From positions 348,054 to 406,857 of the forward strand of contig DCTT01000026.1 in assembly GCA_002329295.1 (NCBI GenBank): 58,804 nt of DNA. Direction: 5' to 3'. The notes under the pieces were generated by a model, which ran no database searches, had not been told where the DNA came from, and saw only the letters and a list, made by a program, of their open reading frames with translations. The translations under genes and the position numbers were made by a program. Positions 1 through 58,804 of this stretch are shown here, in pieces (within the stretch, counting starts at the first letter, position 1; every line of letters starts with the position of its first letter). The DNA comes from Eubacteriaceae bacterium UBA1433. Lineage in GTDB: Bacteria; Bacillota; Clostridia; Eubacteriales; UBA1433.

Positions 1-2457
1 GCGGGTAATTTCTTCCGGACCCAGTTTGGTCTCTCTCGCTTCGCATTCGTATTCTTCTATGTGTATAGAGGTAAAAGCCTCTTCTTTCACGAGTTTTTCG
101 CTGATAAGCACAGCATCTTCAAAGTTATATCCTTCCCAGGTCATAAATCCTACCAGCACATTTCTGCCCAACGCCAACTCTCCATTATCCGAAGAAGGGC
201 CGTCCGCAATAATGTCACCGGCTTTCACATAATCGCCCTTATCAACGATGGGACGTTGATCACAGCAGGTGCCCTGGTTGGTTCTTTTGTATTTCAAGAG
301 CGGATAGCGTCTTCCGGAAATGATAATTTCATCGGACGTTACTTTTTCTACAACGCCGTCTTCTTCCGCCAACACGCACACGCCTGAGTCCTTCGCACTT
401 TTATGCTCCATACCCGTACCGATAATCGGCGCTTGCGGATTTAACAGCGGCACTGCCTGACGCTGCATGTTGGAACCCATCAATGCACGGTTGGCATCAT
501 CGTTTTCCAAAAACGGAATCAGCGCCGTGGCAACGGAAACAATTTGCTTCGGCGAAATATCCATATAATCAATTTCTTCAGGCTCCACCACAGTAAAATC
601 TCTTTCTTTGCCTGTCCTGCCCATAACTTTACTGTTGACGAAATATCCCTTTTCATCGAGTGGCTCATTGGCCTGTGCAATGGTATAGAGTCCCTCCTCA
701 TCAGCGGTTAGGTAGACATTTTCATCTGTCACATGCCCCTGCACCACTTTGCGATAAGGCGTCTCAATAAACCCGTATTCGTTGACCCTTGCATAGGTGC
801 AAAGAGAGTTGATCAGCCCGATATTGGGTCCTTCAGGGGTTTCGATTGGACACATTCTGCCATAGTGCGAATAGTGCACGTCACGCACTTCGAACCCCGC
901 CCTGTCTCGGCTCAGCCCGCCGGGTCCCAAGGCGGAAAGTCTTCTGCGATTGGTGAGCTCTGCAAGCGGGTTGGTTTGATCCATGAATTGCGAAAGTTGC
1001 GAACTGCCGAAAAACTCTTTAATCGCAGCATGTACCGGACGAATATTGATCAAATCCTGAGGAGCAAGCTGTTCCTTTTCCGGCGTCATCATACGCTCTT
1101 TTACATTTTTTTCCATCCGTGTCAACCCGATACGAAACTGGTTTTGTAAAAGCTCCCCAACGGAACGCAACCTTCTGTTGCCTAAATGGTCAATATCATC
1201 TATATCTCCGATACCGTATTCGATACCGATATTGTAGTTGATTGCGCAAAAAATATCTTCGATCGTAATATGTTTGGGCACTAACAGGCGCATGTGATCT
1301 TTGATATCCTGCTTCATTTCTTCCGGCGTTTTGCCCGAGGATAAAATATCGCAAAGCACATCATAGCGCACGGTTTTTTCCATATCGATATCGCTGATAT
1401 CAAAGGGCAAGTCTTGTGCCGTAATATCGACGATGTTGTTACCAACCACCGAATAGGGTCGACCGCTCGGTGTAATAATATCCACTCTGTTGATGCCGCT
1501 GTTTTGAATCTTGCGCGCCACCTTCAGAGATAAGATTTCTCCTTTTGCGGCAAAAACTTCGCCTGTAGTTGTACAAACAATATTGTCTGCTGCCTCCATA
1601 CCGGCAATTCTTGCAGCAAGTGCCAACTTTTTATTTAATTTATATCTTCCCACAATGGCAAGATCATATCTTCTGTTATCAAAAAACATGGCGTCAGTCA
1701 GGGAACGGGCATTTTCCACCGTGGGAGGTTCACCGGGACGAAGGCGTCTGTAGATTTCAAGCAGCCCTTCGTCTACACTGGTGGTATTGTCTTTTTCCAA
1801 CGTTGCCGTAATTTTTTTATGTTCACCGAAAAACCGAATGATTTCTTCGTTTGTACCCAGCCCGAACATACGTATCAGCATCGTGATAGGCAGTTTTCGG
1901 GTTCTGTCTACCCGCACATACATGACATCATTGGCATCTGTTTCAAATTCCAACCATGCACCACGGCTGGGAATGAGCTGTGCGGAATACAATTCTTTCC
2001 CGGATTTATCAATTTCCGAAAAAAAGTAAGCCCCCGGCGAACGAACCAACTGACTGACAATAACACGTTCCGCGCCATTAATAATAAAGGTGCCTTTTTC
2101 CGTCATAACAGGAAAATCGCCTAAATAGACATCTTGTTCAATCTTCACGCCTGTTTCTTTAAAAGTCAGACGAACTTTTGCACGCAAAGAACGAGCGTAG
2201 TTTGCATCACGCTCCTTACACTCTTCTATATCATATTTTGGTTCTCCATAAAGATTATAGTCCAAGAATTCTAAGATCAACTCGCCTGAGTAGTCCGTTA
2301 TCGGCGAAATATCATCAAAAACTTCCCGAAGCCCTTTTTCTAAAAACCATGCGTATGATTTTTTTTGAATTTCGATCAAATTGGGCATTTCCAAGTTTTC
2401 GCTGATTTTCGAAAAACTCATTCTTTCAACATGGCCGGTTTTCACTGCATGCACCAA
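1..2457 (-). CDS. rpoB: RNA polymerase beta subunit, 5' part (runs off left edge; missing from ORF track)
   Basis: Hand translation: [31 protein letters not shown]... [21 protein letters not shown]... [14 protein letters not shown]... [17 protein letters not shown] start at 2457 (or GTG at 2454) with an AAGGAG RBS; codon register is consistent at 1-12, 901-1020 and the start. Confidence 0.98.
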
Positions 2458-2605
2458 AATCAGTCACTCCTTTAATATTAAATAGCACTATAAATCCACG
2501 ACTTTTGGCAAAATCCTTTTTATAGTGCACCTCCTGGTTTTTTTGTTCTTTTATAAAATTCGAAGGAAACTTTTTTTGCTTTTTCCTATACTAATGCGGT
2601 TTATT

Positions 2606-2634
2606 ATATTATCATGCAAAAGAAGTCCTGTCAA
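2606..2634 (-). promoter_or_regulatory. sigma-A promoter for rpoB
   Basis: TTGACA-N17-TAATAT with an extended -10 TG, read on the minus strand. Confidence 0.7.
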
Positions 2635-2731
2635 TCTTTTTTTCTTCGACAGAACTTCTTATGAAACCATATTTTTGCGAAACCTTTAGGAATGAATTCT
2701 TTTGCTTTCGATTCAGCATATATTTTTCTAA

Positions 2732-4348
<1,617 letters not shown>

Positions 4349-4403
4349 TTATTCCTGCTTTCATTTTTTGAAATAAAGTTTTCGTTAATAAGTTTGCCTA
4401 TCT

Positions 4404-5330
4404 TTATTTTTTAAGTATTTCGCGTACTCTTGCAGCAATTTCCGCAGCCGTCAAATGAAAATGTTCCAATAATTCATTTGCTTTTCCCGAGGTGCCGAAC
4501 TGATCTTCAATACCTAAAAAATCCATTTTTACGGGATTGCCTCGACTGATGATCTCTGCCAAGGCGCCACCCATGCCGCCTATGACACTATGCTCTTCAC
4601 AGGCAAGGGCGCAATTTGTTTTTTTTACGGAGTTCAGCACGGCTTTCTCATCCATGGGTTTAATTTGTGATAAATTAATGACCTCGGCGTCAATGCCCTC
4701 TTTTTTTAATTCTTCCGCTGCCTGCAAGGCACGGCTTACCATGATGCCGCAAGCAAAAATACTGATATCGCTGCCCTGTCTGAGTATATGGGAACGTCGG
4801 AACTCAAAGTTCGCTTTTTCCGTATACACATCGTCACTGCCCGAACGTGTCAATCGAATATAACAAGGACCCTCTGTCTTCGCTGCCATTCTCACCATTT
4901 CATAGGCTTCTGCCGCATCGGCAGCTACCCATACTCTCATATTGGGAACGGCTCTCATAATTGCAATATCCTCAATGGCCTGATGCGTCGCGCCGTCTTC
5001 CCCTACCGAAACCCCGGCGTGGGTACACACAAGTTTCACATTCAAATTGTTGCCGCAAACTAAGTTTCGCGTAATTTCATAAGCACGACCGGTACCAAAG
5101 ACGGCAAAGCTACTGACAAACACCGTTTTGCCGCTGGCAGCCAGACCTGCCGCCATCCCCATCATGTTTTGTTCTGCTATGCCCGCATTAAAAAACCGTT
5201 CGGGATACGCACTGCAAAACATTGATGTTTTTGTTGAAGAGGAAAGATCCGCATCCAGCACCACAATATTTTTGTTCTCTTCACCCAATTCAATCAAAGC
5301 GCGTCCGTACGCTTTTCTCATTTCACCCAT
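4404..5330 (-). CDS. Transketolase, C-terminal subunit
   Basis: MGEMRKAYG..VVLDADL..GIAEQNM..GEDGATHQ. Start re-assigned to ATG 5330, which overlaps the upstream stop. Confidence 0.95.
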   Translation of the reverse strand: MGEMRKAYGRALIELGEENKNIVVLDADLSSSTKTSMFCSAYPERFFNAGIAEQNMMGMAAGLAASGKTVFVSSFAVFGTGRAYEITRNLVCGNNLNVKLVCTHAGVSVGEDGATHQAIEDIAIMRAVPNMRVWVAADAAEAYEMVRMAAKTEGPCYIRLTRSGSDDVYTEKANFEFRRSHILRQGSDISIFACGIMVSRALQAAEELKKEGIDAEVINLSQIKPMDEKAVLNSVKKTNCALACEEHSVIGGMGGALAEIISRGNPVKMDFLGIEDQFGTSGKANELLEHFHLTAAEIAARVREILKK

Positions 5331-6144
5331 TTGCGTATGCCTCCAATTCTGCCAATGCCTGCCTGGTTTGCTCCTCATTAGACGCTTTCCCGTGCCAGGA
5401 CGGGTTGTTTTCCATAAAAGATACCCCTTTGCCCTTGACGGTTTTACAAACAATGGCCGAAGGTCTGTCCTGCACTGTTTGTGCTGTTTGAATTGCCTTG
5501 CGCAATTGATCATAGTCGTGCCCGTCTTCTACAAAAACCGCATTACAACCAAAGGCTTCAAACTTCTTTACCAAATCTCCCAAATTCATCACATCACAAG
5601 TAGCGCCGTCAATCTGCAGACCGTTTTCATCTACCAAAATAATCAGGTTGTTTAGCCGATTGTGCGCCGCAGCCATGGTCGCTTCCCAAACAATACCTTC
5701 ATTGAGTTCACCGTCTCCCACCAATACATAAACATATCGCTGCAAGCCATCCAGTTTTTGTGCCAGCGCCATACCCACCGCCGCCGAAATACCTTGTCCC
5801 AAGGAACCGGTGCCGATTTCAATACCCTCCAGCGCGTGCATGTCGGGATGACCTTGCAAACGACTTCCCAAACGCCGCAGCGTAACGAGTTCTTCTATAT
5901 CAAAAAATCCGCGACGTGCCAACGTGGCATACAAAGCCGGCGCCGCATGCCCTTTTGACAATACAAATTTATCCCTGTCTTCCATTTTCGGACATAATGG
6001 ATCGATATGCATGATTTCAAAATAAAGCAGCGTCAAAATTTCCACCGCCGATAAGGATCCACCCGGATGTCCGCTTTTTGCCGCTGAGGTCATGCGAATA
6101 ATATCTTGGCGAATCAGCTTTTGTAATTCTTGTAACGTATACAT
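5323..6144 (-). CDS. Transketolase, N-terminal (TPP-binding) subunit
   Basis: SGHPGGSLS, LSKGHAAP, LQGHP, GSLGQG, GDGELNEG, WHGK motifs. Start re-assigned to ATG 6144 after a GGAGGGG RBS. Confidence 0.95.
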   Translation of the reverse strand: MYTLQELQKLIRQDIIRMTSAAKSGHPGGSLSAVEILTLLYFEIMHIDPLCPKMEDRDKFVLSKGHAAPALYATLARRGFFDIEELVTLRRLGSRLQGHPDMHALEGIEIGTGSLGQGISAAVGMALAQKLDGLQRYVYVLVGDGELNEGIVWEATMAAAHNRLNNLIILVDENGLQIDGATCDVMNLGDLVKKFEAFGCNAVFVEDGHDYDQLRKAIQTAQTVQDRPSAIVCKTVKGKGVSFMENNPSWHGKASNEEQTRQALAELEAYANG

Positions 6145-6397
6145 GTCCCCTCCATATTTTTCTCGCAATTTACCCGAAGAAATAAGAGAATTTTTACCCT
6201 GGTCGGTTTTGTTTTCGGTCTCTTGCATTTATTTTTACCGGTTTTTATTTGATTCGGTATTTACACCTGCACAAAAAAAGAAAATGTATGCCTTTATTTG
6301 CAAGCGGATACGATTCCTCTACACCGCAAATATTCAATTAAAAGCATCATAGGCCTACATCTTTTCTTTATTAATTTTATTTCTTTTTGACTTTGAT

Positions 6398-6426
6398 ATT
6401 TTATAACAATTTCCTATAGATTACAA
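6398..6426 (-). promoter_or_regulatory. sigma-A promoter for the transketolase-pyrG unit
   Basis: TTGTAA-N17-TAAAAT on the minus strand. Confidence 0.55.
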
Positions 6427-6495
6427 TGCGTTCTGAAAAGTTTTCCGTTTTTATTCTACAATTTTTTCAGTCTTGTCCCTCTTCTTCCCGCTTTC

Positions 6496-7647
6496 TCAAA
6501 TCATTACTCGTTGTCCGACAGCTTGTCCGTCTTTCAGATACACTCTCGGGATGCGTTTGCTGATGCCGCAAAGTATCTCGTAACCGATGGTGCCGGCTCT
6601 TTGCGCCAACTCTTCGGCACTGATGCCGCCAACACCAAACAAAATCACATCGTCGCCCTCTTTGACATCGGCAATATGCGTTACATCCACCATGATTTGA
6701 TCCATACATACCGTACCCAAAACGTTTGCCCGCTGCTGGGCAATCATTACATAGGCATTGTTTGTAAATTCTCTGCGATATCCATCGGCATAACCGATGG
6801 GCAATGTGGCTACTCGCATAGGTTTTGTCGCAGTAAAGCGCCTGTTATAACTAATGCTGTCGCCCGGTTCAACATTTTTGACAAAAGCGACTTTTGTTCG
6901 CAATTGCATCACTTCTTTGAGAGCAATCTTTTGTCGCTGTACTTCCTGCGAAGGATAAAGACCATAAAGGCTGATACCCAACCGAATCATGTTCATGTTC
7001 TGTTGTTCCATATCAATGGCTGCGGCGCTGTTTGCCGCATGCTTAACAGGAATAACAATTCCCGCATTATTCAATGTGCAGACTATCGATTCGAATCGTT
7101 CTTGTTGCAACAATGTAAATTGTTTGTCCTTTTCGTCTGCAGAAGCATAGTGCGTGAAAATTCCCTCAATGAAAATATTTTTCATTTCATATATTTTTTT
7201 GATTTGTTCCGCCGCCTCTTGCCATGCAAAACCAATCCTCCCCATTCCGGTATCGATTTTGATATGGATTTTTCCTGTTTTGCCTTGTTTCACTGCTTCT
7301 TCATGCAAATCATGCGCTCCCTGTACCGTAAAGACCGACGGCGTCAAATCTTGATCGATGATTTCTTTGGCCCATGCGCTTTGGCTGTAGCCCAACAACA
7401 AAATATCTTCTTTGATTCCTGCTTCTCGCAACGCAAGCGCCTCATCAACAAATGCCACGCAAAAGGTTTTCACGCCTGCCCGGCGCAGCTCTTTGGCACA
7501 TTCCGCCGCGCCATGCCCATAGGCATCCGCTTTAACAACCGGAGCAATCCTGACATGTTTCGGCAAATATTTGCGAAACTGTTCGTAGTTAAATAACAAA
7601 TTGTCCAAATCAATATTGGCCACCGTTGACCTATACATCTCGTTCAT
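6496..7647 (-). CDS. alr: Alanine racemase
   Basis: PVVKADAYGHG (PLP lysine), HIKIDTGMGRIG, IGYADGY, ICMDQ-like CMDQ motif. Confidence 0.98.
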   Translation of the reverse strand: MNEMYRSTVANIDLDNLLFNYEQFRKYLPKHVRIAPVVKADAYGHGAAECAKELRRAGVKTFCVAFVDEALALREAGIKEDILLLGYSQSAWAKEIIDQDLTPSVFTVQGAHDLHEEAVKQGKTGKIHIKIDTGMGRIGFAWQEAAEQIKKIYEMKNIFIEGIFTHYASADEKDKQFTLLQQERFESIVCTLNNAGIVIPVKHAANSAAAIDMEQQNMNMIRLGISLYGLYPSQEVQRQKIALKEVMQLRTKVAFVKNVEPGDSISYNRRFTATKPMRVATLPIGYADGYRREFTNNAYVMIAQQRANVLGTVCMDQIMVDVTHIADVKEGDDVILFGVGGISAEELAQRAGTIGYEILCGISKRIPRVYLKDGQAVGQRVMI

Positions 7648-7657
7648 TTACATTTCC

Positions 7658-9154
7658 TCATTGCTCGAGCTCTTTTTGCGCTTCTGAAAGATTGCTGATA
7701 ATATCTGAAGCGTTCATGTATGTCGCTCCGTTTTTCTGCATGGCATATTCTCCAGCCAATGCATGAAGATAGACGCCTGCACAAGCCGCATCAAACAACG
7801 TATCGGTTTTGTTAATACAGGCAACGATGATACCGCCAAGCACATCGCCGCTCCCTGCTGTTGCCATGCCTCTGTTGCCTTTGTCCGCAATTTTTACCTT
7901 ACCACAGGGACTTGCAACCAGTGTCTTGTTCATTTTTAACACTACTACATTTTTATAGACCATCGCCGCTTTCTTCACTGCCGCCACGGGATCATTGCGC
8001 ACCTCTTGGGTTTCACAACCCAATAATGTCGCCAACTCCGCCGTGTGAGGCGTGAGAATGCCGCTCTTTTCTTTTAATATTTCCTTATTTTCCGCTACGA
8101 TGGACAATGCTCCCGCATCCAACACAACCGGCAGGTTTTGTTGTAAAACTTGTTGCAATATGGCCTTATCTTCTTTGTCTTTTTTCATGCCCATCCCGAT
8201 TGCCATCGCACTTTTTTTGTGTAGTATCGCCTCTGAAACACCTTCCTCCAATTCATAAACCATACTCTCTGTCGGTGCCAAACAAGCCAAACGCGGATAA
8301 CCTTCTTTTTTTACCGCGATGGTCACCAACCCCGCTCCGCTGCGCAAAGCCGCCTTCGCACAAAGTGCCATAGCACCCTCCATACCCTTGCTTCCACCCA
8401 AAACAAGAATACTTCCGTTTTGATATTTATGCACATTCTTTTTTTGTTTGTGCAATACCGATAAAACATCTTGGCGTTGCAATAAAGTTACATTACTTTT
8501 GCCAGGCCCGTGAATCTGAATATCTCGAACCAATTTTCTTTTTGTATAATCATCGGCATCGTTTAAAATGTTGCCATATTTATATTGCTGCATCACCACG
8601 GTCAAATCAGCTTCCACGGCGCATCCCATCTTTTGGCCGTTATCGCCATTGAGTCCCGAAGAAATATCCACGGAAATTTTGTCCGCTTGCTGCATATTGA
8701 TTATTTCAATCACGGCCTTATATAGCCCCGTTACCTCTCGATTCAGCCCTGTACCCAACAGAGCATCTACGACCACATCACTGTCTTCCATGGCTTTTGC
8801 CGCCTCCGGCAAAGAATGATGATTAACGATAAAAATTTCCGCTTTGATATGTATCAACAGATTATAATAATAGTTCGCTTCTTGGCTGAGGTTTTTTTCA
8901 TCGGCCACCAAAAAAATCTTCACGGGAACATTGGCTTTTTTAAAAAGAAAAGAGAGCGCCAGACCATCCGCTCCATTGTTGCCCTTTCCGCAAATCACAC
9001 AAATTTTCTTCGTGTACAGTGGCATATATTCACTTCGCAGCACCTCATATAACGCCCCGGCTGCTCGATAAACCAAGTCTTTTCCTTCTATCTTTTCTTC
9101 CTTGATTGTAAACGCATCGTTTTGACGACTCTCGTCTACACTGAGTATTTCCAT
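7658..9154 (-). CDS. nnr: Bifunctional NAD(P)HX epimerase/dehydratase (NnrE-NnrD fusion)
   Basis: GKGNNGADG and DALLGTG (YjeF-N domain); ILTPH..EL and TAGSGDVL (carbohydrate-kinase-like domain); usual neighbour of alr. Confidence 0.92.
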   Translation of the reverse strand: MEILSVDESRQNDAFTIKEEKIEGKDLVYRAAGALYEVLRSEYMPLYTKKICVICGKGNNGADGLALSFLFKKANVPVKIFLVADEKNLSQEANYYYNLLIHIKAEIFIVNHHSLPEAAKAMEDSDVVVDALLGTGLNREVTGLYKAVIEIINMQQADKISVDISSGLNGDNGQKMGCAVEADLTVVMQQYKYGNILNDADDYTKRKLVRDIQIHGPGKSNVTLLQRQDVLSVLHKQKKNVHKYQNGSILVLGGSKGMEGAMALCAKAALRSGAGLVTIAVKKEGYPRLACLAPTESMVYELEEGVSEAILHKKSAMAIGMGMKKDKEDKAILQQVLQQNLPVVLDAGALSIVAENKEILKEKSGILTPHTAELATLLGCETQEVRNDPVAAVKKAAMVYKNVVVLKMNKTLVASPCGKVKIADKGNRGMATAGSGDVLGGIIVACINKTDTLFDAACAGVYLHALAGEYAMQKNGATYMNASDIISNLSEAQKELEQ

Positions 9155-9217
9155 TTTTTGCCCTCGTCAATTTTTTGATTTTTTCCCGATTTTTTTATGC
9201 TTTGTTTTCACAAATCA

Positions 9218-10105
9218 TCAACTGCTGTTGCGAACAAAAATCGCCACAATTTCCTCCATCTTTTCCATAGCCGCTTCATACCCTATTTCGTACATCGTTT
9301 TTATATCACTTTCATCTCCCGAAAACATGGCGTAAGCGTCCATCTTCGGTTCAATTACGAGATCCGATTCCTCAAGTCCTTTTTGCATGCAAAACTCCGA
9401 CAAAATCTCCACCGTTGCATTCAAAACATCTGAAATGTGCGGGCTCTTTGCTCTGGCCTTTTTACCGGCCTGCGCATTGACACCGATGACAATTTCCGCT
9501 CCTTTTTCACGCAAAACACTGACAGGTAAATTGTTGATGACAAATCCGTCAACCACAATGGATTGTTCGTGAATATACGGTAAAAAAAGTCCCGGCATGG
9601 ACATGGCAGCTCTGCAAGCGTTCACGATGGATCCTTGCGAAAAAACGATTTCTGCGCCATGTGTTAAATCGGTGGCCACAATATGACAGGGAACTTTTGT
9701 TTGAGAAAAATCCGCCTGATCAAAAAATTCATCCAGTATGGACTGCAGCGTTTGTCCGTTCTGAATCAATGCGTTCGCTCTTTCTTCGGCGCAAGATTTT
9801 TCTGTGTTTATTCTCTCATCTGCAGCACCCAACAGACGGACACCCTGTACCGCAAAAAAATGCAATATCTCTTCCGACTTCATACCCAAAGCATAAGCCG
9901 CTGCAATGAGACCCCCTGTAGAAGCCCCTCCAATCATATCCGGAAAAATATCGTTTTCTTCAAAAGCTTTGATAACACCGATATGCGCTGCCGCACGCAG
10001 CCCTCCGCCACTGAATACCACCGCCCAGGGAGGCTGATAGATTCCTCTGATCCTCGATGTGATCATTTTTTTCCATTCTTGAAAATCGTGTTCGTTGTGT
10101 TCCAT
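9218..10105 (-). CDS. Patatin-like phospholipase family protein
   Basis: SGGGLRAAAHIG, GASTG nucleophile elbow, ASxxxPG-like SMPG, DG(F) catalytic Asp. Confidence 0.88.
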   Translation of the reverse strand: MEHNEHDFQEWKKMITSRIRGIYQPPWAVVFSGGGLRAAAHIGVIKAFEENDIFPDMIGGASTGGLIAAAYALGMKSEEILHFFAVQGVRLLGAADERINTEKSCAEERANALIQNGQTLQSILDEFFDQADFSQTKVPCHIVATDLTHGAEIVFSQGSIVNACRAAMSMPGLFLPYIHEQSIVVDGFVINNLPVSVLREKGAEIVIGVNAQAGKKARAKSPHISDVLNATVEILSEFCMQKGLEESDLVIEPKMDAYAMFSGDESDIKTMYEIGYEAAMEKMEEIVAIFVRNSS

Positions 10106-10120
10106 AATTTCCTCTATAAA

Positions 10121-11440
10121 TTATTTTTGTTTTCGCCTGTTATGCAGTTTGTTCAACTGTTTTTGCAGCATCCGAACTTCCTTTTTCTGCTGCTCCGCTT
10201 GTTTTTTTTCTTCGTGATAACGCGTCAATTTTGTCTGCATGTTCTCTTTTTCTGCTATTTCTTCTTCCTTTTTGTTTTCAGGCACCGGTTTTCTCAGCCA
10301 ATCCTTAAACAAAACGGCAAGCACCCCGAAAACCGGCGTAGCAAACAACATCCCCAACACACCCCATATTTTCCCGAACACCACAATGGAAAACAACACC
10401 CAGAAGGCATTAATACCTACAGAATTGCCCAAAACTTTCGGGCTGATGATGTTGGATTCGATTTGTTGTGCGACAATGATAATCACCAACACCCACACCG
10501 CATTGATCGGCGCCGATAACATACCCAAAAACACGGCGGGAATGGAGCCGATCAATGGACCGAAAATCGGAATCATGTTGGAAATGGCTACCAAAATAGC
10601 AATCAGTCCGGCATATTTCATTTGCAAAATGGCACAAGGAATAAAGGTCAGTACCCCAATAATCAACGAGCAGAAGGCCTTGCCGGTTAAGAACGTAAAA
10701 AACATTTCGTCCGTCAGTTTTAACACATAACCCGCTCGATAATAAAATTTCGGTGAAATACGCTTGACGACGGAAGTGACATGCTTTATTAAATTTTTCT
10801 TGTCAATCAGCATATATATGGCGAAGAAGATCGCCAAAAACATATTTACCAATGCGCGACTGAAAGATACCAAAAAATTCATGGAAGAACTTGCCAATTT
10901 TTCAAGCCAATTTTGAATCGTTGCCCACTGCGATGAAATAAAAGTGCTGACGGACTCCGTGTTGGATAAGTCAAAATTAAAGGCGCTCATCACCTCTACC
11001 AATCTTTCGTTTTGACTCAGTTTTTGTATCAGTTCGTTTCCGATTCTGGTATAGGTGGGTACCCCTTCCACGATTTGAGAAATGCTTTGCGCCATGGCAG
11101 GAATCGCTGCATAAAAAATCAAAAACAGCGACAAGAATAAAATCAAAAAACCCGCAGAAACAGAAATGGCTTTTTTAACTCCGTGCGTTAACCTTCTGTT
11201 TTTTATTTTTGACAACATATGATAAAAGAATTGTATAGGTCTGTTAAGCAAATATGCCAGGAAAAATCCCCATACCACCGGTTTGAGCAATGCGCTTACA
11301 AATTGCCATAATTTTTTCACACCTTCTGTCACCGTGGATAAGTTGTAAATCAGCATCAAAAACAAGATGACCGCACATAGAGTCGCCATCACATAAATAC
11401 TGATTGTCAGATACTGTTTGTTGATTTTAATTCTTTTCAT
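10121..11440 (-). CDS. AI-2E family transporter (PerM-like)
   Basis: Multi-TM protein with LAYLLNRP and IPIFGPLIG..QQIESNIISPKVLG motifs. Confidence 0.9.
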   Translation of the reverse strand: MKRIKINKQYLTISIYVMATLCAVILFLMLIYNLSTVTEGVKKLWQFVSALLKPVVWGFFLAYLLNRPIQFFYHMLSKIKNRRLTHGVKKAISVSAGFLILFLSLFLIFYAAIPAMAQSISQIVEGVPTYTRIGNELIQKLSQNERLVEVMSAFNFDLSNTESVSTFISSQWATIQNWLEKLASSSMNFLVSFSRALVNMFLAIFFAIYMLIDKKNLIKHVTSVVKRISPKFYYRAGYVLKLTDEMFFTFLTGKAFCSLIIGVLTFIPCAILQMKYAGLIAILVAISNMIPIFGPLIGSIPAVFLGMLSAPINAVWVLVIIIVAQQIESNIISPKVLGNSVGINAFWVLFSIVVFGKIWGVLGMLFATPVFGVLAVLFKDWLRKPVPENKKEEEIAEKENMQTKLTRYHEEKKQAEQQKKEVRMLQKQLNKLHNRRKQK

Positions 11441-11583
11441 CCATTACCTCTTTGCCTTACGCACTATCTTCCCTTTTTTGTTTGCACTTCCCTAAGAGAT
11501 TGCATATAATACACATAAATGATCTTATCACATTGCCTCATTCGATTACCTAATTGAGGCCAACCAGAACAAGCGAGGTTTTC

Positions 11584-12045
11584 ATGCTGTATTTTTTCGT
11601 CATTGTAGCGGCTATTGGCTTGGATATGTTTTCAAAACATCTTGCCGTGACTTATCTGATGCCCGTCGATACCTTTCCCGTCATTCAGCATGTATTTCAT
11701 CTGACTTATGTAGAAAACACCGGCGCTGCTTTTTCTATGTTGGCAGGCAAGCGACTTGTTTTGATTGTCTTCACATCTGTTTTTCTTGTATTATTGATTG
11801 CCTATCTCATCCGTTCCGTGCGAAAAAACAAAAAATTTTTATGGAGCAACTTCGCTCTCAGCTTAATTGTTGCAGGCGGCATTGCCAATCTCATCGACCG
11901 CATTCGTTTAGGCTATGTCATAGATATGTTTGATTTTCGCCTGATTCACTTTGCAGTTTTTAACGTAGCGGATATTTTTGTCACTGTCGGAACTATTTTA
12001 CTACTTTTTTGTTTCTTTTTTATTGAAAAAGATTTGTTTCAATAA
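11584..12045 (+). CDS. lspA: Lipoprotein signal peptidase II
   Basis: LDMFSK, ENTGAAFS, GGIANLIDR, VIDMF, FNVADI catalytic motifs. Start ATG 11584. Confidence 0.96.
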   Translation: MLYFFVIVAAIGLDMFSKHLAVTYLMPVDTFPVIQHVFHLTYVENTGAAFSMLAGKRLVLIVFTSVFLVLLIAYLIRSVRKNKKFLWSNFALSLIVAGGIANLIDRIRLGYVIDMFDFRLIHFAVFNVADIFVTVGTILLLFCFFFIEKDLFQ

Positions 12046-12053
12046 TCCCTTTC

Positions 12054-12905
12054 TTAACAAAATTCCGTGAAAAACGTCTGTTCATATTGCAAACGCATTT
12101 TCTGATATGCATTATAACACATTTTTTCCGATGCAAACACAGCAAATATAGCGGAGCCGCTACCGGTCATCAGCGAAGCGATGGCGCCGTTTTCTATACA
12201 GGCTTCTTTGATCTTTGCAATTTCTGCCTTTTGCGCCATGTTTTTTTCAAAAGTGTTGACCGTATAGTGTTGAATTGTCACAGGGTCGTTTTGTAAATAG
12301 CCTTGATATAGCTCCTCTACCTTGCTGTTTTTTGAAAACAATTCGGGTCTCAAGTTTTCGTAGGCCTCTTTTGTGGAAACGCCAAAGGGCGGCTTGATAA
12401 TCAAGACTTCTCTCTGTAGTGCCGGATAGATCGGCGTTATTTTTTCGCCAATCCCTTCCACTTTTGCCGTTTGTCCTCGGATAAAAAACGGCACGTCCGC
12501 ACCCACGCGAATTGCCAAAGCACACTTATCTTTATAAGATAAATGTGTTTCGAACAACTTGTCCAATCCTTCAATGACCGCAGCGCCATTGCTGCTGCTG
12601 CCGCCCAAACCCGCTTTGTGCGGGATGTTTTTTTGCAAAAAAATCTCGACGCCGGCTTTGATTGCCGTATGCTCAAAAAACAGCTCCGCCGCCTTTTTTG
12701 CGGTATTATTCTCAATTTCCCGATTCAGCTCCACCCAATTTGTTTCCACGAAAACCCCACTGCTCACCGCGCGCAGCGTAACCTCATCATGGAGCGCTAC
12801 TCGCTGCATCAACGTTGAAATGCGGTGATAGCCGTTAGGCAGTCTTCCTAAAACATGAAGACATAAATTAATTTTTGCATAAGATTTTTCCACCAATTCA
12901 TTCAT
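12054..12905 (-). CDS. ispE: 4-(cytidine 5'-diphospho)-2-C-methyl-D-erythritol kinase
   Basis: AKINLCL, GYH, KNIPHKAGLGGSSSN, GADVPFF, MTGSGS motifs. Confidence 0.95.
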   Translation of the reverse strand: MNELVEKSYAKINLCLHVLGRLPNGYHRISTLMQRVALHDEVTLRAVSSGVFVETNWVELNREIENNTAKKAAELFFEHTAIKAGVEIFLQKNIPHKAGLGGSSSNGAAVIEGLDKLFETHLSYKDKCALAIRVGADVPFFIRGQTAKVEGIGEKITPIYPALQREVLIIKPPFGVSTKEAYENLRPELFSKNSKVEELYQGYLQNDPVTIQHYTVNTFEKNMAQKAEIAKIKEACIENGAIASLMTGSGSAIFAVFASEKMCYNAYQKMRLQYEQTFFTEFC

Positions 12906-15900
12906 CAGCATCCCCCGCCGTACCCACAATAATGTTTTCGCCCATATTAATAAAACATAAGATACCTATTGTATTCCTTGTTTTTGTAATCGCTTCATAG
13001 GCCTTTTGATAATATCGCAATTGTGTCCTATAAGGCGCAATGCGCTCTTTTCTGTTTTCCGGTCGGTAATAATCAGTCTTATAATCTATGATATAGTCTA
13101 CACCTTGATAGGTTGCCACACAATCTATAATTCCTTGAATATATACATGCTCCCCGCTGTCCAAGCACATATTTTCATAAACTTCTTTTGCGTTTGCCCG
13201 ATAATAAAATTCCACTTCACGCTGTACACGCTCTGCCTGCAAGATAATTTGCCCCGCCTCGGAAGTCCAAAAATCCGCCAACTTATCTGTTTCGATTGCC
13301 TGCGCTTCCTGCTTGCTGATAATCTTCTCTGCAATCAAGCGATTCAGATATTCTTTGATGATTTCCTCATACCGGTTTGTTTTTTTCAGCATTTCCAAAT
13401 CAATGGTTTCCATAAGGTAATGGACGATCAAGCCTCTGCGCATCGGCAAAATATTGTTTTCTTCCTCAGCAGCAAAGTCCGCATATTTTTTTACAAAGGG
13501 CTGTCCGGCTTGTTTCAACTCGCTTACGGTTATTTTTTGCGCAATTTGCGTACTTGCCTCATAAGGATAACGCCAAAGCAGACGGCGTATTTCTTCCTTT
13601 GTTAAAGGTTGCGCGTCCTGGTTTAAATAATCCAAAACGGCTTTTCTTTCCATTTGCATCTCGTCTTTTTCCTGCAACAACAAATCACTGTGCAACGTAA
13701 CGTCAAAAACGCTTTTGTCTTTGGACACACTTTCTTGCATGGCCGCACTCATAATCCAATCCAAAAACGTAACGGTCCTTTGCACTTGATAGGTACTGAT
13801 CTTTTCTGACCATGACGCCATTTTTTTCTCTGCCGTTTTCTCAGACAGCAATCCGGTGATAATCAGCCGCTCTTCCGCACGGCTCAGCGCCACATACAGC
13901 AACCGCATTTGCTCCGAGGTTATGTCATTTTTCACTGCTTCCTTTGCGGCAATCTTTGCAAGGCTGTCGCATTTATATCCGTTTTCCACATCACAGTAGG
14001 TAATGCCCACGCCCATGTGCTTATGCAAAATAAGCTCTTTTCGCAAGTCCGCTCTGTTGAATCGTTTCGATGTCCTGCCCAAAATCACCACAGGAAACTC
14101 CAGCCCTTTGCTTTTGTGAATGCTCATCATGCGAACCGCATTTTGCCTTTGGATAAAAAGCGACGGCGCGCCGATATCCGTTTGCGCAGCCTTGACCTTT
14201 TCCACAAATCGAATAAAACCGAACACTCCCTGCATGGTTCCTTTTTCATATTCTCGGGCAATGTGCAACAGAGAATGCAAGTTTTCGCTCCGCAGCCTGC
14301 CCCCCTCCATCATGGCAACATAGTCGCACAAACCGGTTTCGTCATAAATATCCAATAACAAATCATAGATCCCGATATGTTTGCTTTTTTCTCTGCAGGA
14401 TTCAATAAATCGATAGAGAGCATGTAATTTTTCGCTAAGCGCATCGGTAAAACATCGTCGATATTCATCAATGGCCTCATAAAAGAAATGTTGTTTTGTA
14501 TGTTGCCGAATTTGCAACAATTCCGCCAAGTCGAAACCAAACAACAGCGAACGCATAACGGCCAACAGCGCAATATCTTGCTGGTCGTTGTCTATGACCG
14601 TCAAAAGATTCATCACCAAATCCACTTCCATATTGTCAAAGTAGCCCTTGCCCGCATCAAAAAACAACGGGATTTTTTGTTGCCTGAATATTTCGACATA
14701 ACCTGCCGCATCCGTCGAAGGACTGGCTAACAGCACCACAATATCCCCGTAGCGAATTTTGCGCATTTTTTGTTCTTTTTTGTCAAAAATTTCTTGTTGC
14801 AGTAAGCTTTTAATGGTGGTCGCTGTCCCTAAAGCCTCCTTTTGTGCACTTTCCAACTCTGCAAAAACATCTTCGTCCTCCGCAGCATCTTGCTTATCGC
14901 TGCAAAAAAGGTGAATCTCCGTTTTAACGGTTGCCTCCAAATCTTTTCTGGCAAAAACCAACTTGGCATGTTCGTCATAATCCACGCCACCCGTCTGTTT
15001 TCGCATAATGGGCTCAAAAACAGCATTGATCCCATTGATGACACTTTGCGCACTTCTGAAATTTTGGTTGAGATGAATCACTTCGCCGTTTTCTTCTTTT
15101 TGTTGAAACCGCTCATATTTTTCACGGAAGATATCCGCGTCCGCCAGTCGAAAACGATAGATGCTCTGTTTGATATCGCCTACCATAAACAAGTTGCTTC
15201 CCGTACTCAGGTTTTTCAATATTGCTTCCTGCAACATGCTGATATCTTGATATTCATCAATAAAGATGTACTCATACTGGTCTTTGATTTCCCGGGAAAT
15301 GTTTTCGTCTTTTAAAATTTGAAGACACAACTGCTCGCAATCGTGAAAAGTAATCGCTTTTTTCTTCGCTTTGCGCTTTTTATATTCCTCTGCAAAGCTT
15401 TGAGTCATTTCTTTGAGGCATTTTAGCACATTGAGAAGTTTTGCATTTTCCTTCTCTGCCTTTTGAACGCTGTAAGTTCCCCAAAGGCACAGTTCTTTTT
15501 TTAGAATATCTCTGGCGGCTTCACGATATCTTTTGACTTGCTCCTTTGTTTGTATATCGGTTTCTTTCGGAAAGCGCAGCGTTGTGGTGCCACGGTTCAC
15601 TGCCAGATCATATTCTCTTTGAAAGCTGTCCCATCCTCTTTGCAGCGCATCGGCAAGGTCCTGAAATTGTCGTTGTTCGCCAAGAAGAATCTCTTGCTTC
15701 TCTTTCGGCAAAACCGGTTCGGCCCATTCCACCGCTCTGCTTTGCAAATGCAACGCTTCGTCGAGCAATTGCTCAACCGTCACTGTCAAAAATTGCACCC
15801 ATTTGCTTTTTGTCAAATCCTTTGCTTTGTCATAATACTCTATTTCGTCCTGCAGCCAATCCAATCCTTCCGGCCTGCTCATGGCGTAATCATATATTTC

Positions 15901-16494
15901 TAAAATCATATCGCCCATCGCCAAGGGTTTTCTGAAAGGCGTATACATTTCATACACTGCTAAAAACGCTTCGTCTTCCCGAGACAAAAAGAATTCCAAC
16001 ACTTCTCGCATCGTCTCTTCGCGCAACAACACTTCTTCGGCTCCTTGCAAAATGGTAAAATCCGGCGCAATATCAAGAATATGAAAGTAGCTGCGAATCA
16101 TTTTCATGCAAAAGGCGTGCAGCGTACTGATATCCGCACCGTTGAGATACATCAACTGTTCTTTGAGATGCGGCGAATTGATTTGCTCGGTGTAGATTAA
16201 TTCGCTGATTGCGCTTTGTATTCTTTTTTGCATCTGTGCCGCCGCCGCATTGGTAAAGGTCGCCAACAACATCTTGCGAATATCTTTTTCGTGCAGCAAA
16301 AGAAGCGCCACGATACGCTGCACCAGCACAAAGGTTTTGCCGCTGCCCGCGGCAGCCGAAACCAATATATCTCTTTGTGCCTTCGGAGCAACTTCTACGG
16401 CATATCGTTGTTTTGAAGTCATTTTGCTCCAGGTTTTTTGCAGCGCTTCTTCTGTTTGTCTCTGCGTTTTTTCTTTTGCGTTAGATGGATTCAT
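12898..16494 (-). CDS. addA: AddA helicase/nuclease subunit
   Basis: AAAGSGKT Walker A, IDEYQD, VGDIKQSIYRFR, SIHKSKGLEF, C-terminal GIID..IDYKT nuclease; 1198 aa. Confidence 0.97.
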   Translation of the reverse strand: MNPSNAKEKTQRQTEEALQKTWSKMTSKQRYAVEVAPKAQRDILVSAAAGSGKTFVLVQRIVALLLLHEKDIRKMLLATFTNAAAAQMQKRIQSAISELIYTEQINSPHLKEQLMYLNGADISTLHAFCMKMIRSYFHILDIAPDFTILQGAEEVLLREETMREVLEFFLSREDEAFLAVYEMYTPFRKPLAMGDMILEIYDYAMSRPEGLDWLQDEIEYYDKAKDLTKSKWVQFLTVTVEQLLDEALHLQSRAVEWAEPVLPKEKQEILLGEQRQFQDLADALQRGWDSFQREYDLAVNRGTTTLRFPKETDIQTKEQVKRYREAARDILKKELCLWGTYSVQKAEKENAKLLNVLKCLKEMTQSFAEEYKKRKAKKKAITFHDCEQLCLQILKDENISREIKDQYEYIFIDEYQDISMLQEAILKNLSTGSNLFMVGDIKQSIYRFRLADADIFREKYERFQQKEENGEVIHLNQNFRSAQSVINGINAVFEPIMRKQTGGVDYDEHAKLVFARKDLEATVKTEIHLFCSDKQDAAEDEDVFAELESAQKEALGTATTIKSLLQQEIFDKKEQKMRKIRYGDIVVLLASPSTDAAGYVEIFRQQKIPLFFDAGKGYFDNMEVDLVMNLLTVIDNDQQDIALLAVMRSLLFGFDLAELLQIRQHTKQHFFYEAIDEYRRCFTDALSEKLHALYRFIESCREKSKHIGIYDLLLDIYDETGLCDYVAMMEGGRLRSENLHSLLHIAREYEKGTMQGVFGFIRFVEKVKAAQTDIGAPSLFIQRQNAVRMMSIHKSKGLEFPVVILGRTSKRFNRADLRKELILHKHMGVGITYCDVENGYKCDSLAKIAAKEAVKNDITSEQMRLLYVALSRAEERLIITGLLSEKTAEKKMASWSEKISTYQVQRTVTFLDWIMSAAMQESVSKDKSVFDVTLHSDLLLQEKDEMQMERKAVLDYLNQDAQPLTKEEIRRLLWRYPYEASTQIAQKITVSELKQAGQPFVKKYADFAAEEENNILPMRRGLIVHYLMETIDLEMLKKTNRYEEIIKEYLNRLIAEKIISKQEAQAIETDKLADFWTSEAGQIILQAERVQREVEFYYRANAKEVYENMCLDSGEHVYIQGIIDCVATYQGVDYIIDYKTDYYRPENRKERIAPYRTQLRYYQKAYEAITKTRNTIGILCFINMGENIIVGTAGDADE
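15287..15300. promoter_or_regulatory. Noc-binding site (NBS), perfect 14-bp palindrome inside addA
   Basis: ATTTCCCGGGAAAT is identical to the B. subtilis NBS consensus. Confidence 0.75.
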
Positions 16495-19400
16495 CCGTTT
16501 TCATCCCTTCTTCTATTTTTTCAAGAAAGGTCTTTTTGTTCAGTTTCTCTACACGTCTATATCGCACGTTCTCACAAACATCATTGAACTTGCAAATCCC
16601 TCGATAGAGGCAGCGTTCACAAGAATGCTTATAGGGCCTCGGCGCCACAATCCCCGATAAAATGTCTTTGGCAAACCCTTTGGAACATTCGGCGCTGTAG
16701 CGTAACATTTTGTCCATTTCTTCCTTGCTCATTATGTTGTCAGTATTTTGAAGTCTTTCTTCTTTTTTTGAATACGTTACTTTTGTCAAATTTTTAAAGT
16801 CTTGATCCATTGCAGCTACAATTTCCACATCATCCACCGCCAATCCCACCAGGCGCATTTCTTCATCTCGCGCTTGTTGCAATGCTTCAAGGTGTGCGGG
16901 AAAAGCAATGTCCTGGTCAAAGGAGACGATCGGATGATGCAATTTATAATAAAACATTCCGGCGGGCAAATGATTGTCATCCGCCGCAAGACAAGCTTGC
17001 ATATAAAAGTTCAGCTGCAAATCCAGGCCGTGATATATATGCGAATAATTGATGTCTTTGTTTCCTGTCTTGTAATCAATCACCTTGCAATAGATTTTTC
17101 CCTGTCGTTCATACACATCCAAACGGTCAATTTTTCCCTCTACGCTCACATCGTAGCCCTCCACATTTCCCAAATATACGCCCGGCAACGGTTGGTTGTT
17201 GCCAAAGCCGATTTCGCTTCCCGCAATATCGAATTTTCCTTCGCTTAGATGTACAATCATTTTTTCCAGGGATTTTTGCGCCGCTCGCTTGAGTCCTTTT
17301 AACATTGCCGCATTCAAGGCATCACTGCCGAACACGTCGTTTTTAAAATCTCTTTCTTCCTGGGCGATAATTTCTTCCACAAGACGGTTCACTTCATCAG
17401 AACTCATGGCGCGTACGTCCACCTCGTTGGTCAAAATGTGTTCCGTAAAAATTTGTCCGATATGATGCATAAAAATCCCGATGTCCAGTGAACTGATTTC
17501 CCATATTTCACGTTTTTGGGGTTTGAGGATATAACGCACAAAGTATTCAAAAGGACAACCGGCATAGGTTTGCATATTGCTTGCGCTGATTTCAAAGGGG
17601 TCGGAAAAAACCTGACGCATTTGCTCGGGCGTTATATTTTCTATTTTGTTCTCCGCTGCAACAGCCCGACTCAGACGTCGGATTTTTTCAGCATATTGCT
17701 TCTCTACTTTGTACCAAGCAAAGAGACTCCTTGTTTTTTCTTCTGGTTGTGTTTTGTTTTGGATGCAATTGCTTATTTTTTGCACCATGCGATGATATGT
17801 GCCTTGTTGGTTGGAAACAGCCATTGCATCTATATCATCGTCTTGTATGTCAATATCGAACATTTTCGCTACGCTTTCTGCCACAAAACTCATTTCAAGA
17901 CCTTCTCCCGCCTCATTGATGAGCGGTGCGCTGATGATTAAGCGATGCAAAGGTTTTGACAATGTATTATAGATATAAAAGCGCTCTTTTACGCTATGAT
18001 TTTCCGCTTCTCCCAGCAAATCCAGTCCCGCTTTTGTCAATTCTCTTTTTTCACGCTGCGTAAAAATCCCTTCCGACGTCAACCCTTTTGGCATAACTCC
18101 CTCATTGGCGCCCACCACAATGGCTACGGCAATATCTGACGTTCGGCTGCGGGCAAAGTCGCCCAATATCACGCAATCGGATGCCACCGGCAAAATCCCT
18201 GCCTGCTGACTCAAAACAGACTGTTTCAAAACCTGGTGAAATTCTTCTATCTGCGCCGGCTGCCCTTTTAAAAAGAAGGCAATAAACGTCAAACTCTCTT
18301 GCACAATGCCGATAATTTGCTCCTCGATGGAACTGTGTACATACAACGCCTGCTCTTCGCAGAACTTTTTATTTTGCGCAGTTTTTTCAGCCACGCAAGG
18401 CTCGGCAAGAATTTTAAAGAAAACCTCCGCAAAATCATCATAGGTTTTGGCCTGCTTCAGTTGCTCCTGCCACACAAGAACTTCTTGTGCAAACACCTCT
18501 CTGTCCCGGTTGATTTCCGCCAGAGCTTGTTCGTCCTCTCGGCTCGTTTTCCAAAATTCTTCAAAGTAGGCTCGCCCTTTGATGCCGTAGCGCAACACGT
18601 AATTTTCCAATCGATTGATTTGTTCATCGCTCAAGGCCGTGTAGCCCGATTTTAAATAGGCAAATACGTCCGTATAAGCAAACGCATCTCGCTCAAACAT
18701 CTGCAATAACGCAAAGAGCATGCGCACCAAAGCATTTTGCTCAATATCATATTTTTCATCAATAAACAGTGGAATGTTGTATGCTGCAAAAACCTCCTTC
18801 GCCAAGGGTCGATAGGCATCCAAATCATTGGTAAACAAGGCAATGTCCCGATATCGCAGCTCTTTCATCTGTACAAATTCCAATACTTTTTCCGCCGCCA
18901 AAATCATTTCACGGCGCAATGTACTCGTTTTGATAATTTGAGGAACTTCTTCTTTATCAAATTTTTTGCTTTGTACCGTTTGATATTGAAACAGGTTTTG
19001 TTCCAAGTATTCCATGGCTTGCGTGCTGTTTTTCTTGTCTTGAAGATGGATGGTTTGCGTTTGCACGTTGTGCTTTTGCGCACAAGCCAACAAATCCTCT
19101 CGCAGTTTTTTTGTCAGCGCAAAGACTTCTCGGCCGTTTTCCTCTTCATAGGTGATGGCCACTGTCATGGCACTGGCTTGTGTCATGATTTTTTCAAGCA
19201 AATGTACCCGTTGTTTGTCCAATGTATGAAATCCGTCCACATACACACAGGTCGATAAAAAGCTCTGCTGCTTTTGCACTTCTGCCGCCGCTTGCTCCAT
19301 CATATCTTCGACATCACAGTATCCTTGATGGATATATTCTTCATAGGCCTGATAAATACGTGCAATTTCCGCTATTTTTTGCTGCAATCCCTCTCCCTTT

Positions 19401-19819
19401 GCCAAATCGTGCAACTGCGAGGGCTTCATTCGGTTTTTTTTCATTTCTAAGATGCATTGATACATCATTTCACAAAATCCGTCATGCCTCCAACTTCTAG
19501 CAAAGACTTTCAGTGAGGGCGCTACGTCCATTAAAATTTTTTTCAAAATTACCAATGCCGCTTTTTTGCTCAAAGGTTGCATTGCCATCGTGCCGATTTT
19601 GCTGAGCAATTGATAGGCAAGGCGAGAAAAACTTACCACATGCACCCCGATTACGCCGTCGCTTTGCAAATAGTCAATCAACTCTTTTTCTGCCTGGAAG
19701 CTGTATTGTTCGGGCACAATCAAATAAATCTCACGGTTTTTTTTGATGTCTTCCGCGATTTTTGCATAGATTGCTCTGCTTTTTCCGCTTCCTTGCCGAC
19801 CGGTAATCAGTGTGAACAT
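16481..19819 (-). CDS. addB: AddB nuclease subunit with Fe-S staple
   Basis: GRQGSGKS, VYVDGF, CPF..., GKIDR..IDYKTG, C-terminal CxxCx5C; overlaps the addA start. Confidence 0.96.
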   Translation of the reverse strand: MFTLITGRQGSGKSRAIYAKIAEDIKKNREIYLIVPEQYSFQAEKELIDYLQSDGVIGVHVVSFSRLAYQLLSKIGTMAMQPLSKKAALVILKKILMDVAPSLKVFARSWRHDGFCEMMYQCILEMKKNRMKPSQLHDLAKGEGLQQKIAEIARIYQAYEEYIHQGYCDVEDMMEQAAAEVQKQQSFLSTCVYVDGFHTLDKQRVHLLEKIMTQASAMTVAITYEEENGREVFALTKKLREDLLACAQKHNVQTQTIHLQDKKNSTQAMEYLEQNLFQYQTVQSKKFDKEEVPQIIKTSTLRREMILAAEKVLEFVQMKELRYRDIALFTNDLDAYRPLAKEVFAAYNIPLFIDEKYDIEQNALVRMLFALLQMFERDAFAYTDVFAYLKSGYTALSDEQINRLENYVLRYGIKGRAYFEEFWKTSREDEQALAEINRDREVFAQEVLVWQEQLKQAKTYDDFAEVFFKILAEPCVAEKTAQNKKFCEEQALYVHSSIEEQIIGIVQESLTFIAFFLKGQPAQIEEFHQVLKQSVLSQQAGILPVASDCVILGDFARSRTSDIAVAIVVGANEGVMPKGLTSEGIFTQREKRELTKAGLDLLGEAENHSVKERFYIYNTLSKPLHRLIISAPLINEAGEGLEMSFVAESVAKMFDIDIQDDDIDAMAVSNQQGTYHRMVQKISNCIQNKTQPEEKTRSLFAWYKVEKQYAEKIRRLSRAVAAENKIENITPEQMRQVFSDPFEISASNMQTYAGCPFEYFVRYILKPQKREIWEISSLDIGIFMHHIGQIFTEHILTNEVDVRAMSSDEVNRLVEEIIAQEERDFKNDVFGSDALNAAMLKGLKRAAQKSLEKMIVHLSEGKFDIAGSEIGFGNNQPLPGVYLGNVEGYDVSVEGKIDRLDVYERQGKIYCKVIDYKTGNKDINYSHIYHGLDLQLNFYMQACLAADDNHLPAGMFYYKLHHPIVSFDQDIAFPAHLEALQQARDEEMRLVGLAVDDVEIVAAMDQDFKNLTKVTYSKKEERLQNTDNIMSKEEMDKMLRYSAECSKGFAKDILSGIVAPRPYKHSCERCLYRGICKFNDVCENVRYRRVEKLNKKTFLEKIEEGMKTDESI

Positions 19820-20002
19820 GCTTCTCCTCGTTCTTTTTTTATCTTTATCATACCATAGATATTCCTTTCCTCACCATCGATTTACAGTCAATTGCCACTT
19901 TTTCTTTTTTGTGTTTTACAAAACAAAACGCATTGTTGTTTTGCACTGCTTTTTTTGTTACTATGAGAATATCTTTTACAAAAATCAAAACGGAGATTTT
20001 TG

Positions 20003-22066
20003 ATGAGCACTCTTCGTATTCCGGAAATTTTAGCACCCGCAGGCAATATGGAATCCTTGCTGGCCGCCATAGACAGCGGCGCAGATGCCGTATACTTTGG
20101 TGGCAAGTATTTAAACGCACGACGCAACGCCGCCAACTTCGCAGAAGATCAAGCGGTGTGTGATGCTGTTGATTTGTGTCATCTCTATGGCGTCAAAGCG
20201 TATTTGACTTTGAACACGCTTTTGTTTGACTCAGAAAATCAACAGGCCATTGATGGCATTGTCCTTGCGTGCAAGGCCGGATTTGATGCAATTATTGCAC
20301 AAGACTGGGGGATTATTTCCTTGGTTCGCCAAATTTGTCCCGATATGCCCATCCACGCTTCTACCCAAATGAGTGTTCACAACCTGGCTGACGCCGATGC
20401 GCTTTGGGAACAAGGTGTTCGTCGCGTGGTTTTGGCACGGGAATTGAGTCGCCGTGAGCTTGCCCGTATCATCAAACACTCTCCGATTGAAACAGAAGTT
20501 TTTGTCCATGGCGCACTCTGCTACAGCGTATCGGGTCAATGCTATTTCAGCGCATTTTTAGGAGAACGCAGCGGCAATCGGGGTCTTTGCGCACAAGTTT
20601 GTCGCCTGCCTTTCGGCGTGAAAGACCCAAACAACTACAGCCTGTCTTTAAAAGATTTGACTTTAATTGATTACGTGGACGAGCTGGCGCAACTGGGTGT
20701 CGTCAGCTTAAAAATCGAAGGCCGCATGAAAAGTCCCCAATATGTAGCCGCTTCCGTTTCTCAATTCAAAAACGCCTTGCAGCACAAAAAATATGACAAA
20801 ACGCAATTGGAAGAGATGTTTTCTCGCAGCGGTTTTACGCAAGGATATTATCTTTCCGCCATTGATGAAACGATGTTCGGCACACGCACAAAACAAGATC
20901 TGCGCAAAACAACCTCTGCGCAAAACAACTGCGAGATCAGCGCTGCCACAAAACAAATACCCGTCGATATTGCTTTTTCCGTTTCTTTGGATGCTGTGAC
21001 AATAACACTTACCGACGAGGACGGCCGCGTTGCCTCGCACCGTCTCAACGGTGCTCAGCCTGCACAAACCCTCCCTCTTACCGATGCGCAAATCAAAACC
21101 CAACTAAGCAAATTGGGCAATACCCCTTTTGTAGCGCGCAATATTGAAGGGACACTGCAGAAAAATTGTTTTCTCCCTGTTTCCGCTCTAAACGAGTTGC
21201 GCCGCGGCGCCGTAACGCGATTGATTCAACTGCGACAAAAAAGACACACCTATACCATGCACCCTCTTTCCAAAAAGCAAAAATTGCCTTATCGCCCCAC
21301 GCAGCCTCCTCAATACACAGCGAGCTTTTATCAACTATCACAACTCAACGACGAGATTTTGCAAAAACTACGTTACGCTTCTGTGGATATTTTTGAATTG
21401 CAAAAAGCTCCGGACGCCTTTTTGCAACAATATCAAGACAAATTGGTTGCCGAATTGCCGCGAATTTATTTTCAGGACGAAAACTTGCTTACAGAGGCAT
21501 TGACACAATTGCATGACCACGGCATCCATTTGGCCAAATGCCACTCCGTCGGCCGCGCTTCTTTGGCGCAAAAAGCGGGATACAGAATTTTGTTCGGTTT
21601 TGGCGTCAATGCAACCAATTCCGAAACCTTGGCGTTTTTATCGAGCTATTCTCCTCTTTATACCACGCTGTCCGTGGAACTTTCCGCAAAACATATACGC
21701 AATCTTCATGCGTCGTCTGCCACTGCTATCATTGCTTACGGCTATTTTCCTCTGATGGCTTCCCGTGCCTGCCCTCTTCAAAGAGAAATCTCCTGCACAC
21801 AATGCCGAAACCAGAAAGGCACCGCATTAATCGACCGCAAGGGCAGACAATTTCCCGTGCTGTGCCGAAAAGACCACATCGAAATTTTAAATTCCGTTCC
21901 CATTTATCTGGCCGACAAACAAGACGCTTTTGCCGTTTCCTTTTTCGAGTTTTTATTTACACAAGAAACACCGCAGCAAATTATGCAAATTCTGACGCAA
22001 TATCATCACCATCTTCCCTGTGCAACTTCTTTTACTCGAGGCACATATTTTCGCACCATCGAATAA
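20003..22066 (+). CDS. Peptidase U32 family, long form (RlhA-like RNA hydroxylase)
   Basis: EILAPAG, GADAVYFG, HASTQ, LAREL, GALCYSVSGQC, SGNRGLCAQVCR, LKIEGR, plus a long C-terminal extension. Confidence 0.85.
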   Translation: MSTLRIPEILAPAGNMESLLAAIDSGADAVYFGGKYLNARRNAANFAEDQAVCDAVDLCHLYGVKAYLTLNTLLFDSENQQAIDGIVLACKAGFDAIIAQDWGIISLVRQICPDMPIHASTQMSVHNLADADALWEQGVRRVVLARELSRRELARIIKHSPIETEVFVHGALCYSVSGQCYFSAFLGERSGNRGLCAQVCRLPFGVKDPNNYSLSLKDLTLIDYVDELAQLGVVSLKIEGRMKSPQYVAASVSQFKNALQHKKYDKTQLEEMFSRSGFTQGYYLSAIDETMFGTRTKQDLRKTTSAQNNCEISAATKQIPVDIAFSVSLDAVTITLTDEDGRVASHRLNGAQPAQTLPLTDAQIKTQLSKLGNTPFVARNIEGTLQKNCFLPVSALNELRRGAVTRLIQLRQKRHTYTMHPLSKKQKLPYRPTQPPQYTASFYQLSQLNDEILQKLRYASVDIFELQKAPDAFLQQYQDKLVAELPRIYFQDENLLTEALTQLHDHGIHLAKCHSVGRASLAQKAGYRILFGFGVNATNSETLAFLSSYSPLYTTLSVELSAKHIRNLHASSATAIIAYGYFPLMASRACPLQREISCTQCRNQKGTALIDRKGRQFPVLCRKDHIEILNSVPIYLADKQDAFAVSFFEFLFTQETPQQIMQILTQYHHHLPCATSFTRGTYFRTIE

Positions 22067-22074
22067 AAGCCATT

Positions 22075-22117
22075 AAAAAAGCACCTTTCGGTCTATACCG
22101 ATCAGGTGCGTTTCTTT
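22075..22117. terminator. Bidirectional intrinsic terminator between U32 gene and LCP gene
   Basis: A-tract, then gcacct-ttcggt/accgat-caggtgc imperfect stem, then T-rich tail. Confidence 0.55.
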
Positions 22118-23159
22118 AAAAATGTCGCTGAATGTACTTGCTGATTTCCTTTACTCTATCACTGGGTTCATACTGATCAATGCCGTAAATCATTTGATGC
22201 AATATCACTACGTTGTCTGTCAGCTGCGTTGGTTTTAAATAATACACTCCTTTGTGCATGCTGTTTTCACCGTGGTTATCAAAGGGAACACGAAAATCTT
22301 CCAAAATAAAAGTGTCTTTGTTTTTATAAAAAGAATACATATACCACACGATTTTCCTGGACTCCATATTGGTTTGAACCATGGGCAGCACTTCTCGATA
22401 TAATTTATAGGCCGTTTTGAGATCAAAGTCAGCTTTGAGTTTGTTGAGCACTTGTGAGAGCACTCGGCGCTGTCGCATCGTTCGCTCCCAGTCTCCGTGC
22501 CCAATGGCACGAACACGACTGTAGCCCAGCGCCTGTCTGCCGTTGAGTGTTTGTATGCCGCCTTCTGTCAGCAGATCCCAGCTTCCGCCCAAAATCTGAC
22601 ACTGCTCCGTAATACAATCATTGACATGCTTTACCTCTTCCGGCTTGATATCAATCTCCACACCACCTACCGCATCCACCAATTGTTCCATAATAGCAAA
22701 ATCCACCGTGGCGTAATACTGAATATTCATATCCAGATTTTGATTCAGCGTTTGCAGGAGTCTTTCTTCACCGCCAAAGGCATAGGCGGCATTGATTTTG
22801 TCATAACGGTTGTTGGGAGGAATGTTCACCGCCAAATCTCGCATCACGGACGTGAGCATCGTTCGACCCGTTTCACTGTCATAAGACAAAATGATAATAA
22901 CGTCAGACCGAGACGGTCCGTCTTTTTTTCTGTCAATACCAATCAATGCAACGTTGAGAACCTTTTCGTTAAAAGAAACGTCCGGAGAAATCAATAAATT
23001 TTCAGCACTGTTGTCAAAGGGACTTTCTTTGATTTCGTTCAACCCCAACGGATCTGCAAAAATCAATACGGCAAACCCCGCAACGACAATGATGCATAAA
23101 ATAAAAATCGCTTTGATCAGCTTTCCAATAAAAGACTTTTTCTTTTTTTTTCTTTTCAA
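22116..23159 (-). CDS. LCP (LytR-CpsA-Psr) family glycopolymer transferase
   Basis: Basic N-terminus and one TM; LIGID, RSDVII, KINAAY, LNGRQALGYSRVR, D..R..RQ motifs. Confidence 0.93.
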   Translation of the reverse strand: MKRKKKKKSFIGKLIKAIFILCIIVVAGFAVLIFADPLGLNEIKESPFDNSAENLLISPDVSFNEKVLNVALIGIDRKKDGPSRSDVIIILSYDSETGRTMLTSVMRDLAVNIPPNNRYDKINAAYAFGGEERLLQTLNQNLDMNIQYYATVDFAIMEQLVDAVGGVEIDIKPEEVKHVNDCITEQCQILGGSWDLLTEGGIQTLNGRQALGYSRVRAIGHGDWERTMRQRRVLSQVLNKLKADFDLKTAYKLYREVLPMVQTNMESRKIVWYMYSFYKNKDTFILEDFRVPFDNHGENSMHKGVYYLKPTQLTDNVVILHQMIYGIDQYEPSDRVKEISKYIQRHF

Positions 23160-23258
23160 ATCGCTACCCTTGTAGTTATTTTGTTTAATGGTATATTATT
23201 TTTTTGTTGCCCTGCCAAGCGTTCTATCAATTTGTTGCTTGCTGTCGAGGCAACGTTT

Positions 23259-23813
23259 TTAGCGAAGAGATCTCTTTGCGGCAATTAAAATATCTTTACG
23301 ATAAGGCTCAATATCGGCATCTAAACGCAAACCCAGTTTCGGCATTCGTACAAAGTCAACCATTTCCGCATTCAAATCCTGCACATAAAATTCCAACACA
23401 TCTTGAAAAGACCGATATTGATTATTATACTGTCCCGCTCCTGGTGCGAGTACAACCATCTTTTTTGTTTGCGGGTTTTGCATTTTGATCTTTTTGCTGT
23501 AATGTAAAGCAATAGAACGATCAATGACTGTTTTTAACACGGACGTCACCGTATTATAATACACCGGCGCACCCAGCACAATAATATTGGCCGGAATATA
23601 GGCATTGACCAACTTTTCCATATCATCCTTTTGAATGCAATTGCCTTGCGACTGACGACAAAACATGCAGCCTCTGCAGTAAGCAATCTCCAGGTCAATC
23701 AAATCTATGCGCTCTACTTGCGCCGCGCCGATTCCTTCCAAAAAAATATCCAGCGCTCGTTTGGTACAGCCGTTTTTTCGATGGCTGCTGTTGATAGCTA
23801 ATACGTTCGTCAT
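23259..23813 (-). CDS. Iron-sulfur flavoprotein / NADPH-dependent FMN reductase family
   Basis: INSSHRKNGCT FMN loop; CRGCMFC..C cluster motif; GAPVY. Confidence 0.85.
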   Translation of the reverse strand: MTNVLAINSSHRKNGCTKRALDIFLEGIGAAQVERIDLIDLEIAYCRGCMFCRQSQGNCIQKDDMEKLVNAYIPANIIVLGAPVYYNTVTSVLKTVIDRSIALHYSKKIKMQNPQTKKMVVLAPGAGQYNNQYRSFQDVLEFYVQDLNAEMVDFVRMPKLGLRLDADIEPYRKDILIAAKRSLR

Positions 23814-23831
23814 TTTTCTCACCTGCTTTTT

Positions 23832-24665
23832 TTATGATCGATAATGTTGTTTCAGCAATTCGATTTCCGCCGCATATCCCGCTTCGTCATTGGGCGTTTC
23901 CAGCACTTTCACCAACGGGCGAACCACCGGGTGATTGACAAAGGCGACAATCGCCTCCAAACCAATGGTCCCTTCGCCGATTTTTGCATGACGGTCTTTT
24001 TTTGCCCCCAAAGGATGCATGCTGTCATTAATGTGCACCGCTTTGAGATAGTTGAACCCTACAACGCGATCAAATTCTTCAAATACGTCGTCTAAACGAT
24101 TCACGATATCGTAACCCGCCGAATACATATGGCATGTGTCCAAACACACTCCCATCCGGCTTTGATCGACAACTCCGTCAAGAATAAGGCGCAATTCTTC
24201 AAACGTCGCGCCCACTTCGCTGCCTTTACCTGACATGCCTTCCAGCAAAATTAAGTTGTCAATTCCATCTTCTATCGCAACATTGATGGTAGCGGTAATA
24301 AAATCAACGGCCTCCTCCAAAGGCATGTCCTTTCGACTTCCCGGATGAAACACATAATAGCTCGGCGGCATTTTTTTTAATCGTTGCAAATCTTCCCGAA
24401 AAATCATGTCGCCAAATTCACGCACATGCTGCTGCACCGAACACAGATTGAGCGTGTAAGGCGCATGCGCAATCAACGGCACAAAATCATGCTCCTGTAA
24501 GATTTTTGTTGCCTGAGCAATGTCGTGTTCATCTATTTCTTTTGCCGCGCCTCCACGGGGATTGCGCGAAAAATATTGAAAAGTTTTTGCCTTCATCTCC
24601 ACCGCTACCTGCGCAGCTTTTTCAAAACCTCCGGCAATAGAAATATGAGCCCCTATGTTCAGCAT
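23832..24665 (-). CDS. nfo: Endonuclease IV (AP endonuclease)
   Basis: HAPY, HPG, LEGMSGKGSE, DTCH, HIND, DRH, ETP zinc-ligand motifs. Confidence 0.95.
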   Translation of the reverse strand: MLNIGAHISIAGGFEKAAQVAVEMKAKTFQYFSRNPRGGAAKEIDEHDIAQATKILQEHDFVPLIAHAPYTLNLCSVQQHVREFGDMIFREDLQRLKKMPPSYYVFHPGSRKDMPLEEAVDFITATINVAIEDGIDNLILLEGMSGKGSEVGATFEELRLILDGVVDQSRMGVCLDTCHMYSAGYDIVNRLDDVFEEFDRVVGFNYLKAVHINDSMHPLGAKKDRHAKIGEGTIGLEAIVAFVNHPVVRPLVKVLETPNDEAGYAAEIELLKQHYRS

Positions 24666-24799
24666 GCAATGTTCTCTCCTGTCCGTTTTGTTGTACTCTA
24701 TTTTTATTCGCGATAGATTTTTCCTTGTCTATCGCTTGTTCTTTTTTCCATTATCTATTATATTATACTGTATATTCATGAAAACAACGAGGTTTTTTT

Positions 24800-25477
24800 A
24801 TGTCTGTGCATTTTCAAAACGATTGGAACCACTTATTGGCAGATGAATTTAAAAAAGAATACTATTTAAAGCTGCGTGCTTTTTTGGCGCAGGAATATCG
24901 AACCCACACCGTCTATCCGGATATGTATGATATTTTTAACGCTTTGCATCTTACTTCTTACAGCGACACCAAAGTCGTCATCATCGGCCAAGACCCTTAT
25001 CATCAGCCCAATCAAGCCCACGGACTATGTTTTTCCGTAAAAGAAGGGGTAGAAATTCCTCCTTCTTTGCAAAACATCTATAAAGAACTGCAAAACGACC
25101 TGGGCTGCTATATCCCCAATAACGGCACGTTGATTCCGTGGGCGAAACAGGGTGTGCTGTTGCTCAATGCCGTGCTTACGGTCCGGGCTCACCAAGCGGC
25201 TTCTCACCGCATGATGGGATGGGAAAGTTTTACAGATAATGTAATTTTTTTGTTGAGCCGTTCCCCGAATCCAATTGTATTTTTGCTTTGGGGCGCCTTT
25301 GCCCAATCCAAGGCCTCCTTTATTACCGCACCTCATCACCTCGTGCTCAAAGCGCCGCATCCCAGTCCGCTTTCAGCCTATCGCGGCTTTTTTGGCTGCA
25401 AACACTTTTCAAAAGCCAATGCCTTTTTGTCGCAAGCAGGCCTCAAACCCATTGACTGGCAAATCCCCAATCTTTAA
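24800..25477 (+). CDS. ung: Uracil-DNA glycosylase, family 1
   Basis: [35 protein letters not shown]. Confidence 0.98.
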
Positions 25478-26844
25478 AACGTCCCTTTTACAAGGTTTTT
25501 AATCCACTTTTTTGTCTTATAACGCGAAATCAAAAAAATCAGTTTTATTCCATGCTCGGCAAAAGTCAAAGCCATCACCCAATGAATCGGCAAGCGCAAA
25601 ACCGCTGCCGCAAAAAATGCTACCGGAACAGCATATCCCCAAATCGTAATCAATTCCAGAACCATACAAAATTTTGTGTCGCCGCCCGCTCTCAAAATCC
25701 CGATTAACAGCAGATAACTGAGCATAGAAAGCGGAATATACGCTCCCAACACAAAAAGAATGTTGTAAATGGATTGTATTGTTGCCACTTCCAGATCAAA
25801 GAATCCCACCACGGGTTTCCTCAACAAAATCAATAATGAACCCATGACGATTCCGAAAATCAACATCACCATGATATATTTTTGCGCATATTTTTCGGTA
25901 AGCGCATAATTTTCTCTACCCATTTCATTGCCCAACATCACTGCACAAGCATTACCTATTCCGAAAAAGGCTGCTTCAAAAACCCCTAAAACCGTCATAG
26001 ACACTTGCACGGCCGCCACAGCACTCGCCCCTAACAGCCCATAGGCAACATAAGTAATGGTCATTCCCAAAGACCATATCATTTCGTTCATCATGACCGG
26101 CAAGGCTACTTTCAATTTTTGTCGCAGCATCTTTTTTGTCCAGCAAAACAAATCCTTCGCTTGAAAAGCAAGGATATTGTTTTTTCTCTTTGTCAAATAA
26201 AGCAGAAAACAAATACATTCAACGACCCGCGCCACCAACGTGGCTCGTGCCGCTCCCTCCACGCCCATGGGTTCAAAGCCCAGGTGACCGAAAATCCAAA
26301 TATAGTTCAATAGCGTGTTGATTAAAACACAGTTTGCATTGATTAAAAGCGGCATTTTTACATTGCCGACAGATCGCATGGTAAAGGAAACCGCAAAAGA
26401 AACCGCCGTAAAAAAATAACTGTACGCCACAATGCGAAGATAACGACTCCCCAATTCAATGACCGCTGTATCTTTGATAAAAAATGAAATCAATTTCCCA
26501 GGAAATGTGCTTGCCGCCACCAAAAAAACGAACGCCACCCCCGCACCTAAGACCAACTCCATTCCCAACATGTTTTTCACATTCTTGAGATCTTTGTTGC
26601 CCCAATATTGCGCAGTAAATACGCTCATACCGCTATAAATGCCAAAGATGATGATTGCGAAGAAAAAATAAACACGATTGCCGATTCCAACCGCTGCCAC
26701 CGCCGTTTCGCCATAAGAGCCGATCATAACGGTATCGATCATATTGAGCGAAAGCGAAATCAAATTCTGCAGCGCAATCGGTATAGCCAACGCCAACATC
26801 ACGGAATAAAATGTTTTTTTGTCATAATACAAAGAAGATTGCAT
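25474..26844 (-). CDS. MATE family efflux transporter
   Basis: About 12 TM segments; [33 protein letters not shown] repeats. Confidence 0.93.
26493..26506. promoter_or_regulatory. NBS-like site (1 mismatch) inside the MATE gene
   Basis: ATTTCCCAGGAAAT versus consensus ATTTCCCGGGAAAT. Confidence 0.6.
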
Positions 26845-26918
26845 ACTTTGTTCCTAACGGGATAACATACGACCTTTCTGCCGAGGCGGTTGTCTCATTT
26901 TAAATGTTCTCTTTGATA

Positions 26919-27392
26919 TTAAGATGTTCTCTTTTTTGCACCCTTATGATATTTTTCGTTATTCATAATCGTAAAGGCTCGATAAATCTGTTCCAATAAC
27001 ACTACGCGAAAAAGCTGATGGGGAAATGTCATTTCCGAAAACGATATTCGCAGGTCGGCTCTTTTCTTAACATCCGCACTCAATCCGTTGGAACCGCCAA
27101 CAACAAAAACAATTTCCTTGCCGTATTCTTCTATTATCTTTTGCAGCAAACCGGCCCATGCCGCACTGTCCAAACTTTGCCCATCCACATCACAGGCGAT
27201 GACATAGGCTCGAGAAGATATTTTTTTTAAAAGCAGCTTTCCTTCTTCCACAGGATCATCCGTAACCGACTCTTTACTTTCCACTATCGTCAGTTCACAA
27301 TACCTGCGTAATCGCTTTTCATATTCCGCGCAAGCCTGTGACCAATATTTTTCTTTTAATTTGCCTACACAAAGAAGGGTAATTTTTGCCAT
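26919..27392 (-). CDS. rlmH: 23S rRNA m3-pseudouridine-1915 methyltransferase
   Basis: ITLLCVGKLKE, FVVGGSNG, SFSEMTFPHQLFRVVLLEQIYRA..YHK. Confidence 0.96.
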   Translation of the reverse strand: MAKITLLCVGKLKEKYWSQACAEYEKRLRRYCELTIVESKESVTDDPVEEGKLLLKKISSRAYVIACDVDGQSLDSAAWAGLLQKIIEEYGKEIVFVVGGSNGLSADVKKRADLRISFSEMTFPHQLFRVVLLEQIYRAFTIMNNEKYHKGAKKRTS

Positions 27393-27466
27393 ACCGCACT
27401 TGACCTTTCCAAAAATCCCTTTCCATTTAAGCACTGTTATCCGTCTTTGTCAAACAGCTTTTCTCG

Positions 27467-27482
27467 TGTTTCACGTGAAACA
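27467..27482. promoter_or_regulatory. parS centromere site 1
   Basis: Perfect palindrome TGTTTCACGTGAAACA. Confidence 0.95.
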
Positions 27483-27492
27483 TTTTGTTTCC

Positions 27493-27508
27493 TGTTTCAC
27501 GTGAAACA
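27493..27508. promoter_or_regulatory. parS centromere site 2
   Basis: Perfect palindrome TGTTTCACGTGAAACA, 10 bp from site 1. Confidence 0.95.
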
Positions 27509-27540
27509 TCAAAAATATAGTTTCTTTTTCTAACCGATAG

Positions 27541-27549
27541 TGATAAAAT
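27541..27549 (+). promoter_or_regulatory. Extended -10 promoter candidate for parA
   Basis: TGaTAAAAT about 30 nt upstream of the parA start; -35 is weak. Confidence 0.4.
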
Positions 27550-27578
27550 AGACACATCGCAAAATAGCGGAGGAAATG

Positions 27579-28355
27579 ATGGCAAAGATTTATTGCGTTT
27601 TTAACCAAAAAGGCGGCGTCGGAAAAACCGCCACTACTACCAATCTGGGAGCGGGCATTGCAAAATTAGGCAAAAAAGTACTCGTTGTAGATGCCGATTC
27701 ACAAGGCAATCTTACTACAGGACTCAATATAAAGGCTGACAGAGGCGTCCACACGCTCTACGATGTGTTGTGCGGCCAGTTGGACGTTCAAAGAGCGGTG
27801 TTTCCCACCGCTTATACCAATTTAATGCTGATTCCCGCCAACGCTCGGTTGGCAGGGGCCGAGATAGAGTTGGTCGGTGTCCCTCAGCGTGAACTGGTAT
27901 TGAAAAAAAACCTGTCTTCTCTGCGCGATTCTTTTGATTATATTTTTATCGATTGCCCGCCTTCTTTGGGGTTGATTTCCATCAACTCTTTGGCTGCTTC
28001 TGACGGCATTATCGTACCTATTCAATGCGAGTATTACGCCTTGGAAGGTGTAAGCAACTTAATTAACACCATCAATCTTGTAAAGCGTGGGTTAAACCCT
28101 TCTTTGGATATTGTCGGGATTGTTTTAACCATGTATGACAGTCGCACAAACCTGTCATTACAAGTTGCCGCCGAAGTAAAGCGCTATTTTCGTGAAAAAG
28201 TGTTCAATACCATCATTCCCCGCAATGTAAAAATTGCCGAATCTCCCAGCTTTGGCAAACCGGTCATTTACTACGATGAATCTTCTTCCGGCGCCAAGGC
28301 CTACATGTCTTTGGCACAAGAATTGTTGGAAGGGGAACATGCTTATGAAACCTAA
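27579..28355 (+). CDS. parA: ParA/Soj ATPase
   Basis: NQKGGVGKTATT deviant Walker A, DADSQGN, DCPPSLG, QCEYYALEG, IPRNVKIAESPS. Confidence 0.97.
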   Translation: MAKIYCVFNQKGGVGKTATTTNLGAGIAKLGKKVLVVDADSQGNLTTGLNIKADRGVHTLYDVLCGQLDVQRAVFPTAYTNLMLIPANARLAGAEIELVGVPQRELVLKKNLSSLRDSFDYIFIDCPPSLGLISINSLAASDGIIVPIQCEYYALEGVSNLINTINLVKRGLNPSLDIVGIVLTMYDSRTNLSLQVAAEVKRYFREKVFNTIIPRNVKIAESPSFGKPVIYYDESSSGAKAYMSLAQELLEGEHAYET

Positions 28356-29208
28356 TTCTGTTTTAGGCAAAGGCTTGGATGCGCTGATTCCTTATTATGC
28401 CCACGAAACCGAAATGGATGAGGTCAGCGCCGTCCAAGAGTTGCCCATAGAAAAAATAAAACCCAATCCGAACCAACCCCGAAAAATATTTACAGAAGAC
28501 ACTTTGGCGGAATTAAGCCAATCAATTCAAGCTCACGGTATTCTTCAGCCTTTGATTGTCGTGGATCGCGACGACGAAACCTATATGATTGTTGCAGGAG
28601 AGCGTCGTTGGCGTGCCGCTTCCATGGCAAACCTCAAAACCGTACCTGTGATTGTTCGTTCTTACAGCGACGAAGAAGTGCTGGCTATTTCTTTGGTGGA
28701 AAATTTGCAACGCGAAAATTTACATGATTTAGAAAAAGCCTCTACGTACCAAATGTTAATTGATCAATTTCAACTCACCCACGAATCCCTGGCTGCAACA
28801 CTGGGCATCAGCCGGGCAGCAGTAACCAACACGCTGCGCCTTTTAAGTCTATCACAGGAAGAACAAGACGCATTGCTCAAAGAACAAATCACCGCCGGTC
28901 ACGCCCGCGCATTGCTTTCATTGCCTTTGGGCCCATTGCGTACCAAAGCGCTCAACACTATGATGAAAAAACGCCTTTCTGTGCGAGATGCAGAAACTTT
29001 GGTGCGCAATTTAAGCAAACCCGCTGCCGTTGCTCCTTTAACCAAAGAAAGCAACCATGCGGCGCTGGAGACAGAGTTGTCCGCCCTTCTGGGTCGCAAG
29101 GTGCTCATTCACCCCCGTGGCAAACGCGGCAACATTCTTTTAGAATATTATGACGCAAACGATAGAGAACACTTGATTGACGCATTAAAAAAACTGGCTG
29201 AAGGCTAA
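28345..29208 (+). CDS. parB: ParB/Spo0J CTP-dependent clamp
   Basis: LGKGLDAL, PNQPRK, IVAGERRWRA, ENLQRE; HTH specificity residues R/T/S/G (parS type). Start ATG 28345 overlaps the parA end. Confidence 0.97.
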   Translation: MKPNSVLGKGLDALIPYYAHETEMDEVSAVQELPIEKIKPNPNQPRKIFTEDTLAELSQSIQAHGILQPLIVVDRDDETYMIVAGERRWRAASMANLKTVPVIVRSYSDEEVLAISLVENLQRENLHDLEKASTYQMLIDQFQLTHESLAATLGISRAAVTNTLRLLSLSQEEQDALLKEQITAGHARALLSLPLGPLRTKALNTMMKKRLSVRDAETLVRNLSKPAAVAPLTKESNHAALETELSALLGRKVLIHPRGKRGNILLEYYDANDREHLIDALKKLAEG

Positions 29209-29232
29209 CTTCTTCATCAAAGGAGATCTTTT

Positions 29233-30330
29233 ATGACGAAAAAAAACAAAACTGCTTCCATGTTATCACTCGCTTTAATCGGAAATATTTTTTATTATAT
29301 ATTGTGCGCCATATTGTTCCAGCTTTCGCCTGCATCTAAGGCGGTCTACATCTTGTTTTTTATATGTTCCATTCTATTATGGTTTGGCATTGGCGCATAT
29401 TATGGAACATATGCTCGAAAAACCAATATTGGCAAACAATTCATTTTTGCACTGGTGACCATGGTTCCGATTCTTTTATTTTTCATAACTTATGTTGTGC
29501 TCACCCGTTTATCGAGCTCTGTAACAGGCAATCCCTGGCTTTTATTTTATACTTTCGGTGCACCGCTCTTGTTTTGGTTGAAACCTGCAACATTTTTGCT
29601 GCATTCTTTTAATATTTCTTTCCCGCTTTTTGCTGCAGGCTACATTCTTTTGTTATTGTTGACCACTTTTGCCGGCACGGCTCTTTTTGCCTTGAAGCAA
29701 CACAAAGAAACGTTTTTGCCTATTGAATCGGAAGAAATACCGGAAAAAGATACCAGTGTCCCCGCTGACGATTCCCTGCAAAATATCCCGGAAGTTGCAG
29801 AGCCTTTCGAAAACGAAGTACCGCAAAAAACCGCGATGCTAAGCCAAGAAGATACGAAAGCTGCAGAAGAAGAGCGTCAGGATATTTTGCGTTTTATCAA
29901 AGATACAAACAATGCAGAAGATATGACGGGCGCTGAAAACGTCATTGAGCAGCAATATGAAGAAAGCCAATACCGCATTGACGGGCAAGGAGACACATAC
30001 AAAACCATGCCTATGCCCACCATTGACGAACTGTATGCCGAAGTCCTCAGTCAAAAAGATTTGGAACCCGAAGACGAAACCGCCCTCTACATGCAGGAAA
30101 TCATCACCGATATGCATTTTGTGGCAGAATACGAATTAACGGATGAATCTGTCACAGAACAGGAAACGGCAGAAAGCATTGTCGATGACACGGCTTCCTC
30201 ATCACAGGCAACGACCCTCGTTGAAGAAGAATCCACCGACCGAACCAACACAAATGGTGCAGACAACGCAAAAGCCCATTCTGAAATCTCTTTGCCTGAA
30301 CAAAAAGAAAACGACGCTGACAACTCCTGA
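29233..30330 (+). CDS. Hypothetical membrane protein: 4-5 TM N-terminus and long acidic low-complexity C-terminus
   Basis: AAGGAG RBS; 365-aa ORF; hydrophobic first ~150 aa, D/E-rich remainder; no family recognised. Confidence 0.8.
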   Translation: MTKKNKTASMLSLALIGNIFYYILCAILFQLSPASKAVYILFFICSILLWFGIGAYYGTYARKTNIGKQFIFALVTMVPILLFFITYVVLTRLSSSVTGNPWLLFYTFGAPLLFWLKPATFLLHSFNISFPLFAAGYILLLLLTTFAGTALFALKQHKETFLPIESEEIPEKDTSVPADDSLQNIPEVAEPFENEVPQKTAMLSQEDTKAAEEERQDILRFIKDTNNAEDMTGAENVIEQQYEESQYRIDGQGDTYKTMPMPTIDELYAEVLSQKDLEPEDETALYMQEIITDMHFVAEYELTDESVTEQETAESIVDDTASSSQATTLVEEESTDRTNTNGADNAKAHSEISLPEQKENDADNS

Positions 30331-30392
30331 AAAAAGTCGCCTTTTCCCAGATTTTTACATAAAAAGAAAGATCCTTGAGGAGGTGTAAATAC

Positions 30393-31019
30393 ATGAACGC
30401 AATTGATATCGCTATTTTGGTAGTAGTTCTTTTGTTTGGACTGATGGGATTTCGTCACGGTCTTGTAAAAAGCGTCTTGTCTTTTGCAGGCGCCATCATT
30501 GCCTTTATCGTTGCAAAAATATTTTATGTTTCTTTTGCTTTGACCTTAACAACAAAGACCAATTGGGACACGAAAATTTCTGCTTGGATCTATGAACGAC
30601 TGCTGAACACTTTTCCGTCAGGCAATGTCACACTCAGTGAAACATCCAGCTCTTTTCAGTGGTTTTTTTCCAAACTTTTCAACGAAAGTGCTTCACACAG
30701 CACGATACAAACTCTTTCAAACAGCGTTTCTCATTTTGTAATGAACGTTCTCGCCTTTGTCATCATTTTTTTAGCTATGCTTCTTATCATTGCTCTACTG
30801 GGCTTTGTGCTTGACCGCGTGATGAAATTGCCCGGCCTGAGCTTTTTGAACAAGTTAGGCGGTTTTGGCATCGGCCTTGCAAAAGGTGTGTTGATTTGTG
30901 CCGTTTTTATCAGTTTGATTACCTTTTTCTCTCTCTTTTCCAAAAATGCCGCCTTCTCTGAGATGTTTGCCAATTCTGTTTTTGCAAAATATCTCTATAT
31001 CGGCCGTTGGTTAATGTAG
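30393..31019 (+). CDS. CvpA (colicin V production) family membrane protein
   Basis: IDIAIL..G..GF.HGLVKSVLSF and LNKLGGFGIGLAKG signature; GAGGAGGTG RBS. Confidence 0.85.
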   Translation: MNAIDIAILVVVLLFGLMGFRHGLVKSVLSFAGAIIAFIVAKIFYVSFALTLTTKTNWDTKISAWIYERLLNTFPSGNVTLSETSSSFQWFFSKLFNESASHSTIQTLSNSVSHFVMNVLAFVIIFLAMLLIIALLGFVLDRVMKLPGLSFLNKLGGFGIGLAKGVLICAVFISLITFFSLFSKNAAFSEMFANSVFAKYLYIGRWLM

Positions 31020-31028
31020 GAGTGCGCC

Positions 31029-31265
31029 ATGGCCATCGAAACTTTTGGACTGGGCGATATTGTACAAACAAAAAAACCGCACCCTTGCGGGTGCGATCAA
31101 TGGAAAATTTTGCGCATTGGCGTTGATGTAAAACTACAATGCCTACGCTGTGAACGGGTGGTTGTGTTGGAGCGAGTCATCTTTAAGAAAAAAGCAAAAA
31201 AAATCGTACAGCGTGCCACTGTATCAGAAGAAGATTCACTTTCTGCTTACTGGTATGATACATAG
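31029..31265 (+). CDS. DUF951 family protein
   Basis: GDIVQTKKPHPCG..W.ILRIGVDVKLQC..C.R motif; usual neighbour of rpsF. Confidence 0.9.
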   Translation: MAIETFGLGDIVQTKKPHPCGCDQWKILRIGVDVKLQCLRCERVVVLERVIFKKKAKKIVQRATVSEEDSLSAYWYDT

Positions 31266-31278
31266 AAATGAAAACACC

Positions 31279-32253
31279 ATGAAAGAACTGCCACAAACAT
31301 TTAATTGCAAACACTTTAAACAGGAAATCAATCGCATTGCACTTATTCTCATTTGTTATGAAGCTGTTTTTTTGATATTTGCCATTGTTTTCACAATTTT
31401 GTTGGGAATATGGCAGGGACTATCGATTATACCAGAGGCAAGCTCCCTGGATTCTTTTAATGCAGACAACCTCGCTGCAAACGGATGGCCTTATCTGCTC
31501 AGCACCCTTATCGCTACAGGAACGGCCATTGCATTCCGCAAACAACATGTCCTTCGCAAAGATCTTTCCTGTCAACAAAAACCGATGCGCTTCTATGCTT
31601 TTTCGTTTTTTCTGGCTTTTATGATGGCGATACAATTATTCAATCAATTTTTTTCTGTTTCTATCGAATCTTTTTTAAATGTTTTCGGCTACAGCATGGC
31701 GGAAAGTATGGAAGCCTTAACAGAAATAGATGACACGGTTTCCATGTTTTTTTATGTGGTTTTCATTGGACCTGTAGCCGAAGAAATTATGTTTCGCGGC
31801 GTGGTGCTGCACTCACTGAAAAAATACGGCAAAATTTTTGCCGTCGTCATCTCCTCCTTGGCTTTTGGACTTATGCACGGCAATTTATATCAGCTTTTAT
31901 TTGCTTTTGGCATAGGCTTAATGCTGGCCTATATAACTCTTGAATATTCATTCAAGTGGGCTGTTGTACTGCATATTTTGAACAACTTGATTTTTGGCGA
32001 ATTTATACTTTTTCTTACCAAGCGCTTTTCTGAAACCGTCATCGCCCGCTTTCAGTTTTTTTTCTATACAATCTTTTTTATTTTCGTCCTCATTGTTCTT
32101 TTTCAGAAGTTTCCCGCTATTCGAGCCTACTTTCGACAACATCGCACTGCAAAAGGACAATATGCACTCACTTTCAAATCGATTCTTCCACTCGTTTATT
32201 TTGCTGTCAATCTGCTTTTGATTCGACTTAGCATTACAAAACTTGTTCTGTAA
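31279..32253 (+). CDS. CPBP (Abi/CAAX-like) intramembrane glutamic endopeptidase
   Basis: GPVAEEIMFRG, FGLMHGN, HILNN motifs; multi-TM. Confidence 0.9.
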   Translation: MKELPQTFNCKHFKQEINRIALILICYEAVFLIFAIVFTILLGIWQGLSIIPEASSLDSFNADNLAANGWPYLLSTLIATGTAIAFRKQHVLRKDLSCQQKPMRFYAFSFFLAFMMAIQLFNQFFSVSIESFLNVFGYSMAESMEALTEIDDTVSMFFYVVFIGPVAEEIMFRGVVLHSLKKYGKIFAVVISSLAFGLMHGNLYQLLFAFGIGLMLAYITLEYSFKWAVVLHILNNLIFGEFILFLTKRFSETVIARFQFFFYTIFFIFVLIVLFQKFPAIRAYFRQHRTAKGQYALTFKSILPLVYFAVNLLLIRLSITKLVL

Positions 32254-32386
32254 AGAAATATTTTTGATTTCACAATACCGCTATTGACAAAACAACTCAT
32301 TCGCTCTGCAGCAACTCTGCTCTTTTGAATAAAATATCAAAACCGTTTCATTTTCTTTATTGTTCATTTTATTTTTTAATATTTTA

Positions 32387-32415
32387 TTGATTTTTTCTTT
32401 CTGATTCAGTATAAT
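32387..32415 (+). promoter_or_regulatory. sigma-A promoter of rpsF-ssb-rpsR
   Basis: TTGATT-N17-TATAAT. Confidence 0.8.
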
Positions 32416-32426
32416 TAATTTTCGTA

Positions 32427-32470
32427 TCCTTGCTCTGAGCAAAACAGGGCCATTAGTCCATAAGGAGGTG
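32427..32470 (+). promoter_or_regulatory. S6:S18 ribosomal-protein autoregulatory leader
   Basis: UCCUU pairs with the AAGGA RBS; inner GCUCUG/CAGGGC hairpin; CCA in the 3' internal loop, matching the known Firmicute rpsF leader layout. Confidence 0.75.
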
Positions 32471-32475
32471 AACAA

Positions 32476-32766
32476 ATGAAAGCCTATGAAACAATCTTTG
32501 TTTTGACCCCGGATTCCGAAGAAGAACGCATTCAGGAATGTGTCGCGCGTGTCAGCGAAATCATTACCAGCGGTGGTGGTGAAGTGACAGAAGTGAACGA
32601 ATGGGGAAAAAGGCGTCTAGCCTATGAAGTAGCCAAAAAATATAACGAGGGCTACTATGTGCTGATTACATTTACAGGCAATGCAGCAATTTTGCAGGAA
32701 CTGACTCGTGTATACGGCATTACGGAAGACATTTTCAGACATATTGTTGTCGAAAAAGTGTCATAG
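32476..32766 (+). CDS. rpsF: 30S ribosomal protein S6
   Basis: MKAYETIFVL..EWGKRRLAYE..GYY. Confidence 0.98.
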   Translation: MKAYETIFVLTPDSEEERIQECVARVSEIITSGGGEVTEVNEWGKRRLAYEVAKKYNEGYYVLITFTGNAAILQELTRVYGITEDIFRHIVVEKVS

Positions 32767-32781
32767 AAAAGAGGTCTTACT

Positions 32782-33216
32782 ATGTTAAATAAAGTAGTGC
32801 TCATCGGAAGATTAACCCGCGATCCGGAAATTCGCTATACCGCCGCCAATACACCCGTGGCAAGCTTTACTTTGGCCGTGAACCGAAACTTTAAAAATAA
32901 AGAAGGCGGCTATGATGCTGACTTCATCAATATCACAGCTTGGCGCAGATTGGCTGAACTGATTTCCAATACTTTACAAAAGGGGAGCTTAATCGCTGTC
33001 ACAGGAAGAATCCAAACCAGTTCTTATGAAGCAAAAGACGGCACAAGGAGATATACCACTGACGTGGTTGCCGACGAAATTGCCTTCTTAGAGAAAAAAG
33101 GAACTTCTTCTGCCGATCGCAGCAGCGAACCGGCAATGTATGAAAAACAATCCGACGATTTTGGCATTCCCGTTGACGGGTTCAGTCCGATCGATGATGA
33201 CGACTTGCCATTCTAA
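32782..33216 (+). CDS. ssb: Single-stranded DNA-binding protein
   Basis: MLNKVVLIGRLTRDPE..DFINI..GRIQT; acidic tail DDDDLPF. Confidence 0.98.
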   Translation: MLNKVVLIGRLTRDPEIRYTAANTPVASFTLAVNRNFKNKEGGYDADFINITAWRRLAELISNTLQKGSLIAVTGRIQTSSYEAKDGTRRYTTDVVADEIAFLEKKGTSSADRSSEPAMYEKQSDDFGIPVDGFSPIDDDDLPF

Positions 33217-33248
33217 CTGATTGATATTCAAGAAAGGAGTGAGAAAAG

Positions 33249-33476
33249 ATGGGAAAACCACCTTTTAGACGAAGAAAAAAAGTTTGTGAATTTTGCGAAG
33301 CCAAAATTGAACATATCGACTATAAACAAGTTGACGTATTAAAAAGACACCTCACAGAAAGGGGAAAGATTCTTCCTCGCCGTGTAAAAGGCACCTGTGC
33401 AAAACATCAACGACAATTGACATCCGCCATTAAACTTGCACGCAACATTGCTCTTTTACCGTTTTCAAGCGACTAA
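33249..33476 (+). CDS. rpsR: 30S ribosomal protein S18 (zinc-binding type)
   Basis: [31 protein letters not shown]. Confidence 0.98.
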
Positions 33477-33486
33477 ATTATGAAAG

Positions 33487-33527
33487 AAAAAGCTGCGGAC
33501 ATTTTTGTTCGCGGCTTTTTTTCTTTT
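33487..33527. terminator. Bidirectional intrinsic terminator after rpsR
   Basis: aaaaagctgcggac-attttt-gttcgcggcttttttt. Confidence 0.85.
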
Positions 33528-34083
33528 ATCGGAGAACTTCGTGCGCCAATACAGTATACATACGCATATCGACCATAAGTTCCGTCTTTACGCAACATCC
33601 CTTGACGTTTGTTGCCTTCATAACGTATGCCGCATTTTTCCATCACTATGCCGGAGGCCTTATTGCCTACATCGTGCGCGCCCTCAATGCGATGATACCC
33701 CATATGATGACACAATTATTTCAACACAACGCCAAAGGCCTCTGTCATTATGCCCTAACCCCAACAAGCACTGCCGGTTGCAAATCCGACCTCTGCCGTC
33801 AAAAATTTCCCCTGAGCAAATCTCACCCCAACAGAACCGATAACTTCATTGGTTTTTTCAGCACAATTGCCCAATAATAGGTATCCTCTTTGTCATAAGC
33901 ACTGATTCAGCTTTACAGAAGCTGTCGACGTCCTTCTACATTCTTATGCGGGTGCCGGGCGAAAACCCGCGCGACTGCCGCATCCTTTGCCCAATGTTGA
34001 AACATCTGTAACGCATCCTTCATGACGAACCTGCGCAGTATTAACCGGTTGGCCTCGAGTTGTTTTGTGCCTAAATGTTGCAT
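33526..34083 (-). pseudogene. RimJ/RimL-type GNAT acetyltransferase pseudogene
   Basis: GGAGG RBS and ATG at 34083. Reconstructed MQHLGTKQLEANRLILRRF...YWAIV...IGSVG...WG*GIMTEA...N.ASG.VMEKCG..YEG. Four in-frame stops and two frameshifts; 558 nt in total. Confidence 0.9.
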
Positions 34084-34145
34084 CTGTCTGCCTCCAAAAG
34101 AACGGGAGGCACTATACCATATTCTCCGTCACTTGCGCCGTTTTT

Positions 34146-34182
34146 ATTTCCTGGGAAATGTTTCCCGTCTTTCCCGGGAAAA
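34146..34182. promoter_or_regulatory. Tandem NBS-like palindromes upstream of the rplI promoter
   Basis: ATTTCCTGGGAAAT (34146-34159, 13/14) and CTTTCCCGGGAAAA (34169-34182, 12/14; perfect 12-bp core), 23-bp pitch. Confidence 0.65.
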
Positions 34183-34200
34183 GATTATTTTTTGAATTTC

Positions 34201-34229
34201 TTGATAGACTTCTTCAGATGTAGTATAAT
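34201..34229 (+). promoter_or_regulatory. sigma-A promoter of rplI-dnaB
   Basis: TTGATA-N17-TATAAT. Confidence 0.8.
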
Positions 34230-34267
34230 ATAAAAACTCTCGAAAAATGCATCATGAGGTGATAAAA

Positions 34268-34714
34268 ATGAAAGTCATCCTTTTAGAAAATATAAAAGGA
34301 CTGGGACGTGAAGGCGATGTTGTCGATGCCAAAGACGGCTACGCCAACAATTTTCTTCTTCCCAAACAACTCGCTGTGAGAGCCACAGAAGAAAACATGG
34401 CGATTTTAGAAGAAAAAGCCGAGGAACGCAGAATACAGAAAGAAAAAGAAAAGCAAGATGCACAAGCTGTTTTTGAACAAATCCACGGCAAATCTTTTGA
34501 ACTCAAAGTGAAGACCGGAAGCGGCGATCGCTTGTTTGGCAGCGTAACTGCGAAAGAGATCGCAGAAGAAATCGGTAAACAGTGCAATATCGAAATCGAT
34601 AAAAGAAAAATCGAGTTAAGCGAAAACATCAAAGAAAAAGGCGAAAAAGAGATTTCCATTAAATTGCATCCGGACATCACCGCAACGGTAAAAATTATTA
34701 TCAGCGCCTTATAA
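34268..34714 (+). CDS. rplI: 50S ribosomal protein L9
   Basis: MKVILLENIKGLG..GDVV..KDGYANNFLLP; RLFGSVT. Confidence 0.98.
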   Translation: MKVILLENIKGLGREGDVVDAKDGYANNFLLPKQLAVRATEENMAILEEKAEERRIQKEKEKQDAQAVFEQIHGKSFELKVKTGSGDRLFGSVTAKEIAEEIGKQCNIEIDKRKIELSENIKEKGEKEISIKLHPDITATVKIIISAL

Positions 34715-34726
34715 TCAGGAGAAGTC

Positions 34727-36061
34727 ATGTCTTTTTCGAACCAAAAAAAAGTTCTTCCCTATAATCTCGAAGCCGAGCAAAGCATTTTAGGCTGTATTTT
34801 GTTTGATAATCAAACCATGATTACTGCCGCCGCTTTGATTGAGCCTGACGATTTTTATAACGACCAATATCGTATTGTCTACCAGGCAATGCTTTATTTG
34901 TATACCAAAAACTTGCCCATCGATATTGTCACGCTTTCGAACAGACTGCGCAACCAGGGTTCGCTGGATGCATTGGGAGGCATTCAGTTTCTTACCAGCA
35001 TGGTGGAAGTTCTCTCCTCCGCAGAAAATATAGAGCAATATTGCATAATTGTGAAAGACAAATCCATGTTACGCCAACTGATTGCCAAGCTGGGCAACGT
35101 CATAGATGACAGCTATGCCAGCAAAAGCGAAGCCCACGAACTCATTCTGCAGGCAGAAAAAGATATTTTGGACATTGCTTCCGCAAAAGACAGAGGCGGT
35201 TTGGTGGATTTTGAAACCGCATTGCGATCCGCACTGCTCAAGCTCCAAGAAGCTACTACAAATCCGTCACATATTTCGGGTATCCCCACAGGCTACATAG
35301 ACTTGGACAAAAAAACATCAGGGCTGCAAAATTCGGATCTGATTATTCTGGCCGGCAGACCGGGCATGGGCAAAACTTCCCTCGGCATTAATATATGTCA
35401 GCACGTTGCCATTCGCGAAAAGAAAAAAGTTGCTGTTTTCAGCCTGGAAATGCCCCTGGAACAATTAACCATGCGCATCATCGCTTCCGAAGCCAATATC
35501 AGCAACACTGCTCTGCGTGCCGGTGATGTGGCCGATTGGCGCAAACTCTACGAGGCCTGGGAAAACATATTGTCCGCTCCTTTATATATCGATGATACGC
35601 CGGGAATTACCGTTCCCGAAATTCGCTCGAAATGCAAGCGCATGCAGGCGCAAATCGGGTTGGATATGGTATTGATAGACTATCTTCAACTGATACGCAG
35701 TATCGGGCGCATTGAAAACCGACAGCAAGAAATTTCACAAATCTCACGCGACTTAAAACTGCTCGCCAAGGAATTGGCTGTTCCGGTTATCACGCTCTCT
35801 CAACTCAACCGTGCGCCGGAAAAACGTACCGACGGCCGTCCTCTGATTTCAGATCTGCGGGAAAGCGGCGCCATTGAACAGGATGCGGATATTGTTATGT
35901 TCCTTTATAAGCGCGATGCGCAGGATTCTTCCTCCAACAAGGTGGTGCTCAGCATTGCAAAGCATCGAAACGGACCCACCGGAGAGGTTGAGCTTATATT
36001 TCAAGAAGAGATTACCACGTTTCGCAACGCAGCGCTTTATGATGACGATGACTATAATTGA
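34727..36061 (+). CDS. dnaB: Replicative DNA helicase (DnaB; B. subtilis DnaC)
   Basis: PYNLEAEQSILG, AGRPGMGKT, FSLEM, IDYLQL, SDLRESGAIEQDAD, AKHRNGP. Confidence 0.98.
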   Translation: MSFSNQKKVLPYNLEAEQSILGCILFDNQTMITAAALIEPDDFYNDQYRIVYQAMLYLYTKNLPIDIVTLSNRLRNQGSLDALGGIQFLTSMVEVLSSAENIEQYCIIVKDKSMLRQLIAKLGNVIDDSYASKSEAHELILQAEKDILDIASAKDRGGLVDFETALRSALLKLQEATTNPSHISGIPTGYIDLDKKTSGLQNSDLIILAGRPGMGKTSLGINICQHVAIREKKKVAVFSLEMPLEQLTMRIIASEANISNTALRAGDVADWRKLYEAWENILSAPLYIDDTPGITVPEIRSKCKRMQAQIGLDMVLIDYLQLIRSIGRIENRQQEISQISRDLKLLAKELAVPVITLSQLNRAPEKRTDGRPLISDLRESGAIEQDADIVMFLYKRDAQDSSSNKVVLSIAKHRNGPTGEVELIFQEEITTFRNAALYDDDDYN

Positions 36062-36205
36062 TTTTTAGCCAAATACAGCACATTGCCTGTCAATGTGCTT
36101 TTTGTTTTCGTTTTCCTTATACCATATACATTGCTTAATGCGCTTTTTCTTGTTATAATATAAAATACTGCAAAATATAAACAAGATGAAAAAAGGTGAC
36201 AACTT

Positions 36206-37486
36206 ATGAGTACTTTGGTAATTGTCGGAACCCAATGGGGAGACGAAGGAAAAGGCAAAATAACGGACTTCTATGCAAAAAAAGCCGACGCGGTCGTGCG
36301 CTTTCAAGGAGGGAACAACGCCGGACACACCGTCATTGTAGGCGAAAATACCTATAAATTTCATATGATTCCTTCCGGAGTCATTTGCGCAACGCCTTCT
36401 TATATCGCAAACGGTATGGTCATTGACCCCACTGCACTAATTGCAGAAATCGATGCCATGAAAAAAGGCGGTTTACACACCGAATATCTCTACATCAGCA
36501 ACCGAGCACACATTATTACACCTTATCATAAACTGATGGATGAATTAAACGAAGTCCGGTTGGGTAAAAATAAGATCGGTACAACAAAAAAAGGCATCGG
36601 TCCTGCCTATGCGGATAAAACCAACCGCAACGGTATTCGTGTATGCGATTTATATGAACCTGCACTTTTAAAAGAAAAAGTAGAATCCAATGTTTCTTAT
36701 ATCAACTTGCTGCTTACAAAAATATACGACCGGCCTGCCATTGACGCCGAAACCATTTATCAACAATTATTGGCGGACGCAAAGATATTAAGACCTTATG
36801 TCTGCGATGTTTCTCTGGCTCTCGACAATTTGTTAAAAGCTGGAAAAAACATCGTTTTTGAAGGGGCGCAGGGAGCTATGCTGGACATTGACTTCGGCAC
36901 CTATCCTTATGTTACTTCTTCGCACCCCATCTCCGGTGGCGCCACTATGGGTGCAGGCGTCTCACCCAAGGCCATTGATTATATTTTAGGCATCACCAAA
37001 GCCTACACGACCCGTGTGGGCGAAGGACCCTTTCCCACCGAACTGACTGATGAAACCGGTGAATTTTTGCGCCAACAGGGTCATGAATTTGGAACCACCA
37101 CTGGTCGAGCGAGACGATGCGGATGGTTTGATGCCGCTGTGGTAAGATATGCGGCACGCCTAAACGGACTGACGCATATTGCTCTGACCAAGCTGGACAC
37201 ACTTACAGGGCTGAGAACCATTCAGGTGTGCACACATTATGAATTGGAAGGGGATGTAATCGATTACTTTCCTGCCTCTTTGACACAATTGGCGCAATGC
37301 AAAGCAATTTATGAGACATTGGAAGGCTGGGAAGAAGATATTACCCAAGTCAAGACCTTTGAGGAGTTGCCCGTCAATGCGCAAAATTACGTCAAAAAAC
37401 TGGAAGCGCTGATTGATGTGCCAATTTCTATTGTTTCGGTGGGTCCGGAACGAGACAGCACGATTATTCTCGATCCGATACTATAA
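36206..37486 (+). CDS. purA: Adenylosuccinate synthetase
   Basis: QWGDEGKGK, GGNNAGHT, EGAQG, GTYPYVTSS, EFGTTTGRARR. Confidence 0.99.
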   Translation: MSTLVIVGTQWGDEGKGKITDFYAKKADAVVRFQGGNNAGHTVIVGENTYKFHMIPSGVICATPSYIANGMVIDPTALIAEIDAMKKGGLHTEYLYISNRAHIITPYHKLMDELNEVRLGKNKIGTTKKGIGPAYADKTNRNGIRVCDLYEPALLKEKVESNVSYINLLLTKIYDRPAIDAETIYQQLLADAKILRPYVCDVSLALDNLLKAGKNIVFEGAQGAMLDIDFGTYPYVTSSHPISGGATMGAGVSPKAIDYILGITKAYTTRVGEGPFPTELTDETGEFLRQQGHEFGTTTGRARRCGWFDAAVVRYAARLNGLTHIALTKLDTLTGLRTIQVCTHYELEGDVIDYFPASLTQLAQCKAIYETLEGWEEDITQVKTFEELPVNAQNYVKKLEALIDVPISIVSVGPERDSTIILDPIL

Positions 37487-37536
37487 GGCAAGATGCTCTC
37501 TTGCTTTTATCTACAAACAATAAAGAGAGACCTTTT

Positions 37537-38370
37537 ATGAATCCGAAAACTGGCAGCTTAATCCTTGTTGCCACCCCCATCGGCAACTTATCAGACGTTT
37601 CGTTGCGCGCCATTGAAACACTGCGCCAGGCAGACTACATTGCCGCCGAAGACACGCGCCATAGCGGGAAATTGCTGAAAACCTATGAAATTTCCACGAA
37701 AATGATTAGCCTGCATAAGTTTAACGAAACAGAAAAACGCGCTCAATTATTGCATTTGATGCAAAACGGCAGCACCATAGCGCTCATCTCTGATGCCGGC
37801 ACGCCGGGTATATGCGATCCCGGCGAAGATTTGGTTCGAGCTTGTATTGAACAAAACATTGCTGTTCGTTCTGTTCCCGGTGCCAACGCAGCGCTGACGG
37901 CACTGGTCGTATCCGGCTTTGCCACCTCGCCCTTCTCTTTTTATGGGTTCTTGCCTAAAAAAAGGGCTGAAAGGCTTACCTTACTAAAAACAATCGCTGA
38001 TATTTCCCATACAACGCTTTTTTATGAATCTCCGCACCGCTTGTTGGATACCCTATCCATGATTGAGGAAACAATACCCCGCAGGCGTATATGTCTTTGC
38101 CGTGAACTGACCAAGCTTCATGAGGAAATTACACGAGATACGGCTGCCAATATTCTTGCTTCTTATGAAAAGAAAACCGTCAAAGGTGAAATCGTACTGG
38201 TTATCGAGGGTGCTTGCCTCGTTGAGCAGACCCTTACACTGCCGGAAGCCAAAGCGTTGGTAGAAGAATATATACAAACAGGCATGACAAAAAATGAAGC
38301 CATCAAAGAAGTTTGTCGCCGTTATCAAATCCATCGACAATCACTGTATCGCACATTGACTTCAGATTGA
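37537..38370 (+). CDS. rsmI: 16S rRNA C1402 2'-O-methyltransferase
   Basis: VATPIGNL, AAEDTR, SDAGTPGICDPG, FYESPHR, RELTKLHEE, KGEIV. Confidence 0.96.
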   Translation: MNPKTGSLILVATPIGNLSDVSLRAIETLRQADYIAAEDTRHSGKLLKTYEISTKMISLHKFNETEKRAQLLHLMQNGSTIALISDAGTPGICDPGEDLVRACIEQNIAVRSVPGANAALTALVVSGFATSPFSFYGFLPKKRAERLTLLKTIADISHTTLFYESPHRLLDTLSMIEETIPRRRICLCRELTKLHEEITRDTAANILASYEKKTVKGEIVLVIEGACLVEQTLTLPEAKALVEEYIQTGMTKNEAIKEVCRRYQIHRQSLYRTLTSD

Positions 38371-38445
38371 CAATTTACACATTTCGAACGAAGACCTATG
38401 ATGAAAATCCATCTGTCCACAGATGAAAGAAAAGAGGCAAATCAC

Positions 38446-38697
38446 ATGGCTCGAAAAAAAGAAATTTTGATGGCAGGCGCAAAATATTTAACCACTGTCA
38501 ACGACCAAATAGAGTTGGATATTCTCCAATCTCTTTTGGCCTCTTTCGAGATTCCTATTTTTGTTCGCGATGCGTTGAGCGGATCATTTATTCGGATTTT
38601 GATGGGCGGTTCCGTGTTTGATACGGATATTTTTGTCAAAGAAGACGACTACCAAACGGCCTTTGATGCCATTCAGGGCAACTACGAGAACCTGTAG
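38446..38697 (+). CDS. DUF2007-like small putative signal-transducing protein
   Basis: 83 aa; ..IELDILQSLLASFEIP.. and IFVKEDDY..A pattern; GAGG RBS. Confidence 0.65.
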   Translation: MARKKEILMAGAKYLTTVNDQIELDILQSLLASFEIPIFVRDALSGSFIRILMGGSVFDTDIFVKEDDYQTAFDAIQGNYENL

Positions 38698-38838
38698 CGC
38701 CATTTCGCCTTTTATTACGGAATAGCGCCGTTTTCTCAAGGTTTTTTAAGAAAAAAAGACCGGGTTTTTCGTTAAGAAATTATTAAGGGTAATATCGGGA
38801 AATTTTTACAACTTCGTTGCAACTCAAATACAACAAAA

Positions 38839-39585
38839 TTACACCTTAGATATAAGCCATAGAGTTGTATACAAAATCGGCTGATGTAATAAATAAATCA
38901 TCAGCGTTTTTTTGCCCAAAACGCCCAAATTTTTCACATGCTTTATGCAAAAAAATCTCGGCAATTTGGAGCAAGTAAAAAAAGGTCCAAGAAAAAAACC
39001 AACGCCGAATAAAAACATCCAAGGCAATAACGGATAGTAATCGGAAGAGAAAAATCCTTCTTTCGCAAAGCCCAAAGGAAACAAAAAATCTTTGGTATAA
39101 AGTCCTTGAGGAAGATGGATTTCAAACAGGGGCACCCAGCCGACAACACCATGAAAAATTCGATAGGTAAAAAGAAACAACAAAAGACTTATAACCAAGC
39201 CAATCATCGGCTTAATTTTTTTAAGTACCGAAAATGTCGCACCGTAAAGCACCATGCAACTTCCCAGCAAATGCAAAATGCCGAACCATATCATTTGCTC
39301 CGGTACCAACACAGCAGTAGTCAGCGTGATGAGCAAGGCCCACAACAAGGTTTTGATTCCTCGCCGAATATTGCTGCGCGTAAAGTGACACGAAATGCCG
39401 GCAATCACAATAAATGAGCAGGCAGCCGTCAAGCGAATGGCTTCCACCAGCGGAATCGCCGTCCAAGGCCGGTTTGAGGGAAAAAACACATCAATATCAT
39501 AAAGAAGATGATAGAGGACAATGATGATAATGAGCAACCCGCGTAACTCATCAATCAAATGAACACGGACACGTTGTTCTTCCAT
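38839..39585 (-). CDS. DUF1624 / heparan-alpha-glucosaminide N-acetyltransferase-domain membrane protein
   Basis: RVHLIDELRG..H..YD, FIVIAGIS, FGILH, DYYPLLPW, LG..TL.IYLLHQP. Confidence 0.88.
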   Translation of the reverse strand: MEEQRVRVHLIDELRGLLIIIIVLYHLLYDIDVFFPSNRPWTAIPLVEAIRLTAACSFIVIAGISCHFTRSNIRRGIKTLLWALLITLTTAVLVPEQMIWFGILHLLGSCMVLYGATFSVLKKIKPMIGLVISLLLFLFTYRIFHGVVGWVPLFEIHLPQGLYTKDFLFPLGFAKEGFFSSDYYPLLPWMFLFGVGFFLGPFFTCSKLPRFFCIKHVKNLGVLGKKTLMIYLLHQPILYTTLWLISKV

Positions 39586-39719
39586 AGGGCTCCTGCCTGC
39601 TTTATAAAGATGTTTTTTATCATACCACACTTTTACGCTGTTTTCGATTCTAATAATATATTATTGCATTCTCCCATGATATAATAACCTTACTTCTCAA
39701 CAAGAAAGGAGAAAAAACT

Positions 39720-40343
39720 ATGCATGTTCTTGCCGTTAACGGAAGCCCCAACGAAAAAGGTTGCTGCTACACCGCATTAAAGATTATCGAAGAAGAATTA
39801 AAGAAACAAGATATCGGCATGATTCTTTTTCATATCGGCACCGATCCGATTCGTGGTTGCATCGCTTGCCGACGCTGCGCCCAACAAGATCCTGTGTCGT
39901 GCGTTTTTGACGATGTGGTCAATCAGGCAATTGCCCTGTCCCGCAAGGCAGACGGATTTATCTTCGCCTCTCCCGTACATTTTTCCGGGATTGCCGGCAG
40001 CATGAAAAGTTTTTTGGACCGGTTCTTTTTTGCCGGCGGACCGCAACGTCTTGCCCATAAGGCAGGTATGAGCGTCGTTTCCGCACGTCGCTCCGGCGGC
40101 AGCTCCACCTTTGACCAACTCAATCACTATTTGCATTATTCCAAAATGATTGTTCCTTCCTCTCAATATTGGAATATTGTTCATGGACACAACTGCCCTG
40201 ACGATATCTATGAAGACAAAGAGGGTGTGCAAATTCTGCAGGTGGCTGCCCGCAACCTGGCTTGGATCATGAAATTGATTGCCGAAGGCAAAACGCCGCC
40301 CCCTGCCAGCGAGACTCCGCTGCGTACCAATTTTATTCGATAA
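39720..40343 (+). CDS. Iron-sulfur flavoprotein / flavodoxin family protein
   Basis: NGSP..KG, CIACRRC..C, FASPVHF, RRSGG motifs. Confidence 0.88.
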   Translation: MHVLAVNGSPNEKGCCYTALKIIEEELKKQDIGMILFHIGTDPIRGCIACRRCAQQDPVSCVFDDVVNQAIALSRKADGFIFASPVHFSGIAGSMKSFLDRFFFAGGPQRLAHKAGMSVVSARRSGGSSTFDQLNHYLHYSKMIVPSSQYWNIVHGHNCPDDIYEDKEGVQILQVAARNLAWIMKLIAEGKTPPPASETPLRTNFIR

Positions 40344-40366
40344 TCATCTCTTCTTGTAATACAGAT

Positions 40367-40401
40367 AAAAAAGACGCAAGGATTGTTTCCTTGCGTCTTT
40401 T
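40367..40401 (+). terminator. Intrinsic terminator (likely bidirectional)
   Basis: aaaagacgcaagga-ttgtt-tccttgcgtctttt perfect stem. Confidence 0.9.
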
Positions 40402-40600
40402 GTCCTGCCAGCAAGCAATGCTTTCTATATCGCATTGATGAAGAAACCTTTCTGAAAAGCACATCTTCTATAAAATACAAAATGATTTAAAACAATCATC
40501 CTTCCATCAAGCGCAACAACTTGCCGACACATTTTTTTAATGGGCTCCATGATAAGCGCACGATAAATCATTGTTCTTGACTATCTCTTTTCTATATCTA

Positions 40601-40640
40601 TTCTTCTCTATTCTTCTCTATTCTTCTCTATTCTTCTCTA
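40601..40640. repeat. Tandem repeat (TTCTTCTCTA)x4
   Basis: Four exact 10-bp copies with a degenerate pyrimidine-rich flank at 40581-40600. Confidence 0.95.
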
Positions 40641-40751
40641 GAGACCTAACAACTCCTTTACGGTTAGTTTTACCGTTAACTTAACCGACAGAGGCCTCAC
40701 ATCATCAAAGCGTAGACGAGAACCTTTATTGGTTGTTCAATATTTTATTTT

Positions 40752-40784
40752 AAAAAAACAACGGCAACCCATGCCGCTGTTTTT
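40752..40784 (-). terminator. Intrinsic terminator after gyrA
   Basis: aaaacaacggca-accca-tgccgctgtttt stem with a U-tract on the minus strand. Confidence 0.65.
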
Positions 40785-40797
40785 CATCAATATTTTA

Positions 40798-43242
40798 TTA
40801 TTCTTCGTCCATTTCCGCCGGAACCATTTTCGCAATGGTCACTACCTTTTCATCTGCGGCAAGCCGTTGCAAACGCACCCCTTGCGTTGCTCGTCCGGTT
40901 GAGCTGATTTGCTTTGCTTCCAAACGAATGGCAATGCCTTGGTTATTAATCATCATCAAATCTTCTTCTTTGCTGATCATGTTAAACCCGGCCAATTCTC
41001 CTGTTTTTTCGGTGACCTGATAGGTAAGCATCCCTTTTCCTGCCCGGCTCTGTTTGCGATACATTTTTATCGGAGTAACCTTACCATAACCGTTAACGCT
41101 TACACATAATACGGCTTTTTCATCATCGGCAATATCCATACCGATGACGCTGTCGCCCTTGCGTAAGTGAATGCCGCGGACTCCTTTTGCCGCTCTGCCC
41201 ACATGTCGCACTTCTTCTTCGCTGAAGCGAATGGCGTATCCGTTTTTCGTGCCCAAAACAATTTCGTCTTTGCCTGTGGTCATGCGCACGCTGATCAGTT
41301 CATCGTCTTCATCCAATGTCAGGGCAATAATTCCCGTTTTTCGTGAGGTGTCATATTCATGCAATGACGTTTTTTTCACGGTTCCTTTTGCCGTTGCCAT
41401 CACCAAAAATTGTCCTTCATCAAAATTTTCCACCGGAAAAACTTCCGTTATTTTTTCACCTGGCTGCATTTGCAGCAGATTGACAATGGCCATACCCCGT
41501 GCAGTGCGGGACGCTTCGGGAATTTCATAAGCTTTGAGGCGATAGACTCTGCCCTTATTCGTAAAGAACAATAAGAAATGCTTTGTCGTGCAAGTAAAGA
41601 GATTTTGAACAAAGTCATTCTCTCTTGTGCTAAGCGCCGTAATTCCCTTGCCTCCTCGTTTTTGCGCACTGTAGGTATCGGCGCTGATGCGCTTGATATA
41701 ACCCACATGGGTCAACGTAATGACAATGTCTTCGGTTTCGATAAAGTCGTCCATGGACAACTCTTCATAATCTGCTTCAAAAGTTGTTCTGCGCGGATTG
41801 TTGTATCTTTTTTTAATCTCCAACAATTCGGTCTTAATAACGTTCAATATCAACGCTTCGCTGCCGAGCAACATCGTCATCTCATCAATGAAACGCATGA
41901 GTTCATTATATTCGTTTTCTATTTTTTCGGTTTCCAGTTCCGTCAAACGCTGCAGGCGCATATCCAAAATCGCTTGCGCTTGCTTATCCGACAACGCAAA
42001 CCGTTCCATCAGTCTGGTTTTCGCTACAGCACCGTCTTTGGATTTTTTGATAATATCGATGACTTCATCTATATTTTCAAGGGCAACACGCAACCCTTCT
42101 AAAATATGCGCGCGGTCTTCGGCTTTTTCCAAATCATATTTTGTACGTCTGACAATGACCTCTTTTTGATGTTCCAAATAATAATGCATGACCTCTTTCA
42201 AATTCAGCACACGAGGTACATTATCCACCAACGCCAGCATAATCACACCGAAGGTTTCCTGCATTTGCGTATATTTAAACAGCAAATTGAGTACAATTTG
42301 CGGACTGAAGTCCCGCTTGATATCAATGGCAACATGAGTGCCCTCCCGGTTGGATTCATCCCGAATATCAGCAATACCTTCAATTTTCTTTTCTTTTACC
42401 AAATCGGCAATTTTTTCTACCAATTTGGCTTTGTTTACCTGATAAGGCAATTCTGTAATCACGATTCTTGAACGACCGCGTCCAATATCTTCTTCAATCT
42501 CTGTACGAGCTCGTACTTTGATATGTCCACGCCCTGTTTCATAAGCTCTTTTGACTTCTGACTTGCCCAGAATAATGCCCCCGGTGGGAAAGTCGGGCCC
42601 TTTAATATATTTCATCAGTTTTTCAATGGTCACATCGGGATGATCGATCAGTACACACATCGCATCAATGACTTCTCCCAAATTATGCGGCGGTATATTG
42701 GTGGCCATGCCGACGGCAATACCTGATGAACCGTTGACCAACAGGTTGGGGAATTTGGCTGGCAATACCAACGGCTCTTGAAGGGACTCGTCAAAGTTGG
42801 GGCCGAAATCCACGGTGTTTTTTTCAATATCACGCAGCAATTCCGCTGCCAGCTTTGTCATACGTGCTTCCGTATAACGCATGGCGGCCGCACTGTCTCC
42901 GTCCACCGAACCAAAGTTTCCGTGCCCGTCTACCAGGGGATAGCGCGTTGCAAAATCTTGCGCCATGCGTACCATGGCATCATAGACAGCCGTATCTCCA
43001 TGGGGATGATATTTGCCTAAAACGTCCCCGACAAGACGAGCGCTTTTTTTGTAAGGTTTGTCAGCGCCCATGCCGATTTCGTCCATGGAATAAAGAATAC
43101 GTCTGTGAACCGGCTTCAGTCCGTCCCGCACATCAGGCAGTGCACGACCCACAATGACACTCATGGCATAATCAATGTAGCTGGTTTGCATTTCATCAAC
43201 AATATTGATGTCTTCAACTTTATCAAACAATTTCTCGGACAT
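40798..43242 (-). CDS. gyrA: DNA gyrase subunit A
   Basis: [32 protein letters not shown], GyrA-box QKRGGKG. Confidence 0.99.
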
Positions 43243-43266
43243 AATGTTTCCTTTCAGCCTTCAGCA

Positions 43267-46307
<3,041 letters not shown>

Positions 46308-46391
46308 CTATTCTCCCTGTAAACACCCTTTTTCCCGACCCCATAAAAAAAAGAATATCTGTCTTTTTCGCCAGGTTCTTTTTCTTTGCAT

Positions 46392-46400
46392 ATTATAGCA
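46392..46400 (-). promoter_or_regulatory. Extended -10 promoter candidate for recF-gyrB-gyrA
   Basis: TGcTATAAT on the minus strand, downstream of the dnaN terminator. Confidence 0.55.
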
Positions 46401-46454
46401 TAAAACCCTTACAAACACCACGGATTTCTGCATTTTTTTCTGTTTTTTTTATAT

Positions 46455-46488
46455 AAAAAAACAGTGTCTTTCATAACGAAAGACACTG
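46455..46488 (-). terminator. Intrinsic terminator after dnaN
   Basis: cagtgtctttc-5 nt-gaaagacactg perfect stem with a 7-U tract on the minus strand. Confidence 0.85.
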
Positions 46489-46507
46489 CATATTTTAGAA
46501 CAAAAAA

Positions 46508-47608
46508 TCATTCTTTATAGCGAACAGGAAGAATCACATGGAGCATTTCTTCACTGTTGGGCGTTTTGACAACGCAGGGAGATAAATTGTCAATAAAATA
46601 CAATACCACCGTTTCTTCGGAAGTGTTTTTTAATACGTCAATAAAATATTTGGAATTGAAAGATATTTTTAAGTCACTCCCTTGTATTTCGCTTTCCACA
46701 TATTCATTGGCACTGCCCACTTCGCTGTTGGACACAATGTGAAACTGTCCTTCTTCGAAATGAAATTTAATCAGGTTATTTTTTCCTTCCCTGGCAACCA
46801 GGCTGGCTCTTTCACAAGCATCCAAAAGCTTTTTCGTTGCTGTTTTCACAATCAAATTGCTGTTTTTGGGAATGATATCATTGTATTTGATAAAATTTCC
46901 TCCGATGAGGTTCGAAATTAAAATCGTATCTCCTATCGTAAAATGAACGCTTTTTTCGGCATATTTGATCATGACATCGCTGTTGCTTTCCAGATTCAAT
47001 ATCTTATACAATTCGCTCAATACTCGCGCGGGAATAATACAGGAAAACTCTAAGCCGTCTTCTATGGTTTCTTTTCGTATGGCCATTCTGTATCCGTCAA
47101 GAGCCGTTAATTGGAATTGATCTTTGCTCATTTCCAACAACAGTCCTGTTAGAACCGGCATTTGCGCATCAATAGCCGCAGCAAAAATCGTTTCGCGAAT
47201 GGCTCTTTTCAGTTTGTCGCTTCCTAAAATCATATAATCCGTTACGGAAACAGAAGGAATGGCAGGATAATTGGCTGCACTTTGGATATGAATATCGATT
47301 TGGGATTCATCGGAAACAAGATGCATTTTGTTTTCATCCGTTTCAATCAAAATTTGCTCCGACGGAAGTTTTCGAACGATTTCGATAAAAATTCGACTGG
47401 GTACCACCACACTCCCGCTTTGTAGCATTTCTACATCTACATGTGTATGAATGCTCATTTCTAAATCCGTTGCAAATAACGTTAAAATATTATTTGCACA
47501 AGACAAATACATGCCTTCCAAGGAAGGGTTGGTGGTTCTTGTTGAGACTGCTTTTGACACATAATTTAATGCGCTGATCAAATCGGTCTTATTAATCATT
47601 AGTTTCAT
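46508..47608 (-). CDS. dnaN: DNA polymerase III beta clamp
   Basis: ATDLE, LTALDGYRMA, FNSKYFID, ILPVR; 366 aa. Confidence 0.98.
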   Translation of the reverse strand: MKLMINKTDLISALNYVSKAVSTRTTNPSLEGMYLSCANNILTLFATDLEMSIHTHVDVEMLQSGSVVVPSRIFIEIVRKLPSEQILIETDENKMHLVSDESQIDIHIQSAANYPAIPSVSVTDYMILGSDKLKRAIRETIFAAAIDAQMPVLTGLLLEMSKDQFQLTALDGYRMAIRKETIEDGLEFSCIIPARVLSELYKILNLESNSDVMIKYAEKSVHFTIGDTILISNLIGGNFIKYNDIIPKNSNLIVKTATKKLLDACERASLVAREGKNNLIKFHFEEGQFHIVSNSEVGSANEYVESEIQGSDLKISFNSKYFIDVLKNTSEETVVLYFIDNLSPCVVKTPNSEEMLHVILPVRYKE

Positions 47609-47774
47609 ATCAATATCCTTCTTTTGATAAATATTTATCTATAATAACAGTAGTAATAATAGGACTGTTAGTTTCGTGGATAGAAAATATTGTATACGAA
47701 AATCCTATCTATTACAAGAGGAGGCTGACGAAAATATAGTGAGTAAGTTGTGAATAAATCGATCAAATCATTTT
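47609..47774. other. oriC downstream part (DUE) with DnaA-trios and DnaA boxes
   Basis: TAA-TAA-CAG-TAG-TAA-TAA-TAG trios at 47642-47662, AT-rich flank, degenerate box CGTGGATAG (47675-47683), box TGTGAATAA (47749-47757). Confidence 0.9.
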
Positions 47775-49094
47775 CTATTTTTTAATTTCTTTTACCAGGT
47801 GTTCAATGTCGTTTTTTAAAATATGATTTTTCATCAAATCTTCTTTGATTTTTTCACAGGCGTATAAAACCGTTGTATGGTCGCGATTTCCAAACTCTGC
47901 TCCAATTTGCTTTGTGGAATAGTCGGTGAGGTTTCTCGTCAAATACATGGCAATTTGCCTTGGATAGGCAATCATTTTTGTTCGTTGTTTGGAAGAAAGT
48001 TCTTCTACCGTTAAATCGAAATAATCGCAGACCACCGATTTAATCACGTCTACACTGACTTTTTTATTGCTAAAAGAAGAAACGTCTTTGATTTGTTCCC
48101 GAACCAAATCCAGTGTAATAGGCTGTTTTGTCAGTTCACTGATGGCTTTAACCTTTAATAATACTCCTTCCAATTCACGGATATTGGATTGAATGTTTGA
48201 TGCAATAAAATCAATGACGTCCGCTTGAATATCGACGGATTCCCGTTCCGATTTTCGGCGCAAAATGGCCACCCGCGTTTCAAAATCGGGGGGTTGAATG
48301 TCGCAAATAAGTCCTTGTTCAAACCGGGAACGCAGTCTTTCTTCAAGGCGGGGAATATCTTTCGGGGGTTTGTCGCTGGTAATTACGATTTGTTTGTTAT
48401 CGGCGTGCAGGGCGCAAAAAGTGTGAAAAAACTCCTCCTGTGTACTCTCACCGGTGCCGATAAATTGAATATCGTCAATGAGTAAAACATCTACGGTGCG
48501 ATATTTGTTTCGAAAAGAAATATTGGTCTTTTTTTGCAGCGCATAAATGAATTCATTCATAAACTGTTCCGAAGAAATATAGAGAATTTTCTTCTTCGGG
48601 CTGCGTTTGTGAATATAATTGCCGATAGCTTGCATCAGGTGCGTTTTGCCTAAGCCGACCCCGCCGTAGATAAACAACGGATTGTATTTTTTGGCAGGCG
48701 ATTCGGCGACAGCCAGTGATGCCGCATAGGCAAAGTGGTTGCTTCCCCCCACAACAAAGGTATCAAAGGTATAACGATCCATGAGATTGGGGGCGTTGGA
48801 AAAATCGGAGCCGGAAAGATCTTTATAGGATGAGGCAGCGGAAGGCAACACAAATTCTACTTTGTTGACAGAGCCTTCCGTAATTTCTTTTAAAATATTG
48901 GAAATCAATACAATATAGCGCGCTTCTATAATCTTGAGTTCAAATTCTTCTTCCACCTGCAAAATCAGTGTATTTTTAGAAATGGAAAGGGGTACAAGAC
49001 GCTGAATGTATTGGTTAAAAATATTGGGTTTCAGTTCGCCTTTGATATTTTTGAGTGCATTGTCCCAAATGGCGGACATATTTTGCTTATCCAT
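47775..49094 (-). CDS. dnaA: Chromosomal replication initiator
   Basis: YNPLFIYGGVGLGKTHL, LLIDDIQF, RLRSRF, NIRELEG, RDHTTV. Start re-assigned to ATG 49094 after an AAGGAG RBS (439 aa). Confidence 0.99.
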   Translation of the reverse strand: MDKQNMSAIWDNALKNIKGELKPNIFNQYIQRLVPLSISKNTLILQVEEEFELKIIEARYIVLISNILKEITEGSVNKVEFVLPSAASSYKDLSGSDFSNAPNLMDRYTFDTFVVGGSNHFAYAASLAVAESPAKKYNPLFIYGGVGLGKTHLMQAIGNYIHKRSPKKKILYISSEQFMNEFIYALQKKTNISFRNKYRTVDVLLIDDIQFIGTGESTQEEFFHTFCALHADNKQIVITSDKPPKDIPRLEERLRSRFEQGLICDIQPPDFETRVAILRRKSERESVDIQADVIDFIASNIQSNIRELEGVLLKVKAISELTKQPITLDLVREQIKDVSSFSNKKVSVDVIKSVVCDYFDLTVEELSSKQRTKMIAYPRQIAMYLTRNLTDYSTKQIGAEFGNRDHTTVLYACEKIKEDLMKNHILKNDIEHLVKEIKK

Positions 49095-49411
49095 AAGTTG
49101 TAAAACTCCTTTATCGTGCAAAAGTACAATAAGTTTATTCACAAGTGCATTGTCAGTGTATAATTTGTGTATGTGTTGTGTAAAAAGACAGTTTACAAAT
49201 AACACGACAGCATTTTCATAAGGGAGGGGGAAAGAATCCAACGTGTGAAAAGAAAGAAAAACAAAACTTTACACAAGTTATCCACAGGGTGTGAATAAGT
49301 GGATAACTTAGTTGGGGATATCTCTCGCGGTGCAATCAATCATAGCAAAGAAATAAAAAGTTATCAACAAAAAAACAAAAATAATCCCAAAAACAGAAAA
49401 ATTGTGGATAA
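49087..49411. other. oriC upstream part: DnaA-box cluster
   Basis: TTATTCACA 49135, TGTGTAAAA 49177, TTATCCACA 49278, TGTGAATAA 49290, TGTGGATAA 49403; one-mismatch boxes at 49087, 49244, 49267, 49298 and 49361. Confidence 0.92.
49339..49367 (-). promoter_or_regulatory. dnaA promoter
   Basis: TTGATA-N17-TATGAT with an extended TG; the -35 lies inside DnaA box 49361-49369. Confidence 0.7.
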
Positions 49412-49496
49412 AAACAGTGTGTTTTTATGAAAAACAAAACGAGAAAACAAGGATAGAAAGCAATAAAGAACAAAAAGGGAGGGTAGAGCTCTATGC

Positions 49497-49557
49497 TTGA
49501 CAAGCCGTTTTGGAAACTGATATAATTCTTGACACCCAAATGCTTGAACAGTATAAT
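49497..49557 (+). promoter_or_regulatory. Tandem sigma-A promoters of the rpmH operon
   Basis: TTGACA-N18-TATAAT (49497-49526) and TTGACA-N17-TATAAT (49529-49557). Confidence 0.85.
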
Positions 49558-49618
49558 AAAATGACTCAGCAAAAAATAAAAAATATTTCAGATACAAGGG
49601 TGGAGGAGGAAGAGATTC

Positions 49619-49753
49619 ATGAAAATGACATTTCAGCCCAATATGCGCAAAAGAAAGAAAAAGCACGGATTTCGCAATAGAATGGCTACAGCAAGCGGGC
49701 AAAATGTTTTGCGTCGCAGAAGAGAAAAACAACGAAAAAAACTATCGGCATAA
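49619..49753 (+). CDS. rpmH: 50S ribosomal protein L34 (44 aa; missing from ORF track)
   Basis: [44 protein letters not shown]; GGAGGAGG RBS. Confidence 0.97.
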
Positions 49754-49776
49754 CCGCTGTGCAAAGCGGTTTGTTT
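49752..49776 (+). terminator. Weak terminator/hairpin after rpmH
   Basis: aaccgct-gtgcaa-agcggtt-tgttt. Confidence 0.45.
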
Positions 49777-49793
49777 GAGAAGTGCAGCAAACC

Positions 49794-50141
49794 ATGAAGC
49801 ATACAATCATGCTAAAAAAGAGCGGATTTCAAAAGGTATATAAAAAAGCAAAAGGACATGCTGAAACAACAATGGTGATGCTTTGCGTTGCCAACGGAAG
49901 TGAACAAAACAAACTGGGCGTAGTGGCAAGCAAAAAAGTCGGAGGTGCCGTGGTGCGTAATCGGGCACGCAGAAGACTCAAAGAACTCTACCGGAACAGC
50001 GAACAGAACCTGTGTATCGGATATGACATCGTTTTGATTGCCCGCAGCGGTATAGACAAGGCAGAACATCCTGCATTGAAAAAGTCATTTGTTCAGTTGG
50101 CAAAAAGACACAAAATATGGGTGCAGGCGGAGAAAAAATGA
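49794..50141 (+). CDS. rnpA: Ribonuclease P protein component
   Basis: [25 protein letters not shown] (RNR motif); exact start uncertain. Confidence 0.95.
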
Positions 50142-50347
50142 GCATCGTTTTTATAAAAATAATTCGATTTTATCAAAAATATATTTCTGCTTATACGCCG
50201 GCTCGCTGTCGTTTTTATCCCACCTGCTCTTCATACAGTTTGCAAGCCTTTGAGAAATACGGGTTTTTCAAAGGATTTTATTTGTCAGTCAAACGGATTT
50301 TAAAATGTAATCCGTTATTTAAAGGGGGATATGATCCCCTGCCGTAA
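50138..50347 (+). CDS. yidD: Membrane protein insertion efficiency factor
   Basis: [31 protein letters not shown]. Confidence 0.96.
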
Positions 50348-50368
50348 ATATTTTTATCTGGAGGCTTT

Positions 50369-51118
50369 ATGTCCATACTATATGCGTTTTTCGGAAAGGC
50401 CCTGTTTTTTATTTACAATATTGTAGACAGCTACGGCTTGGCCATTGTTATCTTTTCCATCTTGGCAAAGGTGTTGTTGTTGCCTCTTAGCATCAAGCAA
50501 AACAAATCCATGAAAATTATGAAAGAAATTCAGCCCGAGATGGAAAAACTGCAAAAGAAATATGCCGACAACAAAGAAAAATTAGGCATGGAAATGCAAA
50601 AGTTGTATCAAAAACACAACTACAATCCTTTGAGCGGCTGTTTGCCGGTTTTATTGCAATTTCCCATTATCATAGCGCTTTTTACCGTGCTTCGTCAGCC
50701 GGAACAATGGGTGTTTTTGGACGGCACCATCAATGCAGTGGACATGAGTTTTTTGTGGGTGAAAAACCTGGGTTCTCCTGACGGCATGAATTTTTTGGCG
50801 GATGGCACAAAATTGAATTTATTGAGCCAGATGCCGCAAGTGATTGATGCGGTAAAAAGCGGCTTGAATAACGGATGGTACATTTTCCCTGTGCTGTCAA
50901 TTGTTTCGCAGATTTTCATGACGAAAATGACCATGCAGCTGCAAAGTGAGCAGCAACAACGACAAATGAAGATGTTCAATTATGCAATGTATGGCATGAT
51001 TGGATACATTTCATTTACGTTCCCGGCGGGGTTGGCGATTTACTGGTTTTTGCAAACGGCGTTGTCGATTGTACAGCAGTATTATTTCTTAAGAGAAAAA
51101 CCAACAAAGGAAGTGTGA
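50369..51118 (+). CDS. yidC: YidC/Oxa1 membrane protein insertase
   Basis: YGLAIV..LLLPL..Q..SM..M..IQPE, GCLPVLLQFPI, PAGLAIYW. Confidence 0.95.
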   Translation: MSILYAFFGKALFFIYNIVDSYGLAIVIFSILAKVLLLPLSIKQNKSMKIMKEIQPEMEKLQKKYADNKEKLGMEMQKLYQKHNYNPLSGCLPVLLQFPIIIALFTVLRQPEQWVFLDGTINAVDMSFLWVKNLGSPDGMNFLADGTKLNLLSQMPQVIDAVKSGLNNGWYIFPVLSIVSQIFMTKMTMQLQSEQQQRQMKMFNYAMYGMIGYISFTFPAGLAIYWFLQTALSIVQQYYFLREKPTKEV

Positions 51119-51122
51119 TAAA

Positions 51123-51749
51123 ATGCAAAAATCTGTTATTAAAAAAGGGAGGACTGTTGAAGAGGCAATTGAGGCTGCGTTGCAGGAATTGGGTGCGACC
51201 CAAGATCAGGTAGAAACGAAAGTATTGGAAATTCCCAGCAGCGGTTTGATGGGTATTTTAAGCAAACAGGCGAAAGTAGAAGTTTCGTTGCTGCCTCAAG
51301 GTTCCAAAGAGAAAGCCGTCGAGTTTCTTGAAGCGGTTATGAAGGCCATGGGCATTGAAGGCAAAGCGCATGTCGAAGAAAAAGAAGAAAATCTGTTGTT
51401 AGTGACGATTACAGGAGACAATATGCGCTATTTAATCGGCAGAAGAGGGGTTACATTAGATGCGTTGCAATATTTGGTGAGTCTGGCAGTGAATAAAAAC
51501 GCTGAAAAATATACAAAAATTATACTCAATACGGAAGGGTATCGGGAAAAAAGAGAACGGGCGCTCAAAGAATTTGCAGATAAAATGGCGCAACGAGCTA
51601 TTAAAACCCGCCGAAGAGTGGAATTGGAGCCAATGAATCCTTATGAGAGACGTATTATTCACGCATATTTACAGAACAACAAGCGTGTAGTCACCGTAAG
51701 CGAAGGAGAGGAGCCCTATCGACGCATTTTGATTGAGGTAAAACGATAA
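51123..51749 (+). CDS. jag: RNA-binding protein Jag/EloR/KhpB
   Basis: Jag-N GRTVEEAI..A, KH LIGRRGVTLDALQ, R3H PMNPYERRIIH. Confidence 0.96.
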   Translation: MQKSVIKKGRTVEEAIEAALQELGATQDQVETKVLEIPSSGLMGILSKQAKVEVSLLPQGSKEKAVEFLEAVMKAMGIEGKAHVEEKEENLLLVTITGDNMRYLIGRRGVTLDALQYLVSLAVNKNAEKYTKIILNTEGYREKRERALKEFADKMAQRAIKTRRRVELEPMNPYERRIIHAYLQNNKRVVTVSEGEEPYRRILIEVKR

Positions 51750-51754
51750 GGACG

Positions 51755-51783
51755 AGGCAGCGAAAACAGGCTGCCTTTTTTTA
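51755..51783 (+). terminator. Intrinsic terminator after jag
   Basis: aggcagc-8 nt-gctgcct-ttttttt. Confidence 0.85.
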
Positions 51784-51875
51784 TCAGCAAACAAACAAAT
51801 ATACCAAAAGAACATGTTATTCAAAAGAAGATTCGAGAGAAAATTCAAAAAAATGTTTTAAAGGAGGTAAATTTG

Positions 51876-53984
51876 ATGGACATTCGCAAAGTAATGAAAC
51901 CGAGAAGCATTGCCGTTGTCGGCGTCAGCGACAGAAAAGGCAGCTTCGGCAACTACGCCGCACAAAACGCCTTGCGCGGTAAGCTGGGTGAAAAGGTGTA
52001 CTTTGTTCACCCGAAACGGCAAGAACTGTTGGGCAAAAAGTGTTATCCCTGTATCAGCGATTTGCCCGAGGCAGTGGACTGTGTGGTTTTGTGTACACCC
52101 AGTTCCACGATTATTCCGCTAATGGAGGAAGCAGGAAAAAAAGGAATCGGCGGAGCAGTGATCTTTGCCAGCGGGTTTTCGGAAGAAAGGGACGAAGCGG
52201 GAAAGAAATTGGAAAAACGCTTGATAGAAGTGGCAAAAACCTATGATATGGCTGTAATCGGGCCCAATTGCCTGGGATTGATGAATAATGTGGATCAGGT
52301 GATGATGTGGGGGCTGGACACCAAATTTGAATTTAACGACAATACAGGTGTGGGAGTGGTGGGGCAAAGCGGCTTTATCATTAAACATTTGTCCGAGGCG
52401 GGTTTTGGTATGTCGTATATGGCTTCGACGGGAAACGGAAACATTGTGACGATTGAGGATGTGTTGTTGTTCTATGCTCAGGAAGATGCAGTAAGCGTAA
52501 TCGCCGTGTATTTGGAAGGCATTAAAAAACCGGAGATATTTGAAAACGCATTGAAAACGGCGGCAGAAAAACGAAAGCCTTTCATTGTGCTGAAAAGCGG
52601 AAGATCAAAAAAAGGAGCGGCGGCGACAGCTTCTCATACCGGAAACCTGGCCGGAGACAGTGCGACTTATGATGCGATTTTTGAAAAATTCGGCGTGGTG
52701 GTGGCCGAAGACTTTGCAGATCTGATTGCTTTGACAAGGATGTTTACCGTACTCAAAGGCACATTGGCGGAAAAAGGCACTTTGGCAAGCCTCAACTTAT
52801 CCGGCGGTGAAACAGCAGTTTGTGCCGACATATGTGAAAAATACGGATTGGTGCATCCGGATTTTGATGCCAATGTAAAAAAGGCAGTGATGGAGTTGCT
52901 GCCGCCTTTTGCTACGCCGAACAATCCTTTAGATGCTACCACGGCGCTGATGTATAATGTGGAAGGAAATAAAAAAATCGTCAAAGCGCTGTTGGAGAGT
53001 GATGAGATTGGCATCATTACATTGGGGATCAATATCGGTCTGGGCAAACATCTGGTAGTCGAAAATCAAATCAACGCGGCCTGTGCGGCGGTAGAAGAAT
53101 CTTCCAACAAAAAACCGATTTTTGCCGTATCTTCTTTTGAAGGTACGCGCAATCGCGACTATTTGGAACAGTTGGAACGTCATGGCATCGTCATGCCTTC
53201 CGGCGGTGAAAAAGCCTACAGACAAATTGCACAATTGGTGAAGTTTTCACAATATGATCCTTCGAAACGTACCCTTTCGTTTGCCTATCCTTCCGTAGAC
53301 AACGCTGCAAAACAAACGGTGGCGCTCAGTGAATATGACAGCAAAGAAGCCATCAAAGAAGCGGGAATCACGATTCCGAAACAAGCGGTGGTGACGACGA
53401 AAGAGGAGTTGAAAACCGTTTTGGAAAAAGAGTTTTCCTTTCCCGTGGTTTTAAAAGTCAGTTCAGCGGATATTTTACACAAAACCGATGCGGGAGGTGT
53501 AAAACTCTCCATTCAATCACAACAGGAAGCGCTGCAAGCTTTTGATGAAATCATGGTTGCCTGCAAAAATTATATGCCAGATGCGGTGATTGATGGCGTG
53601 CTCGTGCAGGAAATGGCGCCGAAGGGAATTGAGATCATTATCGGCATCAGCAATGATGCGTTGTTTGGACCGATGGTTTTGGTAGGACTCGGCGGGGTGT
53701 TTGTGGAAATATTTAAAGATGTAGCGCTTTATCCGGCGCCGATGAACAAAGACGAGGCATTGGGAATGCTCAAAAAACTCAAGGCCTATAAACTGTTGAC
53801 CGGATACAGAGGCAGCAAACCTGCCGATGTTGACGCTTTAGCAGAGACCATTGTCAAAATCAGCGATTATGCGGCAAAGCACAGAGATACTCTCAAAGAA
53901 TTGGATCTGAACCCTGTTTTTGTCTATGAAGAAGGCAAAGGTCTCAGTGTTGTGGATGCGTTGTTGATTCAGTATCAATCCTAA
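51876..53984 (+). CDS. ADP-forming acyl/acetate-CoA ligase, alpha-beta fusion
   Basis: CoA-binding PRSIAVVG..., FASGFSE, GPNCLG, SHTGNLAG phospho-His, NNPLD, ATP-grasp HKTDAGGV, GPMVLVGLGGVFVE, ELDLNP; AAGGAGGT RBS. Confidence 0.92.
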   Translation: MDIRKVMKPRSIAVVGVSDRKGSFGNYAAQNALRGKLGEKVYFVHPKRQELLGKKCYPCISDLPEAVDCVVLCTPSSTIIPLMEEAGKKGIGGAVIFASGFSEERDEAGKKLEKRLIEVAKTYDMAVIGPNCLGLMNNVDQVMMWGLDTKFEFNDNTGVGVVGQSGFIIKHLSEAGFGMSYMASTGNGNIVTIEDVLLFYAQEDAVSVIAVYLEGIKKPEIFENALKTAAEKRKPFIVLKSGRSKKGAAATASHTGNLAGDSATYDAIFEKFGVVVAEDFADLIALTRMFTVLKGTLAEKGTLASLNLSGGETAVCADICEKYGLVHPDFDANVKKAVMELLPPFATPNNPLDATTALMYNVEGNKKIVKALLESDEIGIITLGINIGLGKHLVVENQINAACAAVEESSNKKPIFAVSSFEGTRNRDYLEQLERHGIVMPSGGEKAYRQIAQLVKFSQYDPSKRTLSFAYPSVDNAAKQTVALSEYDSKEAIKEAGITIPKQAVVTTKEELKTVLEKEFSFPVVLKVSSADILHKTDAGGVKLSIQSQQEALQAFDEIMVACKNYMPDAVIDGVLVQEMAPKGIEIIIGISNDALFGPMVLVGLGGVFVEIFKDVALYPAPMNKDEALGMLKKLKAYKLLTGYRGSKPADVDALAETIVKISDYAAKHRDTLKELDLNPVFVYEEGKGLSVVDALLIQYQS

Positions 53985-54000
53985 ATACCAAGCTTCTTTG

Positions 54001-54034
54001 ACAAGACCCCCGCTTGTGTTGTCGGGGGTCTTGT
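54001..54034. terminator. Perfect 12-bp hairpin after the acyl-CoA ligase gene (poor U-tract)
   Basis: acaagacccccg-10 nt-cgggggtcttgt. Confidence 0.55.
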
Positions 54035-54061
54035 ATTGAGCGAAAATGGGCAACAGAAAAA

Positions 54062-54090
54062 TTGACATCGGGAAATAATTTCGTTACAAT
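54062..54090 (+). promoter_or_regulatory. sigma-A promoter of mnmE-mnmG-noc
   Basis: TTGACA-N17-TACAAT. Confidence 0.8.
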
Positions 54091-54126
54091 AAAAGGCACT
54101 TTTGAAAGAAAAGAGAAAAAGTAAGT

Positions 54127-55503
54127 ATGGAGAACAGAACGGACACGATTGCAGCCATTTCTTCGGCGATGGGGCTTTCGGGCATCAGCATTGTGCGTAT
54201 CAGCGGTCAAGAGGCTTTTGTCGTGATGCAAAAAATATATCGAGGTGTAAAAGGCAAGACTTTTGAAGAAATCAAAAACAAGCAACTGGGTTATGGACAC
54301 ATCGTGGATGTGCGTACGGGAAATATCATTGACGAAGTGCTTGTCAGCAAACATCGTGCGCCTTACAGTTACACCGGCGAAGACATTGCCGAAATCAATT
54401 GCCATGGCGGACAGGTTGCCACCCAGGCCATTTTGCAATCGGTGTTGGACTGCGGAGCACGTTTAGCCGAAGGGGGCGAATTTACAAAGCGTGCCTTTTT
54501 AAACGGACGCATTGATTTGGTGCAAGCCGAAGCGGTGATGGATATTATTGATGCGAAAACGCGCGCATCGCTGCAGGCGGCGCAAAACAGACTCAAAGGA
54601 CATTTGTCCGATGAATTAAAAGAAATAAAAACATATTTGACTGATGCACTGGCTTATATTGGCGTAGGCATTGAATATCCCGAATACGATATTGAAGAAG
54701 CACAAGATGAAGCGGTTTTTACCCTGCTTGCCAAAGCGGAAAGCAAACTGCAAACGCTGCAAAAAAATGCCGTGCGCGGCAAAATATTGAATGAAGGGTT
54801 GAAAGTTGCGATTGTAGGCAAACCCAATGCGGGCAAAAGCATGCTGCTCAATGCGCTGATTAACAGGGAACGAGCGATTGTGACCGATATTGCAGGCACT
54901 ACAAGAGACACCATCAGCGAATATATCAATATCAGACAAATTCCGGTATTGATTATCGATACGGCCGGCATTCGCAGTACGGAAGATGTCATCGAAAAAA
55001 TCGGCGTTGCCAGGAGTCTTGAGGTGATTGAAGAAGCGGATATCGTGCTCTTTGTCGCAGACGGCAGTCGGGCATGGGAAGAGCAGGACGACGAAATCTG
55101 TGCACGGCTGAAAACAAAAAGAGTCATTTATCTCATCAATAAAAGTGATATAAAAATTCATCCCTCCGTGGAGGAGAGATTAAGCAACAAAAATCCCGTC
55201 ATCCTTTCTGCGCGAACTAAAGAAGGGCTGGAAGAATTGGAAGAAAAGATTGTGCAAGAGGCAGGGTTTTCCGAAGAGGTTCTTGCAGCAGCATTATCGG
55301 CAAATGCCAGGCAAGAGGAGTTGATTGCGAAAGCGGCTGCCAGCCTCAGAAACGGACAGGAAAACTTAAGCAGAGGCATGGTGGTGGATTTGGTCGAAAT
55401 CGACATTCGGGATTGTTTGGAATCTTTATATCAAATTACCGGACAATCTGTCGGGGAAGACATTATTGATCGCATTTTTGCGAATTTTTGCTTAGGGAAA
55501 TAA
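54127..55503 (+). CDS. mnmE: tRNA modification GTPase MnmE (TrmE)
   Basis: [39 protein letters not shown]. Confidence 0.98.
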
Positions 55504-55507
55504 AAAC

Positions 55508-57406
55508 ATGGGAACGAGAAAAACAGAGCCGTACGACATTGTGATCATCGGTGCAGGGCATGCAGGGTGTGAGGCGGCGCTTGCCGCAGCGCGAAAGGGA
55601 AAAAATACGCTGTTGTTGACGATGAATTTAGATTCGGTAGCGTTACTACCCTGCAATCCTTCCATTGGCGGAACGGGCAAAGGGCATTTGGTGCGAGAAA
55701 TTGACGCCTTGGGCGGAGAAATGGGCAAAAATATTGATAAAGCCTTTATTCAAAGCAGGATGCTCAACACCGCCAAAGGACATGCCGTGCGTTCGCTTCG
55801 TGCACAGGCGGATAAAAAAAGATATCAGAGCGAAATGAAACAGGTGTTGGAAAATCAGCAAAATCTCACACTGATGCAGCAAGAGGCGGAAAAGTTATTG
55901 GTTGAAGAGGGGATTGTGTGCGGTGTAATAACAAAAACCGGCAGAATTTTCTCGGCAGCAGCGGTGATTGTGGCTTCGGGCACCTATTTAAACGGAAAAA
56001 TCATTATCGGTGAAACGTCTTACACCAGCGGGCCAAACGGCATGAGCGCTTCCGAGAAGTTATCAGAAAACCTGCTGTCTCACGGCTTGCGTCTGATGCG
56101 TCTGAAAACAGGCACGCCCGCTCGCATCAATAAACGCAGCGTGGATTTTTCAAAAATGCAACGCCAGGACGGTGATGAAGTCATCGAACCGTTTTCGTTT
56201 GAAAACGAATTTGATTCCGCTCCGCAAGTGCCTTGTTATTTAACATATACCAACGAAGAGACGAAACGCATTATTCTTGAAAATTTGCACCGTGCGCCAA
56301 TGTACAGCGGTATGATTGAAGGGGTAGGCGTGCGTTATTGCCCCAGCATTGAAGATAAAATCGTTCGCTTTGCGGATAAAGAGAAACACCAGTTGTTTAT
56401 TGAGCCCGAGGGGCTTGACACCAACGAACTTTATGTGCAGGGAATGTCGTCATCGTTGCCTGAAGATGTGCAAGAGGCTATGATGCACACGGTGCCGGGA
56501 TTGGAAAAGGCCGAGATTATGCGCAGCGCCTATGCCATTGAATATGATGCCATTGAAGCGCATCAACTGACCTTGTCTTTGGAAACAAAACAAATCAAAG
56601 GACTGTTTATGGCGGGGCAGATTAACGGCAGCTCCGGCTATGAAGAAGCGGCGGCTCAAGGGCTGATTGCAGGCATCAATGCAGTGAATTTTATGGATGG
56701 GAAAGCGCCGTTAATTTTGGATCGCAGTCAGGCGTATATCGGGGTGCTCATTGATGATTTGGTTACAAAAGGAACGGCGGAGCCTTATCGCATGATGACT
56801 TCGCGAGTGGAATATCGTTTGCTGTTGCGTCAGGACAACGCTGATTTGCGTTTGACGGAAATAGGATATGAACAAGGACTGATCAGTGAAGAAAGATATC
56901 AAAAGTTTTTGCAGAAAAAACAAGAGATTCAACAAGAATTGCAGCGACTGAAAAGCACAAAAATCAGCAAAGAGACGGCAAATGCGTTTTTGCAAACCGT
57001 TTTTTCTTCGCCGGTTTCAGAAAGTATTTCATTATATGAATTGCTAAAAAGGCCGGAGATAACGTATAATGATAGTAGCGTGATTGATCCGAGCAGAAAG
57101 CCTTTGGAAAAAAAGATCACGCAGCAGGTGGAAATATCCATTCAATATGAAGGATACATCAGAAAACAGCAGGAACAAGTAGCGCGGTTTTTAAAGATGG
57201 AAGAAAAAAAGATTGATGAAGATATTGACTATCAGCAAATGAAAAATCTGAGATTGGAAGCCAGAGAAAAATTAAACAAAATTCGTCCGACGTCGTTGGG
57301 ACAAGCCTCACGCATTACAGGGGTATCCCCGGCGGATATATCGGCACTGATGATTTATATGGAAAAAATGAAGCAGCAAAAGTTGCAGGGAGAAAAAAAC
57401 AAATGA
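55508..57406 (+). CDS. mnmG: tRNA U34 modification enzyme MnmG (GidA)
   Basis: [43 protein letters not shown]. Confidence 0.99.
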
Positions 57407-58185
57407 ATGGAAAAATAAACAAAACCGAAATGATTCCCGTGGAGTGGATCATTCCCAACAAAAATCAACCTCGAAAACATTTTGACGAAACCAGCCTAAA
57501 CGAGTTGGCTGAATCCATCGCCAAAGTGGGAATCATCCAGCCGCTTACAGTGAAACATGCAGGAAACGGGCGCTTTGACTTAATTGCCGGCGAGCGGCGG
57601 TTGCGGGCGGCACAGCTGGTCGGATTGCGCCGTGTGCCTTGTATCATCTTTGAGGCGAGCGAAGAAGATGCAGCCTTTTTAAGCATGATTGAAAACGTGC
57701 AGCGAGAAGATTTGAATTTTGTTGAAGAAGCGACAGGGTACAAACAGCTGCTTTCAACGTACCGACTCACCCAGGAGCAATTATCGGAAATCATCGGCAA
57801 AAAACAATCGACCATTGCCAACAAATTACGCATTTTAAATTTAAACGAAGACGTGCTGGCTTTGTTGCAGAAAAACAATCTTACAGAGCGGCATGCGCGG
57901 GCATTGTTGAAGCTGCCTGTAAATGAGCGCATGTCTGCAGCAAGAAGAATTGTTCGCCGCGGGCTCAATGTGCGCCAGACCGAAGAAATGATTGATGCGA
58001 TAAACGGTAAAGCCGCCATTAATCCCGCAAAGCGCCGTGTTACCAATATTTTTGATAAACGCATCTATGTCAATACCATTAAAAAAGCCTTTTCGGACAT
58101 CAAGAAAACAGGGGTTCGTGCGCTTTATGCCGAACAGGAAGATGGCGAAAACATCACGATTACCATTGTCATACCGAAAAAATAA
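57403..58185 (+). CDS. noc: Noc-like ParB-family protein
   Basis: [47 protein letters not shown] (Noc-type Q/K/R residues); located after mnmG. Confidence 0.9.
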
Positions 58186-58208
58186 CGAAAAAAGAAACCG
58201 ATTCTCTC

Positions 58209-58237
58209 TTGACAGAAAAGAAAGAATCGTTGATAAT
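58209..58237 (+). promoter_or_regulatory. sigma-A promoter of ileS
   Basis: TTGACA-N17-GATAAT. Confidence 0.75.
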
Positions 58238-58254
58238 AGAGCACATGTTCATAA

Positions 58255-58481
58255 GGCAATGACAAAGACGGGCAAAGACAAAGCATGACAGAGAAGCGGG
58301 GACAGGTGCAATCCGCCCATGAGTTGCTTTGCCGGATCACTTTGGAGCCTGGCGCCTGATTTTCAACAAGGCGCTGCGCTTGTCAGCGTTAAAACAGTCA
58401 AGTGGGTCTGGCGATTGCCAAGACCAATTTGGGTGGTACCGCGGAATATTCTCCGTCCCTTTCAGGGGCGGCTATTTTTTT
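58255..58481 (+). promoter_or_regulatory. Ile T-box riboswitch
   Basis: AGAGA..GGTGCAA stem-I motifs, AUC specifier at 58336-58338, T-box AATTTGGGTGGTACCGCG at 58426-58443, terminator ccgtccct/aggggcgg plus U-tract. Confidence 0.92.
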
Positions 58482-58512
58482 GAAAGAAAACGAACATAAA
58501 CAGGAGGCAAAT

Positions 58513-58804
58513 ATGGCGTTTGAAACATTAAATAATGACAATATCAAGCAAAATGAAGCGGCATTGGCAAAATATTGGGAAGAGATTGATATTTTAAAAA
58601 AGAGCATCGAAAACAGAGAAGGATGCAAAAACTACGTGTTTTATGACGGACCGCCGACAGCGAACGGCAATCCGGGTATTCATCACGTCATTTCACGAAC
58701 CATTAAAGACGGTATTTGTAAATATCATGTGATGAAAGGTGAGCGCGTCATTCGAAAGGCGGGATGGGATACCCATGGTTTGCCTGTGGAAATCGAAGTG
58801 GAAA
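58513..58804 (+). CDS. ileS: Isoleucyl-tRNA synthetase type 2, 5' part (runs off right edge)
   Basis: Hand translation: YVFYDGPPTANGNPGIHHV..RTIKD..RKAGWDTHGLPVE; AGGAGG RBS; preceded by an Ile T-box. Confidence 0.96.
   Translation, partial: MAFETLNNDNIKQNEAALAKYWEEIDILKKSIENREGCKNYVFYDGPPTANGNPGIHHVISRTIKDGICKYHVMKGERVIRKAGWDTHGLPVEIEVE

Follow-up and report, generated by a model that had tools for sequence, protein, structure and literature searches.

Noc, the textbook Gram-positive nucleoid-occlusion factor, has three parts: Noc-binding sites (NBS), a CTP clamp and a membrane helix. In Bacillales, Noc binds its sites and spreads over 8–10 kb; it draws the DNA to the membrane and keeps the cell from dividing across the nucleoid. 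The NBS of B. subtilis number about 70. The Noc–NBS system is known from B. subtilis, Geobacillus thermoleovorans and Staphylococcus aureus (PMC7383237; PMC8429893; PMC5540599; Wu et al., 2009, as cited in PMC3020112), and the ORI cluster of ancestral Firmicutes has been inferred to contain noc (PMC8136486). Our literature search for Noc and NBS in Clostridia found no paper on NBS sites there. The window analyzed here is a stretch of 58,804 nucleotides from the small genome of a gut-type member of the Clostridia, in which NBS sites and the CTP clamp appear to be under selection and the membrane helix is absent.

Palindromes and a Noc-type ParB paralog in the oriC region

The original prediction had placed four copies of the B. 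subtilis NBS consensus at positions 15287, 26493, 34146 and 34169 and had named addA and a MATE transporter gene as hosts of the first two. A pattern scan recovered all four, with zero, one, one and two mismatches as had been given, and no further copies with two or fewer mismatches elsewhere in the window; the motif matches the B. subtilis consensus at every position, and the hosts were confirmed as AddA (TIGR02785, 891 bits) and a MATE transporter (TIGR00797, 216 bits). Both half-sites of the 26493 and 34146 copies retain A1 and C6. The 34169 copy keeps C6 and has lost A1, both of its mismatches falling at position 1/14, and we regard it as doubtful because these bases, which the specificity glutamine would read, are both mismatched and the copy is degenerate in the closest relative. 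The 34146 and 34169 copies both lie upstream of rplI–dnaB, with an extra half-site (GTTTCCCG) between them at 34160–34167, and the pair ends 18 bp ahead of a promoter-like TTGATA-17-TATAAT element. The MATE copy, 974 bp from the parS pair, is the weakest member of the set.

Table 1. Features of the window, by position
Feature	Position	Strand	Context
Putative NBS, exact (ATTTCCCGGGAAAT)	15287..15300	.	inside addA, codons 399-403 (I-S-R-E-I), ~34 kb from oriC
NBS-like, 1 mismatch (ATTTCCCAGGAAAT)	26493..26506	.	inside MATE transporter gene
Two perfect parS (TGTTTCACGTGAAACA)	27467..27508	.	starts 27467 and 27493
parA	27576-28355	+	parAB
parB	start probably 28339 or 28345, end 29208	+	specificity residues R/T/S/G
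Putative NBS, 1 mismatch (ATTTCCTGGGAAAT)	34146..34159	.	intergenic; rplI-dnaB -35 box 42 bp downstream
Possible auxiliary NBS, 2 mismatches (CTTTCCCGGGAAAA)	34169..34182	.	23 bp past 34146 site
oriC region	49242..49781	.	between dnaA (-) and rnpA (+); GC skew sign change
Noc-type ParB paralog, 260 aa, predicted reader	57403..58185	+	4-nt overlap with mnmG stop codon

TIGR04285 (nucleoid_noc) is the best-scoring family for the 57403 protein, at 293.6 bits, which is under the NCBIfam cut-off of 315; the ParB paralog scores well lower (228.4 bits). The 57403 protein scores 156.9 bits with TIGR00180, is best matched in the PDB by 7ng0 and 7nfu, both Geobacillus Noc, and contains the motifs QPR, GERRLRA and ENVQRE of a predicted ParB/Srx-type CTP-binding N-domain. 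Aligned to Geobacillus Noc and the ParB paralog, its residues at specificity positions 173, 179, 184 and 201 (Caulobacter ParB numbering, mapped from the PDB alignment to Noc) are Q/K/N/R, matching the Noc set Q/K/K/R at three of four positions, with asparagine rather than lysine at 184. Specificity is reported to be switched by Q173 and R201, and a single lysine, at either 179 or 184, to be enough (PMC7383237). Among 80 homolog loci, 63 of the 69 motif matches were QKKR; Q173, K179 and R201 are invariant among the Noc-type homologs, and position 184 is N, Q or T in the family of the 57403 protein.

Residue 8 of this protein aligns with residue 28 of 7nfu, and only nine residues precede the conserved core, leaving no room for the α1/α2 helices. 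The 26-residue N-terminal region (amphipathic membrane-targeting α1, α2 and a loop) is therefore absent, as it is from the clostridial homologs examined. No earlier ATG, GTG or TTG was found in the 57403 frame, the open frames in relatives are only 260–263 residues long, and N-termini were equally short in all 26 homolog loci examined (6–12 residues before the IPxxxIxPN core). All relatives retain an intact noc ORF with intact CTP motifs.

The parS pair of the same genome appears, from its sequence, to comprise separate loading sites of the true ParB, and its presence indicates that NBS and parS coexist here and are distinct. ParB has an N-terminal LGKGLDALI-type peptide, the ParA-contact motif, which is missing from the Noc-like protein. 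Assignment of the four palindromes as parS (TGTTNCACGTGAAACA, reader R173/G201) was rejected because both specificity positions differ.

Enrichment, origin clustering and conservation of the sites

Four independent lines of evidence, namely enrichment over shuffles, positional conservation, the specificity residues and class-wide co-occurrence with the paralog, support the palindromes as real, selected sites for the Noc-like protein. First, the sites exceed chance expectations. Three copies with at most one mismatch were seen in the window, where a hand calculation gave an i.i.d. expectation of 0.011 (reproducing an earlier estimate of about 0.01), an order-3 Markov model ~0.026 (0.713 genome-wide, scaled) and codon-preserving shuffles ~0.033 (0.89 genome-wide, scaled; Poisson P ~6e-6). 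With up to two mismatches allowed, four copies compare with 0.47 expected from dinucleotide shuffles, four being reached by 2 of 100. A scan of the 1.6-Mb genome against a codon-shuffled background, as the original prediction had proposed, also revealed enrichment: with at most one mismatch there are 6 sites, a density of 3.7 per Mb, whereas 472 codon-preserving shuffles gave 0.89 and never reached this number (maximum 5). Against the order-3 Markov expectation of 0.71 for the genome, the excess ranks 8th among 16,384 14-bp palindromes; parS ranks 14th. Genome-wide, sites with at most one mismatch comprise four in coding DNA (0.88 expected from codon-preserving shuffles; P 0.011) and two in intergenic DNA (0.011 expected from shuffles), and the two-mismatch copies comprise three in intergenic DNA (0.37 expected from shuffles) and ten in coding DNA, which is background (10.2 expected from codon-preserving shuffles). 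The excess is carried by the 0–1 mismatch class and by intergenic copies. For annotation, this result means that NBS palindromes are predictable outside Bacillales and that coding two-mismatch matches are not to be trusted.

Each of the two intergenic sites in the 0–1 mismatch class is closely followed by a promoter-like element; the site at C4:434382 comes after an MBL-fold gene and precedes a TATATAAT box. The C4:476784 site is inside the coding sequence of an ABC-transporter ATPase. In a separate analysis of sequence context, CCCGGG occurred in 90 copies (148 expected i.i.d.), with TT/AA flanks in only four, and was uninformative.

Second, the sites cluster at the origin. Of the six that have no more than one mismatch, five are found less than 80 kb from oriC (−34 to +79 kb), against 0.14 expected from shuffles, a comparison that applies to the origin side only, as the source assembly consists of 27 unordered contigs. 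Genomes of the genus have 3–6 sites each, mostly no more than tens of kb from oriC, and 3 of 4 sites in G002 and 3 of 3 in G003 fall within 45 kb of noc. In complete Noc+ relatives, 7 of 7 sites in G014 and 10 of 11 in G016 lie within 540–660 kb of noc, the pattern known for Bacillus and S. aureus (PMC5540599). The tightest origin clustering seen is that of the genus studied here.

Third, four of the six sites have a same-position counterpart in the closest relative, G001, the DNA around the sites being 73–83% identical in the G000/G001 comparison. The rplI-upstream site at 34146 is a conserved island within an otherwise diverged spacer, with counterparts in the same place, carrying different mismatches, in G001 (ATTTCCCGGGGAAT) and in G006 (ATTTCCCGGGACAT), a genome of a different genus; the 34169 copy is degenerate in G001 (TTATTTCGGGAAAG) and absent from G006. 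The C3:52836 site is identical in G001, mismatch included, and the C4:434382 site is retained there as ATTGCCCGGGAAAC. Site turnover is fast, as two G001 sites have no G000 counterpart. The addA site is identical at 14 of 14 positions in G001 while neighboring third codon positions differ, and has no counterpart at the orthologous codons compared in G002–G006; in G005, the same ISREI peptide is encoded with AGC as the serine codon. Any sign of selection on synonymous addA positions is therefore limited to the comparison with G001. The MATE site has no counterpart at the orthologous codons of five of five genus relatives (ATG TTT CCG CAA ACG in G001; G002–G005 likewise without the site); it may reflect chance or a recent origin and may lie outside the functional set. 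Of the two coding sites, for which the original prediction had proposed a check of synonymous positions in orthologs, the addA site is conserved in G001 and not in G002–G006, and the MATE site in none of the genomes compared; ~0.9 coding sites are expected genome-wide by chance.

Co-occurrence with the paralog and alternative explanations

Finally, the motif and the paralog co-occur. Among 100 Clostridia genomes, assigned to Noc+ or Noc− classes by hand from alignment coverage, the 63 Noc+ genomes had 1.84 sites per Mb and included none with zero sites, whereas the 37 Noc− genomes had 0.57 sites per Mb and included 19 with zero sites (Mann-Whitney P 8e-10 for site density, from a statistic that ignores kinship among genomes); a reversed-pattern control did not differ between the classes (0.14 per Mb in Noc+ and 0.12 in Noc− genomes). 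At the order level, 26 genomes gave 171 NBS hits versus 10 with the reversed control. Noc-less genomes also exceed the reversed control ~5-fold. The Noc-less family f2 has 0–10 NBS-like hits per genome (1.6 per Mb), and in G011 and G019 these include an exact match at a distance of 3.3 kb from rplI, which indicates that part of the excess over this control is independent of Noc or is a relic. As the reversed control is imperfect, we relied on the Markov and codon-aware expectations in the source genome and on the Noc+/Noc− contrast across genomes. The NBS code, meaning the same consensus and specificity residues, is maintained across Clostridia and tracks the helix-less Noc paralog.

We consider it likely that the palindromes are NBS, at which the Noc-type ParB paralog of 57403–58185 nucleates. 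Binding, the closing of a CTP clamp, spreading and the role of the complex can be pictured from homology to the Noc proteins of Bacillus and Geobacillus. A dimer would read each 14–16 bp palindrome through its helix-turn-helix, with glutamine 173 (ParB position) directed to adenine 1, arginine 201 to cytosine 6 and lysine 179 acting as a permissive residue. Site binding would promote CTP binding at the GERRxR N-domain; the N-domains would then engage, and the protein would depart the site as a sliding clamp and coat several kb on each side. That the sites are few and mostly near oriC suggests that the protein marks the region around the origin, interleaving there with the ParB/parS zone, rather than the bulk chromosome, and the lack of an N-terminal amphipathic helix suggests that its output is probably not Bacillus-type DNA–membrane tethering.

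Could the palindromes instead be functionless products of chance or composition, with ATTTCC and GGAAAT simply common words and ISREI or FPGK peptides happening to encode the palindrome? The Markov and codon-aware expectations (0.71–0.89) are 2–3 times the i.i.d. figure, coding two-mismatch copies sit at background, the MATE site is unconserved, and the reversed control is exceeded even in Noc-less genomes. These points are outweighed by a site number that no shuffle reached, by the excess near oriC, by four positionally conserved sites, of which the intergenic one is kept across genera with different mismatches, and by the way the motif goes together with the paralog. Any single site could plausibly be a chance copy, 26493 most of all, but for the whole set we judge chance very improbable. 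We give almost no credence to the notion that the 34146–34182 pair is an RNA/DNA hairpin (terminator or attenuator) rather than a protein site. A scan does detect a terminator-like stem at 34161–34181 followed by a T run, and the stretch folds at −16.5 kcal/mol, but the fold z-score is only −1.27, with 24 of 200 shuffles folding equally well, the stem is a by-product of repeated half-sites, and G006 retains a single palindrome only. No credible + strand gene ends just upstream, the neighbor being a divergent GNAT-like ORF on the − strand; on this ground and the z-score, the terminator reading was rejected.

It is unlikely, if less strikingly so, that the intergenic copies are transcription-factor operators for the rplI–dnaB and post-MBL-fold promoters, bound by another protein or by the Noc-like protein as a local repressor, and not sites of clamp loading. 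The conserved sites in addA and in the C3 gene are away from promoters, clustering is by oriC and not by regulon, the motif tracks the Noc paralog class-wide, and the CTP-clamp motifs are intact; such roles are nonetheless suggested by the promoter-like elements (TTGATA-17-TATAAT; TATATAAT box) that lie just downstream of both intergenic sites, by a paired layout that mirrors the parS pair at parA, and by the existence of ParB-family CTP clamps that act as repressors, KorB being among the PDB hits. Operator and loading-site roles are not mutually exclusive. There is also little reason to favor relics of an ancestral Bacillus-type Noc that the helix-less protein no longer reads or reads with a specificity altered by K184N, a highly doubtful reading. 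Drift in this family has left position 184 as N, Q or T, sites are few and turn over rapidly, and exact copies persist in family f2; against decay, retention of the rplI site through compensating changes around the consensus argues for ongoing selection, the invariance of Q173, K179 and R201 preserves the one lysine that suffices (PMC7383237), and the ORF and CTP motifs are intact in all relatives. The claim of real, selected loading sites is supported for the set, given its enrichment, conservation, reader residues and co-occurrence, and falls short for the MATE site and for the 34169 copy that is degenerate in G001. For the 57403 system, the genomic evidence supports loading sites; it does not support Noc function.

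Comparison with Noc–NBS, ParB–parS and clostridial paralogs

The system is a variant of the known Noc–NBS system, with few oriC sites and a reader that naturally lacks the membrane-gripping helix. NBS reading would proceed here without membrane tethering. More speculatively, a helix-less Noc and its oriC NBS may form a second, ParA-independent, CTP-driven marker of the origin domain, rather than a nucleoid-occlusion system, in this genus and perhaps widely in Clostridia. If so, the output could be sporulation origin organization, local control of the rplI–dnaB helicase operon, or control over the start of replication, a role that S. aureus Noc is reported to have (PMC5540599), and membrane tethering would be a later Bacillales addition to an older NBS-reading clamp. 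The role of helix-less Noc bears on a very large group of anaerobes from the gut and the environment, and the window offers concrete test substrates: one exact site, two single-mismatch sites, and one site whose mismatches fall on both position-1 bases.

As in the known Noc–NBS systems, the 14-bp consensus is ATTTCCCGGGAAAT, the predicted reader is a ParB paralog with Q173, K179, R201, a GERRxR CTP motif and a Noc-type C-terminal domain, noc lies in the oriC cluster adjoining mnmG (gidA), the sites are origin-biased, and a separate ParB/parS system is present alongside. Unlike those systems, the 57403 protein lacks the 26-residue α1/α2 region, making it a natural equivalent of the NocN-delta-26 construct, has N and not K at position 184, and scores below the NCBIfam cut-off. 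There are about 6 sites here versus 41 loci in S. aureus, they keep to roughly ±80 kb around oriC, where the known systems occupy the origin-proximal half to two-thirds of the chromosome, no rsmG separates mnmG from noc, and parAB is found at a distance of 29 kb.

In number and placement, the NBS of the genus are closer to a parS set than to the Bacillus NBS set. Both systems have a ParB-family clamp, predicted to be CTP-dependent here, and few 16-bp palindromes clustered near oriC, including close pairs (spaced by 26 bp for parS and 23 bp for NBS). They differ in sequence, positions 1 and 6 being A and C here and G and A in parS, and in the reader, which has Q/K/N/R and not R/T/A/G; the genome has its own ParA, two perfect parS and a ParB with R/T/S/G. 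Clostridium and further Clostridia have helix-less Noc paralogs that share the short N-terminus, with 6–12 residues before the IPxxxIxPN core. Those paralogs have the QKKR specificity set, whereas the family of the 57403 protein lacks the second lysine (N, Q or T at 184), and NBS-like palindromes accompany them in every Noc+ genome sampled.

Predicted Noc-binding sites and their excess over chance

Scanning the window for the 14-bp palindromic Noc-binding site (NBS), ATTTCCCGGGAAAT, with up to two mismatches allowed, yielded four copies; these are the four palindromes of the original prediction, each with the number of mismatches claimed for it. Its identification of the sequence as the B. subtilis Noc-binding consensus agrees with the passage of PMC3020112 that cites Wu et al. 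2009, and a 16-bp core of the NBS is given in PMC8429893. The best-supported sites are those at 15287 and 34146, the copy at 34169 is a possible auxiliary site, and membership of the copy at 26493 in the set is doubtful. The two intergenic copies are flanked by a divergent GNAT-like ORF and rplI-dnaB. On the GNAT side, two neighboring minus-strand ORFs resemble parts of one GNAT/RimJ-type acetyltransferase gene, as judged by the N-terminal peptide, possibly one broken by a frameshift and oriented divergently from rplI.

Features of the window
Feature	Position	Strand	Remarks
NBS ATTTCCCGGGAAAT	15287		0 mismatches; in addA
NBS-like ATTTCCCAGGAAAT	26493		1 mismatch; in MATE transporter gene
NBS ATTTCCTGGGAAAT	34146		1 mismatch; intergenic
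NBS-like CTTTCCCGGGAAAA	34169		2 mismatches; intergenic
AddA gene	12898-16494	minus	host of 15287 site
MATE transporter gene	25474-26844	minus	host of 26493 site
parS pair, perfect 16-bp TGTTTCACGTGAAACA	27467-27482, 27493-27508		26 bp apart, ~70-110 bp upstream of parA
True ParB	~28339-29208		behind ParA
ORF, 365 aa	29233-30330		immediately behind parB; no NCBIfam match
ORF, 214 aa	30375-31019		immediately behind parB; no NCBIfam match
GNAT-like ORFs	33473-33715, 33913-34083	minus	possible frameshifted gene, 33473-34083
ORF, 112 aa	33505-33843	plus	no family hit; probably spurious
Promoter TTGATA-17-TATAAT	34201-34229		18 bp beyond end of 34146/34169 copies
parA-parB ... ssb-rpsR ... rplI-dnaB block	27576-38370	plus	up to gene 36206-37486
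Noc-like protein	57403-58185	plus	260 aa; overlaps mnmG stop codon

Three copies in the window have at most one mismatch (Poisson P ~6e-6). Direct calculation under an i.i.d. model gave an expectation of 0.011, reproducing the earlier estimate of about 0.01, and values scaled down from genome-wide expectations were 0.026 for an order-3 Markov model and 0.033 for codon-preserving shuffles. Genome-wide, six such copies were seen versus 0.71 expected under the Markov model, and when all 16,384 14-bp palindromes were ranked by excess, the NBS was 8th, parS (the separate loading site of true ParB) was 14th, and tRNA T-arm palindromes were 2nd and 3rd. We also generated 472 shuffles, permuting synonymous codons inside each gene and bases inside each intergenic stretch, a check that the original prediction had proposed. 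Here 0.89 copies were expected and the highest shuffle held five, with none reaching the observed six. Coding DNA contained four (0.88 expected, P = 0.011), intergenic DNA two (0.011 expected), and the region within 80 kb of oriC five (0.14 expected; highest shuffle, two). Copies with exactly two mismatches were at background level in coding DNA (10 versus 10.2) and numbered three in intergenic DNA versus 0.37 expected. The NBS set is therefore not a product of chance; roughly one of its four coding sites could be. Further over-represented 14-bp palindromes in this genome include TATATTATAATATA (12 copies versus 1.2 expected) and CCCGCATATGCGGG (4 versus 0.18).

The predicted reader

The Noc-like protein, a ParB paralog, scored highest against the Noc model TIGR04285 (293.6 bits, below the cut-off of 315), had Geobacillus Noc (7ng0 and 7nfu) as its top PDB matches, and contains QPR, GERRLRA, and ENVQRE motifs. 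In an alignment with Geobacillus Noc and the genome's own ParB, its specificity positions are Q, K, N, and R, compared to Q, K, K, and R in Noc and R, T, S, and G in ParB. According to PMC7383237, Q173 reads adenine 1, R201 reads cytosine 6, and one lysine at position 179 or 184 is enough; by these rules, the protein would be expected to be specific for the NBS. The 69 motif matches in 80 homolog loci comprised 63 QKKR, three QKRR, and one each of QKQR, QKTR, and RTNG, with QKQR and QKTR coming from the two relatives in this family and RTNG from an adjacent ParB-type gene. Noc's second "permissive" lysine, at ParB position 184, has drifted within the family to N, Q, or T (the genome under study, G006 from another genus, and G005 from the same genus); the residue is K in 63 of the 69 matches.

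Only nine residues precede the conserved IPV..IIPN core, and the alignment pairs residue 8 with Geobacillus Noc residue 28. The ORF has no earlier in-frame start codon, open frames in relatives are only 260-263 aa, and the N-terminus is equally short in 26 of 26 homolog loci examined (two Eubacteriaceae relatives, the remainder mostly Clostridium and allied Clostridia). The stretch absent here, relative to textbook Noc, comprises the α1 amphipathic membrane-targeting helix, α2, and the loop, as described in PMC8429893. The predicted function as a Noc/ParB-like CTP clamp loading at NBS is therefore well supported; a role as a nucleoid-occlusion factor is not.

Conservation of sites and co-occurrence with Noc

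In G001, the closest relative, Noc is 91% identical and DNA around the sites is 73-83% identical. The addA site is identical at 14 of 14 positions although adjacent third codon positions differ. At the orthologous position it is absent from the other four relatives in the genus and from G006; G005 addA also encodes the ISREI peptide, but with one codon unsuited to the NBS. The site upstream of rplI is retained with a changed mismatch (ATTTCCTGGGAAAT here, ATTTCCCGGGGAAT in G001), G006 has ATTTCCCGGGACAT at the same place, and this site is the only conserved island in the spacer besides the promoter. G001 has only a degenerate version of the 34169 copy, and G006 lacks it. Outside the window, the site at position 52836 of contig C3 is identical in G001, mismatch included, and that at C4:434382, after an MBL-fold gene, is retained as ATTGCCCGGGAAAC. 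Two G001 sites have no counterpart in the genome under study, so site turnover is fast. In the addA and MATE orthologs, which the original prediction proposed to check for conservation, the addA site was found in G001 only, and the MATE site has no counterpart in any of the five relatives in the genus.

Three lineages have an NBS within addA, each at its own codon position: 15287 of the window, G010:C12:275445 with G014:C1:1447120, and G012:C90:14523. G010 and G014, which share a genus, have the same ATTCCCCGGGAAAT ~470-490 nt upstream of the fragment aligning to the 15287 site, and the G012 copy lies ~290 nt upstream of that fragment. The NBS could have been gained repeatedly in addA, a gene staying near the origin.

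Across 26 genomes of the order, the NBS with at most one mismatch occurred 171 times, compared to 10 for the reversed pattern. For the class, we took a sample of 100 genomes and sorted them by hand according to whether they had a full-length Noc-type hit. The 63 with Noc had 1.84 NBS per Mb (reversed control, 0.14) and none had zero; the 37 without had 0.57 (reversed control, 0.12) and 19 had zero (Mann-Whitney P 8e-10 for this hand classification, a statistic that ignores kinship). One family without Noc retains some NBS, including exact copies 3.3 kb from rplI and near the ParB gene (G011:C4:1173863 and G019:C1:4024384, both in genomes with no Noc paralog), which could be relics of a lost Noc or be used by something else.

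Position around oriC and relation to known systems

The window occupies C4:348054-406857 of the genome (1.6 Mb, 27 contigs, 42% G+C), which has uncultured Eubacteriaceae MAGs as its closest named relatives; Clostridium has more distant homologs of the Noc-like protein. The sign of GC skew flips at 395-400 kb of C4, coinciding with the divergence of dnaA (minus) and rnpA (plus) at window ~49.5 kb, which places the four sites 34, 23, and 15 kb from oriC. The parA-dnaB block, on the plus strand left of oriC, is therefore transcribed in the direction of oriC and, judged by GC skew, head-on to the replication fork. ileS rather than parAB follows noc, and there is no rsmG between noc and mnmG. The parS pair contains the only perfect copies in the genome, with one two-mismatch copy on contig C24; true ParB and parS stand alongside the Noc-like protein and NBS, and both systems are thus present.

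In complete relatives with Noc, 7 of 7 sites in G014 and 10 of 11 in G016 fall within 540-660 kb of noc, in agreement with the pattern in B. subtilis and in S. aureus, for which PMC5540599 gives 40 of 41 Noc loci within ±700 kb and spreading of binding over 8-10 kb. In complete genomes without Noc (G015 and G019), copies are scattered around the circle, terminus included. The tightest clustering seen was in the genus studied here, with five of six sites within 80 kb in our genome, three of four within 45 kb of noc in G002, and three of three in G003; in number and placement this set resembles a parS set. With S. aureus-like spreading, the three window loci would coat ~10-20, 21-31, and 29-39 kb, and these stretches and the ParB zone around 27.5 kb would overlap.

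A literature search on Noc, NBS, and Clostridia found no publication on NBS sites in Clostridia. Excess, conservation, specificity residues, and co-occurrence together argue that the sites are, as originally proposed, a real and selected NBS set, with a helix-less Noc-type clamp as predicted reader; the unconserved MATE copy is the doubtful part of that proposal. The NBS set and helix-less clamp constitute a variant of the known Noc system rather than a new one.

Follow-up and report, generated by a model that had tools for sequence, protein, structure and literature searches.

An order-wide family of polytopic membrane proteins encoded next to parB in one order of Clostridia: candidate membrane partners of ParABS

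ParA and ParB are captured by a number of polar or membrane organisers, namely PopZ, HubP, TipN, DivIVA/RacA and MinJ-ComN, which as a rule are encoded outside the parAB operon. To our knowledge, the positioning of ParABS relative to the envelope is understood in a few model organisms (PopZ, HubP, DivIVA/RacA) and not in Clostridia. A further link between DNA and membrane is provided by Noc (TIGR04285), a ParB-family CTP clamp which reaches the membrane via an N-terminal amphipathic helix. The protein described here, denoted X, is encoded directly behind a clostridial parB. It shares with organisers of the PopZ/HubP type a membrane- or pole-fixed protein with an acidic, disordered and (in X, by prediction) cytoplasmic region near the partition complex, and with Noc the idea of an origin-proximal DNA-membrane link in the ParB world. 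Contrary to all the organisers named above, X is predicted to be polytopic and has no Pfam homology to them; neither the PopZ family model nor the LysM and repeat architecture of HubP was found in X by Pfam at E≤1. The acidic, disordered region itself is present in X but is not conserved in its family. Unlike Noc, X is not a ParB-family protein, lacks a DNA-binding domain and occurs also where the Noc paralogue is absent. In functional terms X would be at most a variant of a known theme, that of membrane or polar anchors for ParABS.

The window, i.e. the whole stretch of DNA analysed, comprises 58,804 nucleotides of the genome of Eubacteriaceae bacterium UBA1433; the positions of X and its surroundings are collected in Table 1. 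The locus is assigned as a chromosomal ParABS partition locus because of the paired perfect parS sites 5′ of parA. Two exact parS matches are found where 0.06 would be expected by chance, and relatives carry the pair at the matching position. The start of parB is likely Met36 or Met38 of the 28234 ORF and overlaps the stop of parA. The start codon of X follows 24 nt past the parB stop (parB end at 29208). On the + strand from parA to 33485 the sole terminator-like candidate is a weak 5-bp stem within cvpA; the first strong terminator-like site of this strand, at 33485, is located 3′ of rpsR, and a promoter-like site is found at 32387 ahead of rpsF. The terminator-free gap of 24 nt between parB and X, described in a first-pass annotation of the letters, is thereby borne out, and we infer from this arrangement that X would be co-transcribed with parA and parB as the third cistron. 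Two of the next three genes downstream of X encode membrane proteins.

Table 1. Features of the locus and of related loci. Positions are those of the window unless another sequence is named.
Feature	Position	Strand	Remarks
parS pair	27467-27482 and 27493-27508	.	perfect TGTTTCACGTGAAACA, twice; about 70 nt 5′ of parA
parA/soj	27576..28355	+	259 aa; AAA_31 7.7e-63; CbiA/ParA family matches (Pfam); ParA-family models (NCBIfam)
parB/spo0J	28339..29208	+	ParB_N 4.8e-35; HTH_ParB 1.1e-29; TIGR00180 2.4e-55
parB-X spacer	29209..29232	+	24 nt; AAAGGAG (AAGGAG RBS) 7 nt 5′ of X ATG; terminator-free
X, ORF	29233..30330	+	365 aa, ATG start
X, membrane domain	29233..29697	+	residues 1-155; four predicted TM helices and aromatic segment 101-125
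X, predicted cytoplasmic tail	29698..30330	+	residues 156-365 with stop codon; polyacidic, pI ~4.05
X, tail island	29941..30132	+	residues 237-300; contains YRIDGQGDTYKTMPMPTIDELYAEVL and ALYMQEIITDMHFVAEY; subclade-only
cvpA-like membrane protein	30393..31019 (ORF from 30375)	+	Colicin_V 1e-26; next gene after X
DUF951 small protein	31029..31265	+	PF06107 4.7e-24; member of conserved array
CPBP/Rce1-like intramembrane protease	31279..32253	+	PF02517 3.9e-19; last gene before rpsF-ssb-rpsR promoter-like site
Second ParB-family (Noc-like) gene	57403-58185		start 12 residues before ParB box
Polyacidic-tailed polytopic membrane paralogues	C3:10533-12555; C4:264477-266328	-; -	674 and 617 aa
778-aa protein	C13:13357-15691	+	acidic N-terminal repeat region, then single membrane-spanning segment
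X homologues, genus g3	L052:928-2022; L054:1486-2574	-; +	also L032, L034
DUF4446 genes, family f4	L018:9925-10434; L020:2217-2738; G009:C22:26495-26938	+; -;	

Residues 1-155 of X are hydrophobic and contain 10 Lys/Arg and not a single Asp/Glu. Residues 156-365 harbor 56 Asp/Glu versus 13 Lys/Arg, exactly the numbers counted by hand in the first-pass annotation. Kyte-Doolittle analysis delineates hydrophobic segments at about 10-30, 37-57, 68-90 and 128-154, with a less hydrophobic, aromatic stretch at 101-124. The AlphaFold2 model of the membrane domain (pLDDT 89.7, pTM 0.84) places helices at 10-30, 36-60, 66-96, 101-115 (plus a short one) and 130-151, in agreement with the four to five transmembrane segments noticed earlier. 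Averaged over 26 family members, the N-terminus carries 2.6 Lys plus Arg residues, loop 2 carries 3.0 and the initial 25 tail residues about 7; loops 1, 3 and 4 carry 0.7, 0.35 and 0.23, respectively. According to the positive-inside rule this distribution places the N-terminus, loop 2 and the tail in the cytoplasm. Both termini of X are therefore predicted by charge statistics to be cytoplasmic (N-in/C-in), with an intracellular tail; an extracellular tail, which the annotation had considered, is not what the 26 sequences predict.

With the N-terminus, loop 2 and the tail on the cytoplasmic side, the segment 101-125 cannot span the membrane. It is rich in aromatic residues and carries the signature of the family, G-A-P-x-x-F-W-x-K/R-P. 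The model shows here a helix of 15 residues and, after it, short and broken helices; the segment would probably form a re-entrant or interfacial element at the outer face. Invariant or nearly invariant residues of the family are N18, W50, P79, F105, F114, P118 and G148. Among them N18 is the sole invariant polar residue of the membrane domain, and conserved acidic or histidine residues are absent, which argues for a scaffold or partner rather than for an enzyme or transporter. A role as enzyme or transporter was consequently rejected, as no charged residue or histidine is conserved in this domain.

Full-length X has four homologue clusters only in a word-indexed protein search; three of them are 90-92% identical and the fourth 51%. 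It was nevertheless mislabelled as an ORFan, since the membrane domain belongs to a family found throughout the order. Residues 1-158 recur in 31 of 40 related genomes in a six-frame search, and a profile of 26 membrane domains (alignment A3) applied to 102 genomes of this order detects a single copy in 95. Among the high-quality genomes of the order X is present in 72 of 75, and among the genera in 30 of 32; the window protein itself matches the profile with 158.8 bits (E 9.3e-47). Other genomes of the class (n=289) yield one marginal match to the profile (E 9.8e-5), and 300 genomes from the rest of the phylum yield none. An exhaustive search of representatives returned 25 proteins, every one a member of the family. 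A word-indexed search with the domain profile gave 6 clusters, hydrophobic words having saturated its candidate list. X exhibits the defining features of the family according to alignments A2 and A3, namely a membrane domain of ~155 residues with N18, W50, P79 and the G-A-P-x-x-F-W-x-K/R-P signature, and a single copy directly 3′ of chromosomal parB.

The annotation had also raised the possibility that X belongs to a known, unrelated family, and no such family was matched. When X and 26 relatives were scanned against Pfam and NCBIfam, no consistent match emerged, the sole Pfam match of X at E≤1 being a chance match to a phage domain. Searching the sequences of the PDB with the profile gave chance matches only (E≥0.23), and Foldseek against the PDB with full-length and domain-only models gave a best E of 1.3-1.4 with TM≤0.32. 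A plasmid search with the membrane domain had zero matches, hence no homologue beside plasmid par systems. The family is undescribed in Pfam, NCBIfam, the PDB and the searched literature, and judged by its sequence X belongs to an unnamed family of small polytopic proteins of the cytoplasmic membrane that is confined to one order.

Throughout the order the homologues stay next to parB, as the annotation had asked. Of the 83 genomes that could be scored (X genes with a ParB HTH upstream on the same contig and strand, among the matches listed for the 102-genome sample), at least 74 have the X start 192-281 nt from the end of the ParB HTH domain, so that X is the next gene after parB. Some of the apparent exceptions, in the own genus and family and in the g9 genomes of family f3, adjoin parB by tblastn of their loci. 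Of 24 loci examined, 21 have a gap of -4 to 78 nt between parB and X; 4-nt (ATGA-type) overlaps occur in three. In the window and in families f1 (the own family), f2 and f5 both parS sites are located 5′ of parA; in family f3 one perfect parS (TGTTTCACGTGAAACA) is located 5′ of parA and another in the parB-X spacer before the ribosome-binding site of X.

The surroundings of X are conserved as well. Tblastn with the window proteins over 29 loci depicts the array parA-parB-X-cvpA-DUF951-(CPBP)-rpsF-ssb-rpsR in f1, f2 and f3, i.e. in three of the five families of the order. Since genes near the origin generally keep their order, and cvpA, DUF951 and rpsF-ssb-rpsR also persist in these three families, the adjacency of parB and X may reflect inheritance rather than function. 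X could then be a housekeeping protein of the envelope, active for instance in membrane homeostasis together with the CvpA-like and CPBP proteins, which has merely inherited its place beside parB. We regard this as the main rival explanation, serious but somewhat doubtful. Apart from the conservation of the whole array from parA to rpsR, it draws on the neighbouring membrane proteins and on the large-genome genus g3, where X overlaps the start of cvpA by 4 nt in three of four loci (L052, L054, L032, L034; in L034 the gap is estimated at 5 nt). It is also in keeping with the lack of a conserved cytoplasmic domain in the X family and with the frequent occurrence of acidic tails on other membrane proteins encoded here (see below). 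Like members of the CvpA/Colicin V production family (PF02674), X is small, polytopic, co-directional with and sometimes overlapping cvpA, yet X has no match to PF02674 while the neighbouring cvpA matches at 1e-26. Family f5, in which the array breaks, speaks against such an explanation. Here parA-parB-X is intact with gaps of 3, 6, -4 and -4 nt, cvpA is gone and the flanks are rearranged (TetR-like, pseudouridine-synthase-like or other genes 3′, different genes 5′), so that X has stayed with parB and not with cvpA. The gene cvpA follows X in three of five families; in f4, in f5 and at some loci of f3 it is missing or far away, and its linkage to X is lost in two families in which the linkage to parB stays. 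The spacing of X and cvpA is looser and less constant than that of parB and X. Family f4, on the other hand, counts against a partnership of X with ParABS, as parB is separated there from X by a hydrolase-like gene or by 0.5 kb of spacer. A further point against a merely inherited position is that unrelated membrane-anchored proteins occupy the same slot elsewhere in Clostridia.

One of these proteins is DUF4446 (PF14584), present in 52 of 121 sampled genomes of the class. In 7 of 12 loci examined parB, preceded by parA, is located directly 5′ of DUF4446, and in an eighth only a parB fragment is found, about 1.1 kb from the match. DUF4446 comprises about 170 aa, with a single TM helix at the N-terminus, then a coiled coil, and at the C-terminus a globular, conserved RYNAF..GSDLSFSIALLD domain; most of the protein faces the cytoplasm. 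X resembles it in its position directly 3′ of parB and in a predicted membrane anchor with a basic juxtamembrane stretch. It does not fit the architecture of DUF4446, however, as the membrane domain has five helices in the model and the C-terminal block is missing; X possesses no conserved soluble domain and no sequence match, the DUF4446 model (cut-off 27.4 bits) having zero matches in X or 26 family members. A DUF4446 match is also absent from the whole of the own genome. Of the families in the order of X, f4 alone has kept DUF4446, which there is found about 3-4 kb 3′ of X and away from parB. As both coexist in that family, the notion that X replaced DUF4446 was rejected.

In DUF4446-negative genomes 37 parA-parB pairs were inspected. 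About 10 of them (L069, L075, L076, L078, L085, L095, L096 and L105-L107, from other orders of Clostridia) are followed by a protein of 92-170 aa with an N-terminal TM segment and a coiled coil; seven of these proteins, scanned against Pfam, gave nothing over a family cut-off. An exported protein follows parB in two more loci. At about seven loci the next gene is presumably that of seryl-tRNA synthetase, as taken by eye from its MLDLK... N-terminus, and the remaining loci have various soluble proteins in this position. A membrane-anchored third gene is therefore common, though not universal, with at least three unrelated designs filling the slot: DUF4446, the small TM and coiled-coil proteins and the polytopic X family. 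The literature searched contained nothing relevant on DUF4446, on a membrane protein downstream of parB or on a gene downstream of spo0J. It is conceivable, though we consider it unlikely, that the third cistron of clostridial parAB is reserved for a membrane-inserted protein which couples ParB-parS to the membrane, be it by contact or by transertion. If this were true, much of the Firmicutes would possess, in the slot proteins, a membrane tether as a so far unrecognised component of ParABS.

Transertion as such would make the identity of the protein secondary. Expression of a membrane protein moves its locus toward the membrane, and a co-translationally inserted membrane protein encoded within about 2 kb of parS could pull the origin there through transcription coupled to translation and insertion. 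The filling of the slot by non-homologous membrane proteins in different lineages, the unconstrained tails of X and the arrangement in family f3 agree with this: among eight loci (L015-L017, L021-L023, L026, L031), seven have the perfect parS 30-78 nt 5′ of the start of X, and L015 has it at 252 nt. The specific conserved motifs of X (G-A-P-x-x-F-W-x-K/R-P, N18, W50, P79), on the other hand, imply a function at the level of the protein, and in roughly one third of the DUF4446-negative Clostridia sampled the slot is taken by serS or by a gene for some other soluble protein. We hold transertion alone to be very improbable.

The most conspicuous part of X is its tail. When 957 non-overlapping ORFs of ≥210 aa in the genome are ranked by their most acidic 210-aa window, it comes third; its net charge is -43, whereas the median is -9 and the 1st percentile -26. 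In the AlphaFold2 model it is mostly of low confidence or disordered (pLDDT mostly <70). Within the family the tail varies widely, from 6-28 mostly basic residues up to about 225, with net charges of +8 to -44. Short tails comprise 11-20 residues throughout f3, 6-24 in f4 and 28 in one f5 member. Most family tails open with a polybasic stretch after the last helix, and many then become acidic or mixed. Strongly acidic tails are concentrated in the own family f1, with net charges of -42, -44, -30, -25, -23 and -5; the tail of P0006, a relative with 36% identity, is net-positive. From these comparisons the acidic tail is best described as a lineage-specific, fast-evolving appendage. Tails of genus g3 end with D-K-S-F-L/F-x-E-T-S-x-I/V-R-I-I-N/D/S-E-E-D-I-E-E-Y-Y-R-N/T-K-K, and those of genus g13 in family f5 have a motif of their own, LAEEIVNNILKENLKEQ.

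The short island that had been noticed in the tail, GDTYKTMPMPTIDELYAEVL, is indeed present and forms part of a block of 64 residues (237-300). In the 51% homologue this block is 78% identical, whereas the membrane domain reaches 60% and the tail on either side of the block 22-38%, and in a collection of 5.8 billion sequences it was found in no protein beyond the same four clusters. It is modelled as helices 231-250, 264-274 and 282-303, which are amphipathic in the model at modest confidence (pLDDT of about 45-68 as means of 10-residue blocks). The island may be regarded as the likeliest candidate site for a specific partner.

The first-pass annotation had taken the protein with the acidic tail as a candidate ParABS anchor. 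In its full form this explanation states that the polyacidic tail acts as a polyanion or DNA mimic which recruits or sequesters ParA (or Noc) in the manner of PopZ or HubP and offsets the helix-less Noc. The second ParB-family gene, with only 12 residues before the ParB box, indeed leaves no room for an N-terminal amphipathic or membrane helix in the Noc paralogue. The predicted cytoplasmic location of the tail and its charge, extreme for the proteome, stand as well, and the island is under purifying selection. The acidity, however, is confined to the lineage, the tails of f3 being basic and others net neutral or positive. Furthermore, X shares the first four places among the acidic 210-aa windows of its genome with three other proteins, namely two polytopic membrane paralogues with polyacidic tails and the 778-aa protein, presumably a cell-wall enzyme as judged by eye. 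The occurrence of acidic tails on other membrane proteins points to a habit of the lineage and makes acidity weak evidence for a role specific to ParA. As to Noc, X is kept in genus g3 (28 genomes sampled), in which most genomes have one ParB-type gene among the matches listed and hence lack the Noc paralogue. The idea that X complements the helix-less Noc is consequently not supported and was rejected. A mechanism based on the polyacidic tail, which would be applicable at most to this genus, is rated as improbable. An mnmG/gidA-like gene precedes the Noc paralogue, whose start overlaps its stop codon, with rsmG absent between them.

For X as a whole we tentatively favour, at a little under even confidence, the role of a membrane-fixed partner of the ParABS origin-segregation machinery, because its coupling to parB is tight and withstands rearrangement and because membrane anchors recur in the slot. 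As a partner of ParABS, X would be made as the third cistron of the chromosomal parA-parB transcript and often be coupled translationally to parB. Its working part would be the conserved membrane domain with short cytoplasmic surfaces. Two points weigh against such a role: the many nearly tailless members offer a Par contact no conserved cytoplasmic surface other than a 9-residue N-terminus and an 11-residue loop, and homologues are absent from plasmid par systems. On this membrane anchor a disordered cytoplasmic tail may be hung, and X could thus place a cytoplasmic appendage beside the ParB-parS complex, which assembles on the very DNA that encodes X. Within this genus such an appendage would have turned polyacidic and gained the conserved amphipathic helical island of 64 residues. 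Of the earlier proposal of a third par component tethering the origin, the linkage to parB, the membrane anchor and the predicted orientation of the tail toward the nucleoid are thus retained, and the specific mechanism does not generalise.

X is a genetically testable candidate for ParABS, as the order should hold Eubacterium limosum and Acetobacterium woodii according to the names of NCBI records. Should the link to Par be real, a membrane component would be added to the textbook two-protein system; should it be absent, X would still represent a new, confidently modelled family of membrane proteins outside Pfam and NCBIfam.

Further along the window, between 46000 and 48000, the GC skew switches its sign and the GC content falls to 0.346, which suggests an oriC at about 47 kb. 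With the origin at this position, the parA-parB-X-...-dnaB block on the + strand would face it and be transcribed head-on to replication.

Follow-up and report, generated by a model that had tools for sequence, protein, structure and literature searches.

[quoted passage not shown] Judged from the sequences compared, such a "headless" Noc is a natural form conserved in whole orders of clostridia rather than a new system. In the reading that we favor and consider reasonably probable, the protein is a CTP-dependent clamp that is loaded at origin-proximal NBS sites and does not bind the membrane by the known route. The features discussed are listed in Table 1.

Table 1. Genes, protein domains and DNA sites in the window relevant to Noc (strand "." for palindromic sites).
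Feature	Position	Strand	Remarks
noc-type gene	57403..58185	+	260 aa; ParB family
mnmG	55508..57406	+	directly 5' of noc, translationally coupled; rsmG absent between mnmG and noc
N-terminal tail (first 10 residues)	57403..57432	+	polar, basic (K4, K7), 0 aromatic residues
ParB N-terminal (CTP-binding) domain	57424..57702	+	Pfam ParB_N, residues 8-100, 4.3e-30
QPR, GERR and ENVQRE motifs	within ParB N-domain (GERR 57589-57600)	+	residues 22-24, 63-66 and 97-102
ParB-type HTH DNA-binding domain	57706..58002	+	Pfam HTH_ParB, residues 102-200
HTH specificity residues Q135, K141, N146, R163	57805-57807, 57823-57825, 57838-57840, 57889-57891	+	family alignment; PMC7383237
Noc-type C-terminal domain	58048..58182	+	helix 219-235 plus two strands (AlphaFold2 model)
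Exact NBS 14-mer ATTTCCCGGGAAAT	15287..15300	.	within 1198-aa ORF
NBS-like site ATTTCCCAGGAAAT	26493..26506	.	1 mismatch; 1 kb 5' of parS pair
Two perfect parS 16-mers TGTTTCACGTGAAACA	27467..27508	.	26 bp apart; 5' of soj
soj (ParA) and parB	27576..29208	+	28 kb from noc, across dnaA
NBS-like site ATTTCCTGGGAAAT	34146..34159	.	1 mismatch; 42 nt 5' of the rplI-dnaB promoter's -35 element

The protein aligns to positions 3 to 255 of the 255 of the NCBIfam Noc model (TIGR04285) with 293.6 bits, a score that misses the curated cut-off of 315 bits; its same-genus orthologues reach 299 to 304 bits and Clostridium P0041 reaches 325.6 bits. The ParB of the window scores 228.9 bits and matches positions 2 to 206 only, leaving its C-terminal part unaligned. 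The C-terminal domain of the window Noc aligns with a Bacillus-type Noc as well as with the last part of TIGR04285. Its nearest solved structures are those of Geobacillus Noc (7ng0 and 7nfu), and it shares 43% identity end to end with the Bacillus-type Noc P0163, whose N terminus reads MKDHFSKIFG. In a FastTree phylogeny of 141 sequences, Noc is monophyletic with respect to ParB (support 98). The gene is located directly downstream of mnmG, approximately 8 kb from dnaA. With rsmG on another contig and soj-parB at a distance, the cluster order mnmG-rsmG-noc-soj-parB is broken here.

The initial annotation had read Q-K-N-R at the four HTH specificity positions, versus R-T-S-G in the ParB at 28345, with GERR intact in both proteins. 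Alignment confirms these assignments, which for the ParB (28345-29208) are read from GISRAAVTNTLRLLSL...TAGHARAL. This ParB also carries the N-terminal LGKGL motif next to its R/G signature, both being marks of a chromosomal ParB. Across 105 homologues, residues G63, E64, R65, R66, E97, N98, R101, Q22 and R24 of the window Noc fall in invariant columns. The residues that read NBS are Q173, K179, K184 and R201 in Caulobacter numbering, and in about 91% of the NBS-specific variants of a deep mutational scan (PMC7383237), either permissive position was occupied by K or R. The window Noc has both specificity-switching residues (Q and R) and, with K141, a single permissive lysine out of two. On the basis of the scan (PMC7383237), the protein is predicted to bind NBS. 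A point against the favored reading is the N at position 146, since K or R is usual there among Nocs; the QKNR signature occurs in 15 of the 148 database representatives. Jalal et al. tested four Nocs by ChIP in E. coli, among them that of C. difficile (PMC7383237 and supplement), and reported NBS specificity to be conserved across the Noc family (PMC7383237).

The genome contains six NBS sites with at most one mismatch, against 0.71 expected from a Markov-3 model, and three of these are in the window (0.02 expected). Relative to dnaA, five of these fall in the interval from -33 to +80 kb, where they flank parS. In the congeners, sites within 43 kb of noc make up three of four (G002) and three of three (G003). 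Three of the six recur in G001, the nearest relative, against diverged flanks: the ATTTCCCGGGAAAT site is identical there, with flanks of roughly 72 to 78% identity, and a near-consensus site occupies the same spot as that at 34146. Across the class (150 genomes), NBS density follows the presence of Noc: it is 1.83 sites per Mb in the 91 genomes with Noc, none of which is devoid of sites, versus 0.52 per Mb in the 59 without Noc, 33 of which have zero (rank test, P = 1e-14 by genome and 4e-7 by family). A point against is that the sites are few, and raw counts inside the order are weak evidence, with family f2, which belongs to this order but lacks Noc, at about 1.8 NBS-like sites per Mb. A comparison of the NBS count in the order with a reversed-pattern control (224 versus 10) looked strong but was set aside because it underestimates the background, given that f2 still holds 36 NBS-like sites in 19.7 Mb. 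Four other lines of evidence were used instead: the Markov-3 expectation, the clustering of sites by position, their conservation at orthologous places, and the difference across the class between genomes that have Noc and those that lack it.

No variant palindrome performed better than NBS, either among TTTC-NNNN-GAAA cores or among all 16,384 14-bp palindromes, in which NBS ranks 8 and parS 14. An apparent NBS pair at 34146 and 34169 was rejected, as the second site has two mismatches, is unconserved in G001 and is part of a terminator-like hairpin. The two parS 16-mers are the only perfect ones in the genome. The proposal that two orthogonal clamp/site pairs coexist is thus supported: an R..G ParB with two perfect parS sites, and a Q..R Noc with NBS sites that are over-represented, clustered around oriC and partly conserved.

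The start codon of noc shares bases with the stop codon of mnmG (ATGA), and none of the 58 open in-frame codons upstream is ATG, GTG or TTG. The orthologues in G001, G005, G006, G010 and G028 have an in-frame stop 0 to 2 codons before the equivalent ATG, and each of these ATGs is accompanied by a Shine-Dalgarno-like motif. The start is thus secure, and the short N terminus without an earlier start, as first described, is confirmed. Only about 9 to 10 polar residues precede the first strand (IPV) of the ParB N-domain, too short a stretch for an amphipathic helix. In the AlphaFold2 model (mean pLDDT, 84.3), residues 1 to 4 are likewise coil and residues 5 to 12 form beta-1, the N-terminal helix being absent. 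Residue 8 aligns with residue 28 of the 7nfu chain, and therefore about 20 N-terminal residues, equivalent to helices alpha-1 and alpha-2 of Geobacillus Noc, are absent. The helical hydrophobic moment equals 0.24 for the tail and 0.30 for a 10-residue window running into the first strand, versus 0.56 for the B. subtilis helix, and the tail has two bulky hydrophobic residues only.

Together, the short tail, the secure start and the model bear out that the membrane-targeting helix is missing, as the initial annotation had claimed. B. subtilis Noc without its first 10 residues retains CTP binding and clamping but loses liposome binding (PMC8429893). By analogy with this truncation, occlusion by the known route is unlikely for the window Noc, in agreement with the earlier reading. 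A 2015 paper reported the helix in all homologues its authors examined.

A search of 30 relatives of the order detected 24 Noc orthologues, every one of them headless. Two database searches, judged by their best 120 matches, show the same N terminus in the listed proteins from Clostridium and Peptostreptococcaceae, many of which carry the NCBI name "nucleoid occlusion protein." This distribution argues against the suggestion of an undescribed system confined to this genome. C. difficile Noc itself was not found in the database matches; its congener C. mangenotii was recovered and is headless. A headless state for all Clostridia was ruled out, since families f23, f34, f25, f8, f27, f48 and f60 have hydrophobic and basic extensions of 13 to 26 residues. 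The N-terminal state thus varies between clostridial families. The hydrophobic moment failed to class the 148 representatives cleanly, and extension length and aromatic content were used instead; TIGR04285 leaves the N-terminal helix segment uncovered. The FastTree phylogeny (141 sequences) was also used to ask whether the headless form is ancestral or the result of loss, but its inner branches are weak and it implies at least 15 changes of state. The window protein nests inside the family on this weakly resolved tree, and the idea of an ancestral, pre-occlusion Noc is unsupported. Several orders of Clostridia, including Clostridium and Clostridioides, have a Noc that is unfit for the helix route but retains its DNA sites.

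We infer that headless Noc would load at NBS-type palindromes (ATTTCCCGGGAAAT), close as a CTP-dependent clamp and spread locally, by analogy with B. subtilis Noc lacking residues 1 to 10 in vitro. The genus has few good NBS sites, placed on both sides of the single parS cluster and at most about 80 kb from oriC, so the most likely outcome would be a handful of origin-proximal nucleoprotein complexes beside the ParB-parS complex. Tethering of DNA at the membrane as in B. subtilis would not take place. Candidate outputs are organization of the origin domain, a boundary for ParB or SMC, control of replication, and control of division through another partner. The organism is reduced, Min-less and probably non-sporulating, with no MinD, DivIVA or Spo0A in the genome. 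In G000 and G001, genome reduction has removed MinD and Spo0A but left noc and conserved NBS sites in place. A more specific version, which we offer only tentatively, is that the CTP clamp works near the origin and independently of the membrane, with loading sites on either side of parS, and organizes or insulates the origin domain or tunes replication initiation, tethering for nucleoid occlusion being a lineage-specific addition to an older, more general Noc function. Insulation could then mean, for example, bounding ParB spreading or SMC loading. This raises the question of what Noc does without membrane contact, and whether occlusion by tethering came later.

It is doubtful, though worth weighing, that the protein still acts as a membrane-tethering occlusion factor, making contact through many copies of its short basic tail, through a different surface or with the help of a membrane protein. 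The genome has neither MinD nor DivIVA, so a safeguard for the division site would be useful, and the N-terminal tail is uniformly basic in family f1. With K4, K7 and many copies per spread complex, weak membrane affinity is still conceivable. However, the tail has the low moment and few bulky hydrophobics given above and no aromatics, and chromosome-wide occlusion fits poorly with NBS sites confined to the origin region. As a partner, the initial annotation had named ORF 29233, a conserved four-TM neighbor of parB that belongs to no Pfam family. Its membrane domain directly follows parB in 21 of 25 Noc-bearing genomes (the window's own counted) and in none of the six Noc-less f2 genomes. Yet this co-occurrence depends on one Noc-less family, and the gene goes with parB rather than noc, staying 3' of parB in this genome, with noc at a distance of 28 kb. 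In Clostridium, an unrelated single-TM protein takes this position. No link between ORF 29233 and noc beyond parB synteny was found, and the case for a partnership is weak.

An improbable alternative to the membrane-independent clamp is a site-specific transcriptional regulator or roadblock at a few origin-proximal promoters, such as that of the replicative helicase operon rplI-dnaB. KorB, a ParB-family clamp, provides the model for such a role. The sites per genome are few, and that at 34146, kept in G001, precedes a strong promoter match (TTGATA, 17 nt, TATAAT). In contrast, the remaining conserved NBS sites are within coding regions, the sites of G002 and G003 are at other genes, and such a role for Noc was not found in the literature examined. 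An artefact of annotation or assembly, be it 5' truncation, a pseudogene or a wrongly called start, is refuted. Its sole point is that the protein is shorter than Bacillus-type Noc P0163 (283 aa); against it stand the start shared by 24 orthologues, backed by ribosome-binding sites and preceding stop codons, an identical protein in 4 member sequences on 52 contigs, and a full-length product with all conserved motifs and a confident fold.

The closest known relatives include the Noc (YyaA) proteins of B. subtilis, Geobacillus thermoleovorans and Staphylococcus aureus (TIGR04285; PDB 7nfu, 7ng0, 7ol9 and 6y93). The window Noc shares with the Bacillus type the GERR and ENxQRE motifs of the N-domain, Q/R at the HTH switching positions, the Noc-type C-terminal domain, a gene 3' of mnmG near oriC and NBS-type palindromes in the genome. 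It differs in lacking alpha-1 and alpha-2, being some 20 residues shorter, in an N that replaces K at the second of the permissive positions, and in a gene that is apart from rsmG and soj-parB in an organism without a Min system. In addition, its genome has only about six good NBS sites, concentrated near oriC, whereas those of B. subtilis are described as scattered around the chromosome (PMC8429893). Chromosomal ParB/Spo0J has the same fold, CTP-clamp motifs and origin-proximal sites. Unlike ParB/Spo0J, the window Noc has Q/R rather than R/G, no LG(K/R)GL ParA-interaction motif and another C-terminal domain, and besides Noc the genome encodes a separate canonical ParB, for which two perfect parS sites are present.

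Laboratory truncations are also comparable. In 7ng0 (Geobacillus Noc without residues 1 to 26 and the C-terminal domain), chain residue 5 corresponds to residue 9 of the window Noc, which therefore begins almost where this 26-residue truncation begins. B. subtilis Noc without residues 1 to 10 resembles the wild type in CTP binding and NBS self-engagement (PMC8429893). Such truncations are engineered loss-of-function forms, with no liposome binding and impaired occlusion (PMC8429893), whereas the window Noc is a natural form. Also close are the clostridial "nucleoid occlusion proteins" of Clostridium, Clostridioides, Romboutsia and Tepidibacter (256 to 267 aa), which are headless like the window Noc, share 46 to 51% identity with it in the named entries among the best matches, and bear a QKKR, QKRR or QKNR signature. 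Clostridial Nocs pass the TIGR04285 cut-off, with P0041 as an example, and the window Noc falls just under it; in Clostridium, noc remains in an intact mnmG-rsmG-noc-soj-parB cluster, which is broken up in the window genome.

[quoted passage not shown] Its 260 residues match the Pfam families ParB_N (residues 8 to 100) and HTH_ParB (residues 102 to 200), and it aligns with positions 3 to 255 of the 255 in the NCBIfam Noc model TIGR04285 at 293.6 bits, slightly below the cut-off of 315 bits. The canonical ParB of the window reaches only 228.9 bits and leaves the C-terminal third of this model unmatched. The nearest solved structures are those of Geobacillus thermoleovorans Noc (7ng0 and 7nfu). 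The family alignment bore out the Q-K-N-R reading of the initial annotation (Q135, K141, N146, and R163; GERR at residues 63 to 66), as well as R, T, S, and G in the four specificity positions of the ParB at 28345. According to Jalal et al. 2020 (PMC7383237), specificity is switched by Q173 and R201, while K/R at 179 and 184 make permissive contacts to phosphate, with K or R at 179 or 184 in ~91% of NBS-specific variants. The QKNR signature would therefore be expected to recognize NBS. The same study reports conserved specificity across the Noc family, and its supplement lists C. difficile Noc among four ChIP-tested in E. coli.

Ahead of the first strand, the protein has 10 residues. The noc ATG overlaps the mnmG stop codon, and none of the 58 in-frame codons upstream is ATG, GTG, or TTG. 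Orthologues in relatives begin at the same position, with a Shine-Dalgarno-like motif ahead of every one, and an in-frame stop lies 0 to 2 codons upstream in G001 (the nearest relative), G005, G006, G010, and G028. Together, these features confirm the short N terminus without an earlier start that had been proposed. In an AlphaFold2 model (mean pLDDT, 84.3), residues 1 to 4 are coil and residues 5 to 12 form strand beta-1; a disordered linker (204 to 215) precedes a small C-terminal domain. Residue 8 aligns with residue 28 of 7nfu, and residue 9 aligns with residue 5 of 7ng0, a construct truncated by 26 residues, making the protein in effect a natural counterpart of the crystallographers' truncation. 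The Bacillus-type Noc P0163 from the database begins MKDHFSKIFG and shares, from its own residue 19 through its C-terminal domain, 43% identity with the noc ORF product. In a close relative's contig, the mnmG C terminus and noc are called as one 198-aa reading frame (P0015); the mnmG stop codon has apparently been lost or frame-shifted, and the protein is truncated, probably by the end of the contig.

Adams et al. 2015 (PMC4331003) described the Noc N terminus as extremely conserved, with an amphipathic helix predicted in all homologues examined there. No mention or study of an absent helix in clostridial Noc was found in the literature searched. Examination of the 120 best database matches for length and N terminus gave 255 to 281 aa, bar three fragments, with a start 5 to 11 residues ahead of the IPV/IPI strand in nearly all; P0034 and P0089 are called from further upstream. 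Many bear the NCBI name "nucleoid occlusion protein" (Clostridium, Haloimpatiens, Tepidibacter, Lutispora, and Thermosediminibacter), and Clostridium P0041 (259 aa, MQKDVKYISI...) exceeds the TIGR04285 cut-off. The Nocs of Peptostreptococcaceae are likewise headless, among them the one from Clostridioides mangenotii (MEEKRVIEIAV...). The nearest named relatives of the window genome are "Eubacteriaceae bacterium" metagenome-assembled genomes. Noc orthologues occur in 24 of 30 relatives, spanning four families, all 24 with a short polar N terminus; family f2, of the same order, has none. The observation and most of the reasoning of the initial annotation hold, except for its "undescribed system": headless Noc is an uncharacterized variant of Noc, regular in several clostridial orders.

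The headless trait is not universal across the class. Among the 30 top-scoring Nocs of a class-wide sample, some families carry N-terminal extensions of 13 to 26 residues rich in hydrophobic and basic residues (e.g., MSMFRSS..., MEGFFSSGKNK..., MIATKFRFPG..., and MLESKLRFLRR...). In 148 representatives at 50% identity, the four-residue signatures included QKKR (54), QKRR (51), and QKNR (15), and N termini varied from absent to distinctly Bacillus-like. In a tree built from 141 sequences, Noc forms a single clade relative to ParB, and the headless and aromatic N-terminal states interchange at least 15 times, making the Noc N terminus evolutionarily labile. The window protein has a nested rather than a basal position, and the data do not show the headless form to be ancestral, as had been suggested.

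Window features and NBS sites of family f2
Feature	Coordinates	Strand	Remark
NBS sites	15287, 26493, 34146		
parS pair	27467-27508		sites at 27467 and 27493
ORF 29233	29233-30330	+	365-aa protein, downstream of parB
Stretch past rpsR	33480-34190		
Terminator-like hairpin	34161-34181		
dnaA	47775-49241	-	
Synthetase-like ORF	51873-53984	+	703 aa
mnmG-noc interval	55508-58185		rsmG absent in between
noc ORF	57403-58185	+	
T-box leader	58250-58463		3' of noc ORF
Aminoacyl-tRNA synthetase gene			beyond T-box leader; incomplete at window end
rsmG	C22:3783-4421		different contig
f2 NBS near parB	G019:C1:4024384		
f2 NBS near parB	G011:C4:1173863		
f2 NBS near parB	G027:C35:80439		
f2 NBS near parB	G015:C1:1186		

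The window contains gyrA, gyrB, recF, dnaN, and dnaA, marking the replication-origin region. Past dnaA follow yidC, jag, an ADP-forming acyl-CoA synthetase-like ORF, mnmE, mnmG, and noc. The synthetase-like ORF, with CoA-binding, succinyl-CoA-ligase-like, and ATP-grasp domains, is an insertion between jag and mnmE in an otherwise conserved gene order. The origin gene cluster that Garcia et al. 2021 (PMC8136486) inferred for the ancestor of the Firmicutes includes noc. This conserved cluster is split up in the window genome: rsmG lies on a different contig, and soj-parB lies 28 kb from noc, on the opposite side of dnaA.

In the window genome (1.6 Mb, 27 contigs), perfect parS 16-mers occur only as one pair, spaced 26 bp apart in the promoter region just upstream of soj, with an NBS-like site 1 kb further upstream. 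The NBS 14-mer ATTTCCCGGGAAAT, at ≤1 mismatch, occurs six times versus 0.71 expected (third-order Markov model, P = 1e-4); among 16,384 palindromes, NBS ranks 8th and parS 14th. Half of the six sites fall in the window (0.02 expected), on both sides of the parS pair (-12, -1, and +6.6 kb from it), and 5/6 lie within -33 to +80 kb of dnaA. Under uniform placement, the chance of at least 5/6 within 80 kb on either side is ~5e-5. Congeners cluster alike, with 3/4 (G002) and 3/3 (G003) sites ≤43 kb from noc. Local DNA identity to G001 is 72 to 84%; three sites are conserved there, namely the exact one at 15287, one on contig C3, and the one ahead of rplI-dnaB, which is still near-consensus, and the others have turned over. 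Past rpsR, a stretch of ~700 bp has no long plus-strand ORF and only short minus-strand ones; it could represent a gene in decay or a non-coding RNA. The hairpin that ends it overlaps a two-mismatch NBS-like sequence.

Within the order, NBS-like sites number 224 versus 10 for a reversed-pattern control. The Noc-less f2 has 36 such sites in 19.7 Mb, all round the chromosome, and the control therefore understates the background. A cleaner, class-wide contrast covered 150 genomes: the 91 with a Noc-grade TIGR04285 match have 1.83 NBS sites per Mb, none with zero, versus 0.52 per Mb and 33/59 with zero in those without (rank test, P = 1e-14 across genomes and 4e-7 across families). In eight families containing both kinds, the Noc-less genomes almost always have zero. 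The headless families f1, f12, and f31 have 2 to 3 sites per Mb by our own tally, so the NBS-Noc link extends to headless Nocs. Beside a canonical ParB-parS system, there are thus NBS-type sites, some of them conserved, that concentrate around the origin and are statistically associated with Noc class-wide, as expected from the two coexisting clamp/site systems initially proposed.

In three f2 genomes, an exact or 1-mismatch NBS lies ~10 to 12 kb from parB; a fourth genome, G015, has one at ~10 kb, counted across the point where its single-contig record begins. These could be relics of a lost Noc or serve something else.

Neither the window genome nor G001 (1.6 to 1.7 Mb) has DivIVA, or MinD or Spo0A above the cut-offs, but the congeners G002, G003, and G005 (1.9 to 2.3 Mb) carry MinD and Spo0A; DivIVA was matched in none of seven genomes checked. 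The pattern suggests that the Min system and sporulation were lost recently within a single genus. Genome reduction removed Min, and probably sporulation; Noc and conserved NBS sites thus survived it.

The main interest of headless Noc is that it contradicts the published generality of the helix and is readily testable. In B. subtilis Noc, CTP binding and self-engagement on NBS survive removal of the first 10 residues, but liposome binding does not (Jalal et al. 2021, PMC8429893). By analogy, the window protein would load and clamp at NBS with CTP and would not bind membrane by itself. Occlusion via a partner protein or weak multivalent membrane contact is a serious rival. The candidate partner named initially, ORF 29233, has an N-terminal membrane domain of ~160 aa, which belongs to no Pfam family and seems to contain about four hydrophobic segments, and an acidic C-terminal tail specific to the window genus. 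This membrane domain directly follows parB in 21 of 25 Noc-bearing genomes of relatives (the window's own counted) and in 0/6 Noc-less f2 genomes; in Clostridium, an unrelated single-TM protein of ~165 aa takes its place. A role in origin-region organization or interplay with ParB/SMC is favored over classical occlusion because of the NBS layout in the window genome, which is closer to a second centromere-like array than to the scatter around the whole chromosome described for B. subtilis NBS sites.
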